IMG/VR virus record: IMGVR_UViG_3300029288_000071
Span: 1 to 64,000 of that record
Direction: 5' to 3' (one strand)
Source of the DNA: a virus
Lineage: Duplodnaviria; Caudoviricetes
Length of the DNA: 64,000 bases
Part shown: positions 1 to 64,000 of the stretch, in pieces
Position numbering within the stretch: the stretch's first letter is position 1
Layout of the letters: every line of letters starts with the position of its first letter
Program-made: the position numbers and the translations under genes
The notes under the pieces: model-generated
The model's database searches: none
What the model saw: only the letters and a program-made list of their open reading frames with translations
Told to the model about the DNA's origin: nothing

Positions 1-3000
1 TAAAGTAGAAGAACTATCAAATAATGCAATGAATGTTGGAACTCCACTGCCTGAAATTCCAGTAGCAGTTAATGAAGCACTTAAACTAGTTACGCTTCCA
101 CTTAGATCATTTATTTGACTTGTAAAACCTGTTACTGTTGAGCTCAAACTAGTAACAGATGAGCTTAAAGCAGTTATTTGAGATCCATAACCTGTAACAG
201 TACTACTCAAAGAATTTATTTGAGAAGTAAATCCAGTTACAGTTCCTGATAAACTAGTTACACTTCCACTTAGAGCAGTTATTTGAACTGTATGACCAGT
301 AACTGTTCCTGATAAACTAGTAACTGAAGCACTAAGTGATATAACTTTTGCTGATAAACTGCTCAAACTAGCACTTAAAGAAGTTACACTAGAACTTAAT
401 GTAGAAACTTGACCAGAGACTGTTGTTAAATTAGAACTCAAACTAGTAATTAAACTTGTAGTTCCAACATCCAAAACTACAAGTAATTTTCTGATTTGTG
501 TATTAGTCATACCAGATGTTAATGCAGTCCAAGAGTCACCTAAATTAGTAGATTTGAAAACACCCCAAGTTGATTCACCAGCAAATAAATCTGTTCCTGA
601 AACTGCTAAAGCATTTACTGCTGGTGCACTTGCTGAAGTTGGTAAACCTGTTGAGCATTGTGTCCAAGTATTTCCTCCATCTGTTGATCTTACTACTCCT
701 ATATCATTAGTTGCACAAGAAAATAATGTAGTACCTATTTTTGCAAAATCCATGTAATCATTATTAGAAACCGATGTATATACTGTTGTCCAATTAGCTC
801 CACTATCAGATGATCTTTCTATATGATTTGTAGTACCAGCATATATTGTGGTTCCATCAACAAATAAAGAATAAACTTGTAAACTAGACATTCCAGCACT
901 TGAAGATATCCAACTAGCTCCACCATTAGTAGATTTATAAATACCTGCTCCATAAGTACCAGCATATAAATCATTGCCCATAAGAGCAATAGCAAAAACA
1001 TCATAATTTGTTGGTAAACCTGAATTACTTGCAGCCCAACTTGCTCCATTGTTTGTTGATTTATAACATCTACCACCTAAAGAATCTATAGCTGCCCAAA
1101 TAATTGAACCACTTATACAGAAATTCCAAACAACAGCTAAATCATCTAATCCTGTATTTGATAAAGTCCATGATGCTGCATTGTTAGAATTTTTATAAAC
1201 TTTTTTGCCACTTCCAACACCCAAAAATACATCACCTGAAGTATTTGCAGTCAAAGCATAAGCATAAAGATTTGCTAATCCAGTATTAAATGCAGACCAA
1301 TTAACTCCACCATTTGTAGATTTAAATATTCCACCACCATTAGTACCAGCATACATTACATTTTGTGTGGGTTGAGTAACTATGCCACTAAGAGCAGAAA
1401 TTTGTATTGTGTGTCCAGTTACAGTTGAACTAAGAGCATTTATCTGGTCTGTATAACCAGTTACTGTTGCTGACAAACTAGTTACACTAGAACTCAAACT
1501 AGAAATTTGAGAACCATAACCTGTAACAGTAGAAGATAAACTATTAATTTGATCTGTATAACCCGTAACTGTTCCACTTAGACTTGTAACACTACCACTC
1601 AAATCTGAAATTTGAGAAGAATAACCAGTGACTGTGCTGCTTAAGCTTGTAACAGATGAACTCAACGAATCTATTTGAGAAGTAAATCCTGTAACAGTAG
1701 AAGATAGACTAGTTACACTTCCACTTAGATCATTTATTTGACTTGTAAATCCAGTAACAGTAGAACTTAAACTAGTAATTGATGAGCTTAATGTAGTAAT
1801 TTGAGAACCATAACCAGTTACTGTAGAACTCAAACTGTCTATTTGTGAAGTGAAGCCTGTAACTGTTCCACTCAAGCTTGTTATACTTCCACTAAGAGTA
1901 GTAATTTGATTAGTTTGTCCTGTAACAGTTGAAGATAAAGAATATAAATCTGCACTTACACTAGTGATGCTATTAAAAGTATTAAATTCAGCATTTGTTA
2001 TAGTTCCTGTTGCAGTCGATGTTGATGATGCTAATGCCATACTCAATTCTTGAATATTCAAAGTTAATCCATTTGCAACACCTATAGTAACTGGAGCATG
2101 TGTTCCTGTTGATGATGTTATTGCAGCACTTAATGTTTGAATATCTTGTGTATGTCCTGTAACTGTTGAACTTAAAGCACTAATATCTAAAGAATTTCCA
2201 GTAACTGTTGAACTTAAACTATTAATTTGTGTAGTCAAAGAACCAGTTGCAGTTTGTAAACTAGTAACTGAAGCACTAAGTGAAGTTACACTTGAACTTA
2301 AAGAATTAATTTGTGTTGTAAAGCCAGTAACAGTAGAAGATAAACTTGTTACACTTGAACTCAAACTTGAAATGTCAGAAGAATAACTAGTGATAGATGA
2401 TGATAAACTATCTATTTGAGAAGTAAGTGTACCTGTAGCACTTTGTAATCCAGTTACAGTTGAGCTTAATGAAGAAATATTTTGTGAATTTGCAGTGACA
2501 GTTGAACTCAAACCTGACAAATCAAAAGAATCTTGCTTTCCATTAAATGTTGACCAATCAGTATTTGTTAATGAACCTGTTGTAGATGAAGATGCTAAAG
2601 CTAAACTTAATTCTTGACCAGATAAAGATAAACCATTTGCTGAATTGCTAAGCGTAACTGCTGCATGACTACCTGTTATAGAAGTCAAAGAAGCACTCAA
2701 ACTAGTTACAGTTGCACTAAGACTTGTAACACTAGAACTTAAAGAATCTATGTTAGCAGTTTGTCCAGTTACAGCCCCACTTAAACTTGTAATAGAATTA
2801 ATTTGACTTGATATAGTGCTTGTTATAGAATAAAAATAATTCCAATCACCTGAAGTAAGATAACCATTCTTATCACTTGAAGCAGATTGTAATGCAATTG
2901 AATATGCAGTTAAAGGTAAGTGATAATATTGATCTAGAGCACTTGCTCCACCTTGTAAACCAATAAGAGAATTATGTACTGAAGTTACTCCACTAAGACC

Positions 3001-3480
3001 TGTAAGACTGTCAACAATAGCATGTTGTGCTTGAGTCAAATGATAAAATTGATTAAGAGAAACTGAACCACCTTGTATTCCTGAAAGCCCATTATGAATT
3101 CCAATTGGTATTCCTGATTTTATGCTTCCATCTACTTGATATGTAGCATCTAATGTCCAAGTTTCATTAACTTGTAATGCTATTTTATATAAAACTCGAC
3201 CAGTAGAACTATCAACATATTTTACAATTGCCGTAATAGGAGCAGTATCACAGTTATTAAGTGTAATTTCTTTTATTACTCTTCTAACAGAAGCAGTTGG
3301 TGAATCAACAACAACTACTGGAGTTGTATGATTTAAAATTCCTCCTGTTGAACCTTCAACAAAAGCATTTGTACTATCATCAGCCCAATGTGATGTAAAA
3401 TCGGGATTTAGAGTTGTTGCAGAAGCAGATAACTCTATTGTAATAGATTTGTTAGTTGAGTCTAAGACTAGTGTTTTCAT
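1..3480 (-). CDS. Long tail fibre/adhesin (3' end outside window): Ser/Thr-rich heptad repeats plus a BNR/YCF48-like beta-propeller at ~520-1360
   Basis: Absent from the ORF track because it runs off the window. ATG at 3480 (MKTLVLDSTNK...). The frame stays open where I translated it. It carries SSTVTG..SQISSL repeats and W...N.GL...YAGT.GGG.FKSTNGG propeller blades. Confidence 0.75.
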   Translation of the reverse strand, partial: MKTLVLDSTNKSITIELSASATTLNPDFTSHWADDSTNAFVEGSTGGILNHTTPVVVVDSPTASVRRVIKEITLNNCDTAPITAIVKYVDSSTGRVLYKIALQVNETWTLDATYQVDGSIKSGIPIGIHNGLSGIQGGSVSLNQFYHLTQAQHAIVDSLTGLSGVTSVHNSLIGLQGGASALDQYYHLPLTAYSIALQSASSDKNGYLTSGDWNYFYSITSTISSQINSITSLSGAVTGQTANIDSLSSSVTSLSATVTSLSASLTSITGSHAAVTLSNSANGLSLSGQELSLALASSSTTGSLTNTDWSTFNGKQDSFDLSGLSSTVTANSQNISSLSSTVTGLQSATGTLTSQIDSLSSSITSYSSDISSLSSSVTSLSSTVTGFTTQINSLSSSVTSLSASVTSLQTATGSLTTQINSLSSTVTGNSLDISALSSTVTGHTQDIQTLSAAITSSTGTHAPVTIGVANGLTLNIQELSMALASSTSTATGTITNAEFNTFNSITSVSADLYSLSSTVTGQTNQITTLSGSITSLSGTVTGFTSQIDSLSSTVTGYGSQITTLSSSITSLSSTVTGFTSQINDLSGSVTSLSSTVTGFTSQIDSLSSSVTSLSSTVTGYSSQISDLSGSVTSLSGTVTGYTDQINSLSSTVTGYGSQISSLSSSVTSLSATVTGYTDQINALSSTVTGHTIQISALSGIVTQPTQNVMYAGTNGGGIFKSTNGGVNWSAFNTGLANLYAYALTANTSGDVFLGVGSGKKVYKNSNNAASWTLSNTGLDDLAVVWNFCISGSIIWAAIDSLGGRCYKSTNNGASWAASNSGLPTNYDVFAIALMGNDLYAGTYGAGIYKSTNGGASWISSSAGMSSLQVYSLFVDGTTIYAGTTNHIERSSDSGANWTTVYTSVSNNDYMDFAKIGTTLFSCATNDIGVVRSTDGGNTWTQCSTGLPTSASAPAVNALAVSGTDLFAGESTWGVFKSTNLGDSWTALTSGMTNTQIRKLLVVLDVGTTSLITSLSSNLTTVSGQVSTLSSSVTSLSASLSSLSAKVISLSASVTSLSGTVTGHTVQITALSGSVTSLSGTVTGFTSQINSLSSTVTGYGSQITALSSSVTSLSSTVTGFTSQINDLSGSVTSLSASLTATGISGSGVPTFIALFDSSSTL
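1390..2520 (-). repeat. Degenerate ~63-nt (21-aa) coding repeats of the tail-fibre coiled coil
   Basis: Recurring acc(t/a)gt(a/t)ac(a/t)gt..aact...aaactagt units; also present at 60-450 and 3700-3950. Confidence 0.75.
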
Positions 3481-3489
3481 AATTTTCTC

Positions 3490-4560
3490 TTATATTGCAA
3501 ACCAAGTAAAACCTTTTGTACTACTATTTACTATTGGTGAAGTTGTTAATGAATCAACATATGTTTTAGATGCTAATTCATTTGAAGCAATTGGAGTACT
3601 ACTTAAAGCATAAAATCTTTCAGCAGTTATAGAATATGCTCCTAAATTTACATTAGCAGTAGCACCTGTATAAGGAACTTTTGAATTATCTAAAGCTCCT
3701 GTAGCTGATTCTAAACTAGTTATGCTAGAAGACAAACTACTTATTTGTGAAGTAAGAGTTCCAGTTGCTGTTTCTAAACTAGTTATAGAAGAACTAAGTG
3801 AAGAAATATTTATTTCAATACCAGTTACAGTTGAACTTAATGAATTAATTTGACTTGTTAATGTTCCTGTTGCTGATTGTAAACTAGTAACACTAGAACT
3901 TAAACTTGATATTTGATTTGTATGTCCAGTTACAGTAGAGCTCAAACCAGCCAAATCAAAAGAATCTTGTTTGTTGTTGAAAGTATTCCAATCAGCATTT
4001 GACAAAGTTCCAGTTGTTGAAGATGAAGCTAGAGCCATGCTTAAAATTTGACCAGACAATGAAAGTCCATTTGCAGTTCCAAGAGTTACAGCTGCATGTG
4101 AACTAGTAGCAGAAGTTAATGCAGCACTTAAAGCAGCAATTTGAACAGTATGACCTGTAACTGTTGAACTAAGTGCCGCAATTTGAGCATCATAGTTTGC
4201 AGTTGCACCTGAACCAGCTGGAGCAAATACTCCATCACCTCTCAAAAATTCATTATAATTTGTCCAAGGTATTGCACTAATTGCTATTCCATCACTAACC
4301 AAAACTCCTGAAAGAGGCAAAGTAATAGAACCTGCTGAAACTGAAATTGCAGAAACAGTTATTGAAGTAATAGAATTTGCAGAAATCGATTGAATACTTT
4401 GTAATTCGTCTACAGTAGTAGTTTGTTTAATTACTTGATTATAAGCAGTTAAAGAACTCACAGTTAAACTACCCAAGCTAAGATGTGCAAAACTACCACT
4501 CATTGATGGTTGTTGATACATCCCAAATTTTGTTACAACTTTTCCTCTTTGTTGTTCCAT
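3490..4560 (-). CDS. Tail-fibre-associated coiled-coil protein, paralogous to 1..3480
   Basis: Shares the SHAAVTL..ANGLSLSGQ.LS.ALASSSTTG...DW.TFN.KQDSFDL module; VPYTGAT.NVNLG fibre motif. Confidence 0.65.
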   Translation of the reverse strand: MEQQRGKVVTKFGMYQQPSMSGSFAHLSLGSLTVSSLTAYNQVIKQTTTVDELQSIQSISANSITSITVSAISVSAGSITLPLSGVLVSDGIAISAIPWTNYNEFLRGDGVFAPAGSGATANYDAQIAALSSTVTGHTVQIAALSAALTSATSSHAAVTLGTANGLSLSGQILSMALASSSTTGTLSNADWNTFNNKQDSFDLAGLSSTVTGHTNQISSLSSSVTSLQSATGTLTSQINSLSSTVTGIEINISSLSSSITSLETATGTLTSQISSLSSSITSLESATGALDNSKVPYTGATANVNLGAYSITAERFYALSSTPIASNELASKTYVDSLTTSPIVNSSTKGFTWFAI

Positions 4561-4568
4561 AAAATTTT

Positions 4569-6248
4569 TTATGTTGGGTATGTTTGATTAAAACAAACTG
4601 AATCAAAATAAATTGGATTATCAACAGACCAAACTGAAATTATGACAGGAACCTGTGAACCATATCCCCCATAACCAGTTTTTTGGACCAAACCTTCACT
4701 ATTAACTGTTGCTAGTGCTGTATTTGATGAACTCCAACTTACAGCAGATAATGGTGTAACAATTTCATTATTTACAACAAAAGTATATCCTACTTGAGCT
4801 AATTCTCCAGTAGAATTCCAAGTTGAACCATTCCACCAAGCAGTTCCTGAAGAAAGAGTATCTGATATATCTCCTTGTTCATTTGAACTTACTGAACGAA
4901 TATTAAGCCAAGGCCAAAGCCAACCATAATTTTTAAAACTATCTACTGAAAACAATCCTGTAAAGAAATTTGCTCCTCCTGTTGCAGTTGAATAATTAAG
5001 ATCCAAAAAATCACAATAAATGTTTCCTGTTGCTGAAGTTATACTCCAACCTTCACCAGGATTATAGCCCATCATTGATATTAAATTACCAGTTGAACCA
5101 GAAGCAATAAGATTATTTACTCCTTGTACTGAACTTAAAGAACACTGTAATTGTTTATTTTCATTAATTCTTAAAACATTAAAAATATTTGAACCTTCAA
5201 TATATAAAGCTTCTGTTGAGCCAGTAACCCATAAATCATTATATTGATTATTACTTTTAAAAGTTCCAATATTGGAGCAAATAAATTTAATTATAGAACT
5301 TTCTTTTACAATTTTTGTTCCCCATTCTGTTGTTGGAAGCTCAAAATTTTCAGTCCAACGTGCTATACCTTTAGAAATTCTAACTTCATCAATATAACCC
5401 AAAAAAGGATTAGAAGGATAGCCTACAGGATTAGCACCAATATATAATATTCCATCAGTATCAACTATAGATTCATTCCAATTCCCACTTCCTTTTGTTA
5501 AAGTTTGAGAAATTCCATTTACAAAAATTCTCCATCCACTTACACTATTAGAATTGTCAACTCTAACTAAAGCAATATGATTCCATTCATTCGCTGAAAT
5601 AGCAGTAATAGGGCACGACATTGAAAAAATATCATCATGCCTAAAATTTATAGCAGTATTTATAAACAAATCCCAATAATATGTATAATCTTCACTTGGT
5701 CTACACATTAAAAATTGAGTAGTTGTATCACCTGTAGGTCTAATCCAAAAATCAATAGTAAATGGAGCACCACTAGCTCCATCTAATGTCCAATCAATAC
5801 TATTAGGAACAATTATTTGATTTCCACTTCCGCTAAATGATCCTGCAGATGAAACACCAAATTTTTTTTGAGCCGTTAATGTTTGTGCAGTTCCTTCAGC
5901 ACTTACTCTTTTACCTGTTTCATCAATAAATACTTGACCTCCATTAACACCATTCATATGTAATAATAATACAGTATAATTATTTTCTAACCATTTTCCA
6001 TTATCAGATGTAATGTGCCATCCACTTGCTCCCATTGAAATAGAAGAATCCATTAAACTAAAAATATTTGCAGATACATTATTATCATTTGCATCAAAAG
6101 ATCCAGATCTTGCTTGAAATTCTTGACTACAAGCCAAATCATCTTGTAATGTTAAAGTTCCTGCTCCACTAATGCTTAAATTTTCAATAGAAGCATTGTT
6201 TACTTCAAGTGTATTAGATCCTGAGCCAGAAAAATAAATTGTTGACAT
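4569..6248 (-). CDS. Virion adhesin: beta-helix-like region, LamG/concanavalin-like domain, C-terminal Ig-like (Big_2) domain
   Basis: LLLHMNG, FTIDFWI, WNHIALVR, GYIDEVRISKG.ARW (LamG); VSWSSSN..LATVNSEGLV (Ig). Confidence 0.7.
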   Translation of the reverse strand: MSTIYFSGSGSNTLEVNNASIENLSISGAGTLTLQDDLACSQEFQARSGSFDANDNNVSANIFSLMDSSISMGASGWHITSDNGKWLENNYTVLLLHMNGVNGGQVFIDETGKRVSAEGTAQTLTAQKKFGVSSAGSFSGSGNQIIVPNSIDWTLDGASGAPFTIDFWIRPTGDTTTQFLMCRPSEDYTYYWDLFINTAINFRHDDIFSMSCPITAISANEWNHIALVRVDNSNSVSGWRIFVNGISQTLTKGSGNWNESIVDTDGILYIGANPVGYPSNPFLGYIDEVRISKGIARWTENFELPTTEWGTKIVKESSIIKFICSNIGTFKSNNQYNDLWVTGSTEALYIEGSNIFNVLRINENKQLQCSLSSVQGVNNLIASGSTGNLISMMGYNPGEGWSITSATGNIYCDFLDLNYSTATGGANFFTGLFSVDSFKNYGWLWPWLNIRSVSSNEQGDISDTLSSGTAWWNGSTWNSTGELAQVGYTFVVNNEIVTPLSAVSWSSSNTALATVNSEGLVQKTGYGGYGSQVPVIISVWSVDNPIYFDSVCFNQTYPT

Positions 6249-6249
6249 A

Positions 6250-7143
6250 TTATGTACCCATAGTTTCGAAAGTTAGACCTGGTTCAAATATAGCATTTCC
6301 ATAAATGTATAAGTCACCATAAATTGTATAAGTATGTCCAGAATTAGCTGTAAAATTCTTACAAAATGCAAAATCGGCAGTATTTATATATCCACCTTCT
6401 TCAAATCCAGAATTTGCATCAATAAATACATTAAGACCTGAATTAGGTAAATTTCCAATTCCAGGTTCTCCACCTGAAACAAGTGCCCAATGGAATTCAT
6501 CATCAGACCAATCACCCGTTCCACCTACCCAATATCGATCAGGAGCTTCTGCTACTCCATTTCCACTTACTGAAACAGTTGAACCCAAATTAGTAGTAAT
6601 ACTACCTGTATAAAGTTGTTCAATTAAAGGAACAAAATGTACATAAATTGTTGTTGATGAGAAAGAACCGCCTGTAAATGAAATTGTTGATGAAGAACTA
6701 AAACCTGAGCCACTTATTTGAGAAATTTCAAATCCAGAAGGAGCAAAAATTGTAATTGATCCACTTAATCCTAAATGAGAACCACTTATAGTATAAGTTT
6801 GTTCAGTTGAAGTTGTACTTATTTGAACATCACCAAATGATAAAAATGCTGGATAAACTGAAACTTCAGGATCAGGAACTGTTCCTATTACATTTAAATC
6901 TTTTGAAATACCTGAAACTTTATGATTAATAATCGCACTATAATCTATTGCTTCTGTTGGAAGAAATTTTACATAAATTGTTGAAAAAACATAACTATTC
7001 ACATAAGGAACATCTAAATTTCCAGTAAATCCTGCATCTGCAGATAAAGAAATCGTAAATGCAGTTGATGAAGAAGACAAACTGACATTTCCATCTACAG
7101 GTTCTAAATAATTTCCTAACATATTATAATTAAGAACTGACAT
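6250..7143 (-). CDS. Virion protein with Ig-like domains and a YWVGGTGDWSD adhesin motif
   Basis: LSFGDV...TS.EQTYTISG and TIYV.F.P repeats; structural gene context. Confidence 0.6.
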   Translation of the reverse strand: MSVLNYNMLGNYLEPVDGNVSLSSSSTAFTISLSADAGFTGNLDVPYVNSYVFSTIYVKFLPTEAIDYSAIINHKVSGISKDLNVIGTVPDPEVSVYPAFLSFGDVQISTTSTEQTYTISGSHLGLSGSITIFAPSGFEISQISGSGFSSSSTISFTGGSFSSTTIYVHFVPLIEQLYTGSITTNLGSTVSVSGNGVAEAPDRYWVGGTGDWSDDEFHWALVSGGEPGIGNLPNSGLNVFIDANSGFEEGGYINTADFAFCKNFTANSGHTYTIYGDLYIYGNAIFEPGLTFETMGT

Positions 7144-7153
7144 CTATGCTCCT

Positions 7154-7963
7154 TTATATAATATCTACTTCACCAAAATTTAAAAGATCTGGTACATTTA
7201 GAAATGGTGATGGTTTTATTCTTCTTGGTTTTAATTCACTAAAAGAAATATTTATTTTAGTATTTCCTGCAGTTCTAAAAATCTTTACTTTTGATTTATC
7301 AACAAAATAAGCTTGTAAAGCAAGATTAAATTTATATTTAATGATTTTTTCTTTATCTGAAAATTCATCTAGATTACTTTGATCTTGTGTACTACCTAAT
7401 TTACCAAAAAAGAAGTAATCATCAACATGAAAATATTGTCTCCCTCCTCTGAATTCTTTATAAATATTTTCTTGATTCAAATTTTGATGAGACATATAAG
7501 AAGTCCAAATAGTTATTTCATAATCAAGATTAACAAAAGAAGGAAATTCTATTTGAACGATTTCATATATTACATCATCAGCAGATTTAACATAATCTGG
7601 ATCAGCTACTCTTGAATAAACTGATGATTGTCTTTCAGTTTCACTTAAAGGAGTTGTTGCTATTCTTCTAGTCAAAGTAATATTTGTATCAGTATTAGCT
7701 GGTACATATCTTTCTTTTAAATGATCAGGAGTAGTTCTACGAATAGAAACTATAGGTAAGATTAATATTCCAGATTCATCTCTAAAACCTTTATCAATTT
7801 GAGCTTTAGCCCAACGCTCTGCTGTTGCATATATAACTGGAACATTTTTACCATTTATAACTACAGGAAAATCTTTTTGCCACCATCTAACTACAGACTG
7901 GTCAATACTTTTAAGATTTATTTCATGTATTTGAGAATCTCTACTTTTATCTATTAATGGCAT
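7154..7963 (-). CDS. Tail completion/terminator protein (T4 gp15-like)
   Basis: VPVIYATAERW...LPIVSIRRT; position next to neck genes. Confidence 0.5.
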   Translation of the reverse strand: MPLIDKSRDSQIHEINLKSIDQSVVRWWQKDFPVVINGKNVPVIYATAERWAKAQIDKGFRDESGILILPIVSIRRTTPDHLKERYVPANTDTNITLTRRIATTPLSETERQSSVYSRVADPDYVKSADDVIYEIVQIEFPSFVNLDYEITIWTSYMSHQNLNQENIYKEFRGGRQYFHVDDYFFFGKLGSTQDQSNLDEFSDKEKIIKYKFNLALQAYFVDKSKVKIFRTAGNTKINISFSELKPRRIKPSPFLNVPDLLNFGEVDII

Positions 7964-7966
7964 TTT

Positions 7967-8497
7967 TTACCTTATTGTATCGGGATTCACGTGTGGATCA
8001 TTATGAATAGCTTTATGTGGAGAAAATACATCTGCTCTTGTACTTTGTGCATCTACATATATTCCCATTTTAAAACCAGAAATATCTTGACCTGCTATTA
8101 ATTGAGGCTCTACTACTTTAGAAATTTCATAATATTTTTGTCCAAATTCTATAAAATCTCCTATTCTTGGAGTCATTTTAAGGTCTTGCTCAACTCTAAA
8201 TTTTTGAATATACACTTTTAATAAATAAGTTGTTTCAGTAGAAAATGTTCCAGTACTAACTATAGGAGAATTGTAAAGGATAAGAGCATAAACTTCTAGA
8301 GGTTTTCTAAATACTTTTTGAGTTGATTCACCATATAAATCATCACTTACAGTTTTATCAGAATCAATAGCAAAATATCTTAGTTTTTGTTGAGTTACAC
8401 ATTCAACAACTTCAGTTGCAACTCTATCAAAAAATACTCTCTCACGGTCTCCGATGAAAAGACTTGGATTTCGGTCTTTATTATTTATTGTCTCCAT
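7967..8497 (-). CDS. Neck/head-closure protein (T4 gp14-like)
   Basis: DDLYGES..KVF..P and PRIGDFIEF..KYYEI motifs. Confidence 0.55.
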   Translation of the reverse strand: METINNKDRNPSLFIGDRERVFFDRVATEVVECVTQQKLRYFAIDSDKTVSDDLYGESTQKVFRKPLEVYALILYNSPIVSTGTFSTETTYLLKVYIQKFRVEQDLKMTPRIGDFIEFGQKYYEISKVVEPQLIAGQDISGFKMGIYVDAQSTRADVFSPHKAIHNDPHVNPDTIR

Positions 8498-8825
8498 TTA
8501 CTCCACCAGCTGTAATTTGTTTTTGCTTTTCAATCTTCAAATCAAGATATTTTGAACCTATCTCAATAAATCCTTGAGGAATATCTTTACCAAAGTAAGC
8601 AACAAAAATAAGAACAATAAGATAAACATATTCACCAGGTAAGGGTTCAAAATTATGTTTATTTAAAAAACCAATGCAAGCATAAGCAAATACAAAAGTA
8701 ACTACAGCAGTCATTCCTTTTCTCCATGAAAATACTTCATTTGAATCAAAAAAAGGAGACATTATAGCGTCTATTATATGATTAATTACAGATTTTGTTC
8801 TTTGAAATTTTTCTACTGGTGTCAT
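8481..8825 (-). CDS. Two-TM membrane protein, holin-like
   Basis: Two hydrophobic helices and a charged C-terminus. Confidence 0.4.
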   Translation of the reverse strand: MTPVEKFQRTKSVINHIIDAIMSPFFDSNEVFSWRKGMTAVVTFVFAYACIGFLNKHNFEPLPGEYVYLIVLIFVAYFGKDIPQGFIEIGSKYLDLKIEKQKQITAGGVNGDNK

Positions 8826-8835
8826 TAATTTTCTC

Positions 8836-10068
8836 TTAAAACATATAAATAAAGTTTGGGATCATATCATTTTGTTCTTTAGTTAATTTTGCAATTTCTG
8901 CATTATCTTTCATGACATTAGTTACAGTTAATTTTTCTAAATCATCGCGCAATAATTTTTCTAATTCTAATTGTTTTGTAATTGCTTCTTGTACTAATGC
9001 AGTTCCATCTAGTACTATATCATTTCCAGGAATTGGAATTTTATCAAATTTTCTCCTGATTCTTCCCTCTATTTCCATACAAAGAGCATATGTAAAATCT
9101 CTAATCCAATATTTACCTGGAGCATTTATTTTATCATAAGCAATATCTGTAAATGGTATTTGAGAAAAATTACTTATTCCTGAAACTGAAGCATCATTAG
9201 AGTCAAATGGATCTTGTTGAGTAGGAACATAATCAATCCATAATTTTGTAGTTGATTTAGGAGCAGGAAAAATTCTTAATCTTCTACCTACTCTTTCATA
9301 AGAAAAATTACTTCTTCTAACTTTATCATTCATATTCAATTGTTGAGCTCTTAAAATATCAGTCCATATTGGCAAAACATAAAATATTGTTTCTGTATTA
9401 AATGATTCAAAATTAAATTCTTGCGAAAGCAAGTTAATTGAAGAATAAGGATCATAAAATCTATAAAGTGTTACTGAAGGATAATGATAAATTGTTTTTA
9501 AATCTATTTTAGATGAATTTGTCATTCCTATTGCTGTTAAAGAAGCAGTAATTGAAGTTGCAGTTGTATTATCAATTATATCATTATAAATATCATAGTC
9601 CTGTTGACCTCCAATTAAATTAATGTATGCTTTTCTAACATTGCCTAAAATATTTCCTCCAACAGGCGGATTCATTTCCCAAGCAACATTTTCAGTTAAT
9701 CTTTTTACAAAATTTGAAAACGGTGCAGGTAATTTTCCTGTTAAATCATTAGTACTAAAATCTTTTTCTAATCCATAATATTGAATCATCCAACTTCTTG
9801 CTTGATAAGTATTTACTATTGAACTATATTTCAAATTTGCATCTTCAAAAGCAAGAAATATTTGTCTGTTATCACAATGAACAGTAAGTACAGGTTCACC
9901 TAATTTATATCTAACATATTTTACTATTTGAGGTGCTTCAGCACTTAAAGCACCTAAACTAACAATTCCGGATAATGCAGTATTGCTACTATCACCAAAA
10001 TTAACTGTAAAATCTGATGGAGAAGCAGTTTGGCTAAGTTCGGTGCTAAACAATCGTTTGAATGACAT
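8836..10068 (-). CDS. Neck protein (T4 gp13-like)
   Basis: YKLGEPVLTV; WIRDFTYAL..EIEGRIRRKF..IPIPG.DIVLDG. Start moved to MSFKR (AGGAG SD). Confidence 0.65.
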   Translation of the reverse strand: MSFKRLFSTELSQTASPSDFTVNFGDSSNTALSGIVSLGALSAEAPQIVKYVRYKLGEPVLTVHCDNRQIFLAFEDANLKYSSIVNTYQARSWMIQYYGLEKDFSTNDLTGKLPAPFSNFVKRLTENVAWEMNPPVGGNILGNVRKAYINLIGGQQDYDIYNDIIDNTTATSITASLTAIGMTNSSKIDLKTIYHYPSVTLYRFYDPYSSINLLSQEFNFESFNTETIFYVLPIWTDILRAQQLNMNDKVRRSNFSYERVGRRLRIFPAPKSTTKLWIDYVPTQQDPFDSNDASVSGISNFSQIPFTDIAYDKINAPGKYWIRDFTYALCMEIEGRIRRKFDKIPIPGNDIVLDGTALVQEAITKQLELEKLLRDDLEKLTVTNVMKDNAEIAKLTKEQNDMIPNFIYMF

Positions 10069-10103
10069 TTTTATTCTCCTGAAGAAAATGAAAGGGATAC
10101 GAG

Positions 10104-10112
10104 TATAAATAT
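10104..10112. promoter_or_regulatory. Putative late promoter (TATAAATA on +, ATATTTATA on -) between divergent structural operons
   Basis: Matches the T4 late consensus; ATATTTAT also precedes genes at ~56511(+) and ~58130(-). Confidence 0.4.
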
Positions 10113-10268
10113 TCATCAAACTTGATTTAAATTTAACTAGCTGTTAAGGAACTAATTGGAACTTAAGGATATATATGTTTAAGTAAAGTAATGATAGTAA
10201 AGTAATAATATTAAGTTTTACCACATTAATTCACAAAAGTTTAACACATTATACTCTTAGGAGCTACA

Positions 10269-11186
10269 ATGTCAATAATTAAAGAAGCTATTGCAGATGC
10301 AAACACTGTAACTTCAGTAATCGAAGAGAGAGCAAAAAACATGTTTATAAAAGAATTTTCACCACAAATTAAAAATATGCTTTCTGCTGTTATTAATGAA
10401 GAAGTCTCTACAGGCAATGATCAACCAGGTGGCTATAATCCAGAAGAAGATCAAGATGCTATGGGTGATGGAACAAACATTAATAAAGGCACCGGAGCTG
10501 GTCCAGTTGAAACTTATCCTGAAGGTAAAGATGTTAATGAAGAAGAAGCTCTTCCTGTTGATGATGATGATGAAATTAAACTTGACGATGAAATTCCTGA
10601 AGCTGAAATTCCTCCTATTGAAGCTGATGACGATGATAAAGAATTGGATGAGTTTTTCGGAGAGCCAGGAGAAGAGAAAGATGATATTGATGATGATGAA
10701 GTTTTAGAAGTAGTTGATGATGAAGAAGAAGTAAAGAAACCTGAAGATGAAGCAAAGAAAGAAGAAACAGTTGAAAAAGATGGAGATGGAAGTGACTTAT
10801 CAAATGATAATGCAATTGTTGAAAATTTGAAGAAAATCGCACGTAAATACAAGAAAGAAAATGCTATCCTTCGTGAAGCTGTAAATACTCTTAAAAATAA
10901 ATTTGAAAAAGTTGATCTTTTCAATGCAAAACTTGCTTATGCTTTCAAACTTATGACTCAACCAGGGATGACTCGTAATGAGAAGAAACAGATTGCAGAA
11001 GCTTTCGATGCTGCAAAAACTACAAGAGAAGCTCAGCTCATTTATAAAACAATGAAAAGAACTCCTTCTGTAACTAAAACAGTAAAGAATCCATTGAAGA
11101 ACGTTAACACTAAGTCAGTACTTTCTGAATCAACTAAGTTGAAAACAGCTCAAGTTGATAGAATGTCTGAATTAGCTGGTTTGTAA
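10269..11186 (+). CDS. Prohead core scaffold protein (gp22-like)
   Basis: Acidic linker; LFNAKLAY..KL; ends RMSELAGL; directly upstream of the capsid gene. Confidence 0.75.
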   Translation: MSIIKEAIADANTVTSVIEERAKNMFIKEFSPQIKNMLSAVINEEVSTGNDQPGGYNPEEDQDAMGDGTNINKGTGAGPVETYPEGKDVNEEEALPVDDDDEIKLDDEIPEAEIPPIEADDDDKELDEFFGEPGEEKDDIDDDEVLEVVDDEEEVKKPEDEAKKEETVEKDGDGSDLSNDNAIVENLKKIARKYKKENAILREAVNTLKNKFEKVDLFNAKLAYAFKLMTQPGMTRNEKKQIAEAFDAAKTTREAQLIYKTMKRTPSVTKTVKNPLKNVNTKSVLSESTKLKTAQVDRMSELAGL

Positions 11187-11231
11187 AAAATTAATAAACA
11201 AAATCATTTTAATAACGGGAGACATAAATAA

Positions 11232-12950
11232 ATGTCAGATTATAATTTTATCAAAGAAATGGCTGGATCTGAACTCGAGTCAAGAGCTTCAATAACCAAA
11301 CGTCTCGTTGAAAAATGGGGTAAAACCAATCTTTTGAAGAAACTTTCAAAAGGTAACGGCCAAATTATGGCTAACTTGCTTGAACAAGAAGCAAGAGGTT
11401 TGAAACAATTGAATGAAGGTTCAACGGTATCAGATATCGCTGGCTTCAATAAAATTGCTTTCCCATTAGTTCGAAGAGTGTTTGCACAATTGATTGCAAA
11501 TGAAATCGTTTCAGTACAACCAATGAGCTTACCATCTGGTTTGCTTTTCTACTTGGATTTCTATTTCGATAGATACAAGGGTGGATTTGCTTCAGGTGGA
11601 TCAGTTTATGGTAACAAATCACCTATAGTTAATCAAACACTTGAAGGTGTTGGTGGTATGACTGCAGGTGGTGGATTCTATGAATTGAATAGTGGTTATT
11701 CAACACGAAGTTATCTATTGTCAGCAAATGGCATTACAGGAACTGGTGGATTGCTCACAGAAGCAGTAACATCAGCTCTTATTGGTCAAGTTACACCAGT
11801 TAGATTTACAATTGGTGCAGCATCAGCAACTATGGATTTGGCACAATTGTTTAATATGAGACTTGCTCTTTCTAGTGAATTTAATCTTGGAACTACAACT
11901 TTCAGATCACAAAAACCTGTTGAGAATCTTACAGCAGAATCATTGTGGGGAACATATGACCCTTCATTAACTAGATATAGTGCAAACCAACTTACATTTT
12001 ATTGTAACTCTACAGCAGTAGAATCAATAACAGCTGCAGCAGCTTCAGGAACTAGTAAGGTATTGGTTTATGGCCCAATGAAGACTGATTTGCAAGATAA
12101 TCCAAAATCAACTGTACTTGGAGATTTTGAAGCTGTAACAGGTATTCCACAATTGAACATCAGTATTTCTAGCGTACCAGTAATGGCACAAACTAGAAAA
12201 TTGAAAACTCAATGGACTCCTGAATTAGCTCAAGATTTAAATGCTTATCACGCATTAGATGCAGAAGTTGAATTAACAACCATTCTTTCAGAAGCCATCG
12301 CACTTGAAATTGACCGAGAAATTCTTGGTGAATTAATTAAAGGTGCAACTGTAAAAGCTGCTTGGTCACGAAAAATTGGTAAATATGTATCACTTTCAGC
12401 AGATGGTGTTATAGTTTCTACTAAATCACTTGCAGATGCTTCACAAGGAAGCTACCAAGCATTCTATGGTACTCAACAAGATTGGTATCAAACACTTGGT
12501 GAAACAGTTACTACAGTAAGTAATGAAATCCATAAGAGATCATTGAGACATGGTGCTAACTTCATTGTTACAAGCCCTGAAATTAGCTCAGTCATTGAAT
12601 CAATTAATGGATTCAAACCAACAATCTTATCAGACGCTTCTGAAGTTGAATACAGCTTTGGAACAGAAAAGACAGGTACTTTGTCAAGCAGATACACTGT
12701 TTACAAAGATCCTTATTTCCCAGCTGATTTGATGTTGCTTGGATATAAAGGCGGTTCATTCTTGGAAACAGGATTTGTATATGCTCCTTATGTCCCATTG
12801 TTAGTAACACCTACTATTTTTGCTCCTGAAGACTTCACACCACGAAGAGCTGTAATGACACGATATGCAAAACAAATGGTTAGACCTGAAATGTACGGAG
12901 TTATTAGAGTTGTTGACTTAGACTTTATTGGCTCACCTGCATCAATTTAA
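11232..12950 (+). CDS. Major capsid protein (T4 gp23 family)
   Basis: FPLVRRVF, VSVQPMSLPSGL.FYLD, TRKLK..WTPELAQDLNAYH.LDAE.EL, YAPYVPL, MTRY. Confidence 0.95.
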   Translation: MSDYNFIKEMAGSELESRASITKRLVEKWGKTNLLKKLSKGNGQIMANLLEQEARGLKQLNEGSTVSDIAGFNKIAFPLVRRVFAQLIANEIVSVQPMSLPSGLLFYLDFYFDRYKGGFASGGSVYGNKSPIVNQTLEGVGGMTAGGGFYELNSGYSTRSYLLSANGITGTGGLLTEAVTSALIGQVTPVRFTIGAASATMDLAQLFNMRLALSSEFNLGTTTFRSQKPVENLTAESLWGTYDPSLTRYSANQLTFYCNSTAVESITAAAASGTSKVLVYGPMKTDLQDNPKSTVLGDFEAVTGIPQLNISISSVPVMAQTRKLKTQWTPELAQDLNAYHALDAEVELTTILSEAIALEIDREILGELIKGATVKAAWSRKIGKYVSLSADGVIVSTKSLADASQGSYQAFYGTQQDWYQTLGETVTTVSNEIHKRSLRHGANFIVTSPEISSVIESINGFKPTILSDASEVEYSFGTEKTGTLSSRYTVYKDPYFPADLMLLGYKGGSFLETGFVYAPYVPLLVTPTIFAPEDFTPRRAVMTRYAKQMVRPEMYGVIRVVDLDFIGSPASI

Positions 12951-12972
12951 TCGTTGAAGAAATAGATATGAG

Positions 12973-13004
12973 AATAGCGGCCTTAAACAAGCCGCTATTT
13001 TTTT
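12973..13004 (+). terminator. Rho-independent terminator after the capsid gene
   Basis: AATAGCGGC/GCCGCTATT stem plus T-run. Confidence 0.85.
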
Positions 13005-13206
13005 GTTCTGTAAAAATTTTCAATTGATTGTACTTCATCCCAATAAACAGATACAGCTAACTCCCAAACAAAATTCTTTCCTAAATATTGTATCATTTTT
13101 TTTCGAATTTTTTTTCATCTTCATTCAAACCCTCTGCAAGCCATATCATATCTTGTAATGCTTTTCTTAACTCTTCCATTGGATTACTCCTTCCCAGTTG
13201 CTTTGG

Positions 13207-13382
13207 CTATGACTTTGCACGGATGTATTTCTTTTTTAGTGTTTCCTGCTATAAAATTAGGACACACTTGGCAGGCTACACTTCCAATATAAACGCCTCG
13301 TTCTTTATATGGTTGAACTTGGTCATTGTTCGAGACACTCCACCCCTCTGTGTTTATAATAATATCTTTTATCCTTTACCAT
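13207..13382 (-). pseudogene. Frameshifted Cys-rich gene, paralog of 23678..23920
   Basis: Deleting one A in CAATGACCAA restores ...CLEQCQ...IGSVACQVCPNF, matching CLDFC...IGSAACFDC. Confidence 0.5.
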
Positions 13383-13396
13383 TGGATTACTCCTGA

Positions 13397-13624
13397 TTAA
13401 TAAGTATCAGTATCACTCCTAAATTCATCGTTAATTATTATTGCCCTACCTATTCTTAATGCATTTATTTTCTCCGCCTTCTCTAATCGCTTGCAGAGCC
13501 AGACAATAAAAGATTCTTGCCATTTTTCTAAAGCGGCTACCCATGCAACAACATCGACATATTCTGATCTAAGCGGTAATTTGTCCCCGCTCTCTTCAAT
13601 GTATTGCTTCTCATAGTCTATCAT
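13397..13624 (-). CDS. Hypothetical protein
   Basis: ORF in minus-strand run. Confidence 0.55.
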   Translation of the reverse strand: MIDYEKQYIEESGDKLPLRSEYVDVVAWVAALEKWQESFIVWLCKRLEKAEKINALRIGRAIIINDEFRSDTDTY

Positions 13625-13798
13625 TTTGAGTGTCCTATAATGGTTTTGAAAAATAAATTACAAAGAATAAACCGACTAATAACATTATTATTCCATATAT
13701 CTTTGTTATCTGCTTACTCCGAGTATATTTGGCGGTTGTATGTCCAAACATAAGTCCTGCGAATAAAAACCATATACAGCACCACATTGGCACATAAT

Positions 13799-13993
13799 TC
13801 ATTTCAACTCTCCTTTCTCATACTTTTCCAGCACTTCGATTGCAAGGCGATGTTCGGCAATAATTTTCTCTTCTTCTACTGTTGGAATACCTATACAATT
13901 TTCGCTCATAATTCGTCTTACTTTCTTGAGAGTATCTATTTGTTTATATAATTCTATATTCAATGTCTCTATCGCTGATTTAACTGAGTCCAT
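13799..13993 (-). CDS. Hypothetical protein
   Basis: Start moved to MDSVK (AAGGA SD). Confidence 0.55.
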   Translation of the reverse strand: MDSVKSAIETLNIELYKQIDTLKKVRRIMSENCIGIPTVEEEKIIAEHRLAIEVLEKYEKGELK

Positions 13994-14003
13994 TATTAGT
14001 CCT

Positions 14004-14213
14004 TTAAAATTTATCGTTAGAATTTCTATAAGAAATAGATATGACATATTTGCCATTTATATCGGTTAAATGACGTTTGCCGTGCCATATCTCAAACCAT
14101 CTAACCCCTGCCATTTCGCCGTTTTCCCATCTAACCTTAATTTCGGTTACACCATAACAGCCAACAGCGTAAGAGTAACCCCCTAATTCTATTTTATCAA
14201 TTATTTGTTTCAT
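14004..14213 (-). CDS. Hypothetical protein
   Basis: Start moved to MKQII (AGGAG SD). Confidence 0.6.
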   Translation of the reverse strand: MKQIIDKIELGGYSYAVGCYGVTEIKVRWENGEMAGVRWFEIWHGKRHLTDINGKYVISISYRNSNDKF

Positions 14214-14337
14214 ATCTCTCTCCTTTACTCCGGTGATAATTGATTCTTGCACTCCAAAAAGTATAGATCTGATTTTTCTCTGGTTCTCTTGGAACTTCAT
14301 ATCCCATTTTGACGAGCAAAGCATTAATTTCATTCAT
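14197..14337 (-). CDS. Small protein with N-terminal KMGY motif
   Basis: MNEINALLVKMGY; coupled to upstream stop. Confidence 0.45.
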   Translation of the reverse strand: MNEINALLVKMGYEVPREPEKNQIYTFWSARINYHRSKGERYETNN

Positions 14338-14644
14338 TAAATAAATCTCTAAATTGTGTAAGATTGTTTTTATACAAAAATTGCATTCTAAATCCATCAT
14401 CCCAAGTTTCTTCAGGATCTTTATCTTCGTAAATTTCAACAATACAAGGATATTGTGCAGGTTCTGGGATTATATATTTTCCATATTGATGTTCTTTTTT
14501 ATTAAACTCTTCAAGAGCATCTTTTAATAGTTGAGAAGTTTTAAATTTCTTCCAACCTGGAAAGTAAGGAGTTATAATTGATTTTCTGTAGTCAGAAAAA
14601 TCTTTGATCAAAATATATGTACTTTTTCGTTCTTGATAGTCCAT
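14330..14644 (-). CDS. Hypothetical protein
   Basis: ORF track; operon context. Confidence 0.6.
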   Translation of the reverse strand: MDYQERKSTYILIKDFSDYRKSIITPYFPGWKKFKTSQLLKDALEEFNKKEHQYGKYIIPEPAQYPCIVEIYEDKDPEETWDDGFRMQFLYKNNLTQFRDLFNE

Positions 14645-14657
14645 TGCAAATCTCTTT

Positions 14658-15551
14658 TTAGATTAATTTAACTATTTTTTCAAAACTCTTTTCTTTCAAA
14701 CCATTACCACTTCCAAATAATCGACTATCAATTTGATTGCTTTCAGGTTTTTTACTTCCTTTTTGAGTATCAGTATATTCTGCAATTGCATTATACAATT
14801 TCCAGAGATTGATATTCTTTTCTCTCATTAAGATTCCCATTATAGCATCAATAACGTTTTTGGTTCTTGTAGAAACAGAAGTTTTCTTGTCAGGATGGAG
14901 TAACTCTTCAACAAAAAGATAAGCATCTTTCAAATCAACTTCTTTTTCAGCCATCTTTTCAAATACTTTAACAATTTCAGCAAAAGCATTATGTGCAGCT
15001 TGCATTGTTCTTTTGCCTTCCATCATTTTATCATTAACTGAATGTGTATGCCGGATCTCTAATTCTGTATCTAAAGTAGGAAGAGTGAAAGGGAGGATAG
15101 CTTTTGTTTTTACATTCTCAATTACAAATTTTACAGTTACTTTTCTGGTGCCATTATGAGAATTAGAAAGGATAAGAGTTTTCTTTACAACATCTTCTTT
15201 CAAACCAACTGAATCACCAAGATGAGCTTTAACTGAGATAAGAGCACCATCTCTTAATTCATAGACTGATTTGAAGAGAACTTCATATTGATTTGCAACA
15301 CTATCAATGAATTCGAAAGCATCTTCATTCTGAACCACTGTATAAACTGAACCAACATCACCGATTGGAGTCATTGTATCCATTCGAATAGTAGCATAGC
15401 GGTCAAGAACTCGCTTTGAATCAAAACCGGGTTCTTTTTTGTTTTTAGGGAAAATGTGAGCAAAGATAGGATGTTTTTCAACTTTGAAATCAAGCTTTGC
15501 TGCTTTCAAAGCTTCTTTAGCAGTTACATATGATTCATTTACTAGTGTCAT
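14658..15551 (-). CDS. DUF932 family phage/plasmid protein
   Basis: Y.VVQNEDAFEF.D, LSNSHNG, IRHT, LW.LYNAI.EY, LFGSG..LK. Confidence 0.8.
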   Translation of the reverse strand: MTLVNESYVTAKEALKAAKLDFKVEKHPIFAHIFPKNKKEPGFDSKRVLDRYATIRMDTMTPIGDVGSVYTVVQNEDAFEFIDSVANQYEVLFKSVYELRDGALISVKAHLGDSVGLKEDVVKKTLILSNSHNGTRKVTVKFVIENVKTKAILPFTLPTLDTELEIRHTHSVNDKMMEGKRTMQAAHNAFAEIVKVFEKMAEKEVDLKDAYLFVEELLHPDKKTSVSTRTKNVIDAIMGILMREKNINLWKLYNAIAEYTDTQKGSKKPESNQIDSRLFGSGNGLKEKSFEKIVKLI

Positions 15552-15583
15552 TTTTAATTCTCCTTAATTTTTTATGTTAATAT

Positions 15584-15612
15584 AACTTAATATTAAGTTG
15601 ATTAAAAATAAA
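15584..15612 (-). promoter_or_regulatory. Early promoter, variant copy
   Basis: TTTATT-N17-TAAGTT. Confidence 0.5.
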
Positions 15613-15785
15613 CAGGCAGCAAAAATAAAGTTTTACTTTAGAATAGATCCATCTTTTAACTGTAGCCAAATTTGATAATTAACTTTAACAACTTTCACTG
15701 GTTTATCCCTATCAAAAGGCTGTATATACATACACCTAGAAGAATTAAAACTAATCTTGTAGAATCCATCATCTTTTTCTCCTAT

Positions 15786-15828
15786 AAAAAAGCAGGGAAA
15801 TTCGTTATTTTTACGAAATCCCTGCTTT
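15786..15828 (-). terminator. Terminator after the SPFH gene
   Basis: AAAGCAGGGA/TCCCTGCTTT stem plus T-run on minus. Confidence 0.75.
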
Positions 15829-15847
15829 ATAACTGACCGGTCGAGGA

Positions 15848-17074
15848 CTACTTTACTTTCATATCAAGATTCAACTGGTGAGCAGTCTGTGCTTGCCATA
15901 ACTGAATTAATTCATTAACACTTCCAGCCTGGCCACCACCCTTACCATCACCACCTACTACTAAAGGAACAAAATTACTCTTACCTTCTTTAAGAGCATC
16001 TGCATATCTGAAATTGACTTCTTTGTAAGCTTCAAGTTTCATCTCCAAAGCACCGTTAGCTTGCATAATAAGTCTTTGTTTTGCAGCTTCACCTTCACCT
16101 TCATAAATTTTTGCTTGTTTATTTTGAGCTTGAGCTAAAGCATTTAACTTAGCAACTTCAAGCTTTTGCTGAGCTTCTGTAACTTGCTGAGCTTTAATAA
16201 CTTCTTGTTCCCATTTAGCTTTTGCTGCATTAGCTTCACCTTCTTTGGCTGCAGTAATAGCTTTCTGTTCTGCTTCTTTAGCTTGTGCTACTGCAGTTTG
16301 AACTTGCATAGTAGCTTTTTGCTGTGTAGAGATTTGCTCTTCAACTGTGGGATCATATGCAATTTCATTGATTGAAAGGTTAAATGTTTTAACTCCAAAT
16401 AAACTTAAAGGAGAAACATCTTGGCGTAAGAAGTTACCTTTTTCATCAGTTAAAATTTTAACAACATTAACTGTTTTCAAAATTCCAGTCATAGGATCAG
16501 GAATTTTTTCTGGTTCTGTTGCTGTTTGATAAACTCCATTTTGAATCTGATCTTCAATATATCTTAACAAGTCAGTTCTTCGTGAAGAATAAGATTCAGC
16601 ACTAGAAATCATTGGACCAACCATATAAACTGATTTTTCAATTACAGTTCTTACAAGTTGTTGTTCAACTGCACTTTCACTTCCATATTTTCTGTGCATA
16701 GCAGTTAAAAATTCTTCAGTTAAAGGTTTTTCCCAAGCTAATGAACCAGAGATGTTTCCATGTCCACCATCATTAAATCGGACTTTAATAGATTGCTGAA
16801 GTTCAGACCCTTGGTCATCTTTACTAGAAAACCAATATTGAGATCGAAGCTTATACTTTGTAACTTCTCCAAAACCCTGCCATTTAACACCCGGAGTAGT
16901 TGACCATGTAAGAGTTCCAGCAAATGGTGATTGAACAACCATTAATTCTCCAGCATCCAAATCTTCCCAGAGTTTGAATGGAAGAACACTTAAAACAATT
17001 GCAGCAATAATAGCAAGCCCAAGATATACTGGGTTGATACCATTGCCAGATGTACCTGATGCATTGTTGTTCAT
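15848..17074 (-). CDS. SPFH/band-7 domain membrane protein
   Basis: N-terminal TM; VRFNDGG.G.ISG; AE-rich coiled coil. Start moved to MNNNASG. Confidence 0.8.
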   Translation of the reverse strand: MNNNASGTSGNGINPVYLGLAIIAAIVLSVLPFKLWEDLDAGELMVVQSPFAGTLTWSTTPGVKWQGFGEVTKYKLRSQYWFSSKDDQGSELQQSIKVRFNDGGHGNISGSLAWEKPLTEEFLTAMHRKYGSESAVEQQLVRTVIEKSVYMVGPMISSAESYSSRRTDLLRYIEDQIQNGVYQTATEPEKIPDPMTGILKTVNVVKILTDEKGNFLRQDVSPLSLFGVKTFNLSINEIAYDPTVEEQISTQQKATMQVQTAVAQAKEAEQKAITAAKEGEANAAKAKWEQEVIKAQQVTEAQQKLEVAKLNALAQAQNKQAKIYEGEGEAAKQRLIMQANGALEMKLEAYKEVNFRYADALKEGKSNFVPLVVGGDGKGGGQAGSVNELIQLWQAQTAHQLNLDMKVK

Positions 17075-17135
17075 ATTAATACCTTTCATATTGTTTGAAT
17101 TTTGTTGTAGATTGTTAGTTAAAATTGTTTCTTGT

Positions 17136-17396
17136 TCATTTTTTCTTTTTCTTTGCTGCTTTTTCTTCTTCAAATTTGGCTTTTTCATCATCGAGTTCTT
17201 TTTGAGTTTTCTCAATAGTTTTTTCGATTTCAAATTCTTCTTTTTTGTCATTGAGTTCTTCCAATTTATTTAATAATTTTTTTCTTCGTAAAAAAGGAAA
17301 AATTGGTGTACCATTTTTGATAGGCACAAAAATTTGTGTTAAAAGAATTAACACAAAAAGTAAAAAGAAAAGTATTTCTATTAATCTTAACGCCAT
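17136..17396 (-). CDS. Small membrane protein upstream of SPFH
   Basis: N-terminal TM, P.FPF motif, coiled-coil tail. Confidence 0.65.
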   Translation of the reverse strand: MALRLIEILFFLLFVLILLTQIFVPIKNGTPIFPFLRRKKLLNKLEELNDKKEEFEIEKTIEKTQKELDDEKAKFEEEKAAKKKKK

Positions 17397-17421
17397 AAAT
17401 TTATCTCCTTTTTGTTATTGT

Positions 17422-17748
17422 TTATTTTGATTTATTTTGATCTGGTCCAAATTGTGTAACTTTTTTGTCATTGTCTACCCATATCGTATATGGTGCAAAA
17501 TGATCTTTATCTATTTTAATACAAACATCATAACGATAAGTGAAACCCGACCAAAGAATTGGTGTTTCTTTTAAAAGTAATGCAGTAGCTTTGCCATCGC
17601 AAATATACTCATTTAGAGTATGATATTCTTCTTTAGATTGTTGTTTTGAAGGTGGCCACCATAGAAATAAACTAAGAAGTAATACAAAAATTATTGTAAA
17701 TAAAACTGCTGTTAAAATTTTAATTTTATGACTTATGTTCAGATTCAT
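17422..17748 (-). CDS. Hypothetical membrane-anchored protein
   Basis: N-terminal TM. Confidence 0.6.
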   Translation of the reverse strand: MNLNISHKIKILTAVLFTIIFVLLLSLFLWWPPSKQQSKEEYHTLNEYICDGKATALLLKETPILWSGFTYRYDVCIKIDKDHFAPYTIWVDNDKKVTQFGPDQNKSK

Positions 17749-17986
17749 ATTTAATATCTCTTAATACTGTGCAATAAGAATTAGCATCAACACATTCAAC
17801 AGCAATTTGATGTAAAGCTTGATATTGATTTTCTGATAATACTGTTAAGTCAGATATTGATTTTAAAAATTTTTCTACATTATAATCTAAATTAGTAGTG
17901 CACCAACAATATCTTAAAAGTTTTTCATAATCTGATTTATTATAAGTTTTAGATTTTCTTCTAACTACTTTAGCGATATTTTTCAT
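17726..17986 (-). CDS. Hypothetical protein
   Basis: Coupled ORF. Confidence 0.6.
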   Translation of the reverse strand: MKNIAKVVRRKSKTYNKSDYEKLLRYCWCTTNLDYNVEKFLKSISDLTVLSENQYQALHQIAVECVDANSYCTVLRDIKYESEHKS

Positions 17987-18232
17987 TTATACTTTGGGTG
18001 CAATGGATTGTTTCTGAACTATTGAAATTGGGAGTCTATGTATTTCTCCTGTTTTCACATCTTTAACTACTAATCCATTTTGTCGAACACGATATCCAAG
18101 TCCAAGAACTTCATATTCTTGTTCATTGTGTTTTATGATTGTTCCTAAAATTGTTTCTGGTATGTTCAGTCGGGCCCATTTCTTCTGAAAACGAAGTTTG
18201 GCTTCTTCAATTGTAATATCTTTGCAGGGCAT
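17987..18232 (-). CDS. Hypothetical protein, resembles the C-terminus of 24627..25085
   Basis: Shared YEVLG...D..T..I....I pattern. Confidence 0.6.
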   Translation of the reverse strand: MPCKDITIEEAKLRFQKKWARLNIPETILGTIIKHNEQEYEVLGLGYRVRQNGLVVKDVKTGEIHRLPISIVQKQSIAPKV

Positions 18233-18235
18233 ATG

Positions 18236-18448
18236 TTAATCTACTTTCTTTTCAGTGGGAGTTGTTTTTTGTTTACTAGCTTCAGTAGTTTCAACAAATT
18301 TTAAAATTGCGGGATAATGTTCTACAATTAATTTAGCTTTAGATAAACCAAAACCAAAAAATTGAGAGAGATTCATTACGGGGTTACCTTTGAATTCTGA
18401 ATATTGAGGATATTTCTTTTCTTTTTCTTCCATTTTTTCACCTTTCAT
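18236..18448 (-). CDS. Conserved-type phage hypothetical protein
   Basis: SEFKGNPV...FGFGLSKAKLI; first gene after promoter. Confidence 0.65.
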   Translation of the reverse strand: MKGEKMEEKEKKYPQYSEFKGNPVMNLSQFFGFGLSKAKLIVEHYPAILKFVETTEASKQKTTPTEKKVD

Positions 18449-18466
18449 TTAAATTTGAATTTATAC

Positions 18467-18495
18467 AATTTAATATTTAACTACTTAAGAGTAAA
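18467..18495 (-). promoter_or_regulatory. Early promoter
   Basis: TTTACT-N17-TAAATT. Confidence 0.75.
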
Positions 18496-18504
18496 TAAAA
18501 ATGC

Positions 18505-18885
18505 TTACTTTAATTTTTCTATTTCTTTCTTAAGTCTATCAAGATATGCGTCTTGAAGTGAATCAACTCTGCATTGTTCTCCATATAAAACACTTGTTTT
18601 TGATGAATCAGACTTTACATGTTTTTTATACTGAATAGTTAAATTTGTTAACTGAGATTTGACTGTGTCAATATTCAAGTTTAGCTTATTAATATCATTT
18701 CTTATCTTTGTAGTGTTATCTGCTTCATTCCAGAGAACAAAACCTCCAAGAAAAATTATTACAAGTAAAGTAAAAATGAAATTAAAATTTATAGTCCATT
18801 TCATATCAGAATCCTTTTCTGCTTCATCATTTTCATCAGCATCAAAGTATTGTTTTACTAGTGCTTTACGTTCTTCATCAGTCAT
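18505..18885 (-). CDS. Single-TM coiled-coil protein
   Basis: Hydrophobic helix followed by heptads. Confidence 0.6.
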   Translation of the reverse strand: MTDEERKALVKQYFDADENDEAEKDSDMKWTINFNFIFTLLVIIFLGGFVLWNEADNTTKIRNDINKLNLNIDTVKSQLTNLTIQYKKHVKSDSSKTSVLYGEQCRVDSLQDAYLDRLKKEIEKLK

Positions 18886-18904
18886 ATTAAATCTAAAGTA
18901 ATAC

Positions 18905-19225
18905 TTAACTACTTAATTGTAAACCTTTTTCTCTAAGTATTTGTTTTCTATATGAATTTAAGCTTGAACAACAACCAGCACCAAAAGCTGGATTCAATTC
19001 TGCTCCTGGAAGATCTTTAATTTTAGAGTATTGATCACACAGATTTGATTCAGATAAGAATTTACATTGCTTCTTTTGAAAATCCCAAATACCAAATGCA
19101 CAAGGTGCTACTTTACAACAATAACCGCAATTTATGCATTTATTTTTGACTTGTCTTTCGATGTGTCTCTCCAAGCTATATTTCTTACAGTTGTCCAAGG
19201 AATAACAACTAATCCAGTTTGACAA
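18905..19225 (-). CDS. YkgJ-like Cys-cluster (CxxCxxCC) protein
   Basis: CINCGYCC...C..L....LC..Y. Confidence 0.6.
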   Translation of the reverse strand: MSNWISCYSLDNCKKYSLERHIERQVKNKCINCGYCCKVAPCAFGIWDFQKKQCKFLSESNLCDQYSKIKDLPGAELNPAFGAGCCSSLNSYRKQILREKGLQLSS

Positions 19226-19348
19226 TAAACAATTTCTTCACAATCATTACAAAATGCTTCATAATACTTACTTATGTCTCCAGTTATTGCTGGCAAATTA
19301 TCTGTCATAGAAATTTCACTTAGATTTCTATGTTCACAAAGGTCTAAA

Positions 19349-19636
19349 CTATGACGAGTGACTATTATTTGCATAATAATCTCCTTCATTTTTTTTGCCT
19401 AACATTTTCACTTCAGAAATAAGTTTTCTTTCTGCATTTATCTTTCCTTGAACTTGAACACATTTTCCTACAATCCAACAAACAACTTGAAATATTATAA
19501 AAGATAGTGCTAATGATCCAATATCATAGAAATTTATTTTAAACAAATATCTAATTAGCCACAAAGGAATAGTATATGCTAAACCTCCCCAAGCAAATAC
19601 TTTAAGTAGTCTTCCTTCAAATTCTTGGATTGTCAT
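19349..19636 (-). CDS. Two-TM membrane protein
   Basis: Hydrophobic helices. Confidence 0.6.
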   Translation of the reverse strand: MTIQEFEGRLLKVFAWGGLAYTIPLWLIRYLFKINFYDIGSLALSFIIFQVVCWIVGKCVQVQGKINAERKLISEVKMLGKKNEGDYYANNSHSS

Positions 19637-20051
19637 GATTTTCTACTCCTCTCGGATATTCTTTTATCCAAGGTAAGTCATAATTGTTTGATAATTTATA
19701 TCCCTTTTTTGTAGCTAAAAATCTAAGATTTTTTAAAATATATTTGTATTCTAATTGTGTAATAGGCAATGGTAATGAGAAGGGACACTTGCTCCATTTA
19801 TCAAAACATTTTGTATTATCAAATGCAAATCTAAAATTAACATCTTTATAAACATGTTCATTAAATTCACAAAATCCACCCCTGATCCATTTGCCACTAA
19901 CTTGAGCAAATCGATAATCAGGATCAAAACGAGAAACAATTTTTACTTTGTAACCATTTTTTCGAAGAAATTTAACAAGATTATCAAAAAGACTTTGATT
20001 AACCTTTTGTATTTTTGTCATTTGAATATTTTGTTCTGACATTTTTGACAT
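19617..20051 (-). CDS. Hypothetical protein
   Basis: ORF track. Confidence 0.6.
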   Translation of the reverse strand: MSKMSEQNIQMTKIQKVNQSLFDNLVKFLRKNGYKVKIVSRFDPDYRFAQVSGKWIRGGFCEFNEHVYKDVNFRFAFDNTKCFDKWSKCPFSLPLPITQLEYKYILKNLRFLATKKGYKLSNNYDLPWIKEYPRGVENHDNPRI

Positions 20052-20212
20052 ATTCCGCTAATAGTAAATTCTTTAAGAGCTAATTCATCTTTGAATTCTT
20101 CAAAGTTGATTGAATTGCTACATAAAGGACACTGTCGATTCTTAAGTCGTTCAATAGTATCAGGATGGATTAATCCTGACTTTTGTGCTTTTTCAAGAAT
20201 TGATAGATTCAT
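20018..20212 (-). CDS. Small zinc-ribbon protein
   Basis: CPLC...KEF.ISG.CQ.CQ..IF. Confidence 0.65.
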   Translation of the reverse strand: MNLSILEKAQKSGLIHPDTIERLKNRQCPLCSNSINFEEFKDELALKEFTISGICQKCQNKIFK

Positions 20213-20224
20213 TAGTAAGTTATT

Positions 20225-20491
20225 TCAACCCTTTTCTTTTAAAAATATTATTTTCTTTCCTGATGCTTCTAATTGATTAAATTTCAAATCAATATCTCCT
20301 TCAAAATGTTCCATTAATGGTGTTACACTAAATCCCAAAACTATTTCAAATCCGCATCTGGGGCATTTGTAAAGGTCAGCAAACCAGAGTTTATAGAGTT
20401 CAGTGTCTTCATTCATCATTTCAGCTACAACCACACCATTAATTTCTGGTTTTAATTCTATTTCACAAGTAACACATACATTTTTAGGCAT
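20225..20491 (-). CDS. Zinc-ribbon protein
   Basis: CVTC...W.ADLYKCPRCG. Confidence 0.65.
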   Translation of the reverse strand: MPKNVCVTCEIELKPEINGVVVAEMMNEDTELYKLWFADLYKCPRCGFEIVLGFSVTPLMEHFEGDIDLKFNQLEASGKKIIFLKEKG

Positions 20492-20492
20492 T

Positions 20493-21497
20493 TTATTCTA
20501 ATCTAGATAATTGATCAGCATTTATATTGATATAAAGCTTATTTTTTCCTAAAGTTATCCAAATAATTTCAGTATTATGTTGTTTGTTAAATGGTGTATC
20601 AAATTTAGAAATACTTTTGAAAGTGATATTCTGACCAGTAATTGTTGAATCAAAAGTTATCCAATATCCCAAACACTTTTCATGAGATTTCCAAATTCTA
20701 TTTTCAACATGAAATATTGAATCAGGTAGAATTGGAATATAACTATCATAATAATGATAATTTTTACATATTATTTCCAATGCTTTTTCTTGAGAGATAT
20801 TTTCATGTGATGTCACTCGATAAATTTTTATGGTTTGCACAGACCGGAGTAATGGATATTTTGTGTCAGCACCTTCAAGATAAAAATGCCGTTCTTTTGT
20901 TTGCTTTGATGTAGTATATGTAGTTTCTCTATTTTGTCCAACATTGTGAAGTAGTGTAAATGCTTTATATTTCCCAAGATAAAGTACTTTGGATTTATTG
21001 GGAAACTCAACAATATCACCAATCTTCAATGAAGAGGGTTTTACTAAAGATTTTGTTTTTGTTTCTAACATTCTTTTAGTATCAGCAATAGCTTCTTGAT
21101 ACAAATCAGAATTAGTAGGAATAAGAATCAACTTACTCCCTTCATGAGCAAGAATCATTTTTTCAGTAAACTCATTCTTTACAATATCACAATGATCTAA
21201 AATTTTTGTTAAATTATTGACTGATATTTCAAATACAAAACCTTCTGGATGTTCAATATAAAGCATTGAGCGGCCACTGCCAAACCAATCTCGACTTCTT
21301 TTTGTATCTCCAAAAATCTTAAATCCTGATTTTGGCTGATTATCAATTTCTTTTATAGCAATGTGATGATCTCTCCAGGAATCAAAACTTCTAAGAGTTT
21401 TATCTTTTACTATATAAGCTAAAAGAAATTTTTCTTTTGATTCTTCATTGGTTCTTTTGTTGAACCCAACATAAAATTTTTCACTAATTTTGAGCAT
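20493..21497 (-). CDS. Hypothetical phage protein
   Basis: 334-aa ORF; N.PKSGFKI, HPEGF.FEISV.NL. Confidence 0.7.
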   Translation of the reverse strand: MLKISEKFYVGFNKRTNEESKEKFLLAYIVKDKTLRSFDSWRDHHIAIKEIDNQPKSGFKIFGDTKRSRDWFGSGRSMLYIEHPEGFVFEISVNNLTKILDHCDIVKNEFTEKMILAHEGSKLILIPTNSDLYQEAIADTKRMLETKTKSLVKPSSLKIGDIVEFPNKSKVLYLGKYKAFTLLHNVGQNRETTYTTSKQTKERHFYLEGADTKYPLLRSVQTIKIYRVTSHENISQEKALEIICKNYHYYDSYIPILPDSIFHVENRIWKSHEKCLGYWITFDSTITGQNITFKSISKFDTPFNKQHNTEIIWITLGKNKLYININADQLSRLE

Positions 21498-21593
21498 TTA
21501 CACCTCTACTACTTATCTCTACTTTTATTTGTTTAATTCTTCTTCTATTGGTATATGTATTTCAACTTGATTTTGTTCCATTTTCTTTTCTTT

Positions 21594-22397
21594 CTATTTA
21601 GTCATAAGCATTCTTTGAACAAGAGCTTTTCCATTATATTCTATTCGAGCAAAATAAACACCGGAAGCTAACTTTGATCCATCAAATTTTACCACAATAG
21701 TTCCAATTGCATTTCCTGAATATAATGTTGCAACTTCTTGGCCTACAACATTGTATACTTTTAAAGAAACATAACCTGATTTTGGAACTGAAAATTGAAT
21801 ATGAGTGCTTGGGTTAAACGGATTCGGATAGTTTGCACTCAAATGTAATTTATTTGGAAGATTTCCACCATCTTCGACACTTGATGTTGGCGGAGTAGTT
21901 GTAGTATCTATAGGTGGAACACTTGTTGTATCAACAGGTGGATCTATTACTGGAGGCACTGAAGTTGTGTCAACAGGTGGATCTATTACTGGAGGCTCTA
22001 TTACTGGAGGCACTGAAATTATTTGAACAGTTGGATAATAGTATGCCAAAGTTGCATCATTATCTATTTGTTTCAATCGATAAGTGTTACCTTCATATGT
22101 ACTTCTAAGAGCACATTCATAAGAATATGAAGCTCCACCATTATCTGGGCTTTTGAATCTTAATCTTCCTGAAACCATATTATCAGGAATTGCAAGCCAA
22201 TTTCCAGGCTCATTGTAACAATTCCATTCTAGAAGAAATCCGTAACTATTTGTTTCAGAAGAAGTAGTCCATTCAAAAATAACTTTTGAATTAACTGAGT
22301 CAATTGTCTGAACAAATGAAGACATTTGAACTCCAGCAAAAACAAGATTAAGTCCAACTAGACTTAACAAAACCAGTAACAAAGATAACTTTTTCAT
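21594..22397 (-). CDS. Secreted protein with T9SS type A-like C-terminal sorting domain
   Basis: Signal peptide MKKLSLLL...VFA; W.T.SETN..GF...YRLKQID.D domain; Pro-rich linker; NYPNPFNPST...LKVYN..GQEVATL...LASGVYF...MLMTK. Confidence 0.85.
   Translation of the reverse strand: MKKLSLLLVLLSLVGLNLVFAGVQMSSFVQTIDSVNSKVIFEWTTSSETNSYGFLLEWNCYNEPGNWLAIPDNMVSGRLRFKSPDNGGASYSYECALRSTYEGNTYRLKQIDNDATLAYYYPTVQIISVPPVIEPPVIDPPVDTTSVPPVIDPPVDTTSVPPIDTTTTPPTSSVEDGGNLPNKLHLSANYPNPFNPSTHIQFSVPKSGYVSLKVYNVVGQEVATLYSGNAIGTIVVKFDGSKLASGVYFARIEYNGKALVQRMLMTK
21915..22014 (-). repeat. Coding repeats PPVI(D/E)PPVDTTSV
   Basis: Direct repeats of tcaacaggtggatctattactggaggc. Confidence 0.8.
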
Positions 22398-22439
22398 TGT
22401 AAATCTCCTTAAGTATATGATTATCAAATTGTTATAGAT

Positions 22440-22468
22440 AATTTAATACTTAACTACTTAACAGTAAA
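22440..22468 (-). promoter_or_regulatory. Early promoter of the T9SS cargo gene
   Basis: TTTACT-GTTAAGTAGTTAAGTAT-TAAATT. Confidence 0.8.
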
Positions 22469-22485
22469 TACATGACAGCAATTTT

Positions 22486-22770
22486 TTAATTCATCCCTGT
22501 TTCTAACTGAGATATTGCTTTATAAAAACAATCTTCATCTGAACCTTTTTTATAAAAAGTATATCCAGAAAGATCATCTACTGGGATAAAGGGTCCCAAA
22601 TCATCTGTGGGCAATTTAACAATTTGGCTCTGATCAAATTCAAAAATAATTCCACCAGATAATAAATCTTTTTTAGTGTACTCAATTTTTCTTTTATGAA
22701 ATTGAGTTTCAATACTATCAAATTCAAACCTATTGCCACTTGGTAAACAAATACAAAATGTATCACTCAT
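22486..22770 (-). CDS. Hypothetical protein
   Basis: ORF track. Confidence 0.55.
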   Translation of the reverse strand: MSDTFCICLPSGNRFEFDSIETQFHKRKIEYTKKDLLSGGIIFEFDQSQIVKLPTDDLGPFIPVDDLSGYTFYKKGSDEDCFYKAISQLETGMN

Positions 22771-22783
22771 TTTAATTATCTTT

Positions 22784-22978
22784 TCAATTATGCATTATTA
22801 TATGACTTAACCTATCAAGAACTAAAGTTTTACCATTATATTGGTTAATAAAATCTTCTACATATTCAAAGCTATTTGCTTCAGCAATTATTTTTGCTTC
22901 ATTTTCAGGCATAATGACTTCTTTACCACCATGAGTATTTTTATAAATTACTCCTAATTTTATTACTATTTCACGCAT
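22784..22978 (-). CDS. Hypothetical protein
   Basis: GGAG SD. Confidence 0.55.
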   Translation of the reverse strand: MREIVIKLGVIYKNTHGGKEVIMPENEAKIIAEANSFEYVEDFINQYNGKTLVLDRLSHIIMHN

Positions 22979-23157
22979 ACTTTACTCCAAAAATCTCTAT
23001 TCTAAAATATCTTCAACAAAAAGTTCTTTTTCTTCTGATTTTTCTTTTAATTGCTTAACTATTTCTGCTTTTTGTTTAGCTTCTTTTTTAGTAAGCTTTA
23101 TTACTTTAAAAGGAGCTTGTTTAGCTCTTCTTCCTTCTTTTTTTAACTTTACAAATT

Positions 23158-23511
23158 TCATATTGAACTTTTGTTATAATGTTTTCTTAAGAAAATCTTT
23201 AATCTTTCTAAAATCGCAAGTTTAGTAATTTGATGAATTAAATCTGTTCCTTTTAGGAAAGCTTTATTTACTATCATCATTATAATACTTAAAACAATTA
23301 TAAAAAAGAAACTTATTTCAACATAAAAAATACAATGAAATATAAAAACCATAGCAAAACAATAAATTAAAGTATGAATAAAGAGAATAATATTCTTTTT
23401 TATTAATTCTATTTTGATGATTTTAGCAATTTTTATAGCTATTTTAAAATCAGAATCAGAATCTACTAATTGAAGTAATTCATCTAGTTCATTTTTATTT
23501 AAAGAATCCAT
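23158..23511 (-). CDS. Membrane protein
   Basis: Two TM helices. Confidence 0.55.
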   Translation of the reverse strand: MDSLNKNELDELLQLVDSDSDFKIAIKIAKIIKIELIKKNIILFIHTLIYCFAMVFIFHCIFYVEISFFFIIVLSIIMMIVNKAFLKGTDLIHQITKLAILERLKIFLRKHYNKSSI

Positions 23512-23677
23512 TTACTTTTCTCTATTTTTCATATAATTAGGAATTTCATCAGGAGTATATCTTGGATTTTCAATAAAAATTTTAGTGCACTGTCCAGCAG
23601 AATCTATTTCAATTTTTTCTTTTGAACATTGATTCTTTTTATTCCATTTACATTTTTTAAGACTACATTGTATTATT

Positions 23678-23920
23678 TCAATTTTTTTCATTTTTTGATT
23701 CTTCAATTTTGATACATTTGATCCAATTATCTCCTTTTTCTCCATGAGAAATACAATTTTTACAATCAAAACAAGCTGCTGAACCTATCCGTATTTGATT
23801 TTGATTGTTCTTAGGTTCTGGACAAAAATCTAAACAAAAATGATTTTCTTTACGATAATAATGTTTTTTTAAAGTATCATAACCTATTTTACTCATTAAT
23901 ATGCGTATTTTTTTGTTCAT
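23678..23920 (-). CDS. Cys-rich protein with N-terminal KIGY motif
   Basis: IRILMSKIGY; IGSAACFDC. Confidence 0.6.
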   Translation of the reverse strand: MNKKIRILMSKIGYDTLKKHYYRKENHFCLDFCPEPKNNQNQIRIGSAACFDCKNCISHGEKGDNWIKCIKIEESKNEKN

Positions 23921-24189
23921 TTTTCTTTTATTCTAAATCTTTTTGATTCATTTTGATGAATTGTTTTTAAAACATTACCTTGAACAACCATTATCCATCC
24001 ACCATATTCTAAATAAGTTGCCGGTTTTAATCCATGATTCAACAATTGAACTGCTCCATAGTTACCAACAGGTCTAGCTTCTTTAGAATGATTAATGAAA
24101 AATGTTAATTGTTCTATTATATGCTGATTAGATTTTCTTGAACCACTTCTTTTTTTAAATTGTTCAATTGCATGATGAGAAATTATCAT
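23917..24189 (-). CDS. Small basic protein, possible RelE-like fold
   Basis: IISHHAIEQF..R ... VLKTIH. Confidence 0.4.
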   Translation of the reverse strand: MIISHHAIEQFKKRSGSRKSNQHIIEQLTFFINHSKEARPVGNYGAVQLLNHGLKPATYLEYGGWIMVVQGNVLKTIHQNESKRFRIKEK

Positions 24190-24198
24190 TTTAATTGC

Positions 24199-24627
24199 CT
24201 AGAATTTAGGATAATATTTGCAATATTTTTCGTGAATCTTTTTACCAGTATTTAAATCAATATAACAATTACAATCATCTTCCTCTACTCGAATATCAAT
24301 ACAATTACCATCATTATCAAATTCATAGTTGGATAAAATTTCTTTTAATACAGTTGGATCAACTCTTATACCATCAATTTCAAAGCATTTTCCATCCCAT
24401 TGAATATTAACTGAGGGATCTTCAACAATTACAGGTTCAAACTTATTAGTTGAATGAAAATAACCATTTTGATTCTTTAATTGAATAAATCCATTTGAGC
24501 CCAACCTTTCAATTTCATACACTTCACCTAGTTTCAAACCATCAAGTGCGCTGAATTCATCCTTTTCTGAAACATCAGAAAAAGAAATAAGTCTTACTTT
24601 TTCATTTATAGTAAAAGAATGATGCAT
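24199..24627 (-). CDS. Hypothetical protein
   Basis: ORF track. Confidence 0.6.
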   Translation of the reverse strand: MHHSFTINEKVRLISFSDVSEKDEFSALDGLKLGEVYEIERLGSNGFIQLKNQNGYFHSTNKFEPVIVEDPSVNIQWDGKCFEIDGIRVDPTVLKEILSNYEFDNDGNCIDIRVEEDDCNCYIDLNTGKKIHEKYCKYYPKF

Positions 24628-25085
24628 TATATTATTCCGCTTACTTCTGATCCATTTTTAGAATGTTTTATTAGAATATCAACAGAAACTTTCCAAATTT
24701 TCTTTGTTAATGTGTCTTGAATTATAACTGGATATTTTTGTTTTCTAGTGCTATAAATTCCAAGAACTTCATATATACGATTTTTAGGTAGTCCAGTTAA
24801 GCTCATTCTGTATTTTTTATGTAATATTTCTTTTGGAACTAAATGTTTTTTACATTTATTATCCCAATCGAATTCATATTTACTTACAGGAACATAAGCT
24901 CCTTCAACTGAAGGATCTTCATGCATAAGTTGTAAATCTACGTAAAAAGTGCCAGAATCTCCATGAACTCTCAAATCGCGAATTTTACAATCAATGCCCA
25001 AAACATCAGACATTTGTTTGAGAACATCATTAAATTCAGCAATAATTAAATCTTGTTGCTGTTTTATATTATGAATAAGAGCCAA
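24627..25085 (-). CDS. Hypothetical protein
   Basis: AAGGAG SD; first gene after promoter. Confidence 0.65.
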   Translation of the reverse strand: MALIHNIKQQQDLIIAEFNDVLKQMSDVLGIDCKIRDLRVHGDSGTFYVDLQLMHEDPSVEGAYVPVSKYEFDWDNKCKKHLVPKEILHKKYRMSLTGLPKNRIYEVLGIYSTRKQKYPVIIQDTLTKKIWKVSVDILIKHSKNGSEVSGII

Positions 25086-25113
25086 TTTTATTCTCCTTTC
25101 TTAATGTTAAGAT

Positions 25114-25142
25114 AATTTAACATTTAGAAAAATGAAAGTAAA
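25114..25142 (-). promoter_or_regulatory. Early promoter
   Basis: TTTACT-N17-TAAATT. Confidence 0.7.
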
Positions 25143-25152
25143 TAAGTCACAA

Positions 25153-25449
25153 TTATTTAGTGATTTCATTTTTAAATTCTTTCCATCTATCTTTAACAAA
25201 CAACTTTGCTTTTTCAATATCATTTGTAGGAATTGCATGTTCTGCACCACTTCCCTCAAATCTTAAGAAAACAGACCAATGCCCATTTTTATCATTTTTC
25301 TTTGCCGAAACTTTAGTGCTTTTCTTGTAAGATCGCCAAACAATCAAAGCAACTTGAGCTTGTCCACATCTAACTTCAATATTTCGTTTCCAATGAATAT
25401 CATAACATGGAATCCACTTTAATGGCTTGAATTTCATAAAGTTTCTCAC
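25153..25449 (-). CDS. Hypothetical protein
   Basis: ORF track. Confidence 0.55.
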   Translation of the reverse strand: MRNFMKFKPLKWIPCYDIHWKRNIEVRCGQAQVALIVWRSYKKSTKVSAKKNDKNGHWSVFLRFEGSGAEHAIPTNDIEKAKLFVKDRWKEFKNEITK

Positions 25450-25450
25450 T

Positions 25451-25729
25451 TCAATGTTCAGGATAACCTAAGTTCTTCATAAGTTTTTTAACTTCAAAAT
25501 CTTCACAATTTTTCATAAAGCATTGAGCTTGTACATTATCAAAATAAAAACCAGTTCTTATTTCTTGTACACTGATTAATTTAACTTCTCCTTTTGAAAT
25601 AAGATTAATATTTTTTACACAATATAGTTCACCTATAGTTAAATCAAAGTGAAATTTTCCTTCTTTGTCTGCAATTCCTGTAAAGCCCCGCTCAATACAT
25701 CTAAGATATTGACCAATTTTTATTTGCAT
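25451..25729 (-). CDS. Hypothetical protein with C-terminal GY tag
   Basis: ...VKKLMKNLGYPEH*. Confidence 0.6.
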   Translation of the reverse strand: MQIKIGQYLRCIERGFTGIADKEGKFHFDLTIGELYCVKNINLISKGEVKLISVQEIRTGFYFDNVQAQCFMKNCEDFEVKKLMKNLGYPEH

Positions 25730-26073
25730 GATTCATAACCTAAATTTTTTAAGTGTTTCTTAATTGGATCTCTTTCAATTATTTCAATATCATTTTTTGT
25801 AATATGATAAGAATGAGGAAAAATTTTGTTCACTATTCTTTTATCTGGTTTAAATCGTTTTACTCCACAGTACTTACAATATTGAATCTTTCTATGTTGA
25901 ACTAATGGATATAAAGGAGCTAATGCTTTAATAGGATTTACCCAAGAATGTCTTTTGTGCTTTTTCTTTGGGTATGGAACTCTGCAATAAATACATCTTT
26001 TTGATTTAGATTTTCCAAAGACTTTCCAACGATGACGTTTAGTTATTCCATTTATTTGAATACAAGGTTTCAT
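25720..26073 (-). CDS. His/Cys protein with C-terminal GY tag
   Basis: H.W..CxxC repeats; ...IKKHLKNLGYESCK*. Confidence 0.6.
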   Translation of the reverse strand: MKPCIQINGITKRHRWKVFGKSKSKRCIYCRVPYPKKKHKRHSWVNPIKALAPLYPLVQHRKIQYCKYCGVKRFKPDKRIVNKIFPHSYHITKNDIEIIERDPIKKHLKNLGYESCK

Positions 26074-26363
26074 TTATATCCCATTTTTGCTGTTAAAAAT
26101 TTAATTTCACAATTTATGAGATCACTTTCTTCTTTAATTATAACACAATCTCGTTTTAAAATTATCCCACAACCATTAGTATCAACTGGAATACACTTAT
26201 CCAAATTTAATTTTTGTTCAACAAGAAAATCAACAGATGTTTCATTTCCATTTCTAACTTTAAAAGTATGAAGAACATATTTGTTATACCAACAATTTTT
26301 ACCTTCATAAGCAGTATTTTGAAATATTTTTATGAAGAAAAAATCATTGCTGTTCATATCCAA
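26070..26363 (-). CDS. Hypothetical protein with C-terminal GY tag
   Basis: ...IKFLTAKMGYK*. Confidence 0.6.
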   Translation of the reverse strand: MDMNSNDFFFIKIFQNTAYEGKNCWYNKYVLHTFKVRNGNETSVDFLVEQKLNLDKCIPVDTNGCGIILKRDCVIIKEESDLINCEIKFLTAKMGYK

Positions 26364-26775
26364 TTCTTTCCATTAATTTAAACACATTGATATCTTCAGG
26401 ATATTTCATTTCACCACTTTCAATACTATAATCAATAGTCATATTTTTACTAAGAATCATATAACTTCCATTTTCTCTTAAATAAATTGCTCCATATTTG
26501 TGTAAGCTTTGAATTTTACTAAGCAAAATTTTCATTTCTAACTCAGAGCTAACTTCTAAACCAGATTTTCCAAAATTATTTTGATAAACTTTCATCCAAT
26601 TGCCCCAAACAGTTTTAGAACCTCCTTCTTTTATAAAGTCATAAATTCCTTTTTTTACTTCTTGTTGCATGAAAATTTCTGAATGTTCTATTAACAATTC
26701 TTCATTATCACATTTCAACATAAAAGGATAACTAATTTGAGTTTTAGGATCAAATATTTTTTCAAAAGTATACAT
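26344..26775 (-). CDS. Hypothetical protein with C-terminal GY tag
   Basis: Start moved to MYTFEK; ...VFKLMERIGYEQQ*. Confidence 0.6.
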   Translation of the reverse strand: MYTFEKIFDPKTQISYPFMLKCDNEELLIEHSEIFMQQEVKKGIYDFIKEGGSKTVWGNWMKVYQNNFGKSGLEVSSELEMKILLSKIQSLHKYGAIYLRENGSYMILSKNMTIDYSIESGEMKYPEDINVFKLMERIGYEQQ

Positions 26776-26785
26776 TTTGTTTTCT

Positions 26786-26977
26786 TCAATCTTCTTCTTT
26801 TTCAAATTCTCCATCTGCGTCAATATGCTTAGGGGGCCACCCATTTTTTGAAATATCTAAATGGCGTAGATATCGTCTTATAAGCTTATAGGGAATTTGA
26901 AAAATTATCTCAATAATCATAACAAATCCTATAAACCTCCAAAAATCTCCAAATATCCATTTTAAAAAATCAAGCAT
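26786..26977 (-). CDS. Small membrane protein
   Basis: TM helix; GWPP.H.DADG. Confidence 0.65.
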   Translation of the reverse strand: MLDFLKWIFGDFWRFIGFVMIIEIIFQIPYKLIRRYLRHLDISKNGWPPKHIDADGEFEKEED

Positions 26978-26989
26978 AATATTCCTTTC

Positions 26990-27316
26990 CTAACAAGTTA
27001 CTATTCTTGAATCATTTTTATAGCCTATTCTCTCTAAAGATGCAGCAATTTCTAATTCTTCCGTATTCAGTAACTTATGTTCTGTTTTACTTTCCAAAAT
27101 AACAAATTCTCCAAAATATCTTTCAAACACAGACAAAAGTACAATGTAAGTACCTGATTTCATTTCATTTAAAATCTTTGAAGTTTCTTCAGGACTTAAT
27201 CCCATAGAATTAGCTAATCTTTTAGCATATCCTAAAAGAACAAAAGCATTACCATCTGGCCCATCTAAATCAATAATAAGCTTTTGTGAAGAATTAGATT
27301 TTTTTGTTCTTAACAT
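26990..27316 (-). CDS. Conserved-type phage protein with appended GY tag
   Basis: IDLDGPDGNAFVLLG; ...IAASLERIGY. Confidence 0.7.
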   Translation of the reverse strand: MLRTKKSNSSQKLIIDLDGPDGNAFVLLGYAKRLANSMGLSPEETSKILNEMKSGTYIVLLSVFERYFGEFVILESKTEHKLLNTEELEIAASLERIGYKNDSRIVTC

Positions 27317-27342
27317 AAGCTACTCCTTATTTTGTTAAATAT

Positions 27343-27371
27343 AATCTAATACTTAACAGTGATAAAGTAAA
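27343..27371 (-). promoter_or_regulatory. Early promoter
   Basis: TTTACT-N17-TAGATT. Confidence 0.75.
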
Positions 27372-27400
27372 TAAGTGAGAAAAATAAAGTTGCCCTTTCT

Positions 27401-27823
27401 TCAAACTTTATTTGCTAGAACTTCTAAAAATTCAATAATCTTTGAAGTAGTAACTTTTTCTTTACTGCTACTACATACTACTTCATAACATGTACCTTTT
27501 TCATTTGCAGTAAGAAGAATCAATATTTCTCCTGGATAATACTCAATTGCCCAACAATGAAATTTGAATTCTCCTTGGAAAATAAATCGGTGTTTTGAGC
27601 CAAATAACTTAAGAAAAGCTTTACGATTATCTTTAAGAAGATTGCAATTCCTATTAAATTCAGCCAATATATTCTTTTTACTTGATAAGATGTTATTTTG
27701 CACTTTAAAAAACCACTTCCATACTTCAGGAAAATTTACAATAGGCTCAGCATCTATGTTCTGATACTTTTTTGATGTCATTGGTCTTGTTTTGTCTTTC
27801 ATACAACTCTCCTTTTTACTCAT
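27401..27823 (-). CDS. Hypothetical protein
   Basis: ORF track; SD. Confidence 0.6.
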   Translation of the reverse strand: MSKKESCMKDKTRPMTSKKYQNIDAEPIVNFPEVWKWFFKVQNNILSSKKNILAEFNRNCNLLKDNRKAFLKLFGSKHRFIFQGEFKFHCWAIEYYPGEILILLTANEKGTCYEVVCSSSKEKVTTSKIIEFLEVLANKV

Positions 27824-27841
27824 TGTTGCTCCTTTGCTCCT

Positions 27842-28024
27842 TTAATATCCACAAAACCCTGCATAGTCATCATCTTCAATGATCACCAAACTGAATTCTA
27901 CAACTACTTTATTTTGTTCTTGATCAACTTTCAGAACAGTAATGTCAGCTCCATCTTCATTAAAAGTTTCTAAAGCTTCTTCTAATAAATTTTTGATTTT
28001 CTCTTTTACTTTATCATCAGTCAT
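27842..28024 (-). CDS. Hypothetical protein
   Basis: ORF track. Confidence 0.55.
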   Translation of the reverse strand: MTDDKVKEKIKNLLEEALETFNEDGADITVLKVDQEQNKVVVEFSLVIIEDDDYAGFCGY

Positions 28025-28053
28025 TTTTACTTTCCTTCTTCCCTTTTAAAAGA

Positions 28054-28311
28054 TTAAGTTTTACTTACATCATATCCCATTTTCTTCATCAATACTAAAG
28101 TATGAAGATCATCTTTATTTAACTTGCTAAAATCTTCTACTCCCAGTTTTATTAGTTCTGCTCGGATCTTTCCAAATTCTAACCCAAACAGAAAGTTCAA
28201 ATCTTTAACAATTTGTCCAACTTCAGTAACCAATTGTTCAACTTCTTGATCACTCAAATCTTTAACATACTTTTCAATTTCAGCATCAGTATATTTCTTC
28301 TTCTCATTCAT
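28054..28311 (-). CDS. Hypothetical protein with C-terminal GY tag
   Basis: ...LVLMKKMGYDVSKT*. Confidence 0.6.
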   Translation of the reverse strand: MNEKKKYTDAEIEKYVKDLSDQEVEQLVTEVGQIVKDLNFLFGLEFGKIRAELIKLGVEDFSKLNKDDLHTLVLMKKMGYDVSKT

Positions 28312-28544
28312 TCAATTCTCCAAACTCTGATTCCAGTTACTTCTCCCTCTTTCCATTTCCGAACAGAAAATCTCTTAGGCCTTAAAATTGTAAAAGAACC
28401 TGATACTTTCTGGTTATTTACTCCAGAGATAAAAACACTATCTCCTACTTCCATTTTATAGAAAGGATATTTTCTAGGTTTTCCTTGACCTGCCCTAACA
28501 GGTCTTTCTATTCCCTTTTCAATTTTAAAAGTTTCTTCTAACAT
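28308..28544 (-). CDS. Small phage protein of the KYPF..MEVGDS type, possibly DNA-binding
   Basis: KYPF..MEVGDS...GIRVWRIE. Confidence 0.65.
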   Translation of the reverse strand: MLEETFKIEKGIERPVRAGQGKPRKYPFYKMEVGDSVFISGVNNQKVSGSFTILRPKRFSVRKWKEGEVTGIRVWRIE

Positions 28545-28570
28545 GTGATTCTCCTCTTTTAACTTAACAG

Positions 28571-29035
28571 CTATTTACTTTCTTTTACACTTATGATTAA
28601 TGTTCCAGACTTAACAGGAATTTCTATACTTGAATACTTTTGCTGCAGTGCTCCAAATAAAAGATCTACAATTTTCTTACTGAAATCTTCTAATTCAGCA
28701 GTATTGAATTCAACTTCAAAATTATTTTGTACTTTTTGAGATTTTGTATCTCTAAAGTAAGTATCCATCAACTCAATTTTTGTTCCCAAATCATTAATTA
28801 TCACTACATCAAATACATCACCAACTCCGATAATTTTCACTACTTTGTATTCTTTGTTAGGAGTAATATGACACCTTTTACACTGCTTAATATAATCTTC
28901 TTTAGACTTAGCAAAAATACTACCTTCAGAATAGTAATTTTCTTTATCATCAGGATCAGCACATACTACTGTAAAGTCAACTTCAATACTTCCAGTAAAT
29001 GGTAAATTTCTATCTACATCTTTTAATGAGTTCAT
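28571..29035 (-). CDS. Hypothetical protein
   Basis: AAGGAG SD. Confidence 0.6.
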   Translation of the reverse strand: MNSLKDVDRNLPFTGSIEVDFTVVCADPDDKENYYSEGSIFAKSKEDYIKQCKRCHITPNKEYKVVKIIGVGDVFDVVIINDLGTKIELMDTYFRDTKSQKVQNNFEVEFNTAELEDFSKKIVDLLFGALQQKYSSIEIPVKSGTLIISVKESK

Positions 29036-29260
29036 TATCTCTCCTTTATTTCATTTTAAATAAATTCTAACTATTTCAGAAGCATCTTTCCCTACATAAG
29101 TAGCGCATTTCTTTACTATCTTATCTATGTTTTTATCTTTATGCTTTTGAAAATACTTAGAAAACTTTTCCCAACTTTCTCTGCTTGGATGTGGCTTATT
29201 AAGAATAGAAAGAGATTAAGTAAGCTTATACCTGTTCAAGAATGGCTTAATAAAGTAGAA

Positions 29261-29635
29261 TTAGATGGTAAAGTTAAAGAGTTTCTTTCGAATAATAAGC
29301 GAATCATTGATCCTCCAGAATGTTTGAAAGATTTTAAGTATATTTCGCTTACTTTGATCAATATTCGGATTTTGCTTACTAACTCTTCTACCATCAGCTC
29401 GCTTAATTGAAATATAATAGCCACAATCACCCGCATCCAAGAATACTCCTTTTTCAGAAGTCTTAATGACTTTAGCATAATGCTTTTCTAAGCGATTATA
29501 CTTCTTACTAAGAATACTTGGAATCCTTTCAGATTTCTTATTATACCCTGCATAAGGATCTTCAAGTAAATCTCCTATCTGCATTTTCCGAATTCTGGTT
29601 TTATAGTGTGAACTTTTTCTAGGCCATAATTTCAT
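29261..29635 (-). CDS. Hypothetical protein
   Basis: ORF track. Confidence 0.55.
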   Translation of the reverse strand: MKLWPRKSSHYKTRIRKMQIGDLLEDPYAGYNKKSERIPSILSKKYNRLEKHYAKVIKTSEKGVFLDAGDCGYYISIKRADGRRVSKQNPNIDQSKRNILKIFQTFWRINDSLIIRKKLFNFTI

Positions 29636-29805
29636 TTTTTGAATCTCTTCTATCTATTATACCAAATAATTGTATCAAATTCATCACTCCGAATAGAGCC
29701 ATACTTAAGGTCGCTTGGATATAACAAACAAGATACCCGTCTATAAATGCAATTACTATTATATTGGCATCTTATTCCTCCGGTCATTGTTTCTTTAACC
29801 ATTCC

Positions 29806-29997
29806 TCAACGTATTTTTATATCTTTTGCATTTGTATTTTCTAATAATAATTTTATTAATCCGTTTGTAAAAGTGGCTTGAACTCTACTCCCTTCGTCTC
29901 TGGATAGTTCTGAATGAACCATTTTAACACTTATGACAATATTTGTACTGCCATATCTGCCGGAATTTTTTGCTATGACTGTTGTTGTATTTTTCAT
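29806..29997 (-). CDS. Hypothetical protein flanked by a 19-bp direct repeat
   Basis: ATTGTTTCTTTAACCATTC at 29786 and 30013. Confidence 0.55.
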   Translation of the reverse strand: MKNTTTVIAKNSGRYGSTNIVISVKMVHSELSRDEGSRVQATFTNGLIKLLLENTNAKDIKIR

Positions 29998-30141
29998 AAT
30001 ATTATTCCTTTTATTGTTTCTTTAACCATTCGATAAATCCTATCGTTTTTCATCAATCATGATTTACTTTCTTTTTATAAAGTCATTAAGTCTTAAGTAG
30101 GGTGCGTTAAGTAGCCTGAGCCCACTCTCTTAAGTAGAGAT

Positions 30142-30345
30142 CTAATCTTTCTTTGTTCCCATGAAAAAATTATAGTTGAAAATTTTGTTCCACTTTACTT
30201 TTTTGAGAAATGGCAAATTACTGTTAATGCACCAAAGTATTGCACAAAACCAGCCTTGTGCATTGATTGAATCTCCATTTCGAATTGTTTCAATCAAGTT
30301 TAGCATTGCGATAATGATAAAAAATATTGAGATAATTTGTATCAT
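30142..30345 (-). CDS. Small membrane protein
   Basis: Hydrophobic ORF. Confidence 0.5.
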   Translation of the reverse strand: MIQIISIFFIIIAMLNLIETIRNGDSINAQGWFCAILWCINSNLPFLKKVKWNKIFNYNFFMGTKKD

Positions 30346-30366
30346 TTTTTGTTTTCCTTTTTCATT

Positions 30367-30450
30367 AAAAAGAAGGGCACCGTTAGACTCCGGAGGGGAA
30401 GTCTAACTTTGGATCCGTTCGGGCGATTGATTTTTTGGTGCCCTTCAAAA
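30367..30450 (-). terminator. Terminator-closed structured element with a CCCUCC loop
   Basis: GAAGGGCACC/GGTGCCCTTC stem plus T-run; inner GTTAGACT/AGTCTAAC hairpin. Confidence 0.6.
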
Positions 30451-30491
30451 ATAGAGTTATGAGCTTAAGCTGGATTCTATAGTAGAGAATT

Positions 30492-31088
30492 TTAAGCATT
30501 TTTATGAGTGATCGTTATTTCTGATTCTCCTTCAGGAGTTTTGCTAACTTCAACTTTAATTGAAGGATCTAAGTTCTCGACTTCTTTAGCAAACTTCTGT
30601 AAAGTAGATAAAGGAGCTCGACGTAAGTAATCTGCAAGAGCTTCAACTTGCTTTTCATTTTTTGATTTGTTGAAAAGAAGTGATTTGAGAAAATCGTTAA
30701 GTTTGGAAAGAGTATTACCGGGCTTGCCCTTGTATAAATTGTAAGTAGCTTTACCGGTTTTTAGATTGTTGTCAAGCATATCGAGTACATCTTCCCGGCC
30801 GATGATCTCAAGGTAATTAGCAATTCGATCTTTAAATTCGTATTTAGAATTTACATTTGCCCAAATTCGAATAGACATGTCTTTAGGCAATACTTCAGTA
30901 AGTAATTCAACTATACGCCCTTTAACAGCCGCAGTTACATACTTGTATGAATTGAAATACTGGATTATGTAAGCTTCTAGCTCGTTAAGTTCTTGAGCAT
31001 TGAATTTTGCAATTTCTTTTTTAGCTAATGCAAGATCCCATTTCATATATCGAAGATATTCTTCGTAGAATTTTTTGTAGTCTTTCAT
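30492..31088 (-). CDS. Stand-alone paralog of the AAA ATPase C-terminal domain
   Basis: YLRYMKW...YKYVT..VKGRIVEL...VLPK....RIW aligns with the C-terminus of 31842..33149. Confidence 0.75.
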   Translation of the reverse strand: MKDYKKFYEEYLRYMKWDLALAKKEIAKFNAQELNELEAYIIQYFNSYKYVTAAVKGRIVELLTEVLPKDMSIRIWANVNSKYEFKDRIANYLEIIGREDVLDMLDNNLKTGKATYNLYKGKPGNTLSKLNDFLKSLLFNKSKNEKQVEALADYLRRAPLSTLQKFAKEVENLDPSIKVEVSKTPEGESEITITHKNA

Positions 31089-31681
31089 TAGATTACCTTT
31101 CCATCAGGTGTTACATTGCGAAGCGAAGCTTTTGCCTGTGAAAGCATGTCTTGGACTTCTTTAGGAAGTTCATCAAAGTTTTCTGCTAATCCTTTTACAG
31201 TGCCGATTTCAATTGTTACTTTGAAGATCTCTTCAAATGCTTCATCTCCAAGAGCTTTCATTAGCTTTTTGATGATTTCATCAGAAATAGTTTTACCGGT
31301 GCGTTTTACTTCAAGTTTGCGAGATTCAACAAAGTGCTTTTCATAGTCTTTGTCGAGTTTGCGCAGGATGGGTTCTTGATCAGATGGAAGGTTAGAGAAT
31401 TTGTCCTGGAAAATTATCATGCATCCATCGGTCTTTTCACCTTCACACATGATAGAAGAAGCATATTGATGATTTGTTCGGGCTTTATTATAAACTTTAC
31501 GAGCTTCATCAATAAGAGCTCCTTCAGTCGAATCGTATTGAGCTTTAAGATCTTCCAATTCTTTCTTCATACCGACTGTTTGGTCAACTAAAGATTTCAT
31601 ATTGGAAAGATTGGGCTTATCGGATTTCTTCGAAGATGAAGAAGCAATTTTCTGTAGTTTTTTGCTTAATTCTGAAGCCAT
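31088..31681 (-). CDS. Hypothetical protein
   Basis: AAGGAG SD; first gene after promoter. Confidence 0.7.
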   Translation of the reverse strand: MASELSKKLQKIASSSSKKSDKPNLSNMKSLVDQTVGMKKELEDLKAQYDSTEGALIDEARKVYNKARTNHQYASSIMCEGEKTDGCMIIFQDKFSNLPSDQEPILRKLDKDYEKHFVESRKLEVKRTGKTISDEIIKKLMKALGDEAFEEIFKVTIEIGTVKGLAENFDELPKEVQDMLSQAKASLRNVTPDGKVI

Positions 31682-31717
31682 TGTATACTCCTTAAGTTTT
31701 AATTTATTTGATAGTAT

Positions 31718-31746
31718 AATCTAATACTTAACAACTTAACAGTAAA
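31718..31746 (-). promoter_or_regulatory. Early promoter
   Basis: TTTACT-GTTAAGTTGTTAAGTAT-TAGATT. Confidence 0.8.
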
Positions 31747-31760
31747 TAGGCTATAGAAAT

Positions 31761-31808
31761 AAAAAGGGAGGAACAGTTGGAAAATAGCAAACTTAACTGT
31801 CCTCCCTC
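31761..31808 (-). terminator. Terminator after the AAA ATPase
   Basis: AGGGAGGACAGTT/AACTGTTCCTCCCT plus T-run. Confidence 0.7.
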
Positions 31809-31841
31809 GGAGTAACCGTCACTCGGCCATGAGCAACGATA

Positions 31842-33149
31842 CTAGGGCTTAACTGGGACTTTTGAACCGCTACTCAAATTCTCAAATTGATCAAAGTAAT
31901 TAGCTTTACCATCATTTCTGAGTTGTTCTTTCATCTTATTTCTGAACTGGTATAGATCACTTACATTATTCCAAATTCGAGCAAATGTCTCTTTAGGAAG
32001 AACATGTTCAACCAATTCAATTACTCTCTGTTTAGTTGACTTTGTGATATATTTGTAAGTACCAAGTTGCTTGGTTAAAAGCTGCTCAAGTGTAGCTAAT
32101 TCTGAAGCATTCATTTTATCAACTTCAGCTTTAGCAACTTCTTTACTCCATCTCATATAGCGAATATAATTTTCAAAGAGTTCGCTAGCTTTACCGGCCT
32201 CAGTTGACATTGCTGCTTCTTTCTTAGCCTGAGTGCTTTTCATCTTCACGGTGCAAAGTCTGAATATTTCTGCAGCATCACCACCAACAAATGTTGCAGC
32301 ACAATCTCTCATTTCTGATTCAGTAAATTTCTCTCTATTTTTAACAAAAAACTTCGAAAAATGATGCCAAGATCTACGATTAGGATGGGGTTGATTTAAG
32401 AACTCTAAATCAGATTTCTTTGGAGGATCAGCTAAATTCTTTTGAGTAGAGATAGTATGAATCAACTCTTCACAAAGCTCTCCACTCTTCTTTCCCCATT
32501 GTAACCATTCATCAACTGTAGGACAATACTTTACGGTTTTGAATCTACTACGAAATGCAGGATCTCCTTCGGTGATAGTATAGATTTCCATATTGTCATT
32601 GCAAGCAGCAAAGATAAAGCAACGAGGATGAACTTTACTACCATTCATTCTCCGATCATATACTAATTCGAACATAGCCTGTTGGACATCTTTAGTGCCC
32701 CTGTTATATTCATCCGCAAAGAAGCAAATGAACTTATAAGGTTGACCAATTTTGTCCTTAGAGCGAATCTTCGCTAACATATCATTCTCATCTCCCATAA
32801 CCCCTAATTGAGAAAGATCTTTAACGAAAGCATTGCGAATCAAATCAGGCTTAATGTGCTGGAATCTCTTATCTATTACTAGATCTTTAGTAGCTTCTTT
32901 AACTTCATTAGAAACTGCAGGAATATCTACTATAGCAGGCATTCCCAAAATATCTCCAAGATCTCTTTGCCCTAATCTTAAGTCAATAAGAAATCCATCT
33001 TGTAATAAGCAAACTTCGGTAACAATTGCAGATTTACCAATCCCATGAGGACCTTCTATCATAAAACTGAAATCCTGTTCTTCAGGTGACAGGACATCTG
33101 CAAGGATGAATTTCAACAGGAGGGAATGATTCATATCATTGTTGGCCAT
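31842..33149 (-). CDS. MoxR/dynein-related AAA+ ATPase
   Basis: Walker A GPHGIGKS; DLRL....GD.LG.P; Walker B FFADEYNR; DPAFRSRF; P..RSW. Confidence 0.85.
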   Translation of the reverse strand: MANNDMNHSLLLKFILADVLSPEEQDFSFMIEGPHGIGKSAIVTEVCLLQDGFLIDLRLGQRDLGDILGMPAIVDIPAVSNEVKEATKDLVIDKRFQHIKPDLIRNAFVKDLSQLGVMGDENDMLAKIRSKDKIGQPYKFICFFADEYNRGTKDVQQAMFELVYDRRMNGSKVHPRCFIFAACNDNMEIYTITEGDPAFRSRFKTVKYCPTVDEWLQWGKKSGELCEELIHTISTQKNLADPPKKSDLEFLNQPHPNRRSWHHFSKFFVKNREKFTESEMRDCAATFVGGDAAEIFRLCTVKMKSTQAKKEAAMSTEAGKASELFENYIRYMRWSKEVAKAEVDKMNASELATLEQLLTKQLGTYKYITKSTKQRVIELVEHVLPKETFARIWNNVSDLYQFRNKMKEQLRNDGKANYFDQFENLSSGSKVPVKP

Positions 33150-33182
33150 CGTTAAGTTACTCCGTTAAGTTTAAATTAAATA

Positions 33183-33383
33183 TTAGTGTTCAATTGCTGA
33201 AAAACTGAATTCAGGAAACTTTGATTCCATGTGCTTCTGAAAATCCTTCTTACTTCTTCGTCTTATAATGCGATTATGTGTTTGTTTAGCTTTCTTTGAA
33301 TTTCTACCAGAACTGCAACAAGGACATTTGATACCACCAGGGCCGCAATGAGCTTTAGTTACTTCTTTCTTATATAGGGCCAT
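33183..33383 (-). CDS. Small basic Cys protein
   Basis: GPGGIKCPCC; first gene after promoter. Confidence 0.65.
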   Translation of the reverse strand: MALYKKEVTKAHCGPGGIKCPCCSSGRNSKKAKQTHNRIIRRRSKKDFQKHMESKFPEFSFSAIEH

Positions 33384-33412
33384 TTAAGTTACTCCTTCAA
33401 ATTGTTAAGTAT

Positions 33413-33441
33413 AATCTAAAACTTAATCAATTCAAAGTAAA
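33413..33441 (-). promoter_or_regulatory. Early promoter
   Basis: TTTACT-N17-TAGATT. Confidence 0.75.
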
Positions 33442-33893
33442 CATCTCACAGCAATTAATTACAGGACACTCAAATATACCCTAAATGCTAATTACAGTTT
33501 AGCAACCAATCGCATATCATGTATAGTGCTGTCAACTATTTACTTTGATCAAAATTTGATTAGATAGCTGAATTTGGTTTATAGAGACGAGAGTTGAGAC
33601 TAAGAAATGCTCTAGTAATTCGAATTGCGGGAGTTCTCGTAGTACGGTTTGATAATCAGCAACTTGTGTATGATCATGGAGAGATTGGAGAAAAAGAAAG
33701 TGCGGGAACTCCCTGAAAAATTTGAAAAAGCGATAGCGTAAGCGTTTGGTGCAGAAAACAACTAGAAATTTAATAGGGAGAAAGTGCAGTCAGCTAGACT
33801 TAGGCTTCTCAAGCAGAGGGCTGTCTTTCTGCGCATGACTTCTGTTAAGTAGTTAGCAGACAGAGAGCTGACTTCCGGAGATTTGGCTTCTCG

Positions 33894-34145
33894 TTAAGTA
33901 AGTTTTATCTTGTTATATCCCATCTTATACATGAGTGCTTCAATAGAATCATCATTTAACTTTTCAAATCGGTCTGCTCTGAATGGATAATGGATCCCTT
34001 CAATTCGGAGCATGATTCCATCACTTTCAATTGAATCTACTACTAATACTCGATTTTCTATTTCTTTGTAAGTAGTATTTTGTGATGAAGAAGCTTTACT
34101 GTTTATGCATTTAACAAGATTTCCAGGTTGAAGCATAATTTTCAT
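33894..34145 (-). CDS. SH3-like small protein with C-terminal GY tag
   Basis: PGNLVKCIN...FRADRF; ...IEALMYKMGY. Confidence 0.65.
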   Translation of the reverse strand: MKIMLQPGNLVKCINSKASSSQNTTYKEIENRVLVVDSIESDGIMLRIEGIHYPFRADRFEKLNDDSIEALMYKMGYNKIKLT

Positions 34146-34177
34146 TTTATTCAGTTCCTTATATAAATGTTAAGTAT

Positions 34178-34206
34178 AATCTAATACTTTATATAATAAA
34201 AGTAAA
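34178..34206 (-). promoter_or_regulatory. Early promoter
   Basis: TTTACT-N17-TAGATT. Confidence 0.7.
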
Positions 34207-34307
34207 TAGGAGACTGAAATATAAACAGAGTCAAAAGATGATTTTACCTAGAGGCGCGGTAAAACGCGCATTTTTGCTATCATGCCCCGCGGTAGAATAG
34301 ATAAGGG

Positions 34308-34535
34308 TTAGGCTTTTCGATGTATGTTGAATTCAGTAAAGATCTTATTTGCTGCGATACGCAGAGTATGTTTAACTGATTCATCAGGAGTTACTACTTT
34401 AAGCCAGTTATTTAGCCATTTTGCAAATTCAGCTGGAGTAAGAGGTTTTGATAGAGTTATACAGTCTGGACAGGGAGCATTTATACCTGAATAGTTATGT
34501 TTAGAGCATGTATAAACTGTTTGGTTATTGTTCAT
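34308..34535 (-). CDS. Hypothetical protein (C..H...CPDC)
   Basis: ORF track. Confidence 0.55.
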   Translation of the reverse strand: MNNNQTVYTCSKHNYSGINAPCPDCITLSKPLTPAEFAKWLNNWLKVVTPDESVKHTLRIAANKIFTEFNIHRKA

Positions 34536-34881
34536 TGATAAAATCAGTCAATTTTTTTATCTGGCTTCCGTCCAACTTTTTATTCGCCACGGTTCTTAAC
34601 AACATCGGGACACCTTCCATCGCTTTCAATTTTTTTGCGATATCGTTCGGCAGCATCTTGTTATCTAATGAGGCTTGATCCTTAAGCGCCTTTGCCGATT
34701 TAGTATCAAGTTCCAACGCCTCATTTATTGCATCTATGAGTTCCTCTTTTTGAGGAGGCAAGACAGACTCACGCTCAACTCTGGATAGATATGCGACATC
34801 AATATCGGATCGCAGGGCAAGTTCACGTAAAGTGATTTCCTTTTGAGTCCGAATATCTCGTAACATTTGACCGTATCCCAT
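34525..34881 (-). CDS. XRE-family HTH transcriptional regulator
   Basis: GQMLRDIR..KEITLRELA....IDVAYLSRVER; GC-richer than neighbours. Start moved to MGYGQ. Confidence 0.8.
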   Translation of the reverse strand: MGYGQMLRDIRTQKEITLRELALRSDIDVAYLSRVERESVLPPQKEELIDAINEALELDTKSAKALKDQASLDNKMLPNDIAKKLKAMEGVPMLLRTVANKKLDGSQIKKLTDFINEQ

Positions 34882-34958
34882 AACATTCTCCGTATATATG
34901 GTTGTTGTTGTAGTGTTACTACAACATAACAAATCCTTCCGAATATGTCAAGTGCTTT

Positions 34959-35552
34959 TTATTTCGTATTTCTTCGATGGCATCCATACAAAACAATAAT
35001 CTCCTCATCAATGACTTTTAATTGATAACATTCATTTAATGGCATCACTTGTAACAGAACTTTTCCTGTACTTGGTTTAGTTCCGTTCTCTCTAAAGTCT
35101 TCAGGTTCATAATTTTCATAACATCTAATTGCTTCTTCTTTAGTTTCTCTCCAGAAACCCCAAGCACCCACATTATCTACTTTAACAATTATAGCAAAAG
35201 AACCGATTGGTTTTGCTAAGTTATTTTCTACTAAGTGTTCAACTAAAAATTGGAACTGTATTTGTAACCTTTGTGTAGGTGTAGCTATTGATGTTATTGT
35301 ACCCATTTTATCCATTGTACCCATTTTATCCATTAAAGCATCAATTGTAGTAGTATCTTTATCAACTTCAATACAATCAGCTTTTTGGATTAGCATTATG
35401 CTAAATGAAGGGTTATTACTATTAATAACTTTCCAGCAATCTTGACCATCATGATTTATATGCTTATAAACTTGAAAGACTTGATTTATTTTATCTGCAT
35501 ACCAATAGCTAGACAGAGCTGATTTTATTATTTTTACAAATGTAGTTGCCAT
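34959..35552 (-). CDS. Hypothetical, probably fused, protein
   Basis: Internal IDALMDKMGTMDKMGT from an 18-nt tandem duplication at 35296-35331. Confidence 0.6.
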   Translation of the reverse strand: MATTFVKIIKSALSSYWYADKINQVFQVYKHINHDGQDCWKVINSNNPSFSIMLIQKADCIEVDKDTTTIDALMDKMGTMDKMGTITSIATPTQRLQIQFQFLVEHLVENNLAKPIGSFAIIVKVDNVGAWGFWRETKEEAIRCYENYEPEDFRENGTKPSTGKVLLQVMPLNECYQLKVIDEEIIVLYGCHRRNTK

Positions 35553-35641
35553 TTGTTTTCTTTTAATTTAAGATCAATTACATCTTTAGCTTTTGATTCT
35601 GCTTGAAGTTCTGTTTTATATCCTGTCATAGAAATTTTAAA

Positions 35642-35747
35642 TTAAACAGAGATTTATAATCTATTTATTGTGATTTTTATCGGCATAAGCCGCATTACAA
35701 TATCGGGAGTTTACAACATGTATATCATGTTTTCGTCCTCTGTTTAA
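35642..35747 (-). ncRNA. Structured repeat element, copy A (divergent)
   Basis: AAACAGAG/CTCTGTTT closing stem; GCGGC-TTAT-GCCG-ATAAAA. Strand inferred from flanking genes. Confidence 0.45.
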
Positions 35748-35765
35748 AGAATGTCTCTGTTATTC

Positions 35766-36320
35766 TTATACTGAAATACCTACTATCATAATTATCAGAA
35801 AAATCATGTAAGCAACAAAATGAGCCCATCTAACCATACTTAAATCCAAACTTGATCTATCACCATTGATAGCAATATTTGCTACTGCATATTCTCTTTT
35901 ACCCCATAATGAGAATCCTTCTCGTTTAACTACTATTCTATGATTAACACAGTTTCTATAAAAAACAAACATAAAATAAATAGTCCCAAATATAAATAGT
36001 GGTAAAAGGACTACTGCTCTTAGAGCTGTACCGCCCATGACTTTCCAAGCAATAATAAACATTGTAAATCTACCTGCTGGTGATTCACTAAATTTATTTA
36101 CTTCTTCATTAAGAGCAGATAAACCTTCTTTCATTGCTACTCCAACTTCTTTTCCAACACCAACCCAAGAACTTACTGATTGTTTACTCTGTTCAGATTG
36201 TGCTAAGGCTTTTTGCTGCTCTGTTAGTTGGGATTCTTTCAATGTGTATGTCTTTTCTTGTTGAGCAAAAAGACAATTAAAAAGCAATAATACACAAAAC
36301 AAAAATATTGTAGTTTTCAT
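35766..36320 (-). CDS. Signal-peptide membrane protein
   Basis: WVG.GKEVG.A...F..SP.G...M..IAWK; TM helices. Confidence 0.7.
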   Translation of the reverse strand: MKTTIFLFCVLLLFNCLFAQQEKTYTLKESQLTEQQKALAQSEQSKQSVSSWVGVGKEVGVAMKEGLSALNEEVNKFSESPAGRFTMFIIAWKVMGGTALRAVVLLPLFIFGTIYFMFVFYRNCVNHRIVVKREGFSLWGKREYAVANIAINGDRSSLDLSMVRWAHFVAYMIFLIIMIVGISV

Positions 36321-36335
36321 ATTTTAATCCTTTTT

Positions 36336-36689
36336 TTAATTATTTGTTTTTTCATCTAGAATTTCATACCCTATTTTGCGCATAATTTGTTGTATTAAAT
36401 CTAATTTTTTAACTTTAAATCCATTTACAAATTGATCAGATCCAATTTCTCCTGTAAATGTTTTAGCTTGTCCAACCCAATTATATGTTTTTCTCTGCTT
36501 TTCATCTTCTTCAGAAAAATAAAACCATTGATTTGTAGCTCTATTATTTTTGAAGCGTGTTGCACAAGCACAAACTTTAAGTTCTGTATAAGTTATTCCG
36601 TTTACGTTTTTGTCTGAAATATCTACAACATGATAAAGAAAAAATTGATTATCATGTATCTCTATAACAGAATTTAAAGTGACTGCCAT
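36336..36689 (-). CDS. Hypothetical protein with C-terminal GY tag
   Basis: ...IQQIMRKIGYEILDEK. Confidence 0.6.
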   Translation of the reverse strand: MAVTLNSVIEIHDNQFFLYHVVDISDKNVNGITYTELKVCACATRFKNNRATNQWFYFSEEDEKQRKTYNWVGQAKTFTGEIGSDQFVNGFKVKKLDLIQQIMRKIGYEILDEKTNN

Positions 36690-36691
36690 AC

Positions 36692-36973
36692 TTATTTAGT
36701 ATTTATAAGAGCTGCTTCTTTTGCTTTATGTTCTCTCCAAGCTATAAATCCACCTAATGTAGGAATATTACAGCCTTTGCGAACACATGCAGTATCTTTG
36801 TTAAGATCTGCTTCATATTCCGCGTATTGTGCTTCCCATACACTATCAGCATGAGTCATGGGCTTTTGTTCAGGTTGTGGAATAGATTGAGTAGAATGTC
36901 CAATCCAAAAGCTTATAATTATAACTGCAACAATAAATAAAGCAGTTAAAAGATTTTTTGTTAGTGTGTTCAT
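36692..36973 (-). CDS. Membrane-anchored protein
   Basis: N-terminal TM. Confidence 0.6.
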   Translation of the reverse strand: MNTLTKNLLTALFIVAVIIISFWIGHSTQSIPQPEQKPMTHADSVWEAQYAEYEADLNKDTACVRKGCNIPTLGGFIAWREHKAKEAALINTK

Positions 36974-37180
36974 GTTTTCTCCTGTTTTGTTGTTTCCATT
37001 GATCTTAACATCTCCATTGTGTTATTAAATTCTTGAAATGCATCAAGTAATGATCCACTTTTATTAACTTCTAAATACATTCCGAGCCATGTAAAAAATA
37101 CATGACTATCAGTTTGGTCAATTTTTTGAAGTAATGAATAATCAGTTTCTTCCATAATTTTTATATTTGATAGTTGAAAT

Positions 37181-37375
37181 TTACTTATCCCAACTGCTGT
37201 CAAAATGACCAAACAACAAAACCATACCACATATTAAAAAAGCAATAGAGAAACTTAACAGTCCAGCTGCTGATGCTTCTCTATGCCAAGTATCTGCAAC
37301 ATAGGCATAAATAATAGCAAATATTGTAGAAAGTGAAATTAAGATCCATCCACCAACTAAAGCTCTGTTTTTCAT
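37181..37375 (-). CDS. Two-TM protein
   Basis: Hydrophobic; GGAG SD. Confidence 0.6.
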   Translation of the reverse strand: MKNRALVGGWILISLSTIFAIIYAYVADTWHREASAAGLLSFSIAFLICGMVLLFGHFDSSWDK

Positions 37376-37398
37376 TTACTTTATCTCCATTAAGAATA

Positions 37399-37719
37399 TT
37401 ATTTCTTCATTTTTCTTTCCCATACTGATTTTTCTAATAAACTAATCTCTTTTTGTAAGTTAACAATTTCATAAGAATAATTTTTTATAGACTGATTAGC
37501 TTTTGCAATTTCTTTATATAAGCTATCTACTTTAGCTTTTTTAATTGCAATTTGTTTATCATCATTATCCCAAATAGTCTGAGTTTGAGAGTTTTTTATT
37601 TTAACTTTATCTTGAGAACCTGTTACTGTTTTTGTTTTATCTTGAGCTATAGCTACAATAATTCCAATAATGATAAAACATAAAAAAGGAACTAGAATTT
37701 TTATTAATGTATTTTTCAT
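37399..37719 (-). CDS. Exported coiled-coil protein
   Basis: Signal/TM followed by heptads. Confidence 0.6.
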   Translation of the reverse strand: MKNTLIKILVPFLCFIIIGIIVAIAQDKTKTVTGSQDKVKIKNSQTQTIWDNDDKQIAIKKAKVDSLYKEIAKANQSIKNYSYEIVNLQKEISLLEKSVWERKMKK

Positions 37720-37737
37720 TTTTTATACTCCACAACG

Positions 37738-38214
37738 TTAAATTAAATTTAAAACTTTTGTTAATTTTCTTTTACAAAAGTCATTTTCTGAAGCTTTACT
37801 AATAAGCTGTTTGATTTGTTTCTTTCTTAAATCTTTTTTAAACTGGTTGATCGATTTAGACATAGGAATGTCAAATTCAGAATAGTAGGATAATTTGGGA
37901 ATATCATTATCTGGAGAATTTCCCCATCTAAAACAATAAGAATCACACCTGCCAGGAACTACATATCTGTAAAAATAAATAGATCTTGTAGTTATTTTTA
38001 ATCCAAAATATTCTCCTCTCATACCAGGTGGAGTTCTTAACCACTTATTGTCATGAAATAAATCTTGTTCTTCTGGATGTATAATATTATCAATATAGCC
38101 CAAAATATCTTTTTCAATGCCTAAAGTTTGACAAACTCTATCATAACATTCAGCTTTAGCTCGAATTTCAACTTCTTTTTTTGTTAATTTTTTACCCATA
38201 ATTTTTACTTTCAA
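37738..38214 (-). CDS. Hypothetical protein
   Basis: ORF track. Confidence 0.6.
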   Translation of the reverse strand: MKVKIMGKKLTKKEVEIRAKAECYDRVCQTLGIEKDILGYIDNIIHPEEQDLFHDNKWLRTPPGMRGEYFGLKITTRSIYFYRYVVPGRCDSYCFRWGNSPDNDIPKLSYYSEFDIPMSKSINQFKKDLRKKQIKQLISKASENDFCKRKLTKVLNLI

Positions 38215-38218
38215 AAAT

Positions 38219-38278
38219 AAAAAGCGGAACAGTTAAGGGAATAAGGAGTAGTAGGAAACCCTCTTCCATTCCGCTTTC
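38219..38278 (-). terminator. Terminator with a large C/U-rich loop
   Basis: AAAGCGGAA/TTCCGCTTT plus T-run. Confidence 0.65.
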
Positions 38279-38320
38279 TCTAACTCATCTCCTGCTCATT
38301 TTCAGAAGATGTCAAAGAGT

Positions 38321-38674
38321 TTAGCCATTGATATCACCACTTACAGTATCAACATTACCAAGTATTTTATTTGCATTAACATCACCAGAAACTGTTTCAA
38401 CATCACCACTAACATCATTAGCTTTTACATCACCGGAAACAGTTTGAACATTGCCATCAACATCATGAACAATTACATCTCCACTTGCTGTATTTACTTT
38501 CTTAGCATTGCCAGTAATAGTAATAGTTTTGCAGGCATCTACATCTAGATTTTCAACATTACCTGAAATATTAATAATTAGATTTTCAAGTTGTGCTGAA
38601 ACTTCATTACCATCAACAATTACCTTGCCATTTTTTACAATAACATTATTTCCAGAAATATTAATACTAGTCAA
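38321..38674 (-). CDS. Beta-solenoid repeat protein (DUF4097-like)
   Basis: GNV.TVSGDV repeats. Confidence 0.7.
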   Translation of the reverse strand: MTSINISGNNVIVKNGKVIVDGNEVSAQLENLIINISGNVENLDVDACKTITITGNAKKVNTASGDVIVHDVDGNVQTVSGDVKANDVSGDVETVSGDVNANKILGNVDTVSGDING

Positions 38675-40125
38675 TTATATTCTCCTCTTTGCATAAGATG
38701 AACATTACCATGTTTTAAAACTTGTTTTATATAATCTGGATTTGTATTATAAACTATCCAATTTACTTCTTTTGGCCGAATTGGAGGTGTAGTATAACTT
38801 GCACATCCATCAGTGAAAATAAAAATTGAATCATATTTTGATCTTACTTTATTATATAAAGTAATTACAGGTTCAAAATCAGTTCCACCACCTATATGAC
38901 AAGACATTCCTCTCTTAAATGGACGTGGTGCTTGATCTGAAGTTTTATTATCATAATATTTTCCTGATGCATCTAAAATTTCATCATTAAAAAATATAAT
39001 ATCAAATTTTGCATAGCGTTGAAGGTTATTTAAATGCGCACAAAAATCATTGTAAAGTGGTTTATCAATAGATCCAGATACATCAATTGCAACTAAAACT
39101 TTATGACCAACTTGCTGTCTTCTTTTTCCAGGAAATTGTAAACCATATCTTCGATTAGGAATTTTCCGAGTAAGTAAAGGAAGAATTGTAAATCCATGAA
39201 CTGAAGCATGTTTAGTTTGTCTCATCCATCCTGGAGTTTTCTTTTGAACACCTACATTTAGAACAACTGTATCTGATGTTGTATGACCAACTCCAGCTGG
39301 ACTCTCAACAAAAATATCTAAACCAGTTTGTGTTTTTATGTCTGATTTTGTTTTTTCTTCTTTTTCTTTTTCAGTCTCTTCATCTCCACCTTCACCCTCC
39401 TTTTTTTCTTTTTTATCAGGTGCAGGTATTGGAACAATAGAATTTCCTTTAATTACTTGTCCTGTTTTTTCATCAACTTCAACCCAATTACCATGACTAC
39501 CAATTCCCAAATCTTTGAATAATTTTCCCAAAGCATCAGCTAAAGCTTTTGCGTCTTTATAATTTTTCATCATTTTATCAATGATTGCTTTGTAGTAAAA
39601 TTCTGCATTTTGATTGGGAGGTAATTGTAGTTCTTTGTTTTCAGGAAATAAACCACCATGCCATTTTTTTGCTTCTTTATCTTGAAGTAAATCACGAATC
39701 ATTTGGTTAATTGCAAGATCACCAGCAATATTCCAAGCTTCAGCTTTTACTCTATCTTCATCTTCTTTTATAGCTAATTTCCCTCCAATAATCATTTTAG
39801 ATTTATATTCAGGAGTACGTGAAGTTGTATGATCTAAAATAATGTGCAAAGCTTCATGAAGAAGAACTCCCTTAAGTTGCTTATCAGTGAGTTCATCAAT
39901 GAAGTTTGGATTCCACATCATTTCATATTTACCTGTGAGTTCATTGGTAGTATCATAGAGTGGAGTTACACCTAATGTAGGACAAATTTTTTCATCATCA
40001 ACAATAATCATGTCAATGAAGTCAAAAATTTTATAGAGTTTTGGATATTCAGCATAGAGTTCAGCTCTATTAACTGCAACTCTAATATTTTGTTTGCTGT
40101 AATCTTTTTTCCAAATGGCTGCCAT
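38671..40125 (-). CDS. DUF2201-type metallopeptidase plus vWA domain (MoxR partner)
   Basis: HEALH..L.H; WNIAGDLAINQ; MIDAS DVSGS; GGGTDF; FTDG. Confidence 0.85.
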   Translation of the reverse strand: MAAIWKKDYSKQNIRVAVNRAELYAEYPKLYKIFDFIDMIIVDDEKICPTLGVTPLYDTTNELTGKYEMMWNPNFIDELTDKQLKGVLLHEALHIILDHTTSRTPEYKSKMIIGGKLAIKEDEDRVKAEAWNIAGDLAINQMIRDLLQDKEAKKWHGGLFPENKELQLPPNQNAEFYYKAIIDKMMKNYKDAKALADALGKLFKDLGIGSHGNWVEVDEKTGQVIKGNSIVPIPAPDKKEKKEGEGGDEETEKEKEEKTKSDIKTQTGLDIFVESPAGVGHTTSDTVVLNVGVQKKTPGWMRQTKHASVHGFTILPLLTRKIPNRRYGLQFPGKRRQQVGHKVLVAIDVSGSIDKPLYNDFCAHLNNLQRYAKFDIIFFNDEILDASGKYYDNKTSDQAPRPFKRGMSCHIGGGTDFEPVITLYNKVRSKYDSIFIFTDGCASYTTPPIRPKEVNWIVYNTNPDYIKQVLKHGNVHLMQRGEYN

Positions 40126-40153
40126 ATTACTCCTTATTATAATATGATAGTTA

Positions 40154-40182
40154 AATCTAATACTTTAAGTAGTTAAAGTAAA
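40154..40182 (-). promoter_or_regulatory. Early promoter
   Basis: TTTACT-N17-TAGATT. Confidence 0.75.
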
Positions 40183-40387
40183 CATTTGGCAAAAATTAAT
40201 TATCTCCATATTTTATTACAGCAACAACAACTCCTGTGATAATTAGAGCTATCCCTAAAATACCTAAAGTCCAACTATGAATTATATCAATAGTAAGACC
40301 AAAACATAATACACCAAAAACTACAATTGTAACTGGATGTATAAAAAAATTTTTAAGTTGTTCATTTGTCATGATTAATTTTCTTTC

Positions 40388-40606
40388 TTATAATAAATCC
40401 TCAAACATAGGACCTGGTTCTCTATCAGTATAATATTCTTCATCTTCTAATGCTGTAATTATACAGCGATCCATTGTTTGAGGATATTTTGGATGTTGGT
40501 TGTCACATTTTATTATGGTACAAGCTGTAAACTCGCCCTTTGCTTTACGGTCTAGTTTTGTCAGTAATGTTTGAAGATTACGTCTTGATAAAAATATTTG
40601 TTCCAT
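40388..40606 (-). CDS. Hypothetical protein
   Basis: LSRRNL.TLL.KLD. Confidence 0.65.
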   Translation of the reverse strand: MEQIFLSRRNLQTLLTKLDRKAKGEFTACTIIKCDNQHPKYPQTMDRCIITALEDEEYYTDREPGPMFEDLL

Positions 40607-40608
40607 AA

Positions 40609-41001
40609 TTATTCTGTAGCTTTTTCAGTTATTACAGGAGCTTGAAAAGGTAAAATTACCGCTGAAGGAGCTGGAATAACTAAAGCTTTCACAACACTTT
40701 CAGTTATTTCTTGAGCTAAATGATGTCCATTACCGGTGTAAGAACCTTTAGCTTCTCGATCTTCGCAAATTCCTACAGTTGCAGCATATACTTTATTATC
40801 AAGATCTGCTTTGTTTTCAATAGGAATTAAAAAAGAAGAGACTGAAGGATTTTCTTTTAAATGTTCTTGTACTGCTGCTTCCATTGAATCAGCAAGTTTA
40901 CCAATTTCTGTAGCATCAATCTTAACTCCACTTGCCATTACAGCACTTGAAATCCGTTGACGCAAAGTTAATTTTGGATTTGAAAATCGATCTGCACCCA
41001 T
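40609..41001 (-). CDS. Hypothetical protein
   Basis: ORF track. Confidence 0.6.
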   Translation of the reverse strand: MGADRFSNPKLTLRQRISSAVMASGVKIDATEIGKLADSMEAAVQEHLKENPSVSSFLIPIENKADLDNKVYAATVGICEDREAKGSYTGNGHHLAQEITESVVKALVIPAPSAVILPFQAPVITEKATE

Positions 41002-41207
41002 TATAAGATCCTTTCATTGTATAATAATGTGAATTTATAGTTTTTGAAAATAGTCTTTTTAAAATCAATAATTTTCCAACCTTGCTTTAAGTAATAATAT
41101 CGCATAAAATCTTGAATAGCTTCTAAATTTTTGCCACTTAAGATTCGAAAAACTTTGCCCTTCTTTGTTTTTCTTGTAATTTTAATTTCTTTTTTGATGG
41201 ATTTCAT
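41001..41207 (-). CDS. Hypothetical basic protein
   Basis: GAGGA SD. Confidence 0.5.
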   Translation of the reverse strand: MKSIKKEIKITRKTKKGKVFRILSGKNLEAIQDFMRYYYLKQGWKIIDFKKTIFKNYKFTLLYNERIL

Positions 41208-41217
41208 TCTTTCCTCT

Positions 41218-41511
41218 CTATTCAGAACGTATTACTTTAATTTTTTGATAGGCTTGAGTCCAGCCACTTTTTTCTGATAAAGTAATCTTACATTTGAGAT
41301 CTTTCCATAATGGTGGAGCACTATTACAGCTACTACAATAAGAAAAAGATTCTAACCCGTGCGCATTTGATTCAAAAATAATAGTATAAGTACTTGATTG
41401 CAGTATTAGATCTCTTACAATTCCAACTCTTTCAATAGGAGGTTCTGGTTTTACTTCGCTACAACATTGAAATAGGAAAATAGAAAATATTATTAAAATT
41501 AAATTTTTCAT
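41218..41511 (-). CDS. Putative lipoprotein
   Basis: MKNLILIIFSIFLFQC signal with Cys. Confidence 0.55.
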   Translation of the reverse strand: MKNLILIIFSIFLFQCCSEVKPEPPIERVGIVRDLILQSSTYTIIFESNAHGLESFSYCSSCNSAPPLWKDLKCKITLSEKSGWTQAYQKIKVIRSE

Positions 41512-41512
41512 T

Positions 41513-41875
41513 TTAATTTCCTTTTATTGATTCAACTTTAATTATGTAAGGCAATTCTTGCATAAACCAATTTTGATATCTTTTTCCTTTTGTGGTAATT
41601 CTATATTTTTGTCCCTCTTTTAATTGACCAAACAAATCATCTGCATTCCAAATTCCCAATAAAATACCATTATCAACTTCAAAAGATCCTTTGTCAGTTA
41701 CTACAACATAGTAAGATTCTGGATTATCTTTTGTTCCACCAACATCTACATAAGCTCTAGATACTGTAACATCTAAAATTTCTGTTGGGCCAAAACCTCC
41801 AATCCCGATAATACTTGGAATTACAAAACCAAACAAAAAAATTGCTATTAAGATACAAGCTATGTAAGTTTTCAT
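41513..41875 (-). CDS. Membrane-anchored phage protein
   Basis: TM; VVTDKGSFEVDN...LKEGQKY. Confidence 0.65.
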   Translation of the reverse strand: MKTYIACILIAIFLFGFVIPSIIGIGGFGPTEILDVTVSRAYVDVGGTKDNPESYYVVVTDKGSFEVDNGILLGIWNADDLFGQLKEGQKYRITTKGKRYQNWFMQELPYIIKVESIKGN

Positions 41876-41995
41876 TTAGTGTTTTTGTTGCATAACCAGC
41901 AGAAACAGCACGAGAAGTTCTACTTGCTATTGAATAACTACTACGACCCATTTTAAATTTCCTTTCATTTAAAATACAAAGTTGTGGATAAGTCT

Positions 41996-42024
41996 ATATT
42001 AATATTTTTTTCTATTAAAGTAAA
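41996..42024 (-). promoter_or_regulatory. Early promoter
   Basis: TTTACT-N17-TAATAT. Confidence 0.6.
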
Positions 42025-42121
42025 TAACAAAAACTGATAGGCAGAGCCTTCTTTTTAAATTTAATGGTTACCTATCAGTTGTCTTATCTTCTATTCTATC
42101 TAATTCTATTAACTAATATTT

Positions 42122-42194
42122 TGAGATTTATGTTTTATCGGCATTGCCGCAATCCTACAAATCCATCTCTTTCTGGAATCATAGATTTGTCTCT
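42122..42194 (-). ncRNA. Structured repeat element, copy B
   Basis: GACAAATCTA...TAGGATTG-CGGC-AAT-GCCG-ATAAAACATAAATC. Confidence 0.6.
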
Positions 42195-42220
42195 TTTATA
42201 TTCTCTTTATTATTTCTCTC

Positions 42221-42424
42221 TTAATTTTTATTTATAGTCTTTCGACTCTCGCTACCACATTGGCTTACTTCTCCTTTCTTTGTTTCACTTATCCATACAG
42301 CTATAGTTTTCCAATATTCAATTTTGTTCCACAATATTGGTGCACATTGTATAATTTTTTCATTTTCAATAACAAATCCTGCACAGATATCTTTATAACA
42401 AATTCTATAAAGACCATCTTTCAT
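42221..42424 (-). CDS. Hypothetical protein
   Basis: GLYR......CAGFVI......CAPIL. Confidence 0.6.
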   Translation of the reverse strand: MKDGLYRICYKDICAGFVIENEKIIQCAPILWNKIEYWKTIAVWISETKKGEVSQCGSESRKTINKN

Positions 42425-42430
42425 ACTTCT

Positions 42431-42805
42431 TTAAAATCCTTCATTAGCATATAATTCTTCAAGATCTTTTAAATTGCTAGGTGTATATTGATCCATTATC
42501 ATTGAAACTAATACTAAAGTTTTACTAGTAGAAAAAATATCAGGAAGATCTGTTTCTCCTTCATCACTTTCAGCTAGAATTTCATATACATTTCCCGTGT
42601 GTCCATGTTGAATAAGAAAATCTATCATTTTCTTACTAGTGATATGAGCATAGACATTTCCTTCTCTTTCTTGACCTTCTAATTCAACTAAATATTTAGT
42701 ATTACTGAGTTCTTTAGAATCTATTTCTTCTAAAGTAGTTTTTGCAGCAATACAAGCAAATGAGCTTGAACTAGAGTTACTAACAAAACCGAGTCGAGTT
42801 TTCAT
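42431..42805 (-). CDS. SNSS-leader family protein 1
   Basis: MKTRLGFVSNSSSSSF. Confidence 0.75.
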   Translation of the reverse strand: MKTRLGFVSNSSSSSFACIAAKTTLEEIDSKELSNTKYLVELEGQEREGNVYAHITSKKMIDFLIQHGHTGNVYEILAESDEGETDLPDIFSTSKTLVLVSMIMDQYTPSNLKDLEELYANEGF

Positions 42806-42841
42806 AAAATTCTCTCCTTTAATTTATATTTTTTAATTTCA

Positions 42842-43192
42842 TTATCCATCTCTCCAAGCTTCTTCAATAGTCCCAAATCTATTTTCTTCAATTTGATTAT
42901 CAAAAAGTTTATTTACTTCTTCTTTTACTCTTTGTTTAAATTGTGCTCCTGTTTCATTATCCTCTATTGAAGAATATGCTTGACCAATATAAAAGCAGTC
43001 AGAATATTCGCTACCATCAATAAAATAGAGCGATATATCTTTGTTTTTAGATTCTTCTTCTATTGCTTCATAAATACCTTCAGTATCAGGCAAATTTAAT
43101 ATTGTTTTGATTTCATTTGGATCTATGCTTATTCCATAGATACAAAATGATGTTGTACTGCTATTTGATATAAATCCTTTACGTGTTTTCAT
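42842..43192 (-). CDS. SNSS-leader family protein 2
   Basis: MKTRKGFISNSSTTSF; start moved to 43192 (AAGGAG SD). Confidence 0.75.
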   Translation of the reverse strand: MKTRKGFISNSSTTSFCIYGISIDPNEIKTILNLPDTEGIYEAIEEESKNKDISLYFIDGSEYSDCFYIGQAYSSIEDNETGAQFKQRVKEEVNKLFDNQIEENRFGTIEEAWRDG

Positions 43193-43193
43193 T

Positions 43194-43511
43194 TTAGCAA
43201 CTCCTTGTTCCACAATAAATTTTTATTTTTTCTGTGAAACCCAAATCTTTTAAAGTTTGAGTTAACTTTTCAATATTTATTTCATCTATTTCCATTTCTT
43301 TACCTTCAAAAGCATCCTCACCATCTACAATAACTTTTCCAATAAAGCAATATGATCCATCATCAGTTAAAATTTCTAGCTTTGTTTTTTCTATTTTTTG
43401 TATAAATTCATCAAAGTCATCATCTTCATTTTTTGATAATTGATGCTTTATTCCAAGAATAGCAAAAGATGATGAACTACTATTTGATATAAATCCATTT
43501 CTTGCTTTCAT
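43194..43511 (-). CDS. SNSS-leader family protein 3
   Basis: MKARNGFISNSSSSSF. Confidence 0.75.
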   Translation of the reverse strand: MKARNGFISNSSSSSFAILGIKHQLSKNEDDDFDEFIQKIEKTKLEILTDDGSYCFIGKVIVDGEDAFEGKEMEIDEINIEKLTQTLKDLGFTEKIKIYCGTRSC

Positions 43512-43576
43512 AATTATTTCCTAAGAGATATTTGGAACTTACAATTCTAATAAATCAAGTACATATTCATTGCATT

Positions 43577-43762
43577 TCATTTTCGTATTTCTCTATAAAT
43601 AAATAAAACAGGCCACAACAACAATAGAAGTATAGAAACTATTGCTATTAAATGTTTATTACTCTGTTCATGAGTATTACTTGCAGCACTAAAGATTAGA
43701 GCGACAATAGTGCCAATACAAAGATAGATAACTATACCAAAAGCTATAATAAAATTGTTCAT
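43577..43762 (-). CDS. Two-TM small protein
   Basis: Hydrophobic; LWP motif. Confidence 0.55.
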   Translation of the reverse strand: MNNFIIAFGIVIYLCIGTIVALIFSAASNTHEQSNKHLIAIVSILLLLLWPVLFIYREIRK

Positions 43763-43953
43763 AATGAAATTGCTTTTCCTCTTTTTTGATTACAATGAGG
43801 GCAAACTTCAAATACCCATTTAGTTTTACCACATTCACAAATTGTATTCTCAGGACATCCAATACTACATTCATAAACATGAATGTCTTCAAAGCATTTT
43901 TCAAATGGAATTTTTCCATCAGAACTCCATCTTATACTTCGTAAATCGGACAT
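43759..43953 (-). CDS. Small Cys-rich protein
   Basis: CECG...CPHC. Confidence 0.5.
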   Translation of the reverse strand: MSDLRSIRWSSDGKIPFEKCFEDIHVYECSIGCPENTICECGKTKWVFEVCPHCNQKRGKAISL

Positions 43954-45002
43954 TCTCTATTCCTTTTTAATAGACTATTTCTAAATTCAACTGTTTTTGG
44001 ATTAAACCAAACATCTTTACTAAAATCAGTTTCTGAAGTAATCTGTAATCCTTCTTCCCAATTTTGACATCCTTCACAAAAAGAACAAGGACTGTATTTT
44101 CCCTCTACATTAATATATGCAGAGAACAAAGAAGATTCACATCTTTCAGATATTTGTAATAATTGCTTTTCATTTTCTAGTCCAACAATACTATTATCAA
44201 ATTTAACTGCAGAACAACTATCAAAACCAAAATTGATATCATTTTTTAAACAATATTCTACTAATGATTTAAATTGTTCATTAGTAACAGAAGTATAGTT
44301 ATTCTGAATAGCTCTTCCTTTTTTCTTTAAACTTAAAAATACTATTGCATTTAATTTAGATAAGCGAGTATCAGTTTTAATATCTTTCAAAACTTTAAAT
44401 GCTTCATCATACGTCTGTTGAGATAGAAAATAATGTATATTTGTTTGTTTTAATCCTTTATCAGATAACATTTTTACAGCATTATAACATTCATCAATAT
44501 CATAATATGAAACAGCACAAGCACCAATATACTTTAACATTTCATCAGCTTGATTTTCTGTTATTCGTCCATTAATAGTGATGTTGGGAATTAATCCAAT
44601 TTCTCGAGTATACTTTAGAATTTCAAATAATTCTGGATTGCCTGAAATATCTCCAATTCCATAAGCTACTTGACAAATTGAATGTTTTACTTTTGGTAAG
44701 ATTATTTTAACTTGCTCTAAAGACATGTTTTTGCCTAATGCTTTATTGTCTTTATAGCAAAATTTGCAACCCCTTTTACAGACTTCAGAAATTTCCATAT
44801 CAAGAATTTCAGGACCAAACATTGAAAATTCTGGATCTTGTTCTTTTGTATTACCCCATCTCTGAAAGAATCCATTTCTTTTATCAAAAGTATAATTGTA
44901 ATTTTTACTTTTAACAATTTTCATTTTATCAGTATCAATAACAAGAAATTTTTCCAAAAACAACTCCTTTTCTACAAACGTTTTTTTATTTAATATCATC
45001 AA
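43932..45002 (-). CDS. Radical SAM enzyme with Cys-rich C-terminal (twitch/SPASM-like) region
   Basis: CKRGCKFC (CxxxCxxC); CES...YIN..G...PCSF; terminal CP.Y. True start may be slightly downstream. Confidence 0.85.
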   Translation of the reverse strand: MMILNKKTFVEKELFLEKFLVIDTDKMKIVKSKNYNYTFDKRNGFFQRWGNTKEQDPEFSMFGPEILDMEISEVCKRGCKFCYKDNKALGKNMSLEQVKIILPKVKHSICQVAYGIGDISGNPELFEILKYTREIGLIPNITINGRITENQADEMLKYIGACAVSYYDIDECYNAVKMLSDKGLKQTNIHYFLSQQTYDEAFKVLKDIKTDTRLSKLNAIVFLSLKKKGRAIQNNYTSVTNEQFKSLVEYCLKNDINFGFDSCSAVKFDNSIVGLENEKQLLQISERCESSLFSAYINVEGKYSPCSFCEGCQNWEEGLQITSETDFSKDVWFNPKTVEFRNSLLKRNRECPIYEV

Positions 45003-45008
45003 AAAATT

Positions 45009-45551
45009 TCATAATTTTATAAAAGGGCCTTCAGAATCTCGTTTAGAAAGTATGGGAGGCTTTATTGTAATATTCCAATCAATATTTAATTTTGGATCAT
45101 TCCAAGCTACAGTAAATTGTTTTTCTTGTCCTTCATAATAAGTTGATTGTTTATAATGAAATATACAATGTGAAGACATACAATAATGACCATTTGCAAA
45201 CAAAGGTGGAATTAAAACTTGATGGTTGTTAGTTTCATTTAAGATAAACTCTTGATATTGACCATAAGTTTTTGAAGTTTGATTACAATCAACAATAATA
45301 AGTTTGAACTCACCATGTAAACATGAAACTAATTTCCAAGTAGTTTGATCTCCATGTAATCCTCTTAAAACATTCCATCTTGAATATGAAATATCATCTT
45401 GAACAAACTTAATTTGTGGAATATTTAATTGTGATAAAATATCAACAAAATCACTTTCATTAAATGTTTCAACATATTTTCCACGATGATCAATAAATTG
45501 TTTGGGCTTAATTAATAAAGCATTTTTAAATATAGTTTTTTCAAAGTTCAT
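45009..45551 (-). CDS. rfbC: dTDP-4-dehydrorhamnose 3,5-epimerase
   Basis: D.RG...ETF, FVQD..S.S...VLRGLH, KLV.C..G, WNDP.L.IDW, LS.RD. Confidence 0.9.
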   Translation of the reverse strand: MNFEKTIFKNALLIKPKQFIDHRGKYVETFNESDFVDILSQLNIPQIKFVQDDISYSRWNVLRGLHGDQTTWKLVSCLHGEFKLIIVDCNQTSKTYGQYQEFILNETNNHQVLIPPLFANGHYCMSSHCIFHYKQSTYYEGQEKQFTVAWNDPKLNIDWNITIKPPILSKRDSEGPFIKL

Positions 45552-45877
45552 TTATTATTTTCCAAAGCTTCAGCTTGAATTTTAAGATCTTTTACTAAAA
45601 TGTGTTTTCTAAGTTGTTCATATTGTTTTTTAGTAACAAATTTCTTTTCATCATACCATTGAGTAATATCATAAAGCATTGCTAATTTTGAAAAATGACC
45701 AGATTTCTTTGTATCAAGTGCAGTTTTAAGTTCTTCATCAGTTACTAATTGAAAGAATAATTGAAGAGTTTGTTCTTCATCTGGAGTTAACTGTACTTTT
45801 TCAGTTAATCCAGGTTTAGATTTGAATGGATCAAATGGCGGATAAGAAACAGTATTTTTAGTTTTTTGTCTCATCAT
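45548..45877 (-). CDS. Hypothetical protein
   Basis: ORF track. Confidence 0.6.
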   Translation of the reverse strand: MMRQKTKNTVSYPPFDPFKSKPGLTEKVQLTPDEEQTLQLFFQLVTDEELKTALDTKKSGHFSKLAMLYDITQWYDEKKFVTKKQYEQLRKHILVKDLKIQAEALENNK

Positions 45878-46063
45878 TTTTTACTTTAGTACATAAGTAA
45901 TTAATGACCGGTTGTAAACTTCTAGGATTTTTATTTATTTCGCAATTTAACACATCACATCTATGTCCAGTTGAGGACGTCCAATAATAATTCCCATGAG
46001 AATCTTCATGGGGAACATAATCAGTAGGTTCTTCAGGTAATATATGTTCCATAACTTAAGCAT

Positions 46064-46474
46064 TTATTTTGTATTATAAATTTCTGAATAGATAGATTTT
46101 AAATTATCATCAAGATCAAGAATTTCAAATTCATAAAAACGAGGAGATAAATATTTTAAATCTCCAGAAAAAGATCTTGGCACAAATTTTTCTTCATCAA
46201 CATTCTCATAACATTTAATTGCAACTTCAATTGATTTACTCCAAACTGCCCAAATACAATTTTCCCAATCACAATTGCCATCTTTTTTTGCTGCTTTTTC
46301 TAATTCTTCTTTAATTTTGTCAAAGGGAACTACTATTCCAAAAAATTCTTTGCTTTTATCTTGAATTTCAGTAGCTTTTACTAAATGTCCTGCTAGAAAT
46401 TTATCAAAACTTTTAGAAGCTTTAATATCAGTTCGATTCAAAATTGCAGGGTGTCTAAAACCTCTTCTACTCAT
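46064..46474 (-). CDS. Hypothetical protein
   Basis: First gene after promoter. Confidence 0.6.
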   Translation of the reverse strand: MSRRGFRHPAILNRTDIKASKSFDKFLAGHLVKATEIQDKSKEFFGIVVPFDKIKEELEKAAKKDGNCDWENCIWAVWSKSIEVAIKCYENVDEEKFVPRSFSGDLKYLSPRFYEFEILDLDDNLKSIYSEIYNTK

Positions 46475-46490
46475 TTTTTGTTTTCTTTCT

Positions 46491-46519
46491 AATTTATTTA
46501 ATGTTCATTTAACAGTAAA
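46491..46519 (-). promoter_or_regulatory. Early promoter
   Basis: TTTACT-N17-TAAATT. Confidence 0.65.
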
Positions 46520-46533
46520 CAACTTTAGATAAA

Positions 46534-46971
46534 TTATTTTTTAACTCGTTCAATTTGCAATTTTCCATCAGGGAAAACAATAATTAAAGGCTTTCTATGT
46601 TTTCGAGCAGCTCTAATTGTTGACCAAGTTCCTGATCTAAGTTTTTCTTTAGATTCAGCTGGAGTTGCTATCATTAAATCTGATTCAACAACTATGTCTT
46701 TATTTCTAATCAAATATTCTTTTGTATCAAGAATTTTATCACCAGGGCAGAATGCTCGTAAAGTAGAGTTTGTTGGAGGGTGAACTACTATAATGACATC
46801 ATCTTTTAGATTGTTTCGGACAAAAAAGTGAAAATCAGTATCGGCTCCAAAACAATCTCCATGATGGACTTCTTCTATTTTATGACCAGATAAACTTGAA
46901 AATACTTTGGCCATAGCTTTATTTTGTGCAAAAGTGAAACCTTGTCGATTCCCTGTAAATCCTATCTTCAT
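46534..46971 (-). CDS. SLOG (DprA/YspA-like) nucleotide-binding protein
   Basis: IGFTG.R, HHGDC.GAD, RN..IV...D..IA, SGTW.TIR.A. Confidence 0.75.
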   Translation of the reverse strand: MKIGFTGNRQGFTFAQNKAMAKVFSSLSGHKIEEVHHGDCFGADTDFHFFVRNNLKDDVIIVVHPPTNSTLRAFCPGDKILDTKEYLIRNKDIVVESDLMIATPAESKEKLRSGTWSTIRAARKHRKPLIIVFPDGKLQIERVKK

Positions 46972-47011
46972 GACTTTTGCTCCAATTATCTTTTATTAAT
47001 TTGTTATAGAT

Positions 47012-47040
47012 AATTTAATACTTAACAACTTAACAGTAAA
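47012..47040 (-). promoter_or_regulatory. Early promoter
   Basis: TTTACT-GTTAAGTTGTTAAGTAT-TAAATT. Confidence 0.8.
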
Positions 47041-47063
47041 TAACTGGCCAAAATAAACTCTAT

Positions 47064-47303
47064 TCAAAGGTAGTATTTAGCATATCTTTGATTGGTTAAA
47101 TCCTTCTTTAGAACTGATTTAATCGGATAGTTATCATCTTTCATTTCAGAAATTCGGGCTGCAAGACGTCTGATTTTATAGACTTCTTGGGCTTCTACTT
47201 GAGAAATTCCACGAATTTTAAGATGTTCTAAAATGACATATTTTTGAGTACCTATTGGATAAATATTAAGTATTTTTGATTTCTTTTTCATTTTTTCTTC
47301 CAC
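47064..47303 (-). CDS. Helix-turn-helix protein
   Basis: IL.HL...GIS..EA...Y.I.RLAARI.E. Confidence 0.75.
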   Translation of the reverse strand: MEEKMKKKSKILNIYPIGTQKYVILEHLKIRGISQVEAQEVYKIRRLAARISEMKDDNYPIKSVLKKDLTNQRYAKYYL

Positions 47304-47788
47304 AATATTTCTGTTCTTCTATTGTATTTTCTATTTGTTTCTATATCATTTAAAGCTACAGGTTGTTTTGCTCCAAAACCTTCACCAGAAATAGTACCAA
47401 GACACTTATACTTTGATAATAATTCACATACATTATTTGCTCTTTTATTGGAGAGTTTTAAATTAGTTATTTCTAATCCTGAATTATCAGTATGACCTTT
47501 TACAATTACTATTGATGCTAAATTATGTTGAGCTACATATAGAACTACATTAGAATCTAAAATCTCACTTGAATTAATTTCAAAATATATAATAGAAATA
47601 GTATCAATTAATTTTTGAGATTTAGATGTTTCTAAGTCTCTAATTTTTTTTAAAATTGGATCTTCATATTTATAGTAAGTTTCAGGAGTAGGATCTACTT
47701 CATTAATAAATGCTAAATATAAGAAGTAACCTAAAATAAGTCCAAGAATAGAAAATATTATAATTTGTTGAGTTAATTTTTTATTCAT
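47288..47788 (-). CDS. TM-anchored OmpA-C-like peptidoglycan-binding protein
   Basis: GHTD..G....N..LS.KRA..V; G.G...PVA.N....R..NRR.EI. Confidence 0.85.
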   Translation of the reverse strand: MNKKLTQQIIIFSILGLILGYFLYLAFINEVDPTPETYYKYEDPILKKIRDLETSKSQKLIDTISIIYFEINSSEILDSNVVLYVAQHNLASIVIVKGHTDNSGLEITNLKLSNKRANNVCELLSKYKCLGTISGEGFGAKQPVALNDIETNRKYNRRTEILWKKK

Positions 47789-48441
47789 TTTTTATCAAAG
47801 ATAGTAATAGAAGCAGATGTAGAAGCAATATTTTCTTCTACTTTCTTCAAATCTTTTTTAATATCTTTGTTAAGAAGTTGTTTCATTCTCATCTGTCCTG
47901 CTTTTTCTACATGAGAGTGTTTTATATTTTGTTCTACTTCAGTAGCTTCAGCTTTTAGTTTAATTTGTTCTTTAAGCTTAAAAACTTCATCATAAACTTC
48001 ATTTCGCCGATTTACTAACATTTCTATTAATTCAAGTGCAGAATCAGGATAATTTGTTTTTGCTCCAAAAGCTTCATCCCAATCACCTACATCAAAATTT
48101 GCAGCTGAAAGATTACTATCCATTATTGTAACATCATAATCAATAGTAATTCCTTTAGTTTTAAGATATTTTTTGATTTCTTGATTATTCATAAACCCAT
48201 ACCAATTAACAAGAATAACAAATTTATCTAAAAACTTATTAAGTTTTGCTTCATTATCAGGAGCTGGATATCCTTGTTTCCAAAATATCATGTCAGAAAC
48301 TGCTTCAAATTCTTTTGGTGGGCGGTTAAAAACTTTATCGAAGATACTTCTTAAAGCTTTGAAAATTGTTCTACGAGAATATTGATCTTTTTTGAGGTCG
48401 GCTATTTCGTCTACATTTTTCTCATATTTTTTTGTGTCCAT
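47785..48441 (-). CDS. Hypothetical protein
   Basis: 218-aa ORF. Confidence 0.65.
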   Translation of the reverse strand: MDTKKYEKNVDEIADLKKDQYSRRTIFKALRSIFDKVFNRPPKEFEAVSDMIFWKQGYPAPDNEAKLNKFLDKFVILVNWYGFMNNQEIKKYLKTKGITIDYDVTIMDSNLSAANFDVGDWDEAFGAKTNYPDSALELIEMLVNRRNEVYDEVFKLKEQIKLKAEATEVEQNIKHSHVEKAGQMRMKQLLNKDIKKDLKKVEENIASTSASITIFDKK

Positions 48442-48588
48442 AAATCTTTCTGGTTTAGTTTGTTGATCTTTCTAATATTAAAATTCTTCCATCGGATTCA
48501 AATTCATCTACAAAATCTTTTAAAATACTTGAAAAATTTGAATCTTCTTCCCATCTTGCAATTATAGAATTATCTGGAAGATCTTTAA

Positions 48589-48945
48589 TTAACCTATATT
48601 GCTTATTCTTGCATGTCTTACACTATCAAGATCATCACATATAGTTTCAATTTCATCAAGTTTCTGCATCAATTTTGTATCAAATCTATACTTTGATATT
48701 TTTGCTAGTTTTTCTTTTAAAAATTTTTCATCTTTCAGTAGAACTTTTTGTTCTTTTAAAAGATCTTCTTTACGATTTTTTACAGTGTCTCTAAAGATTT
48801 CTAATTGTGAAGAATGAGCAGTATTAGTAATTCTTTTTAAAATAAATTCAAAAGTTTTAAAAGATAAATCTTTTGGTTCTGGTTTAAAACAAACCATAAA
48901 TGATGTAGTACTACTATTACTAACAAAACCTTTTCTAGTTTTCAT
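48589..48945 (-). CDS. SNSS-leader family protein 4, probably frameshifted near its 3' end
   Basis: MKTRKGFVSNSSTTSF; a protein-like -1 frame continues to 48455. Confidence 0.65.
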   Translation of the reverse strand: MKTRKGFVSNSSTTSFMVCFKPEPKDLSFKTFEFILKRITNTAHSSQLEIFRDTVKNRKEDLLKEQKVLLKDEKFLKEKLAKISKYRFDTKLMQKLDEIETICDDLDSVRHARISNIG

Positions 48946-49151
48946 AAAATTTTCATGTGTTTTTTAAAATGTTTTTCTAAATCTTTTTTATCCCAATTGA
49001 AAATGTCTTTGTCAGAAATATGTTGTACTTTATAAGATTTTTTGTTTACTTTAAGAACTCTATATTTACAACCACAATCTTCTAGAAGAATAGTATCTTT
49101 TTTGATTTTCATTTTAATTTAATACTTAAGATTTTCAATGTAAACAAAAAC

Positions 49152-51089
49152 TTAAGATATTTTTATTCCTGTAATCTTTTCAAAATCTTTTTCAGAAATA
49201 GCTTGAACATTAAGTTGATTTGCTTTTGTCAATTTAGAACCGGGATCTATACCGACGATTAAGTAATCAAGATTCTTATTAACTCCGGCTATTTTTCCGC
49301 CATTATCAGTAATTATTTTTTCAACTTCAGTTCTTTTCTTACTTAATGTTCCAGTAATACAAAAAGTTTTTCCTGTTAAGTTACCAGCAACTGGAGCTGC
49401 TGGTTCTTCAATTTCAATATAAGGAAGAACTTGTTTAATAAATGTTTGTTTGTCTGAGAGTCCTTCATAAATTGCATCTCCAGTTTTTGGGCCTACAATA
49501 AGTTTTAATTGAGTTAAGTCAAAATTTTTGTCAATTAAATCATCAAAATCTATAGTTTCAAGAACTTTAGAAAATGTTCTTTCTCCAGCTCCTGTGATTC
49601 CTAATGATTTAAGAAATTTGCTTTTTGAAATTTTGATGTTATGTAATTGATCCCAAAGTGATGCAGATTGAGTAGGACCAAAACCAACTTTAGCAAAATC
49701 TTCAACACTAATTTCAAATAGATCTTTAGAATCAAGTATTCCTGAATCTACAAGCATTTCAATTGATTTAACTGAAAATCCTTCTATTTCAAGACATCTA
49801 AAAAAGTGTAAAAGAGTTGCAGCTATTTGTGAAGGGCAACTAGAATTTAAGCAAATTAAATGAGCACCTTGATGTTTAATAATTGGTGATGAACAAGAAG
49901 GACAGTGGTTCGGAATATTTAATCTTCGATTTTTAGGGCGAGAAACTACTGAAACTAATTTTGGAATAATTTCATTTGCTTTTTCAATTAATACTGTATC
50001 TCCAATTGCAACATCATTACTTTTGATATAATCAATATTATTTAAAGTTACTCTTCTTACAGATGTTCCAGCTATTTGAACTTCTTTAACTTGCATTACA
50101 GGAACAATTTTTCCTGTCCTAGTTGTTGACCATTCAATATCTAAAACTTCAGTTTCTTTTTTATCCGTTTCAAATTTATAAGCAAGAGCTCCTTTTGGAG
50201 TATAATCTTTAATTCCATAACTATTGAATTCTTTTTTGTTATTTACCCAAAATACAATTCCATCTAAATCATAATGAGATTTTTGTCTAAATTCTGTAAA
50301 ATATTGAATTGCTTCATCAACTAAAATTATATCTTTTGTTGATAACATTTTATATTCTACTACTTCAAATCCGAGATCTTTAAGGAGAATCAACTCGTCT
50401 TCTTTATTACGGTTAATTGTAGATTCATCAAATAAAATATATGAAACAAAACTTAAATTTCTTTGTCCTGTAATTTTTGCTTCTTTTTGTTTGAGAGAAC
50501 CTGATGCATAATTTCTGGGATTCTTGAAAGGTTCAGTTCTTCCAGCTAATTTTTGTATTTCTTTTTCATTTTCATAAAACCACTTGTTATCTACATAAAT
50601 TTCTCCACGAATTTCAATTTTACTATTTAGTGGAACAGGTGAATTTATTTTTTTTGGAATATTTTTGATAAATTTAACATTATCAAGAACATTTTCTCCA
50701 ATTAATCCGTTTCCTCTAGTTACAGCTTTACTCAAATTATAAATTCCACCATAATATTCGTATGTAAGTGAAAGAGAGCAACCATCAATTTTGGGCATTG
50801 CAACTAAAGTTTTGCCAGTATATTCATCATAAATTTCTTCTGGAGTATGACATTTCAAAAGACTTCCCATTGGAAATTCATGTTTCAATTTTTCACCAAA
50901 AGTGCTTTCACCAAGTTCAGAAAAAACTGAATTATTAGGATCTAATTTTTTCAGTTCTTTGACAAGATTATCATATTCAAAATCTGAAATTTCTGGTGAG
51001 TCTTGATTATAATACAAATCATTATGATGTCTGATTTGTTTTACTAAATCATCAATGATGGGAGAATTTAACATTGTTTTATTGGCCAT
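49152..51089 (-). CDS. ligA: NAD-dependent DNA ligase
   Basis: YY...P.ISD.EYD, KIDG, TRGNG, EIRGE, NPRN.A.GSL.Q, AYKF, C4 zinc finger, BRCT. Confidence 0.95.
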   Translation of the reverse strand: MANKTMLNSPIIDDLVKQIRHHNDLYYNQDSPEISDFEYDNLVKELKKLDPNNSVFSELGESTFGEKLKHEFPMGSLLKCHTPEEIYDEYTGKTLVAMPKIDGCSLSLTYEYYGGIYNLSKAVTRGNGLIGENVLDNVKFIKNIPKKINSPVPLNSKIEIRGEIYVDNKWFYENEKEIQKLAGRTEPFKNPRNYASGSLKQKEAKITGQRNLSFVSYILFDESTINRNKEDELILLKDLGFEVVEYKMLSTKDIILVDEAIQYFTEFRQKSHYDLDGIVFWVNNKKEFNSYGIKDYTPKGALAYKFETDKKETEVLDIEWSTTRTGKIVPVMQVKEVQIAGTSVRRVTLNNIDYIKSNDVAIGDTVLIEKANEIIPKLVSVVSRPKNRRLNIPNHCPSCSSPIIKHQGAHLICLNSSCPSQIAATLLHFFRCLEIEGFSVKSIEMLVDSGILDSKDLFEISVEDFAKVGFGPTQSASLWDQLHNIKISKSKFLKSLGITGAGERTFSKVLETIDFDDLIDKNFDLTQLKLIVGPKTGDAIYEGLSDKQTFIKQVLPYIEIEEPAAPVAGNLTGKTFCITGTLSKKRTEVEKIITDNGGKIAGVNKNLDYLIVGIDPGSKLTKANQLNVQAISEKDFEKITGIKIS

Positions 51090-51118
51090 TGAACTACTCC
51101 TTTATAATTGATAAGTAT

Positions 51119-51147
51119 AATTTAATACTTAACAACTTAACAGTAAA
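51119..51147 (-). promoter_or_regulatory. Early promoter of ligA
   Basis: 29-mer identical to 47012..47040. Confidence 0.8.
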
Positions 51148-51167
51148 TATATGGCAGAAATAATTTT

Positions 51168-51437
51168 TCAGTGTTCTACAATAACAATGAATTCTGTTCC
51201 TTCAGGAGAATTTATCTCATTTATAGAAATAAGTCCATCAAAACCAATTTGTTTAAGCAGATTTTTTATGATTAATTTATTTGATTGTTGGTTCATTGGA
51301 ACAAAAACTGAAAGTTTTTGACCAACTTCTGGAATGTTAATTTGTAGATCTGAGATTATTAATAATTGAGAATAGATATCACTTCTAATACTTAAATTTG
51401 GGTGTTTTACAAAAGGAACGCCTGGTTTTACATTCAT
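51168..51437 (-). CDS. Hypothetical protein
   Basis: GGAG SD. Confidence 0.55.
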   Translation of the reverse strand: MNVKPGVPFVKHPNLSIRSDIYSQLLIISDLQINIPEVGQKLSVFVPMNQQSNKLIIKNLLKQIGFDGLISINEINSPEGTEFIVIVEH

Positions 51438-51499
51438 AACTTCTCCACTTTGAAATTAATTTAAAGACTCTTAAAGTAGAAGGCATTGCTCCTTCTCTT

Positions 51500-51571
51500 G
51501 ATAAGAAATTTCAATATCGGCATGGCCGCAATCCCAATGCATATTTCCACGCATAAGGATTGTTTCTTATC
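51500..51571 (-). ncRNA. Structured repeat element, copy C
   Basis: GATAAGAAA/TTTCTTATC; CAATCC/GGATTG; CGGC-CAT-GCCG-ATA. Confidence 0.6.
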
Positions 51572-51601
51572 TGTGCATCTATTTACACCATACTTTAAGA
51601 G

Positions 51602-51958
51602 TCATAAGTTATTTATGAATTCAAAAACCTCTGGATCATTTATTGTACAACCAATTATCCAGCTTAATTTTTTACATCCAAAATCTTGAACAAAAACAGT
51701 TTTAACTCCATGCTTTACACTTAATTTTTCATTTAATGGAATTTCAAAAATAAATTTGTAAATGTGATGATCCATATCTAAAGGAATTTGTAAAATTGCT
51801 TTAGGAAACAAATCAAATTTTCTTGCTGTTATACAATGGTTCAACACAAATTGATAAAATGAAAGTTTTTCTGAAGAAAAACATCTTTTAAAATCTTCTT
51901 TATTGAATCCATCATATTGTTGAGATTCAGGTTTCATTTTATTTCTGTTTATATCCAT
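51602..51958 (-). CDS. Hypothetical protein
   Basis: Downstream of a variant promoter at 51984..52012. Confidence 0.55.
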   Translation of the reverse strand: MDINRNKMKPESQQYDGFNKEDFKRCFSSEKLSFYQFVLNHCITARKFDLFPKAILQIPLDMDHHIYKFIFEIPLNEKLSVKHGVKTVFVQDFGCKKLSWIIGCTINDPEVFEFINNL

Positions 51959-52029
51959 ATTTTTCCTTTTGTTTTGTTAAGTAAATCTAATACTTAATGG
52001 TGACAAAAGAAATAAGCTGTAAAAATATT

Positions 52030-53322
52030 TCAATTAAGAGCTTTTAGATTGATAAGTGGTTTAATTCTATTTATTATTTCTGCAGTTGGTTCAATAGCTG
52101 CTTCGATTACTGAAGCTGACTTATAAGCATCTGGTGCTTCATCAAGTGTAGCATTAACTACTGAAGTAGAATAAATTTCTTTCATTTGTTCTTTAAAAGT
52201 TTCTAAAGATAAAGTTCTTTTTGCTACACCTCTAGCAAGAACTCTTCCTGCACCATGAGGGGCAGATTCATTCCATTCTTTATTTCCTTTTCCTTTACAA
52301 ATAAGAATGCCATCTCTCATATTAAATGGAATGATCATAACTTCATCTTTATGAGCACTAATTGCTCCTTTTCTAATAATCATATCTTTGAAGTCAATAT
52401 AATTATGTATTGATTCAATTTCTTCATCTATGTTCGCATTTGATATTACTTTGTTAAGTATCAATTTTTGCATTTGTTTTCTATTCCATTTAGCATACTC
52501 TTGTGCAAAAATCATATCTTCTAAATATCCTTGAGCATCTGATTTTATAAGATATTCTAATTCATTTGAAACTTTATCTGCTCTACCATAAATTTTTAAT
52601 CTAGCTAATTTGATATCTTGACTAATTCTTTGTCTAAGTTCAGGAGTAGTTGCATTAGCTTTTATTAAATCAGTAGCTTTTTTCATTTCTAAATCAAGTA
52701 AAGTTTTATCTTTATTTTGTGCAACTTTAGTCCAATAATTTGCAATTTTTAAACCAAAATTTCTAGAACCAGAATGAATAGTTAACCAAATTTTATCTTC
52801 TAAATCTCTTCCTACTTCAATAAAATGATTTCCACCACCTAAAGTACCAATTGAATTACAAGCATATTTAACATTTACATTAATTTGTTTACATTTATCT
52901 TCAAACCATTTCATATTAAAGAGTTCTGTTCCGCTAAATTTATATACTGCTTTATTTGCTTCTTCCCAAGGAAATTCTTTTTCAAAGTTAAGAATAGCTC
53001 TATTATGAATTTCTTGCCCAAAAGGAATATATTTTCTTATTTCAGAATTAATAAGAGCTTTGTTAATATCTTCTACTTTAATTCTAGTAGCTAACATACC
53101 ACAACCAATATCTACTCCAATTGTGTTTGGAATAATTTTATCAGTTAATGGCATTGTAAAACCCACAACACTTCCCTTTCCTGCATGACAATCAGGCATG
53201 ATAACAACTTGATTTGTAAATGCAGGATGATTGATAAATTTTGTAATTTGAGCTATACACTCTTCTTCAACACTATCAATCATAATTTTTGCTGAAGTAT
53301 ATTTTCCGTTTAATGTAAACAT
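52030..53322 (-). CDS. rtcB: RtcB RNA ligase
   Basis: MPDCHAG, GVDIGCG, GTLGGGNHFIE, HSGSR, HNY, RKGA, PHGAGR, DEAP.AYK. Confidence 0.95.
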   Translation of the reverse strand: MFTLNGKYTSAKIMIDSVEEECIAQITKFINHPAFTNQVVIMPDCHAGKGSVVGFTMPLTDKIIPNTIGVDIGCGMLATRIKVEDINKALINSEIRKYIPFGQEIHNRAILNFEKEFPWEEANKAVYKFSGTELFNMKWFEDKCKQINVNVKYACNSIGTLGGGNHFIEVGRDLEDKIWLTIHSGSRNFGLKIANYWTKVAQNKDKTLLDLEMKKATDLIKANATTPELRQRISQDIKLARLKIYGRADKVSNELEYLIKSDAQGYLEDMIFAQEYAKWNRKQMQKLILNKVISNANIDEEIESIHNYIDFKDMIIRKGAISAHKDEVMIIPFNMRDGILICKGKGNKEWNESAPHGAGRVLARGVAKRTLSLETFKEQMKEIYSTSVVNATLDEAPDAYKSASVIEAAIEPTAEIINRIKPLINLKALN

Positions 53323-53323
53323 G

Positions 53324-54115
53324 CTATGACCATGATATATTTTTGATTGTTATGTAGTTTTTAAGCTTATCAGGAACAAGTTCATCACTATAAGAGTTTG
53401 TAGTATAAATATGATCAATACCTTCTAAAGGTAAGCCTTTAGAAAATATTCCATGACTGACATAAAGGATAATTTTTTGTGCTCCAGCTTTTTTCAATTC
53501 TTTCGCTAATCCAACAAATGTTCCACCACCATCACATAAATCATCTGCTATTAATACATCTTCTCCATTGACTAATTCAGGCTTTTCAATTTTAAATCCA
53601 GATAATTTTCCAGTTGCCATCTCTCTTACTTTAGAACATTTTACAATAACAGACATTATTCGATTGAGCCATTGAAAAGCTCCTTTATCTGGAGATACAA
53701 GTTTTATTCCTGGATATAAAGCTAGAACTTCATTAATTTGATTTTTGGGCAAAATATTTTTTGCTCTTAAAAGTTTTTCACTAACTTCTGAATGAACATT
53801 AAATAAAGTTATTTTGTTGAAGTTGGCTGAATTGAGAATATCAGTAATTACTTTTAAAGTAAAAGGTTGATTCTCGTCTATTGGACGATCCATCCGAGCA
53901 CCCATAAGATAAGCAATTTCAAGATTCACATAAGAAGCTTTTCTGCGGAGGATTTCATTTAGCTGCATTATGTTAAGTAATTCATCTGAGTTTCTAATAC
54001 TACATCTAATAGTATAATCTGGTGCAGCTACAAGACCTTCAGGAATATTTACATGTGGTTGCCCATCAGGAAACTTGAAAGTTTCAATTTTATGTCCATT
54101 TATAGTTGTTTTCAT
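53324..54115 (-). CDS. Ribose-phosphate pyrophosphokinase-like protein (Adps-like)
   Basis: F.FPDGQ.H, Y..ARMDR, SPDKGA, DDLCDGGGTF, HGIFSKG. Confidence 0.85.
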   Translation of the reverse strand: MKTTINGHKIETFKFPDGQPHVNIPEGLVAAPDYTIRCSIRNSDELLNIMQLNEILRRKASYVNLEIAYLMGARMDRPIDENQPFTLKVITDILNSANFNKITLFNVHSEVSEKLLRAKNILPKNQINEVLALYPGIKLVSPDKGAFQWLNRIMSVIVKCSKVREMATGKLSGFKIEKPELVNGEDVLIADDLCDGGGTFVGLAKELKKAGAQKIILYVSHGIFSKGLPLEGIDHIYTTNSYSDELVPDKLKNYITIKNISWS

Positions 54116-55206
54116 AATTGACTTTCAATAAGTTCTCGAATTTTTTGTAAAGTTTGATCTTTGATTAATTTCCCATCCAAAAAAACAGTTTCAAGCAAGC
54201 CATCATGCTCTTCATCCATTGTAACTTGTTGTTGGACAGAAATTTTTCCATCAACATTTCTTTCCAACTTCATCATTCCTTTGTGAGATTTTTTCATCCC
54301 ATCATCTGTTTTTGGATCTTTGAAAATTTCAACTTGTCCACGAGATACTGTTTGACCCCAAGTTGCTTTCATTGCAAATCCATAAGAATCTCTTGTTACA
54401 TATTCATAAATGTAAGAGCCTATTCCCAAAACAATATTTGTGCTTGCAAATCCCTTATATTTCAATTGTTGTAGAATTTGCCATTGTCTTTCAAGATTAA
54501 TTGAATCTCCATAAATGAGACCAATATGCGGATTAAGTTCTTTATAACCCAAACGAGAATGTTCCAGTAAAAGAAAGAAGATGACCTGCACCTGACATTG
54601 CAGCATCTTCTAATCCTGACATTCCCCGGTAACTAAAATCATGGCCTTGCCATTTGATAAAATCTCTTGATGAACCGGTCTCTTTAGCAAATATTTCAAA
54701 AGCTCTTCGATATTGAAAAGCTGTAGTTGCTGAAGTACAGGGTTTCCATAAAATATTTGACATTTGAGTTTCAATCATGTTTGTCAACCAGAAAAATTCT
54801 GGTTTAGTATTACGAATTGTCAAAAGTGGAACATTAGTAGGAACTAAGGTTCCTTCAGGAACTGCTTTGATTCTCAATGGAAGATGTCCTAATTCCCAAA
54901 GAGCATCTATATGATCAAATTTGATTGCATCTTTTCCCAAGTAATTGTTGATCCGACGTTTGTATTCTCTCAAAACAATGTCTTTTGGCCGGCTAAAAAA
55001 TTTTTCATTAAACTGAGCAATGAGATATTCTTTTATGTAGTATTGTAAACCAAACATTATTACATAATCAAAATTTGTACGAGATTTTCGGGGTGTAAAA
55101 TTAGAATAAACATATTGTGTGTCAGATGGATATTGGTGTCAGATGGATATTGGAATCGATGACCAACTTTATATCCATCTTTTTGTAGAATTGGTGATAC
55201 TTTCAT
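54112..55206 (-). pseudogene. Nicotinamide phosphoribosyltransferase-like (Nampt/Namat), disrupted
   Basis: KDGYKVGH..QYP start, HDFSYRG, GHLLSFTGT, IYGDSI, FAMKAT, KDPKTD..KKS. 17-bp duplication frameshift plus internal deletion. Confidence 0.85.
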
Positions 55207-55209
55207 ACT

Positions 55210-55863
55210 TCATCCTTTCATATTTGCATATTTTAAGAGAAATTTTAATTGTTCTTTAATTTCTTTTGTTTTTGTTAAACTCCAAGAGAGATTATGTTGG
55301 AAATCTTTGAATACTAATCCTTCATTTTCTCCTGTTGATCCATCATATTTAATTCCTTTTAAAAAATCTTTCCAAGATTCAAGTTCGAAAGATTTTGCAA
55401 TACCAATTACCACACTTCCTAAGTTTAAATAAATTTGTTCAGGAGCTTCTAAAATATGCTTACCTTGATTAAGAGCATAGTTTTTGAAAACTACAGTTAA
55501 AATATCATATCTATTTTTGTAAGATAGCTTTGTTAAATCTTTTCCTTGGAAAACAGGAATATCCCAAAGGTAAAGTCTATTAGAAATTTCTCCTTGTTTT
55601 CTTCCAATCAATTCTCCATCAAGTAAAGTATCATTTTGAAAAATTTCTTTAAGAATATTCCAATCACTTTCAATGGATGGAGTTAAAGTTGTATGATTTC
55701 TATCCCACATTGTTACTCTAGAGTCTGTAATCTCAGGAATTGTTCTGGATCCATTTTTCTTAAGTTGAAATTTATAATTCTTAAGAATATCTAATTTTCT
55801 CAGATTCTCAATAATAGAATCTGGATTGTAGATAATTTTGGGTTTTGAAGGCCATAGAAACAT
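55210..55863 (-). CDS. ATP-dependent ligase-type nucleotidyltransferase domain, no OB fold
   Basis: KKNG.R, LDGELI, LWDI, EGLVFK. Confidence 0.75.
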   Translation of the reverse strand: MFLWPSKPKIIYNPDSIIENLRKLDILKNYKFQLKKNGSRTIPEITDSRVTMWDRNHTTLTPSIESDWNILKEIFQNDTLLDGELIGRKQGEISNRLYLWDIPVFQGKDLTKLSYKNRYDILTVVFKNYALNQGKHILEAPEQIYLNLGSVVIGIAKSFELESWKDFLKGIKYDGSTGENEGLVFKDFQHNLSWSLTKTKEIKEQLKFLLKYANMKG

Positions 55864-55865
55864 TT

Positions 55866-56177
55866 TTAATCCTCATCATATTCATGTTCTTCATCACGTT
55901 CTTCAACAATAGCATCTCTATATTCTTGTAAAGCTTTTCTATCATAGCCTAATTTATTAGTGAGATGTTCTTCAATCATTAAAACTTTGTAAGACTTTTC
56001 AGTCATATCTGCGGGGAATTCATGACCATCTTGTGAAAACCAAACTCTATAAAGTCCATGTTCTTGAGTTGGTTTTTCAACTCTTGCAATTGTTCTTTTT
56101 TGTAGTTTTAAACCTTTTCTCAATTCTTCCATTTGTTTCACAACCTTTAGCATTGCAGTATTTGTTTTTTTGGCCAT
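55866..56177 (-). CDS. Hypothetical protein
   Basis: AAGGAG SD; first gene after promoter. Confidence 0.65.
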   Translation of the reverse strand: MAKKTNTAMLKVVKQMEELRKGLKLQKRTIARVEKPTQEHGLYRVWFSQDGHEFPADMTEKSYKVLMIEEHLTNKLGYDRKALQEYRDAIVEERDEEHEYDED

Positions 56178-56210
56178 TGGTATTACTCCTTAATAATTAT
56201 GTTATAGAAC

Positions 56211-56239
56211 AATCTAACACTTTAATCCTTCATAGTAAA
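56211..56239 (-). promoter_or_regulatory. Early promoter
   Basis: TTTACT-N17-TAGATT. Confidence 0.75.
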
Positions 56240-56252
56240 CAACTGACAAAAA

Positions 56253-56510
56253 TTAATTTATTGATGAACTGTTTTGGAATGTAATACGTTTGTATTCAGA
56301 TGAAGCTAATAGATAGGTAGCTAATAGTTCAGATAAAACTGCTATTGCTATAGGTAGAGGTATATTATTATTTTGAAAGATCAAATGTACGTCTTGCATA
56401 ATTGCTTCTTGATTTTTAGGATCAATAGTAGGGCCATTTAACTTAACAGAATCAATAATCTGTAAAGTTTTAGCAGTAAAATATTCTTCTAACTTAATTT
56501 GTTCTTCCAT
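56253..56510 (-). CDS. Hypothetical protein
   Basis: ORF track. Confidence 0.55.
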   Translation of the reverse strand: MEEQIKLEEYFTAKTLQIIDSVKLNGPTIDPKNQEAIMQDVHLIFQNNNIPLPIAIAVLSELLATYLLASSEYKRITFQNSSSIN

Positions 56511-56538
56511 ATATTTATTAGTAAGGATTGTAGTTTTT

Positions 56539-57168
56539 ATGAATAATCGAGAAAAAACAAAAAAAGAAAAATATCAAATACAAAATTGGTGTAAATTACA
56601 TCGTAAAGAAAGATCAGAATTATCTAAAAAATTTTGGTCAAATCCAGAAAATAGAAGACGATTAGGAATTACTCAATCTAAACGCCTCACTCCTGAAGTT
56701 AGAAGAAAACAAGGCATATCTAAACAAAAATCTTGGACTCCAATCCTCGGTGTAATCCTTTCAAAACAAATAACTTTAGGTAGAAACCGTCAAAATGCAG
56801 AAAAAATATGTAAAGAATTTTATAAATCTAGAAAAGGAAATTTTAAAGATTCTAGTAATCTAGTACCTTATAAAACTCAATGGCAATTAACTGCATTTAA
56901 AAAATTAGATGATAACCCTTTAATTAAAAATTGGAATTTTCTTACTGTTGCAATTCAATATAAAGACTTATTGCGTGATAAATTTAGTCATATAGCAATA
57001 GATCTTGAAGTTTTTTATAATGATGGTACTAAAAAACTTATTTTAATACGCCCTGATGGAATGCAACTTGAACATCATGAATTTAATTCATTAAGTTATA
57101 TTGAAAAATACTGTATAGAAAATAAGTATTCTTTTGAAATTTGGACAAAAGAAGCTTTTACTTTATAA
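56539..57168 (+). CDS. NUMOD-like basic region plus TnsA/gp4-like nuclease fold, degenerate active site
   Basis: K..W.NPE.R; YKTQWQ...KKLD.NP....W; D..V.Y.DG.KKLILIRP. Confidence 0.6.
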   Translation: MNNREKTKKEKYQIQNWCKLHRKERSELSKKFWSNPENRRRLGITQSKRLTPEVRRKQGISKQKSWTPILGVILSKQITLGRNRQNAEKICKEFYKSRKGNFKDSSNLVPYKTQWQLTAFKKLDDNPLIKNWNFLTVAIQYKDLLRDKFSHIAIDLEVFYNDGTKKLILIRPDGMQLEHHEFNSLSYIEKYCIENKYSFEIWTKEAFTL

Positions 57169-57350
57169 TCAAATCACATTTCAAAGGATAATTTTGAATC
57201 AAAGACATAAAATCTGATTTACTATTTTTTGAAACTATAATTTTACTTACATGTTCTTGAAATGTATAAGGGGGTTCAAGAATTTCATATTGTCTATTTT
57301 CTTGATCTGATTTTTTCTTTAATATTTTAGTTTCTGATCTCATTTTTGTC

Positions 57351-57575
57351 TCATTTTTTAACTATTTCTACTTCTGCCCAAGCAACAAGATGGACCCATT
57401 CATTTTTCATATTTTTACAAAGTGAATACATTCCATCTATATGATAAAAATCTAATATTTCATCTTCTTCAATTTCAGGAGCAGCTGGAGGAATTTTTCT
57501 ACAATTTCTTTTTCCACTTGCTAATTGTTTACATACTTTAATTCTTGTATTTCTTGGAACATTATAAAGTTTCAT
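57351..57575 (-). CDS. Hypothetical protein
   Basis: Start moved to MKLYNVPRN (the predicted start lies inside a tRNA); HIDGMYS.C. Confidence 0.65.
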   Translation of the reverse strand: MKLYNVPRNTRIKVCKQLASGKRNCRKIPPAAPEIEEDEILDFYHIDGMYSLCKNMKNEWVHLVAWAEVEIVKK

Positions 57576-57577
57576 AG

Positions 57578-57651
57578 TATTCCCGAGCGGATTCGAACCG
57601 CTACAACACAATTTAGGAAATTGTGACTCTGTCCAATTGAGCTACGGGAAT
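57578..57651 (-). tRNA. tRNA-Arg(CCT)
   Basis: Cloverleaf; ACAAT-TTCCTAA-ATTGT; GGTTCGAATCC. Confidence 0.85.
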
Positions 57652-57771
57652 ATAAACTGGTTCTCGTAGGAAGAACCAGTAAGCCCTTTTACCAATATAA
57701 ATTCCTCGTGTTCATTTGATTTGTGTCCTCCTTTCTAAAATGAATAAAATTGTAGAAATTAAGGGTAAAGC

Positions 57772-57834
57772 TTGATTTATGTTTTATCGGTAGTACCGCA
57801 ATCCTACTTTAAAAAGCAAAAGTAGATTTGTCAT
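57772..57834 (-). ncRNA. Structured repeat element, copy D, inside the tRNA cluster
   Basis: GACAAATCTACTTT...AAAGTAGGATTG-CGGT-ACT-ACCG-ATAAAACATAAATC. Confidence 0.6.
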
Positions 57835-57862
57835 TAATGAGGCTAATCAGGCCATCATTAAG

Positions 57863-57936
57863 TAGCCCAGATGGGATTCGAACCCATAGATTTCTGATTC
57901 TAAGTCAGATAGATATGCCAGTTCTCGTACTGGGCC
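57863..57936 (-). tRNA. tRNA-Leu(TAG), short variable loop
   Basis: TCTGA-CTTAGAA-TCAGA; GGTTCGAATCC; A73. Confidence 0.85.
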
Positions 57937-58145
57937 GTTATGTTTCTTTCTTCATACAATTACAAGGTGAAAATCTTTTACATTTACAATTTTCGCAACT
58001 ATAAGTTGGAAATTTCCCTTTTTCAACTCTATTTCTGAGTCTCTTAAGGCCTTTATAATCTTTTTTTACTGCTACTATTCCCATCCAAACTGGATTTGTT
58101 TGATTTTCTTCCATATTCTTCCTGTTAATAAATATCTTTTAATTT

Positions 58146-58402
58146 AACCAAGTGTACCCTAGATTCTGTTTTATTCTATCATCTGTCTTGTGGCCGCTAC
58201 CCGTATTATTTGCTTAAGAAAAGTGCCAAGCTAATACTGTTTGCGTTGCATACATGCTAAGTAGTATAAGCGAGTCTAGCATTCTCGGGTTAACTGCCCC
58301 AGCGCTATAAGTCAAGACTCTCCTACCCTTTCCTTTATATGTCTAGAGGTTCCTCTCATCTTTCTGAACTAGTCGAAAGGTAGAGCGATAGATCCTTCAG
58401 TT
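58146..58402 (-). ncRNA. rnpB: RNase P RNA, compact, with type A-like catalytic domain
   Basis: GAGGAACCUCUAGAC and ACAGAAUCUAGGGUA form P4 with a bulged U; P2, P3, P5, P6 and P15-P17 can be drawn; L15 GGU; AGACAGAUGAU. Confidence 0.8.
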
Positions 58403-58720
58403 AAAAGTATTTTTTATAATTTCGTCTGCTTCAGATTCAGGAAAACCAGCTTCATTAATCAAAATATTTCTTAATCGAGATTTATAATCTTCAATAGCTT
58501 TCTTTAAAGTTGATCTAAGTATTTTATTGATTTCTTTAAGTTTTTCAAAATCGTCTTTAAGTTTTTCTGATTCTTTGTCTTTAATAGGTTGAAATAAATC
58601 ATTCCAGTCTTTTTCGGCGGTATCATCATAGGGTTTTTCAATTCCTTTAACCCATTTATACCATTTATTTTTATCATCTCCATAATGGGGAATTTCCCAA
58701 TAATTTGTTGGTTTAGCCAT
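58397..58720 (-). CDS. Hypothetical protein
   Basis: AAGGAG SD. Confidence 0.6.
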   Translation of the reverse strand: MAKPTNYWEIPHYGDDKNKWYKWVKGIEKPYDDTAEKDWNDLFQPIKDKESEKLKDDFEKLKEINKILRSTLKKAIEDYKSRLRNILINEAGFPESEADEIIKNTFN

Positions 58721-59088
58721 TATTTCTCCTTTTCAAATACATAAAAGCTTTTTGTCAATGGAAAATTTTCAAATCTTCTAAAAGTAAGTGAATATCTTCC
58801 TACTAATTTAAGTTTTTCTCCTGTTTCTTCCATTAAGCTACCAACACCATAAGTGATGAACTTTCTTGATTCTAAATTTTTATTATAATTCTTTTGACTT
58901 ATATACTTTGTTGTGTCTTTTTCTGCTATTGCTATTAAATATAACTGAACATCTTTTTTTAATAAGTCGTCATGAATTACTTCTATATCAAGAATTTTTG
59001 CACTTTTTGGCATTTTTATGATTTGTACATGATCTATTGCAAAAGGAAATTTCATTAAATATTTTGACATTTTATTCATTCTGAGCAT
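58720..59088 (-). CDS. Hypothetical protein
   Basis: MPK.AKIL...R.F..YG.G...HVFE-type pattern. Confidence 0.6.
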   Translation of the reverse strand: MLRMNKMSKYLMKFPFAIDHVQIIKMPKSAKILDIEVIHDDLLKKDVQLYLIAIAEKDTTKYISQKNYNKNLESRKFITYGVGSLMEETGEKLKLVGRYSLTFRRFENFPLTKSFYVFEKEK

Positions 59089-59731
59089 TTAACCATTCTT
59101 GGGTAGGTTCTTCTTTTAATTGAAAATGAATGAGGCACAATTGATTTCTACCTTGAAATTTAGTAGGATCACCTGTTATTTTTTCAAGCCAAATATTTAA
59201 TGAATAATTATCTGAAAGATACCAAGTAACTTTTCTTCCTTTTCCTTTTTCAGCTAAAGTATAAACTGAATTTGGATTAGTATATGTTAGCCAAACAAGA
59301 GCTTGATGAGTAAAATCTCCTGTAGTTCCTATAGTATCAACTTTATGTTGAGTTAAAGTATCTCCAATAGCTACATAATTTTCTTTAGTTATGATCCATA
59401 AAGTAGAATCAGCAGTTTTGACAAGAATTCTGAATAATGCTTGTCTTTTGTCTCCTCTTCCTACAATAGTATCTACTTGAAAATCTATATGTGATACAGT
59501 ATCAGTACTAGTTGGATATATTATAGGTTTGTAAAGCCATAAAACTCTTCTATTCATATACATGTTAATAACTGTATCTTTGAGATTGTTTTCTCTTACA
59601 AATAGATAAGTTAAATTAGCTTTTTGTTGTGTCCATTCCCATCTATTGTTATTGGGAATTTTTATAAATTGACTTTGAACTATAGTAGAAAATACTATAA
59701 TTAAAGAGACTAAAAGCAATAATTTGCGCAT
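59072..59731 (-). CDS. Secreted hypothetical protein
   Basis: Start moved to the MRKLLLLVS signal peptide. Confidence 0.65.
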   Translation of the reverse strand: MRKLLLLVSLIIVFSTIVQSQFIKIPNNNRWEWTQQKANLTYLFVRENNLKDTVINMYMNRRVLWLYKPIIYPTSTDTVSHIDFQVDTIVGRGDKRQALFRILVKTADSTLWIITKENYVAIGDTLTQHKVDTIGTTGDFTHQALVWLTYTNPNSVYTLAEKGKGRKVTWYLSDNYSLNIWLEKITGDPTKFQGRNQLCLIHFQLKEEPTQEWLNAQNE

Positions 59732-60013
59732 AATACATCCTTTCATAAAATTGAAAAATAAATCAGCAGAACCAAACAAAATTATAACAATAAAGAGTTT
59801 TATCTAAATAAGTTTTAACGTCAGGCAATCTTGCGACGCCCTAATAACAATTAAGTATTTAGTTGTAACTGCATGAGCTTTGATTTTTTCATTTTCATCA
59901 ATCTCTATCTATATCTTATGCACGGACGATAAATTAGCCAAAGGCTAAATGCTCAGTATTTATTATAAAATTGCCGATCCTGCTGATCAGGCACTGAGGA
60001 GTTTGAGTCCCTC

Positions 60014-60487
60014 TTATAACCATTCATCAGGAATTGTTACATTCTTTTTAGCATTATAGCTATCAATAAGATCTTGAAGTTCAGCTATTCTTTTTGTGGC
60101 TTCTTTTTCAAATTGATCAACAGCTTCTTGTTTAAGAAATGCTTCATATTCTTCTTTGATTATTTCAGTTCTTGAATATGGATCTCTTTGAAGAAAGTCT
60201 CCATCTCTTGTTGGAAGGGTTTTAACTTGAGCTAAAAGCCCTCTTGCTTCTTGCATTTCATAAATCTGTGCAATGATATCAAAATTTGCTTGAGAAATTA
60301 AGGTTTTTGCTTTTGCAATTCTGCTCACAACATCTTTAATGTTAGCAAAAACTTCTCCTCTATCAACTTTTGAAGTTGAAGTTTTCAATCTTGAATTTTC
60401 TCTATGCAAAATTGCAATTAGAGTTTTGTATTCATTTGTGAATCGTGATTTAATCTTTAACAATCTTGCTAATGATACTTCTGCCAT
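60014..60487 (-). CDS. DIP1984-like coiled-coil protein
   Basis: SLARLLK.K...K..I..AN...I.ELQD.ID.YNA. Confidence 0.55.
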   Translation of the reverse strand: MAEVSLARLLKIKSRFTNEYKTLIAILHRENSRLKTSTSKVDRGEVFANIKDVVSRIAKAKTLISQANFDIIAQIYEMQEARGLLAQVKTLPTRDGDFLQRDPYSRTEIIKEEYEAFLKQEAVDQFEKEATKRIAELQDLIDSYNAKKNVTIPDEWL

Positions 60488-60500
60488 AAGGCCTCCAATT

Positions 60501-60758
60501 TTATTCTATACATTCTTGAAATGATTTTAAGTTTTGTGTTTTCATATCATCGTCTTTTATTTGTCGATGTTCATTAGATTGATTAAGTAATTCAATAAGA
60601 TTTTCTAATAGCTTTTTATAAAGCTCTCTAGTTGGATCATTACCTGGAGTATGTAAAAATTGATAGAGATAATTTGCATAAGCATAAGCATTATCACCTC
60701 TAATGAATATGCCTGTCCAATCATCTTTAAATTTCATAGGACCTGTTTCAGCTCTCAT
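60501..60758 (-). CDS. Hypothetical protein
   Basis: R.ETGP..F.DDW.G.FIRGDNA. Confidence 0.65.
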   Translation of the reverse strand: MRAETGPMKFKDDWTGIFIRGDNAYAYANYLYQFLHTPGNDPTRELYKKLLENLIELLNQSNEHRQIKDDDMKTQNLKSFQECIE

Positions 60759-60766
60759 ATTTTTCT

Positions 60767-61300
60767 CTAATTTTTCTTTTCTTTATATCTACAAATATGA
60801 TCAGCAGCATAACTTGCAGCTGGTGAATCTGGTTTTACATTACATTCAAAACCCATTGCATTAACATAACCTACTGCTTCAGCTAAGTATTTGTTTGATT
60901 CCCATTCTTTTTTCTTATTAAAATCTAATTGAGGATCTATTTTCTTAACATTTGAAATGTTTTCTATTCCTGCAGCTTTAAGTAATTGAGTAATTTCTAC
61001 TAGTCTATAAGCTTCAGTCATAAGTCTCCCATGAGTACCACCACCATACATTGTTACTTTTTCTTTTTTACTTCTTCTATAAACAATATGAGCTCCATGA
61101 CTTACTCCATCTATCCATTTCCACAAACAAATTACTTCACTAAAAACTGCTTTACCCCTGAATAAACCATGAGGAATACTATCAACTCCAATCATTATAA
61201 TGAATTTTGCACTTGCATTTTGGCTCAAATATGCTTTAATATATTCTCTAACATCAGCAATTTTTGTGCCGTCCCATTTCCGAAACTCATCATAAATCAT
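60767..61300 (-). CDS. RNase H-like YkuK (DUF458) family protein
   Basis: IGVDS, RL..E, D.N, KPDS.AASYAAD. Confidence 0.8.
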   Translation of the reverse strand: MIYDEFRKWDGTKIADVREYIKAYLSQNASAKFIIMIGVDSIPHGLFRGKAVFSEVICLWKWIDGVSHGAHIVYRRSKKEKVTMYGGGTHGRLMTEAYRLVEITQLLKAAGIENISNVKKIDPQLDFNKKKEWESNKYLAEAVGYVNAMGFECNVKPDSPAASYAADHICRYKEKKN

Positions 61301-61313
61301 TGTCTTCCTTAAT

Positions 61314-61565
61314 TTAATTGTTGTTTGATTTTATTCTGACTTCATAAAATGAAGATTTTGTATGTTGTAATTTTTTTAAAGCTTGTTCTCTACTTTTTTC
61401 TGTTTGATAAGAGCTATGTTTATGCCATTCATTATCTCTTTTAGACCAACACCATTTTCTTATCCATTTACATTCAATAATAAATGGTTTTTTAATTTTT
61501 TTCTTTTTAGTTGGTTCTAATATTTCTTTTTCTTGAAGATTCTTTTTTTTCAATATGGGTTGCAT
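61314..61565 (-). CDS. Hypothetical protein
   Basis: ORF track. Confidence 0.55.
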   Translation of the reverse strand: MQPILKKKNLQEKEILEPTKKKKIKKPFIIECKWIRKWCWSKRDNEWHKHSSYQTEKSREQALKKLQHTKSSFYEVRIKSNNN

Positions 61566-61573
61566 AATATAAT

Positions 61574-61933
61574 TTAATCTTTATCAGATAAATGTAAACC
61601 TTTTGCTTGAAAAATTTCAAAAGGAATATTAAAATCTTCACAAACTAATCTAATTCTTTCAATGCCAATAGGATTCCAAGAAATACAATATACTTTTTGA
61701 GGTAATTCATTCTTAAGTATTATATATCTTTGTAGCAAAATTGAACCATCAGATTCTATTGAACCTAAATCATGATCTAAGTATATGATTGAATATGAAT
61801 TTTTCTTTATAAGTGAGATAGCTTCTTCAAATGAAGTAGCTATATGCATTGTAGATGAGTCAAGTCCATACCATTCAGGTTTTTTATTATCATCAACAAA
61901 TAAAATATTACTCAAGTTGTTTAATCTCTTCAA
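61574..61933 (-). CDS. Cyclic-phosphate-processing receiver-like domain protein
   Basis: LFVDD, YLDHDLG....G, S.NP.G..RI. Confidence 0.75.
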   Translation of the reverse strand: MKRLNNLSNILFVDDNKKPEWYGLDSSTMHIATSFEEAISLIKKNSYSIIYLDHDLGSIESDGSILLQRYIILKNELPQKVYCISWNPIGIERIRLVCEDFNIPFEIFQAKGLHLSDKD

Positions 61934-62162
61934 TAGGTTTTATGTCTTCAAAAATTGCTAATTTAATTTCTTGTGCGAAAATCCACGTATTTGGTTGGTC
62001 ATTTTGTTTTAGAATAACTTCACAATCTAGAAATTTTTTATAGAAATTAATTCCTGATTTTATTCTTTCTTCAGTACCTTCTATAGGAACTTTAGCAATT
62101 AGCAGAAAACGTCTATCGTCTATAGAAGCAGTTTCAAATATTGGGAAATATTGTATTTTCAT
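61908..62162 (-). CDS. Hypothetical protein
   Basis: Start moved to MKIQYF (the predicted start lies inside a tRNA). Confidence 0.55.
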   Translation of the reverse strand: MKIQYFPIFETASIDDRRFLLIAKVPIEGTEERIKSGINFYKKFLDCEVILKQNDQPNTWIFAQEIKLAIFEDIKPIEEIKQLE

Positions 62163-62164
62163 AG

Positions 62165-62251
62165 TAGCCCAGGAGGGACTTGAACCCTCACGCCCTCTAA
62201 CGAGCATCAGATTTTAAGTCTGATATGTTCTTCCAATTTCATCACTGGGCC
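62165..62251 (-). tRNA. tRNA-Leu(TAA)
   Basis: TCAGA-CTTAAAA-TCTGA; long variable arm. Confidence 0.9.
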
Positions 62252-62259
62252 ATTTACAG

Positions 62260-62344
62260 CGGAAGATATGCGAGTTGAACGCATTCTCGATTTCCCGAGG
62301 CCTTGGTTTAGCAAACCAGCCGATTACCGTTATCGTCATCTTCC
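62260..62344 (-). tRNA. tRNA-Ser(GCT)
   Basis: TGGT-TTGCTAA-ACCA; long variable arm; G73. Confidence 0.85.
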
Positions 62345-62484
62345 ATTGCCTTGTTCAAAGTACAAGGCTAAACTTGGAAAGTAGACTGAACTATAAAGCA
62401 AGTTCTGTCCCCGCCGCCACTTGATTTTTAAGAAAATCAAGAAAAAGACTATAAGTCAGTCTCTACAAAGAGAAGACTGGGGAT

Positions 62485-63675
62485 TTATTTTACTTTATAA
62501 AGTAACATTGTTCCACGAACAAGAATTCTGTTCAAAGATGTTGACTTAATAAATATCCTGTAATTCATATGATTTCCAGGTTTTACTTTGCATACTGTAG
62601 TCGAAGGCATCTGTAGAACTTGTCTTGCTTGATCACCACCATAAATCTTTCCATTTGATTTGTCCATGATCAAAATTTCTTTGTAATCTTGAACTTTTTC
62701 AGGCTTTGTTAGTTCATAAAAACCATTGCCTTTTACAAAATTCAAACCTTCTGATTCTACAAAATCTTTGATAGAACATTCTTTCATGACTTGTAATTTC
62801 TTGAATTGATTATTCATGACATCTAAATTAGCTTGAATAGCTGATTTAGATACTTTTGACATATCAGTTGTGAAGAAAGATTTTGTAGATGTTTGACCCA
62901 AACTTCTTGCATGGAAATAACTAGAAGTTCCAATATTAGCAGCAACTGATAAATTTTGGATTCCTATTTTTGTTTGATCCCATTCAGTAATATTTCCAGC
63001 TGGTACTCCAAAAAAAGATTGAATATAATGAGAATCACCTCTAGGAACACTAAATACAAAACTCCATCTATCAGTTCCTTGTTTATCTCTGATTTTCTTT
63101 GCAATATTTGCTGCATTACTGATTCGTGAACTGTTTTCTTGTCCATCAGTTATTGTGATGAGAAGAAAACTTATATCTTCTGTATTATGTGAAGCTTGAT
63201 GATCTAATTCTATAAGTGCAGTATCTACTGCATCAATTAAAGCTGTACCACCATTTGGTTCATAATCATTAGCTTTAATTGGGTGTATCATTCTTGATTC
63301 TATATCTTTACAGATCCACTCAAAACCAGTAGAAAATTTTCCGATTGAAATGAATGTTTGCTGGTTGAGTTTGTATGCTTCATTTCTAATTGTGTCAATT
63401 TGAGAATTTAAAACATTTATTGCATCATATCTGAGACCTTGCATTGAACCTGAAGCATCAATTAATAGAGCAATTCTATTAATTAGAGGTTTTGTTATTT
63501 GAGGTGCATTTTGTTGTGCAACTGATTGAGTAACTGTTTTTTTAGCTGGAATTCTATCTAGACAGCGTTTACAAGTTACTTTTGAATTTGTTTTTGTTAC
63601 GTTTGTTGTGTATTGCGTTTGACCACAAATGGGATAGCCATCTGAGTCAGATTTGTGCCATTTGAGTTGTGACAT
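62485..63675 (-). CDS. vWA domain protein with N-terminal Cys motif
   Basis: DASGSM, GGTALIDA, ITDGQENSS. Confidence 0.85.
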   Translation of the reverse strand: MSQLKWHKSDSDGYPICGQTQYTTNVTKTNSKVTCKRCLDRIPAKKTVTQSVAQQNAPQITKPLINRIALLIDASGSMQGLRYDAINVLNSQIDTIRNEAYKLNQQTFISIGKFSTGFEWICKDIESRMIHPIKANDYEPNGGTALIDAVDTALIELDHQASHNTEDISFLLITITDGQENSSRISNAANIAKKIRDKQGTDRWSFVFSVPRGDSHYIQSFFGVPAGNITEWDQTKIGIQNLSVAANIGTSSYFHARSLGQTSTKSFFTTDMSKVSKSAIQANLDVMNNQFKKLQVMKECSIKDFVESEGLNFVKGNGFYELTKPEKVQDYKEILIMDKSNGKIYGGDQARQVLQMPSTTVCKVKPGNHMNYRIFIKSTSLNRILVRGTMLLYKVK

Positions 63676-63729
63676 AAGAGGAGCCCTTCTATTAGTTATT
63701 AGTTACTATTTAATTAATTATGTTTAAAG

Positions 63730-63817
63730 TAGCCTACCAGGGACTTGAACCCTGAATTGTTTCTGTGTATGCCATAGCTTTTGAGGCTATCGTCTTTGCC
63801 AGTTTGACTAGTAGGCC
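63730..63817 (-). tRNA. tRNA-Leu(CAA)
   Basis: ATAGC-CTCAAAA-GCTAT; GGTTCAAGTCC. Confidence 0.85.
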
Positions 63818-63828
63818 ATTATTTTTTG

Positions 63829-63901
63829 GGTGAAAGACGGGAGTCGAACCCGCTAGCAATTGGTTCACAGCCAACCCTCGCACCGTTTGAGTTCAATCAC
63901 C
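63829..63901 (-). tRNA. tRNA-His(GTG)
   Basis: TTGG-CTGTGAA-CCAA; G-1:C73. Confidence 0.85.
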
Positions 63902-64000
63902 ATGTGTATCATAACCTATTTTTTGCATTAATATTGCAATTTCAGTTTTATAATTTTTTGAACGAACAATTAAAGAATAATATTTAGCAATATATTGACT

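Follow-up and report, generated by a model that had tools for sequence, protein, structure and literature searches.

A shared Gly-Tyr peptide tag, predicted to be helical, on small proteins of an uncultured T4-like phage

We identified that an uncultured 207-kb T4-like phage attaches the same 12-residue peptide, modelled as a short helix and ending in Gly-Tyr, to about 33 otherwise unrelated small and probably early proteins, with 13 of these lying in the 64,000-nucleotide stretch of its genome analyzed here (the window). The peptide behaves like a portable address label, although its putative reader has not been identified. A position matrix found 33 copies scoring at least 16 bits in the whole genome, with a clear gap to the noise, at 11.5 bits or less. 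In 500 residue shuffles of a crude proteome of 316 genes, a regular expression for the tag gave 30 hits against 0.25 in shuffled proteins, and 24 against 0.02 within 10 residues of a C-terminus, excluding chance. Roughly 1 gene in 10 of this phage carries the tag.

The sequence-only reading, which had listed 11 copies of a shared terminal Gly-Tyr peptide in the window, was confirmed in its observation, and the tag proved more widespread than it had described. All 11 copies are present on the minus (coding) strand, and its claim that 5 carriers lie within 2 kb is correct (25451-27316). However, the coordinates it gave were the low ends of the open reading frames (ORFs) and not of the motif, and the tag is near-terminal rather than strictly terminal, with 0-10 residues following Gly-Tyr in the C-terminal carriers. 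We found 2 further copies in the window, a weak internal one in the protein at 55866-56177 and a C-terminal one in the carrier at 63893-64000 (Table 1). The copy at 14197 lies in a 46-codon ORF, and codon-usage log-odds support this frame (+0.57 per codon over the first 22 codons) against the overlapping 109-codon frame (-0.61). Across the genome, 27 of 34 copies are C-terminal, 3 are N-terminal, and 4 are internal, in linkers.

Table 1. Tag carriers and promoter-like sites in the window
Position	Strand	Feature	Tag (12-mer)	Score (bits)	Remarks
14197-14337	-	46-codon ORF, N-terminal tag	14299-14334		A 70-codon ORF starts at 14213 behind a strong Shine-Dalgarno site
23678-23920	-	80-residue Cys-rich carrier, N-terminal tag	23879-23914	26.2	
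25451-25729	-	92-residue carrier	25463-25498	25.4	Tag 3 residues before the stop
25720-26073	-	117-residue Cys-pair carrier, degenerate tag	25735-25770	23.3	Next ATG lies 9 nt after the Gly codon
26070-26357	-	95-residue carrier	26076-26111	25.1	ATGA overlap with the next gene
26344-26844	-	166-residue carrier (143 from a later ATG)	26356-26391	21.0	Next gene's ATG lies inside the Tyr-Glu codons
26990-27316	-	108-residue carrier: phrog_1933 body (residues 8-68) plus a roughly 37-residue tail that holds the tag	27020-27055		First gene of the five-carrier operon
27343-27371	-	Sigma-70-like promoter consensus (fixed 29-nt layout)			Heads the operon of 5 carriers at 27316-25451
28054-28311	-	85-residue carrier	28072-28107	26.8	
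33894-34145	-	83-residue carrier, beta-rich in the model	33915-33950	32.1	
34178-34206	-	Promoter consensus			Directly upstream of carrier 33894-34145
34959-35552	-	197-residue protein, internal degenerate tag	35316-35351		Gly-Thr instead of Gly-Tyr; exact 18-nt tandem duplication; probably a tagged mini-gene fused to a downstream domain
36336-36689	-	117-residue carrier	36366-36401	25.5	Tag 9 residues before the stop
55866-56177	-	103-residue protein, internal tag	55944-55979	16.2	Weakest accepted tag
63893-64000	-	3' part of an 84-residue carrier (63893-64147 in the genome), C-terminal tag	63911-63946	28.9	

Conservation was found at the peptide level. The Gly, Lys, Tyr, and first Ile codons inside the tag match genome codon usage (p = 0.8, 0.8, 0.09, and 0.35, respectively), with Gly encoded by GGA in 16, GGT in 14, GGC in 3, and GGG in 1 case, whereas Leu (p = 0.046) and the second Ile (p = 0.03) deviate slightly but still use several codons. 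The sequence-only reading had cautioned that the end of the tag can double as a Shine-Dalgarno/start for a coupled downstream gene, and this caveat is real but partial. In 7 of the 27 C-terminal tags, the next ATG lies inside the Tyr-Asp/Glu codons, and in 5 it lies 6-9 nt after the Gly codon, whereas 15 had no start within 19 nt (19-240 nt), and the N-terminal and internal tags had none. Asp or Glu after Tyr is commoner in the coupled cases, and some constraint on the last codons, especially the Asp/Glu, may therefore be translational. Motif frequency equal to background and conservation at nucleotide level only had been set beforehand as conditions that would refute the tag; the frequency is about 100 times background, and conservation is not at nucleotide level.

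To determine whether the carriers are otherwise related, we compared their bodies with the tag masked, and no similarity between bodies was detected by BLASTP, tblastn, or phmmer. One body, in carrier 26990-27316, belongs to phrog_1933, a widespread 71-residue family, and the others were assigned to no family. This carrier has 247 homologues, and of 120 of these, 87 are 71-72 residues long and none of the 119 others carries the tag; the homologue in phage Melnitz stops where the tail begins. At 90% identity clustering, all but 1 of 10 carriers were singletons. Two modelled bodies differ in fold class. In carrier 26990-27316, the model shows a helix at residues 85-96 after an unstructured linker (76-84) on a confident helical body, and in carrier 33894-34145, a helix at residues 68-74 follows a low-confidence linker on a beta-rich body, although confidence in the tag helices themselves is only moderate or low (pLDDT 63-70 and about 50, respectively). 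A Foldseek search with the phrog_1933 carrier model gave no match. The tag has a hydrophobic moment of 0.63 against 0.41 for the same residues shuffled and a mean net charge of +1.1, and its information is spread over 10-12 residues with helical periodicity. The 4 hydrophobic positions hold 41 Met, 41 Ile, 34 Leu, and no Phe or Trp in 128 cells, Met fills 1 position in 27 of 32 tags, and Gly-Tyr is present in 32 of the 32 tags profiled.

We searched for the tag beyond this genome. HMMER over 1.84 billion representative proteins returned only this phage's carriers, 4 proteins from related short contigs, and 1 unrelated repeat protein. In 3 orthologous pairs with one relative (L214), 38 of 48 tag residues are identical (79%) against 78 of 235 body residues (33%), and in 4 homologues of a conserved protein with 2 tags in tandem, sharing under 50% identity overall, both tags are almost invariant. 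A strict pattern from a narrowed tag alignment occurred only 52 times in all of IMG/VR, and none of these was related. A degenerate DNA pattern scan of IMG/VR gave at least 120 single hits, almost all chance and out of context, and a word-indexed profile search with the tag alignment returned only this genome and 1 near-identical protein. Megablast of 20 kb against the phage collection gave no match. The flanks of the capsid genes of 80 T4-like relatives (964 kb) held no C-terminal tag, and the close relative L129, whose capsid protein is 92% identical, has a different, tag-free insert after the capsid gene. No relatives of the AAA_5 gene at 31842-33149 were found in IMG/VR, and a JGI metagenome scan with the double-tag family returned a single 1.5-kb contig, precluding phylogenetic profiling for a reader. 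A PDB sequence search with the double tag returned only designed coiled coils, which were not significant, and a literature search for the tag sequence returned no paper.

Carriers sit behind sigma-70-like promoters and are thus probably early genes, although the promoter class is assigned from a consensus only. We found 13 sites with an identical 29-nt sigma-70-like layout against 2.5 in shuffles, heading the five-carrier operon, carrier 33894-34145, and 2 carriers at 72 kb, and no minus-strand terminator-like site was found inside the five-carrier operon. At least 8 carriers lie in operons directly behind such host-type promoters. The T4 late promoter TATAAATA is not used here, with 3 sites upstream of genes, and a generic sigma-70 scan was uninformative (61 sites found against 66 expected).

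We consider, with moderate confidence, that the tag is a self-contained docking peptide. In this view, an Asp/Pro-type N-cap precedes a two-turn amphipathic helix, I-x-x-L-M-K-K-[IM], closed by an invariant Gly-Tyr and carried on a flexible linker at either end of small, structurally unrelated proteins, and through it about 33 proteins, probably made early, would all bind the same groove of 1 protein partner, giving them a common place or fate in the infected cell. The analysis establishes that the tag is real, portable, selected as a peptide, restricted to 1 phage lineage, and found only on small proteins of no known function; that it binds a protein rather than a membrane, that there is a single reader (a host hub or an unrecognised phage protein), and that it acts early are inferences, and docking itself is inferred from the pattern of conservation. 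All tags could descend from 1 ancestral tail, such that part of the similarity is shared history, although the randomised synonymous sites argue that this history is old. The interpretation of the sequence-only reading, a portable docking, targeting, or degron signal read by 1 hub protein, was partly supported: the motif is a portable peptide module, but nothing here links it to the MoxR/vWA genes, to a degradation route, or to capsid import, which it had proposed alongside a host factor. If the docking reading holds, 1 interaction may organise a large share of the accessory proteome of this phage, and finding the reader would assign a place or fate to about 33 proteins of unknown function at once and show whether large phages other than T4 use peptide addressing, and by what route. 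A short portable tag of this kind could also serve as a handle for delivering proteins in phage engineering.

Among the alternatives, capsid loading survives best but remains unlikely. Here the tag would dock the mini-proteins to the inside of the assembling prohead (scaffold core or inner face of the capsid protein), to be packaged and injected into the next cell, as T4 internal proteins are through their targeting sequence, or as encapsulin cargo is loaded through C-terminal peptides. The phage is T4-like with an HK97-fold gp23-type capsid protein, 3 tagged proteins outside the window are built from capsid-protein segments, and in 22 relatives the scaffold protein ends in a conserved helix-plus-Gly-hydrophobic motif that resembles the tag by eye. 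However, this resemblance is not significant (profile-profile score of 8.5 against a null of 7.0 +/- 1.4, p = 0.12); the phage's own scaffold tail ranks at the 77th percentile of untagged C-termini, while some relatives' tails reach the top 1-5%, and a tag HMM did not retrieve scaffold tails among 4501 ORF segments of relatives. There is no consistent T4-type [LI]-x-E cleavage site in the 20 residues beside the tag, with 11 observed against 6.9 expected and 14 of 25 C-terminal carriers having none. Carriers lie behind sigma-70-like promoters in accessory regions, and none lies in the structural gene block. Complex prediction of the capsid protein with the double-tag protein scored 0.00 in a run without controls and is not evidence either way.

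A more speculative possibility, also unlikely but not excluded, is a modular bait-plus-handle system, in which about 30 small binder or decoy domains each capture a different host or phage target, including copies of the most conserved capsid-protein segments, the kind of feature that abortive-infection sensors recognise, and the common handle delivers all of them to 1 effector for sequestration, destruction, or loading into the capsid.

A membrane anchor is doubtful. A peripheral membrane-targeting amphipathic helix of the MinD/FtsA type would bring small phage proteins to the inner face of the cytoplasmic membrane without a protein reader, and the short terminal amphipathic helix with 2 adjacent basic residues, a Gly, and an interfacial Tyr, its net charge and high hydrophobic moment, and the tandem double-tag protein, which would fit binding by avidity, are compatible with this. 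However, membrane helices tolerate any bulky hydrophobic residue, and a single eight-residue helix binds lipid weakly, whereas the strict residue choice here points to a shaped pocket. Also improbable is a degron or adaptor-binding peptide that lets a protease (host Lon, Clp, or FtsH, or a phage factor) remove early proteins, or whatever they have bound, at a set time. The tags are terminal, exposed, and linker-borne on many small, probably early proteins, and some bodies are fragments of late head proteins that might act as baits, but the flexible position shows that recognition does not need a free terminus as ssrA-type degrons do, the motif is not known to resemble any degron, and no protease was linked to it. 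A by-product of gene packing or repeated DNA, with a portable Shine-Dalgarno/start cassette or a recombination joint and an incidental peptide, is largely refuted by the codon usage and the start codon positions described above.

Compared with short linear docking motifs read by hubs, including sliding-clamp-binding motifs, the SSB C-terminal tip, and the FtsZ C-terminal peptide, the tag shares the arrangement in which 1 short motif at either terminus of many unrelated proteins brings them to a single hub, but its sequence matches none of these motifs, no replication protein of this phage carries it, and no replication or other large protein ends in a tag-like sequence. The membrane-targeting helices of MinD and FtsA are likewise short C-terminal amphipathic basic helices ending near Gly and attached through a linker, but those are single orthologous tails and not a label shared by about 33 unrelated proteins. 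In the staphylococcal phage 80alpha scaffold and its mimic SaPI1 CpmB, the P22 scaffold helix-turn-helix, and encapsulin cargo-loading peptides, a C-terminal short helix plus hook, or a short peptide, docks different proteins to the inner face of an HK97-fold shell; the scaffold proteins of this phage clade also end in a conserved motif, but its similarity to the tag is not statistically supported, and the carriers are not in the head gene block. The closest analogue is the capsid targeting sequence (CTS) of the phage T4 internal proteins IPI, IPII, IPIII, and Alt (PMC3012670). The T4 CTS comprises about 10 residues at the extreme N-terminus of the precursor, is removed by the prohead protease, and sits on proteins that are packaged, whereas the tag described here is mostly C-terminal, has no consistent protease site, sits on genes behind sigma-70-like promoters, and has a different sequence. 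In both, a short terminal peptide, portable between unrelated bodies, is the only thing shared by a diverse, fast-evolving set of small accessory proteins of a T4-type phage.

The window, the first 64 kb of a single 207,030-bp contig, has about 30% G+C, and nearly all of its genes lie on the minus strand. We identified a gp23-type major capsid gene whose closest matches, at 37%, were Flavobacterium and Microcystis T4-like phages and an uncultured 484-kb phage. A secreted protein with a type IX secretion C-terminal sorting domain (Por_Secre_tail, E = 1.4e-9) hints at a Bacteroidota/FCB host. In a close relative, L129, whose capsid protein is 92% identical, the 2.9 kb after the capsid gene is replaced by an unrelated 667-codon ORF, marking a hypervariable spot.

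A six-frame search recovered every one of the 11 peptides listed in the sequence-only reading, all in minus-strand ORFs, and the motif is not confined to the 14-37 kb interval. The observation was confirmed and extended. The consensus is Asp/x, Pro/Glu/Lys, Ile, x, x, Leu, Met, Lys-like, Lys, Ile/Met, Gly, Tyr, with 27 bits of information in all, Gly-Tyr being present in 32 of the 32 tags profiled and Met in 27 of 32. A position matrix built from the copies separated 33 instances (16-35 bits) from everything else (11.5 bits or less), with about 1.4 hits of 9 bits or more expected in shuffled proteins, and the sub-threshold tag-like helices of 10-11.5 bits may be decayed tags or chance. In a crude proteome of 316 genes, a simple regular expression gave 30 hits against 0.25 in 500 shuffles and, within 10 residues of a C-terminus, 24 against 0.02. 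All carriers have 197 residues or fewer, and 13 of them lie in the window, including a weak internal copy and a C-terminal copy in addition to the 11 reported. Three details differed from the sequence-only reading: the tag is followed by 0-10 residues rather than ending the protein, the coordinates reported were ORF ends, and the 14197 copy belongs to a 46-codon ORF, whose frame is supported by codon usage while the overlapping 109-codon frame is not.

We analyzed codon choice and downstream start codons to determine whether conservation is only at the nucleotide level and follows start codons, the outcome named in advance as refuting a peptide motif, and found that it does not. The Gly codon was GGA in 16, GGT in 14, GGC in 3, and GGG in 1 of the tags, as in the genome at large (P = 0.82), and the Lys, Tyr, and first Ile codons also matched genome usage. 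The Leu position uses 6 codons, and its mix and that of the second Ile differed slightly from genome usage (P = 0.046 and 0.03, respectively). Out of 27 C-terminal tags, 7 had the ATG of the next gene inside the Tyr-Asp/Glu codons, 5 had the ATG 6-9 nt after the Gly codon, and 15 had the next start 19-240 nt away. Coupling to a downstream gene therefore explains part of the preference for Asp/Glu after Tyr but not the motif, and it cannot explain the N-terminal and internal copies.

With the tag masked, the 33 bodies showed no similarity to each other by BLASTP, tblastn, or phmmer, and apart from capsid, portal, and phrog_1933 matches, Pfam and PHROGs gave only weak, scattered hits. One carrier (26990-27316) provides a natural experiment, with residues 8-68 matching phrog_1933 over the whole 71-position profile (E = 2e-12). 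Among 120 of its 247 homologues, 87 are 71-72 residues long, and none of the 120 except the window's own protein has a tag. The homologue in Methylophilales phage Melnitz (MZ577097) stops exactly where the window protein continues with a linker and the tag. An AlphaFold2 model of this carrier built with 46 sequences gave a confident helical body, an unstructured stretch at residues 76-84, and a helix at residues 85-96 that ends just before Gly-Tyr. A single-sequence model of carrier 33894-34145, which has low confidence, showed a beta-rich body, a low-confidence linker, and a helix over the tag, and the 2 modelled bodies therefore differ in predicted fold class. The internal copy in ORF 34959-35552 looks like a fusion, as its degenerate tag has Gly-Thr and an exact 18-nt tandem duplication, and the C-terminal half of the protein shares a short similar stretch with 2 stand-alone genes.

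We searched 1.84 billion representative proteins exhaustively by HMMER with the tag profile, which returned 13 proteins at E of 0.001 or less, with 8 being this genome's own carriers, 4 coming from other assemblies, and 1 being an unrelated repeat protein. The 4 foreign proteins lie on short contigs from ENA, Logan, and a wood metagenome, where they stand in the same small module as in this genome: ribonucleotide reductase, then a protein with 2 tags in tandem, then tagged mini-proteins made of capsid-protein segments. In this genome those segments are 45-57% identical to the phage's own major capsid protein, and the module is conserved in relatives (loci L211-L214). A GIY-YIG-type and a NUMOD-repeat homing endonuclease gene lie directly downstream of the tagged capsid-fragment genes, and the second of these, together with the 95-codon ORF before it, is nearly identical in L212. 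A 20-kb IMG/VR contig of a relative from the same landfill sample as L129 has 4 tags in this module, and between that relative and this genome 38 of 48 tag residues are identical against 78 of 235 other residues. All of these relatives are represented by short contigs. In the double-tag family, both tags are almost invariant while the rest is not alignable. Elsewhere the tag is absent, with 52 pattern matches in all of IMG/VR, none of them related, and none beside the capsid genes of 80 T4-like relatives. The tag is thus a lineage-specific, strongly selected peptide.

The T4 late promoter is not used in this genome. Intergenic k-mer enrichment led to a highly conserved 29-nt consensus with a sigma-70-like layout, consisting of a TTTACT-type -35 element, a fixed 17-nt spacer, and a TA[AG]ATT-type -10 element. 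We identified 13 identically spaced minus-strand copies in the genome, 10 of them in the window and several sharing an identical spacer sequence, and 19 matches in all on both strands, against 2.5 per strand in shuffles. One copy heads the run of 5 carriers, which contains no terminator-like site on that strand, another heads carrier 33894-34145, and one outside the window heads 2 carriers. No carrier lies in the structural block. The carriers are therefore probably early genes, although this is inferred from a consensus alone.

Coordinates of the tag carriers, promoter-like sites, and neighboring features (window positions unless marked otherwise; L005 is a locus of the same genome)
Feature	Position	Strand	Remark
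Scaffold (gp22-like) gene	10269-11186	+	just upstream of the capsid gene, also in loci L129-L205 of relatives
Major capsid gene, gp23-type	11232-12950	+	
Hypervariable spot after the capsid gene	12951-15857		corresponds to 11738-13741 of relative L129
46-codon tag carrier	14197 (ORF end)	-	
Protein with type IX secretion sorting domain	21594-22427		
Run of 5 carriers	27316-25451	-	headed by promoter-like site 27343-27371
Carrier with phrog_1933 body	26990-27316	-	
Beta-rich carrier (low-confidence model)	33894-34145	-	headed by promoter-like site 34178-34206
ORF with internal degenerate tag	34959-35552	-	18-nt tandem duplication at 35316-35351
Weak internal tag	55944-55979		
C-terminal tag	63911-63946		
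Sigma-70-like promoter consensus	18467-18495	-	
Sigma-70-like promoter consensus	22440-22468	-	
Sigma-70-like promoter consensus	27343-27371	-	
Sigma-70-like promoter consensus	31718-31746	-	
Sigma-70-like promoter consensus	33413-33441	-	
Sigma-70-like promoter consensus	34178-34206	-	
Sigma-70-like promoter consensus	40154-40182	-	
Sigma-70-like promoter consensus	47012-47040	-	
Sigma-70-like promoter consensus	49116-49144	-	
Sigma-70-like promoter consensus	51119-51147	-	
Promoter consensus heading 2 carriers	genome 72.8 kb		
Tagged capsid-fragment mini-proteins and double-tag protein	genome 139652-140484 (L005 3652-4484) and 151735-152259 (L005 15735-16259)		double-tag protein follows ribonucleotide reductase
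GIY-YIG-type and NUMOD-repeat homing endonuclease genes	genome 137825-139367 (L005 1825-3367)		
Sub-threshold tag-like helices	31088-31681; 51168-51437; genome 119332-119604; genome 135101-135622		

The interpretation of the motif as a portable docking or address peptide was partly supported. Its portability and its selection as a peptide are borne out by the analysis, whereas docking to a reader, the identity of any such reader, and the purpose served remain matters of inference. The idea that the tag loads its carriers into the capsid was tested in 3 ways. No consistent T4-type protease site was found beside the tag. In 22 T4-like relatives, the scaffold protein ends in one conserved helix-Ala-Gly-Leu/Ile motif, Asp/Asn-Arg-hydrophobic-x-Lys/Arg-Leu-Ala-Gly-Leu/Ile, followed by 0-4 residues, which is probably its capsid-docking end and looks like the tag by eye, but the resemblance is not significant (P = 0.12). 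A complex prediction of the capsid protein with the double-tag protein yielded no verdict. With regard to lipid binding, the tag helix is amphipathic, with a hydrophobic moment of 0.63 against 0.41 for the same residues shuffled, but residue choice is far stricter than lipid binding needs, with no Phe or Trp in 128 hydrophobic cells, Met at one site in 27 of 32 tags, and invariant Gly-Tyr, which favors a shaped protein pocket. No large or known-function protein of the phage carries the tag, so it is not the phage's clamp- or replisome-docking motif.

Peptide addressing of phage accessory proteins is already known, and the tag, as interpreted here, would be a further form of it; a full-text literature search for the tag sequence found no paper. 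The closest described system is the T4 capsid targeting sequence, the only feature shared by the diverse internal proteins (PMC3012670). The design is the same, with one short terminal label on many unrelated accessory proteins, but the tag differs from the T4 sequence in its position and in lacking a consistent protease site, and any packaging of its carriers would be inferred by analogy only. Scaffold-end mimics, encapsulin loading peptides, MinD-type membrane helices, and hub-binding linear motifs are analogues of mechanism, not families to which this tag can be assigned.

What the first reader, a model, noticed from the sequence alone, without database searches (positions are those of the whole stretch)
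21594..22468. Phage-encoded minimal cargo for the host type IX-like secretion system
Seen: Sec signal, one Ig/FN3-like domain (QMSSF...W.T.SETN..GF...YRLKQID.D), a Pro-rich repeat linker and a complete NYPNPFNPST-type sorting domain, with its own early promoter and no evident catalytic domain. Knowledge: these are the C-terminal modules of T9SS substrates in Ignavibacteria and related FCB lineages. Inference: a payload-less decoy that jams secretion or coats the cell surface (superinfection exclusion, receptor masking). It also points to the host.
Basis: partly seen in the sequence, partly recalled or inferred. Interest (0 to 1): 0.72.

Follow-up and report, generated by a model that had tools for sequence, protein, structure and literature searches.

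The report
Phage-encoded small T9SS surface protein
A 207-kb landfill phage carries a small gene, with a promoter-like element of its own, for a non-enzymatic protein that bears the export tag of its host's type IX secretion system; it probably decorates the infected cell's surface, which is a real but already reported kind of phage gene whose function nobody has tested.

Summary
The minus-strand ORF 21594-22397 (267 aa) encodes four parts:
- a Sec-type signal peptide
- one FN3-like beta-sandwich
- a 57-residue Pro/Thr-rich repeat stalk
- a type A T9SS C-terminal sorting domain (TIGR04183 39 bits against a cut-off of 23; PF18962 38.6 against 27)

No catalytic domain was detected. A 29-nt promoter-like element sits about 45 nt upstream. 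It has 14 copies in the genome, all in gene orientation.

The gene lies inside a T4-type 207-kb phage, and its third-position GC (0.15) matches its phage neighbours rather than cellular homologues (0.35-0.71). One 66 %-identical relative keeps the whole architecture.

The FN3-like+CTD pair is the common C-terminal cassette of many T9SS cargo proteins of Ignavibacteriota/Bacteroidota. MAGs with full-length or CTD matches have the T9SS core proteins SprA and PorU.

The 'T9SS cargo' reading is supported. 'Decoy that jams secretion' has no specific support. Display on the cell surface is the more economical reading, and its purpose is untested.

Phage T9SS cargo is already published (Bellas 2020; de Jonge 2019). 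I found 70 more IMG/VR loci with such a domain, and this scan has noted the theme many times on other DNA. I class it as a new member of a known kind, of moderate interest.

The parts
22440..22468 (-). Promoter-like element TTTACT-N17-TAAATT (-35-like 22468-22463, -10-like about 22445-22440). It is one of 14 copies of a genome-wide family.
   Evidence: (families D5, D6, D8). All copies are on the minus strand, 12 of them at 18-56 kb, upstream of genes such as the NAD-dependent DNA ligase. The reversed-pattern control gave 0 hits.
22405..22410 (-). Shine-Dalgarno AAGGAG, 7 nt before the ATG
   Evidence: The same motif precedes most genes that follow the promoter-like element.
22335..22397 (-). 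Sec-type signal peptide, residues 1-21 (MKK, a 17-residue hydrophobic core, VFA|G)
   Evidence: Sequence inspection. The AF2 model has a helix at residues 3-13. 20 of 21 residues are identical in P0002. No dedicated predictor was available.
22017..22334 (-). FN3-like beta-sandwich, residues 22-127. It is homologous to the pre-CTD module of many T9SS cargo proteins.
   Evidence: (conserved W43, T45, E48, Y91, Y106, R107, D112), (Ihog FN3 Z 8.6), (up to 28 copies per genome).
21846..22016 (-). Pro/Thr-rich stalk, residues 128-184. It contains 39-nt tandem repeats and three DTT motifs.
   Evidence: D9 (the repeat family spans 21895-22036, overlapping the last FN3 codons); low pLDDT. It is absent from cellular homologues, and 44 of 57 residues are identical in P0002.
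21597..21845 (-). T9SS type A C-terminal sorting domain, residues 185-267
   Evidence: Fold matches to the CTDs of PorU (Z 9.3), mirolase (Z 9.0) and NucA bound in the T9SS complex (Z 8.4).
21594..21596 (-). Stop codon

Best explanation
The gene encodes an accessory phage protein that is sent out through the host's own export route.

**Shown.**
- It is a long-resident gene of a T4-type 207-kb phage.
- It has a promoter-like element of a class shared with replication-type genes, and a strong ribosome-binding site.
- Its product is a signal peptide, one FN3-like domain, a Pro/Thr stalk and a genuine type A T9SS sorting domain, with no recognisable enzyme.

**Inferred from established T9SS biology.**
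- Sec takes it to the periplasm.
- The C-terminal domain is recognised by the T9SS translocon (SprA/PorV).
- The PorU sortase removes that domain.
- The mature ~160-residue product, an FN3 head on a ~55-residue extended and possibly O-glycosylated stalk, is anchored by its new C-terminus to anionic LPS, or else released.

**Most likely purpose (speculative).** It re-dresses the surface of the infected cell early in infection. That could shield or occlude receptors against superinfection, or against loss of progeny on cell debris. A role in adhesion is a secondary possibility.
For: **Phage context.**
- Major head, baseplate wedge and head-tail adaptor genes lie at 1-17 kb. NAD-dependent DNA ligase, RtcB and PRPP synthase genes lie at 49-54 kb.
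- The record is a 207,030-bp virus record, estimated 91 % complete.
- An independent Logan contig of the probable source run joins the gene to its 3' phage neighbours with no differences (17000-22372).
- A landfill run from a second study holds an identical 251-nt piece inside the gene.

**Long residence.**
- Gene GC3 is 0.153. Phage neighbours are 0.11-0.20 and cellular homologues 0.35-0.71.
- On the tree, P0001 and P0002 form a 100/100 pair on a long stem, inside a clade of environmental cassettes.

**Selection.** P0002 (66 % identity) keeps the signal peptide (20/21), the FN3 domain (68/97), the stalk (44/57) and the CTD (61/83).

**Export signals.**

**Expression signals.**

**No payload.**. 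The N-domain is the spacer-like module found before the CTD in peptidases, sortilin/BNR, CHRD and TED proteins.

**Recurrence in phages.**
- 70 IMG/VR loci carry a type A CTD.
- Six small (244-412 aa) phage proteins show only the CTD in Pfam. Three of them are on complete 180-210-kb phages.

**Rationale for a surface role.** Phage resistance in Flavobacterium maps to gliding and T9SS genes (bioRxiv 10.1101/2020.10.02.323337; PMC9804748).
Against: - There is no experimental or transcript evidence.
- The host is unknown, so a working T9SS in it is inferred, not shown.
- The signal peptide was judged by eye.
- Whether type A cargo is anchored or released in Ignavibacteria-like hosts is unknown.
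- The exclusion function rests on analogy only.
- Five related phage records lack any T9SS CTD gene, so the gene is dispensable for the lineage.
- 'No Pfam hit' does not prove that the 106-residue domain lacks an activity.
Confidence: 0.6

Rival explanations
1. Secretion decoy. The cargo-less protein is made in excess early in infection and competes for, or stalls, the SprA/PorV/PorU pathway. Host surface proteins, including receptors for rival phages, then stop being delivered.
For: - The gene has a promoter-like element of a class shared with replication-type genes and a strong SD.
- There is no payload.
- The CTD is complete and well conserved.
- T9SS and gliding functions are needed for phage sensitivity in Flavobacterium (10.1101/2020.10.02.323337; PMC9804748).
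Against: - Nothing in the protein suggests a plug: it is a small, well-folded beta-sandwich like those that pass the translocon in hundreds of native cargoes.
- Cells themselves encode equally small SP+FN3-like+CTD proteins (P0060, P0090, P0067).
- A decoy would not need the lineage-specific, conserved 57-residue stalk or a conserved FN3 head.
Confidence: 0.1
2. Released soluble factor. After PorU cleavage the FN3-stalk product is not anchored but shed into the medium. There it binds a polymer, a neighbouring cell or a competitor phage.
For: - Many type A cargoes of non-Porphyromonas species are released rather than anchored (established T9SS knowledge, from memory).
- FN3-like modules often bind ligands.
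- The two phage versions differ in loop insertions and deletions within the FN3 head.
Against: - No ligand-binding family match was found.
- An extended stalk makes more sense for a tethered head than for a free one.
- The tools here cannot tell this reading from the anchored one.
Confidence: 0.15
3. Functionless remnant. This is the tail end of a captured host cargo gene that lost its enzyme domain and is drifting.
For: - The cassette is clearly of cellular type.
- Its distribution among related phages is sporadic.
- It sits on a long branch.
Against: - The reading frame is intact and the signal peptide is fused precisely to the domain.
- It has its own promoter-like element and SD.
- Its codon composition is fully adapted to the phage.
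- A 66 %-identical relative keeps every module and the derived residues.
- The fold's core residues are retained.
Confidence: 0.08
4. Virion decoration. This is an Ig-like protein that ends up on capsids or tails, like Hoc or the BACON-repeat proteins, and the 'sorting domain' serves only as another Ig-like fold.
For: - Ig-like and FN3 domains are common on virions (BFVD matches to phage FN3 and structural proteins).
- crAss-like phages place T9SS-domain ORFs near head genes (PMC6949934).
Against: - A cleavable Sec signal would remove the protein from the cytoplasm, where heads and tails assemble.
- The gene lies outside the structural block, behind a promoter-like element shared with replication genes.
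- The CTD keeps all family motifs.
Confidence: 0.05

Closest known systems
Phage-encoded T9SS type A cargo of 'Cryophage' (Bellas et al. 2020, Nat Commun, PMC7468147)
   Same: Both are phage genes that end in a T9SS type A sorting domain and are presumed to use the host T9SS. In both cases the genes are accessory and variable.
   Different: The Cryophage cargoes carry an endoglucanase, a GH39 domain or a PA14 domain. Here there is no recognisable enzyme or lectin, only the FN3-like pre-CTD module on a Pro/Thr stalk. The phage is also different: a 207-kb T4-type phage, probably of an Ignavibacteria-like host.
T9SS sorting-domain ORFs near BACON-repeat genes in crAss-like phages (de Jonge et al. 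2019, Viruses, PMC6949934)
   Same: Both are phage ORFs that combine Ig-like, non-catalytic domains with a T9SS sorting domain. Neither has a tested function.
   Different: Those genes sit beside head genes and contain BACON repeats. This one sits among genes that follow an early-type promoter-like element, and it has a signal peptide and one FN3-like domain.
C-terminal Ig-like domain + CTD arrangement of cellular T9SS cargo (for example P. gingivalis RgpB IgSF+CTD; solved CTDs of PorU 6za2, mirolase 8qb1, NucA 8glk)
   Same: The domain order and folds are the same. The CTD aligns to solved CTDs at Z 8.4-9.3 with rmsd 2.3-2.6 A. The FN3-like+CTD cassette is 30-40 % identical to cellular ones.
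   Different: It lacks the N-terminal functional domain that precedes the cassette in most cellular proteins. It has a stalk inserted between the two modules, and it is encoded by a phage.
Early phage envelope proteins that block receptors or entry (T5 Llp lipoprotein, T4 Imm/Sp, phi80 Cor); comparison from my own knowledge
   Same: These are small, signal-peptide-bearing, non-enzymatic envelope proteins made by the infecting phage. This is the functional analogy proposed here.
   Different: There is no sequence or fold relationship. Those proteins use the Lol or inner-membrane routes, not T9SS. An exclusion function is untested here.

Membership tests
T9SS type A cargo (TIGR04183 / PF18962 Por_Secre_tail) | HMM match above the curated cut-off | tested here: met
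   TIGR04183 scores 39 bits against 23. PF18962 scores 38.6 against 27. The six-frame genome search gives 41.5 bits.
T9SS type A cargo (TIGR04183 / PF18962 Por_Secre_tail) | The domain lies at the extreme C-terminus | tested here: met
   The match covers residues 190-263 of 267. The terminal Lys is invariant in 62 aligned homologues.
T9SS type A cargo (TIGR04183 / PF18962 Por_Secre_tail) | N-terminal Sec signal peptide | tested here: met
   By inspection only: MKK, a 17-residue hydrophobic core and VFA|G. The model has a helix at residues 3-13, and 20 of 21 residues are conserved in P0002. No SignalP-type tool was available.
T9SS type A cargo (TIGR04183 / PF18962 Por_Secre_tail) | Seven-stranded beta-sandwich fold like solved CTDs | tested here: met
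   PorU CTD 6za2 Z 9.3 over 84 aa. Mirolase CTD 8qb1 Z 9.0. NucA CTD 8glk_D Z 8.4 with 75 of 75 residues aligned. PorZ 5m11 Z 8.0.
T9SS type A cargo (TIGR04183 / PF18962 Por_Secre_tail) | The producing cell has the T9SS core (SprA, PorV, PorU, GldKLMN) | tested here: inconclusive
   The host is not identified. Five MAGs whose proteins match P0001, four of them labelled Ignavibacteriota/Ignavibacteriales/Ignavibacteriaceae, all have PorU (756-966 bits) and SprA.
T9SS type A cargo (TIGR04183 / PF18962 Por_Secre_tail) | T9SS-dependent export and CTD cleavage | not testable with these tools
   This needs expression in wild-type and T9SS-null cells.
Fibronectin type III domain (Pfam PF00041) | Sequence-family HMM match | tested here: not met
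   No fn3 match at E <= 1. The domain belongs to an unnamed family found before the CTD.
Fibronectin type III domain (Pfam PF00041) | FN3-type beta-sandwich fold | tested here: inconclusive
   Ihog FN3 Z 8.6 over 109 aa, fibronectin Fn7B89 Z 8.2, LEP-R FnIII Z 8.1. Other beta-sandwiches score the same, and Z near 8 is common.
Phage-encoded T9SS cargo (Cryophage type, PMC7468147) | The gene lies within a bona fide phage genome | tested here: met
Phage-encoded T9SS cargo (Cryophage type, PMC7468147) | Enzymatic or lectin passenger domain | tested here: not met
   No Pfam, NCBIfam or PHROG family matches residues 22-184.
Superinfection-exclusion envelope proteins (T5 Llp, T4 Imm/Sp) | Blocks adsorption or DNA entry of further phages | not testable with these tools
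   This is an analogy only. No homology was sought or found.

The most novel reading that the evidence does not exclude
The phage uses the host's type IX secretion system as a delivery route for an early 'shield': a stalked FN3 head covalently planted on the LPS of the infected cell. The shield masks T9SS-dependent receptors. This would be a superinfection-exclusion mechanism not yet described for any phage. It may be widespread, because small non-enzymatic T9SS cargo genes recur in several unrelated 170-210-kb phages.
Probability: 0.25. Interest if true: 0.7.

Novelty: new member of a known kind. Interest (0 to 1): 0.4.

Why it matters
Phages of the Bacteroidota/Ignavibacteriota group often depend on surface structures that the type IX secretion system delivers. 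Phage genes with the T9SS tag have been reported, but none has been tested.

This is a clean, minimal example: a promoter-like element, a signal peptide, one small domain, a stalk and the tag. Together with similar small genes in other very large phages, it gives a simple construct for asking whether phages re-dress or block the host surface through T9SS.

It also gives a host clue (a T9SS-bearing FCB bacterium, most likely Ignavibacteria-like) for an uncultured 207-kb landfill phage.

Tried and rejected
**Searches for the close relative and sister phages**
No synteny check or dN/dS was possible.
- tblastn against GenBank phages found nothing.
- A sister-phage search with the neighbouring gene found nothing.
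- The sister phage found through the capsid gene (L084, 92 % identity) ends 3.3 kb past that gene and does not reach the locus.
- Five related phage records have no TIGR04183 match.

**Promoter work**
- The generic sigma-70 scanner did not flag the upstream element, and no terminator was found.
- The T4 late-promoter word TATAAATA is not enriched (13 found, 11.8 expected), so a contrast between late and early promoters could not be drawn.
- My first genome-wide promoter pattern had the wrong spacing and gave 0 hits. It was corrected.

**Expression**
- No RNA holder was listed among the sequencing runs.

**Fold and family searches**
- Foldseek against the PDB with the whole model gave only generic two-domain Ig/FN3 tandems.
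- Pfam on six neighbouring genes found nothing.

**Host inference**
- Shine-Dalgarno use (phage 22/48; Ignavibacteria-labelled loci 14/39; Calditrichia 15/52; Zixibacteria and others 16/41) does not discriminate between hosts.
- NCBI names for the nearest cassettes say only 'Bacteroidota bacterium'.

**Tree**
- The viral rows are not monophyletic, and long branches limit any donor inference.

**Other**
- One script call returned nothing.
- Complex prediction was not used, because the report claims no specific binding partner.

Full report
**What is there**

The finding's coordinates cover a minus-strand gene and its upstream control region.
- The ORF runs from the ATG at 22397 to the stop at 21594-21596 (267 aa, P0001).
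- The ATG is preceded by AAGGAG with a 7-nt spacer. This makes it a better start than the TTG at 22427.
- The protein begins with a typical Sec signal: MKK, then 17 hydrophobic residues, then VFA|G.

The protein ends in a type A T9SS sorting domain.
- TIGR04183 scores 39 bits against a curated cut-off of 23, and PF18962 scores 38.6 against 27, over residues 190-263.
- A six-frame search of the whole 207,030-bp virus record finds this one copy and no other.

**Structure**

An AlphaFold2 model built on 62 homologues (mean pLDDT 79.5) shows three regions:
- a beta-sandwich at residues 24-127 (block-mean pLDDT about 69-94)
- a poorly modelled, partly disordered segment at about 128-184
- a second beta-sandwich at 185-265 (pLDDT about 79-97)

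The C-terminal sandwich aligns to solved T9SS sorting domains:
- PorU 6za2, Z 9.3, rmsd 2.6 A
- mirolase 8qb1, Z 9.0
- NucA bound in the T9SS complex 8glk_D, Z 8.4, with 75 of 75 residues aligned
- PorZ 5m11, Z 8.0

The N-terminal sandwich aligns best to FN3 modules (Ihog Z 8.6, fibronectin Z 8.2, LEP-R Z 8.1). These scores are middling, other beta-sandwiches score alike, and the Pfam fn3 model does not match. I therefore call it FN3-like and do not file it in PF00041. No Pfam, NCBIfam or PHROG family covers residues 22-184.

The linker (SVPPVIEPPVIDPPVDTTSVPPVIDPPVDTTSVPPIDTTTTPP...) is encoded by tandem repeats with a 39-nt period (D9).

**It is a phage gene, and an old one**
- The window carries a major head protein (phrog_138, 229 bits), a baseplate wedge subunit and a head-tail adaptor at 1-17 kb. 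It carries NAD-dependent DNA ligase, RtcB and PRPP synthase genes at 49-54 kb.
- The record is estimated 91 % complete.
- A Logan contig of the probable source run covers 17000-22372 without a difference, joining the gene to its 3' neighbours.
- A landfill metagenome from a second study and year holds an identical 251-nt piece inside the gene, at 21908-22158.
- Third-position GC of the gene is 0.153, the same as its phage neighbours (0.11-0.20). Homologous cassettes in cellular loci have 0.35-0.71.

The gene is therefore neither an assembly chimera nor a recent capture.

**Control region**

- The sequence TTTACT-N17-TAAATT at 22468-22440 belongs to a repeat family.
- The degenerate pattern TTTACN-N11-ARNTNTTARATT occurs 14 times in the genome. 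All copies are on the minus strand, and the reversed-pattern control gives none.
- Twelve copies lie between 18 and 56 kb. Those inspected are followed within a few tens of nt (about 5-55) by a start codon, mostly preceded by an SD. They include the copies ahead of the DNA ligase gene and upstream of an ATPase-gene block.
- No copy lies in the structural block at 1-17 kb.
- The very high read depth and contig breaks at about 22455 are explained by this repeat.
- The class is 'early or middle' by association only. No transcript data exist.

**Relatives**
- One close relative exists. P0002 is 66 % identical, 276 aa, on a 1273-bp ENA contig, and has the same four-part architecture.
- Per-part identities between P0001 and P0002 are: signal peptide 20/21, FN3-like 68/97 aligned, stalk 44/57, CTD 61/83.
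- The differences are mostly loop insertions and deletions in the FN3-like head, plus one extra stalk repeat.
- All other hits are 40 % identical or less, yet they cover residues 23-267. Both folded modules together form a cassette (LPVEMTSFTA..W.TATE.NN.GF.IER...YRLKQIDNDG....NYPNPFNP...).
- In cellular proteins this cassette follows pectate lyases, pectinesterases, LamG, DUF3494 and many unnamed domains.
- The Atlas structure search finds the same module before the CTD in M14 peptidases, sortilin/BNR, CHRD and thioester-domain proteins, most commonly from Ignavibacteriota.
- In a sample of 151 genomes of the phylum that holds one Ignavibacteriota MAG, 35 carry the module. Some have up to 28 copies, inside frames of about 245-2,700 aa.
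- Cells also encode minimal versions: P0060 (224 aa), P0090 (236 aa) and P0067 (223 aa) are a signal peptide, a short QYTGGxGRGD segment, the module and the CTD.
- The stalk is specific to the two phage-type proteins.

**Origin and host**
- In a maximum-likelihood tree of 68 cassettes, P0001 and P0002 form a 100/100 pair on a long stem (1.01 changes per site).
- That pair is nested in a 100/100 clade of 33 environmental cassettes, which also contains a cassette from another phage (L250). The named Ignavibacteriales cassette (L004) lies just outside.
- Among one-per-species genomes, the best full-length matches are an Ignavibacteriales MAG (L004, 32 %), an Ignavibacteriota MAG (L008, 30 %) and a 'Bacteroidetes' MAG (L009, 28 %). 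The CTD alone matches many FCB lineages.
- All five MAGs tested have PorU (756-966 bits against a cut-off of 420) and SprA. They are L004, L008 and L009, with full-length matches, and L059 and L072, labelled Ignavibacteriaceae, with CTD matches.
- The gene thus points to a T9SS-bearing FCB host, probably Ignavibacteria-like. The actual host is not identified.
- Shine-Dalgarno usage did not discriminate between candidate hosts.

**Not unique among phages**
- Bellas et al. 2020 (PMC7468147) described T9SS type A cargo in 'Cryophage' (an endoglucanase, a GH39 domain, a PA14 domain).
- de Jonge et al. 2019 (PMC6949934) noted T9SS sorting-domain ORFs in crAss-like phages.
- A profile scan of IMG/VR found 70 loci with a type A CTD.
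- Six small proteins from these loci (244-412 aa) show only the CTD in Pfam: L250 (333 aa), L298 (303 aa), L260 (412 aa), L301 (380 aa), L273 and L293. Five of them pass a crude signal-peptide check, and L293 also begins with a hydrophobic stretch.
- L250, L298 and L260 sit on 182-, 211- and 207-kb phage records rated 100 % complete. L301 sits on a 172-kb record.
- The L298 phage is a relative of ours (capsid 42 % identical). The L250 and L260 phages show no capsid match to ours. The gene type has therefore been taken up, or kept, more than once.
- BFVD also holds phage proteins annotated with this domain, including one of 260 aa.
- This scan has noted the theme many times on other DNA, including the L298 phage.

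**How it most likely works**

Established T9SS biology predicts the following route, none of it shown here:
- Sec export and folding in the periplasm
- recognition of the CTD by the SprA/PorV pathway
- cleavage by PorU
- attachment of the new C-terminus to anionic LPS, or release

The mature product would be an FN3-like head on a stalk of about 55 residues. Three DTT motifs in the stalk fit the Bacteroidetes O-glycosylation motif D-(S/T)-(A/I/L/V/M/T), and they are conserved in P0002. The motif is recalled from my own knowledge, and its use in Ignavibacteria is unknown.

A tethered, projecting, non-enzymatic head made behind an early-type promoter-like element fits a role in altering the infected cell's surface. 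Shielding of receptors is the leading idea, because T9SS and gliding mutants of Flavobacterium become phage-resistant (10.1101/2020.10.02.323337; PMC9804748). This step is analogy, not evidence.

The 'jamming decoy' reading is not excluded, but nothing in the sequence favours it. Three observations argue against a mere plug: the conserved head, the conserved stalk, and the existence of cellular minimal versions.

**Verdict**

It is a new member of a known kind, of moderate interest, and its main value is as a simple experimental handle.

Noticed in passing
window 18467-56239 (minus strand); also genome positions 77715 and 124114: There is a family of 14 promoter-like elements, (A/G)TTTACT-N17-TA(A/G)ATTAT..AACA, all in gene orientation. 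Those inspected are followed within a few tens of nt by a start codon, mostly with an AAGGAG-type SD. The -35-like TTTAC recalls T4 early promoters (from memory).
   Followed up: partly
L298:3635-4546 and L298:4589-6718 (210.6-kb complete phage, capsid 42 % identical to ours): A relative carries a 303-aa protein (signal peptide + Ig-like + FN3-like + T9SS CTD) near its capsid gene, separated by an HNH-like ORF. On the opposite strand is a 709-aa secreted protein with Pro-rich PPDTT linkers.
   Followed up: partly
L250:3566-4567 (181.7-kb complete phage), same hit statistics in L249 (contig from metagenome 3300037067): A phage with no capsid match to ours encodes a 333-aa protein: a signal peptide, an unnamed ~130-aa domain (YDPGVYENIHITLL...LQYFYPG), the FN3-like module and the CTD. 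The top metagenome hits P0005, P0006, P0009 and P0019 share that N-domain. The Atlas lists a 65-member all-viral cluster of 349 aa, so this may be a sizeable phage family.
   Followed up: partly
P0060, P0090, P0067 (cellular or metagenome proteins): These are minimal cellular T9SS proteins of 223-236 aa: a signal peptide, a short QYTGGxGRGD segment, the FN3-like module and the CTD. They have no passenger domain and no known function.
   Followed up: no
window 63-4177 (ORFs 1-3480 and 3490-4560, minus strand): Two large tail-type ORFs contain dense 63-nt (21-aa) and 42-nt periodic repeats (families D1-D4 and D7). Their PHROG matches are to tail needle, tape-measure-like and coiled-coil proteins, so they are probably fibrous tail proteins.
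   Followed up: no
window 42758-42834, 43129-43192, 43448-43511, 48882-48974: DNA repeats encode a shared N-terminal peptide on several small proteins beside the radical-SAM-like gene at 43932-45002. Other reports of this scan have already described this.
   Followed up: no
window 57567-57601, 62154-62188, 63719-63753: Repeat family D14 looks like the 3' halves of tRNA genes on the minus strand (GGTTCGAATCC-type arms).
   Followed up: no

Follow-up and report, generated by a model that had tools for sequence, protein, structure and literature searches.

A putative phage-encoded mini RNase P RNA with the catalytic-domain architecture of bacterial type A, located beside the tRNA genes of a T4-like phage

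The window analyzed here, a stretch of 64,000 nucleotides, forms the start of a 207,030-bp IMG/VR virus record with a CheckV completeness of 91%. The sequence originates from a landfill metagenome. The phage is T4-like, with a major head protein (11232-12950), a baseplate wedge, RtcB and an NAD-dependent ligase, and all of its 27 tRNA genes lie on the minus strand, in the interval from 57.5 to 79 kb. The putative mini RNase P RNA gene is co-oriented with these tRNA genes (Table 1), its strand being assigned from G-U pairs and from the match to a covariance model. It is intergenic and contains no internal ORF of more than 33 amino acids. Its GC content of 0.43-0.44, against 0.29 for the phage genome, is similar to that of the tRNA genes and unlike that of the surrounding DNA. 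A search with the covariance model R1, described below, found the RNA as a single copy in the 207-kb genome. The initial annotation had placed the RNA next to tRNAs and estimated its length at about 257 nt; the location was right, and a 9-bp helix P1 extends the gene beyond that estimate, to 263 nt.

Table 1 Features of the putative mini RNase P RNA gene and its immediate surroundings (positions are those of the window)
Feature	Position	Strand	Basis or remark
Whole putative mini RNase P RNA gene, P1 to P1	58143..58405	-	263 nt; R1 hit 58144-58404(-) and limits of P1
P1 5' strand UUUAACUGA, includes TGA stop of ORF 58397-58720	58397..58405	-	pairs with 58143-58151
P1 3' strand UUGGUUAAA	58143..58151	-	pairing with UUUAACUGA
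P2 5' strand UCUAUC, followed by invariant GC	58387..58392	-	partner GAUAGA 58175-58180
P3 hairpin: CUC/GAG, UAC/AU internal loop, CUUUC/GAAAG, 10-nt loop	58355..58385	-	covariation
CR-I equivalent: GAGGA, P4 5' strand ACC-U-CUAGA, bulged U at 58347	58342..58355	-	conservation and covariation
P5 5' strand CAUA; 3' strand UAUG at 58249-58252	58338..58341	-	covariation
P6 pseudoknot 5' strand AGGAAAG; partner CUUUUCU at 58217-58223 in the P17 loop	58328..58334	-	covariation
Putative mini specificity-domain remnant	58260..58327	-	P7 covariation, conserved GAG and CGUU..A
P7 GGUAG/CUACU	58323-58327 / 58260-58264	-	covaries
Mini-domain: GAG; CGCUUAUA; lineage-specific 47-nt hairpin	58320-58322; 58265-58272; 58273-58319	-	
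J5/15 CAA	58246..58248	-	AAC 58245-58247 at least 90% conserved
P15-P16-P17 arm	58195..58245	-	all three helices covary
J15/2 GCCACAAGACAGAU, in the place of P18 and J18/2, leading into the P2 3' strand	58181..58194	-	
J2/4 AUAAAACAGAA (CR-V equivalent) and P4 3' strand UCUAG-GGU	58156..58174	-	covariation, conservation
tRNA-Leu(UAG), nearest of 27 same-strand phage tRNA genes	57862..57936	-	
Upstream ORF, 107 aa, stop codon within P1 (context only)	58397..58720	-	no convincing Pfam match
Cys-rich ORF, 58 aa, between RNA gene and tRNA-Leu (context only)	57938..58114	-	no Pfam match

The surroundings of the gene offered little further guidance. Used as a handle for related loci, the 107-aa upstream ORF led to no relatives, and a scan for promoters and terminators beside the RNA gene revealed nothing above shuffle expectation. 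No neighboring protein qualified as a possible phage cofactor, as none was common to more than 5 of 37 loci and none adjoins the window copy.

At gathering thresholds, Rfam reported only tRNAs over the window. With the cutoff relaxed to E ≤ 10, the region 57900-58700 contained no RNase P (clan CL00002), tmRNA, intron or other plausible family, and RF00010, the gathering score of which is 100 bits, had no match over the whole phage genome. A single-sequence RNAfold prediction of the window RNA was no better than those of shuffles (z +0.23); support for the fold therefore comes from the comparison with relatives and not from folding energy.

When the locus was compared with GenBank phages by BLASTN, the sole result was a weak match of 38 nt in the uncultured 595-kb phage LR756511. 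Motif order around this match was identical to that of the window and the helix sequences were different. Starting from the LR756511 copy, a third one was then located in the uncultured 642-kb phage LR756502. The covariance model R1 was built only from the LR756511 and LR756502 copies, and its structure includes P4 instead of P2. On the window it scored 83 bits (E 7e-20, model positions 1-215), the next hit having an E value of 1.1. IMG/VR and JGI metagenomes were then scanned for the invariant 5' motif AUCGC.CUAC ... AUG.GAGGAA with R1 as a filter, which yielded 45 matches representing 36 distinct sequences of 200-300 nt; several of these copies reside on contigs of 296-525 kb. An initial scan with a 3' pattern, which was too strict, returned 0 hits. 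Contigs from three other metagenomes covered conserved pieces only and derived from relatives, and no RNA sequencing run containing the locus was listed. The window copy is at most 65% identical to any collected member and, on this comparison, represents a divergent lineage of the phage family. Of the 51 columns with at least 90% conservation among the other members, the window copy matches 50, the lone exception being its AGAUGAU in place of the family's AAAUGAU, and it possesses the family's invariant motifs AUCGC.CUAC, AUG.GAGGAA, GGU, AGA.A.AUGAU and AACAGAA.

The family also has a representative in a cultured phage. In Stenotrophomonas phage DLP6 (KU682439.2), R1 matched 105777-106015 over its full length (41.3 bits, E 9e-9). 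This stretch of roughly 239 nt is unannotated and lies between a CDS and a tRNA-Arg gene within a tRNA cluster, 10 nt before the tRNA-Arg. BLASTN of the DLP6 copy against cultured phages returned only the match to itself. A motif search in prokaryotes, with one genome for each of 185,579 species, yielded 24 bacterial or MAG loci with the 5' motif, a number within chance expectation. R1 fitted none of these 24 loci, and as far as this prokaryotic motif test goes the family appears confined to phages. Its distribution among them is patchy, since 44 IMG/VR records related by their major capsid protein, including a complete 195-kb genome, were without a copy of the RNA; these relatives are mostly fragments with about 40% identity, and one shares 92%.

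These searches establish a conserved RNA family of 200-300 nt in large, tRNA-rich phages. A phage-encoded RNase P RNA was not found in the full-text literature, a search whose coverage excluded most subscription journals, and none of the Rfam 15 models captures the family. The expectation of the initial annotation that such an RNA may be missed by standard annotation was borne out for this locus, where Rfam is silent, and for the unannotated DLP6 copy; the family at large likewise escapes such annotation.

Covariation among phage homologs, which the initial annotation had named as a check of its proposal, was strong in every helix, including P4. Among the 36 distinct sequences, 93.8% of the modelled cells were paired, against 33-37% with the 3' partners slid by 1-3 columns, and 33 of 35 modelled pairs exhibited compensatory changes on both sides. 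None of 500 shuffles reached the observed values. In P4, compensatory changes occurred in seven of eight pairs and 95.9% of the cells were paired. The 36-sequence alignment had been fitted to the proposed structure, and two further checks were therefore performed. One was an anchor-based extraction of P2, P6 and P7 from unaligned sequences. The other, a structure-blind combination of MAFFT and RNAalifold on 20 members, recovered P1, P3, P4, P5, P7, the small hairpin, P15, P16 and P17, with compensatory changes in 33 of 42 pairs and with the unpaired U of P4 in place.

The family alignment further revealed how P4 varies. Fixed positions are limited to the first A-U pair and, for the most part, the C-G pair that follows the bulge; the other pairs exchange freely, and the bacterial AAG/CUU is kept by just 2 of 34 members. 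The 'rewired' P4 of the initial annotation is, judging from these members, a property of the whole family and no peculiarity of the window phage.

The same data bear on the view that the RNA is a decaying relic of a captured host rnpB, or resembles one by chance, and has no function. The lack of an Rfam match for the window copy and a single-sequence fold equal to that of shuffles would be in line with such a relic, but they are set against pervasive compensatory change among the 36 distinct relatives, the 50 of 51 conserved columns matched together with the highly significant covariance model hit, and the position of the gene as a GC-rich island within a genome of 29% GC. We give this view next to no credence: covariation and conservation exclude a functionless relic as far as sequence analysis can.

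All pairings that the initial annotation had listed for P2, P3, P5, P6, P15 with its GGU in L15, P16 and P17 are present on the minus strand, as is P4 in the form GAGGA-ACC-U-CUAGA/ACAGAA-UCUAG-GGU with the bulged U retained. In the window copy, P1 consists of 9 bp, two of them G-U, and six of six modelled P1 pairs covary in the family. The three outer pairs of P2 covary over 32 distinct sequences (UA, CG, GC and AU types), and the inner AUC/GAU is invariant. In P3, the middle outer pair switches between A-U and U-A (20 versus 15 sequences) and the inner pairs covary as well. GAGGAA is at least 90% conserved in the phage family, and the bulged U of P4 occurs in 30 of 34 distinct members. All four P5 pairs covary, with 96.5% of the cells paired. 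For P6, each member has its own complement of 5-10 bp, at least 10 different sequences being represented, and the mean score with the own partner was 6.4 versus 4.8 with the partners of other members.

P7 covaries with at least 13 different helix sequences and corresponds to columns 99-103/141-145 in the RNAalifold result. The initial annotation had described this part of the molecule as an irregular hairpin of about 75 nt replacing the specificity domain; the absence of CR-II and CR-III from the window RNA holds, and the segment is in fact a family-conserved mini-domain made of P7, GAG, a hairpin and CGCUUAUA. GAG and CGUU..A are conserved across the family. The hairpin comprises 3 bp and a 7-nt loop in most relatives versus 47 nt in the window copy, and the relatives L085 and L154 carry much bigger insertions at the same site. 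A landfill contig from another run contains the short hairpin version between matching flanks, which is weak evidence. Sequence evidence supports the notion of a minimal RNA with a reduced specificity domain.

On the 3' side of the mini-domain, J5/15 reads CAA, which we take to be the counterpart of A248/A249 in E. coli, where N-1 of the pre-tRNA is contacted. The following arm is composed of P15 (CGC/GCG), J15/16 (AAACA), P16 (GUAUUA/UAAUAC), P17 (GCUU/AAGC) and J16/15 (GGGUA, 58198-58202), and the GGU of L15 is at least 90% conserved in the family. There is no P18 hairpin, again as initially annotated: P15 is joined to P2 by a plain 14-nt single strand, J15/2, the AGA.A.AUGAU of which is at least 90% conserved.

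The assignment to RNase P depends on the relatives. The initial annotation had anticipated similarity to Rfam RNase P models; this failed for the window copy itself, which remained unmatched at E ≤ 10, and held only by transitivity, through four relatives that match the RNase P clan. L152 matched RF00010 with 53.8 bits (E 1e-14, model positions 1-367), L171 and L141 matched RF00373 (E 4e-7 and 3e-4) and L173 matched RF00011 (E 5e-4). All four matches span the full model and are significant, yet they lie below threshold; the RF00010 gathering score is thus met neither by the window copy nor by the best relative. In the alignment of L152 to RF00010, P1 and P3 are paired, about 140 positions of the S-domain are deleted and P18 shrinks from 23 positions to 1. 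Aligned to the consensus are GAGGAA, GCAA (J5/15), AAA in J15/16, CGGGU (J16/15), AGA.GAAUG and ACAGAA, and CCAGACGAAUG of L152 stands opposite the consensus CuAGAugAAUG. A rerun of Rfam restricted to positions 150-430 of L152 returned nothing, though runs on the whole locus had twice given 53.8 bits. This null result is unexplained and is taken to be a filter or truncation effect.

Four bacterial rnpB loci, located with RF00010, display matching motifs in matching order. All of them read GAGGAAAGUCCGG, and at the corresponding places they also read GGGU[A/U]GG and ACAGAA[U/C]CCGGCUUA; the 3' side of P4 is CCGGCUUA in three of the four. R1 had no meaningful match in bacterial genomes or in the four true rnpB loci, which may reflect the narrowness of a two-sequence model. 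With both the window search and the search of R1 against rnpB being null, the link to RNase P rests on the sub-threshold matches of the four relatives and on motifs and topology.

Several features of the RF00010 structure are met by the window RNA. P1, P2 and P3 are present, P2 crossing P4 as a pseudoknot, and the P4 geometry is realized as ACC-U-CUAGA/UCUAG-GGU, i.e. 3 bp, a bulged U and 5 bp after GAGGAA and ACAGAA. The hallmarks of type A are also found: the P15-P16-P17 arm, the P6 pseudoknot to the P17 loop and GGU on the 3' side of the P15/16 loop. A catalytic-domain topology with P2 and P4 crossing, P6 reaching to the P17 loop and a P4 of 3 + 5 bp is that described for type A (PMC4919922). 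Not met are the near-invariant P4 sequence (AAGUCCGG/CCGGCUU), in place of which the window reads ACCUCUAGA/UCUAGGGU, and the specificity domain P7-P14, of which only P7 and a stub of about 60 nt remain. In cellular RNase P RNA, no part is more conserved than P4 (PMC4919922). Because the window RNA shares topology, P4 geometry, junction motifs and the type A arm, and at the same time stays below the Rfam threshold and lacks the canonical P4 sequence, the S-domain with CR-II/III and P18, we file the window RNA as a putative new structural variant of bacterial-type RNase P RNA and not as an ordinary member of RF00010.

Its elements fall into two groups that the phage RNA keeps. As read from the alignment, GAGGAA, the bulged U within the 3 + 5-bp P4 and ACAGAA correspond to the active site, and the adenines of J5/15 and the GGU of the P15/16 loop to the contacts with the substrate. 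We consider it probable that the gene encodes a type-A-like RNase P RNA of the phage which matures the phage tRNAs, its expression and activity being inferred. The RNA, reduced to the catalytic domain and a small stub of the specificity domain, would be transcribed with the minus-strand cluster of tRNAs and ORFs and then be cut out of this transcript. It would associate with host RnpA, a partner suggested only by the lack of rnpA in the phage: no match to PF00825 was found in the 91%-complete genome. Together with host RnpA it would remove the 5' leaders of the 27 phage pre-tRNAs, both binding and catalysis being inferred. Recognition would proceed via the acceptor stem, N-1 and the 3' end instead of the T/D-loop elbow, which is normally read by CR-II/CR-III. 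The benefit to the phage may be an additional or more permissive processing of tRNAs during infection. Activity is plausible since bacterial C-domains cleave pre-tRNA and since Pyrobaculum possesses a natural form without S-domain (PMC4919922).

The genomic context agrees with tRNAs as substrates in several members of the family. tRNA-Leu(UAG) is the likely substrate closest to the window copy. In L154 and L160, tRNAs lie on either side of the RNA at distances of 3-30 nt, and in L085, L091, L090, L150, L156 and L165 the RNA also lies inside or beside tRNA arrays. A T precedes the mature 5' end (position -1) in 20 of the 27 phage tRNAs, which fits the A248/N-1 contact in the recognition of pre-tRNA by RNase P (PMC6582537), though the genome is T-rich. 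CCA is not encoded in 26 of the 27 tRNA genes and no CCA-adding enzyme was found in the phage; the conserved GGU would thus act only after CCA addition by the host, or be structural. Points that weigh against an RNase P function are the missing Rfam match of the window copy, the failure of R1 to find bacterial rnpB, the unconserved sequence of P4, the absence of CR-II/III, the near-complete lack of encoded CCA and the inactivity of the camelpox RNA discussed below.

An alternative in which catalysis is irrelevant or lost would make the RNA a decoy or regulator that sequesters host RnpA or competes for pre-tRNAs and so throttles the maturation of host tRNAs. As the phage has no rnpA, any protein partner must be that of the host, and the most conserved parts of the RNA are J15/2 and J2/4, which are the places bound by RnpA in bacterial holoenzymes (PDB 3Q1R; see PMC4919922). 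Four family members are missing the bulged U. In addition, the RNase P-like RNA of camelpox virus was inactive in vitro and a decoy role has been discussed for it (PMC3001073). However, a decoy would deny processing to the 27 tRNAs of the phage as well, the RNA sits inside tRNA arrays, and the conserved GAGGAA, bulged U (30 of 34), ACAGAA, J5/15 adenines and L15 GGU serve chemistry and docking, not protein binding. We judge this alternative improbable.

A further question is which substrates an active enzyme would process. The altered substrate range proposed in the initial annotation would follow, for an RNA acting either on its own or with the help of host RnpA, from the loss of the elbow-reading domain and the free variation of P4. 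Candidates would be atypical phage tRNAs, tRNA-like punctuation of mRNAs and CCA-less precursors that the host handles poorly. A range different from that of the host enzyme remains possible, although we doubt it. Going further, the ribozyme could be active but retargeted, with polycistronic phage transcripts, tRNA-like elements or atypical tRNAs as its main substrates and the loss of the S-domain as an adaptation. CR-II/III are gone while a small conserved P7/GAG/CGUU module, the role of which is unknown, has stayed. Small ORFs start 1-4 nt past many tRNA genes (TATGAA motif), so that cleavage at tRNAs would also shape mRNA ends, and the tRNA-Leu genes are unusually short (75-76 nt). On the other hand, there is no sign that host RNase P fails on such substrates, the elements contacting the acceptor stem, N-1 and CCA are standard, and the S-domain-less forms of Pyrobaculum process ordinary pre-tRNAs (PMC4919922). 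Retargeting as the main purpose has in our view only a slim chance of being correct.

Only two ribozymes are universal, and RNase P RNA, one of them, is considered a hallmark of cells; the base pairs of its P4 are counted among the best-conserved nucleotides in biology. A conserved phage version of half the size, maturing phage tRNAs as we propose, would add a ribozyme to the translation-related functions of large phages. The family would supply dozens of naturally occurring minimal catalytic domains, 200-260 nt long, for studies of structure and mechanism, and it would show that P4 pairs are freely exchangeable provided that the geometry of the helix stays intact along with the bulged U and the neighboring GAGGAA/ACAGAA. 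It would also reveal a blind spot of annotation, given that Rfam finds nothing at the window locus and that the DLP6 copy is unannotated. Since DLP6 and its host, S. maltophilia D1571, can be grown, the function is directly testable. If the altered-substrate reading were true, large phages would run a private pathway of tRNA maturation, and RNase P chemistry could do without the P4 sequence presumed to be universal.

Among the closest known systems is the type A RNase P RNA (RF00010) exemplified by M1 RNA (rnpB) of E. coli. Order and topology of P1-P7 and P15-P17 with the P2/P4 and P6 pseudoknots are alike, as are GAGGAA before P4, the succession of 3 bp, bulged U and 5 bp, and ACAGAA before the 3' strand of P4. 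Both also share AA in J5/15, an A-rich J15/16, GGGUA in J16/15 and AGAUGA before the 3' strand of P2. In contrast, the phage RNA measures 263 nt compared with 352-491 nt in the four rnpB loci examined, has no P18, and contains a stub of about 60 nt in place of P8-P14 with CR-II/CR-III. Its P4 covaries freely, whereas the bacterial AAG-U-CCGG/CCGG-CUU is near-invariant. Finally, it is encoded by a virus without rnpA and scores below the Rfam thresholds.

A natural loss of nearly the whole specificity domain is known from the type T (type P) RNase P RNA of Pyrobaculum, which lacks the S-domain (Lai et al. 2010, as cited in PMC4919922). Type T (RF02357) resembles the phage RNA in being a natural molecule, about 200 nt long, in which the catalytic domain is retained. 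It differs in being archaeal, in working with archaeal Rpp proteins and in its archaeal P15-P17 and L15 features, and the window copy had no match to RF02357 at E ≤ 10. The architecture of the window RNA is that of bacterial type A (P6, P16/P17, GGU in L15) and not of archaeal type T, and the latter is a reduction independent of the phage RNA.

The one virus-encoded RNA resembling RNase P RNA that was known earlier is that of camelpox virus, which did not process pre-tRNA in vitro and had an effect of about 20% on host RNase P (PMC3001073). Unlike the phage RNA it belongs to an animal virus and is eukaryal H1-like, and neither a tRNA array nor a large covarying family is reported for it (PMC3001073). 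As for the expected activity, the bacterial C-domain alone cleaves pre-tRNA with or without RnpA, at lower rate and affinity (PMC4919922). Such engineered C-domain-only RNAs are laboratory constructs, whereas the phage RNAs are natural, under purifying selection and equipped with a conserved P7/GAG/CGUU module.

The cultured Stenotrophomonas phage DLP6 carries an unannotated member of the mini RNase P family of stripped-down RNase P RNAs, flanked by the CDS AAY80_165 and tRNA-Arg-CCG. L152, the relative that best matches the Rfam model of bacterial class A RNase P RNA (RF00010), scored 53.8 bits against it when the whole 1757-nt locus was the query and gave no match with positions 150-430 alone; the loss on the shorter query looks like tool behaviour.

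Four family members have no bulged U in P4, which is present in the other 30 distinct members. Their P4 is a continuous 8-bp helix in which GAGGAAAU-UGGNA pairs with UNCCAAUU, and this subgroup is either catalytically different or non-catalytic.

About 11 of the 27 phage tRNA genes are followed, after 1-4 nt, by ATGAA or ATGAT (often TATGAA). Judged from the sequence, each motif resembles the start codon of a small ORF that directly adjoins the 3' end of the tRNA, so that tRNA processing would define mRNA 5' ends as well. A long variable arm is expected in bacterial tRNA-Leu. The tRNA-Leu(UAG) and one tRNA-Leu(CAA) comprise just 75-76 nt and are therefore without such an arm; the remaining three phage Leu tRNAs measure 85-89 nt. 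Several contigs of huge phages (L093, L095, L096, L097 and L178) encode CUA-anticodon tRNAs (TAG suppressors, labelled tRNA-Pyl by ARAGORN) within a few kb of the mini RNase P gene, which hints at stop-codon recoding in these phages.

Another GC-rich non-coding patch of the window (GC 0.41-0.45) is located immediately upstream of tRNA-Leu(UAA) and comes after an ORF of 396 aa that gave weak matches to the VWA domain. With the RtcB ligase gene, 9 kb away, the patch and the VWA-like ORF could be an RNA repair module of the Ro60/Y-RNA/RtcB type.

Coordinates of the features in the window, the whole phage genome and the loci of relatives
Feature	Sequence	Positions	Strand
tRNA genes	phage genome	57.5-79 kb	minus
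tRNA-Leu(UAG)	window	57862-57936	minus
tRNA-Leu(CAA)	phage genome	69854-69929	minus
tRNA-Leu(UAA)	window	62164-62251	minus
GC-rich patch	window	62252-62450	
396-aa ORF	window	62485-63675	minus
RtcB ligase gene	window	52030-53322	
DLP6 family member	KU682439.2 (= L183:1478-1716)	105777-106015	
P4 without bulged U; unusual additions	L108	4015-4255	
P4 without bulged U	L143	4293-4535	
P4 without bulged U	L151	396-630	
P4 without bulged U	L170	5257-5476	
Unusual additions	L085	555-900	
69-codon open frame	L085	634-840	
Unusual additions	L086	3197-3437	

Unusual additions occur in some members. The mini-domain hairpin of L085 holds an insertion of approximately 150 nt containing a 69-codon open frame; the L086 copy is incomplete, ending at the contig edge. 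Some members (L085, L086 and L108) have an additional hairpin that separates J2/4 from the 3' strand of P2, at the same position as P19 in type B RNAs.
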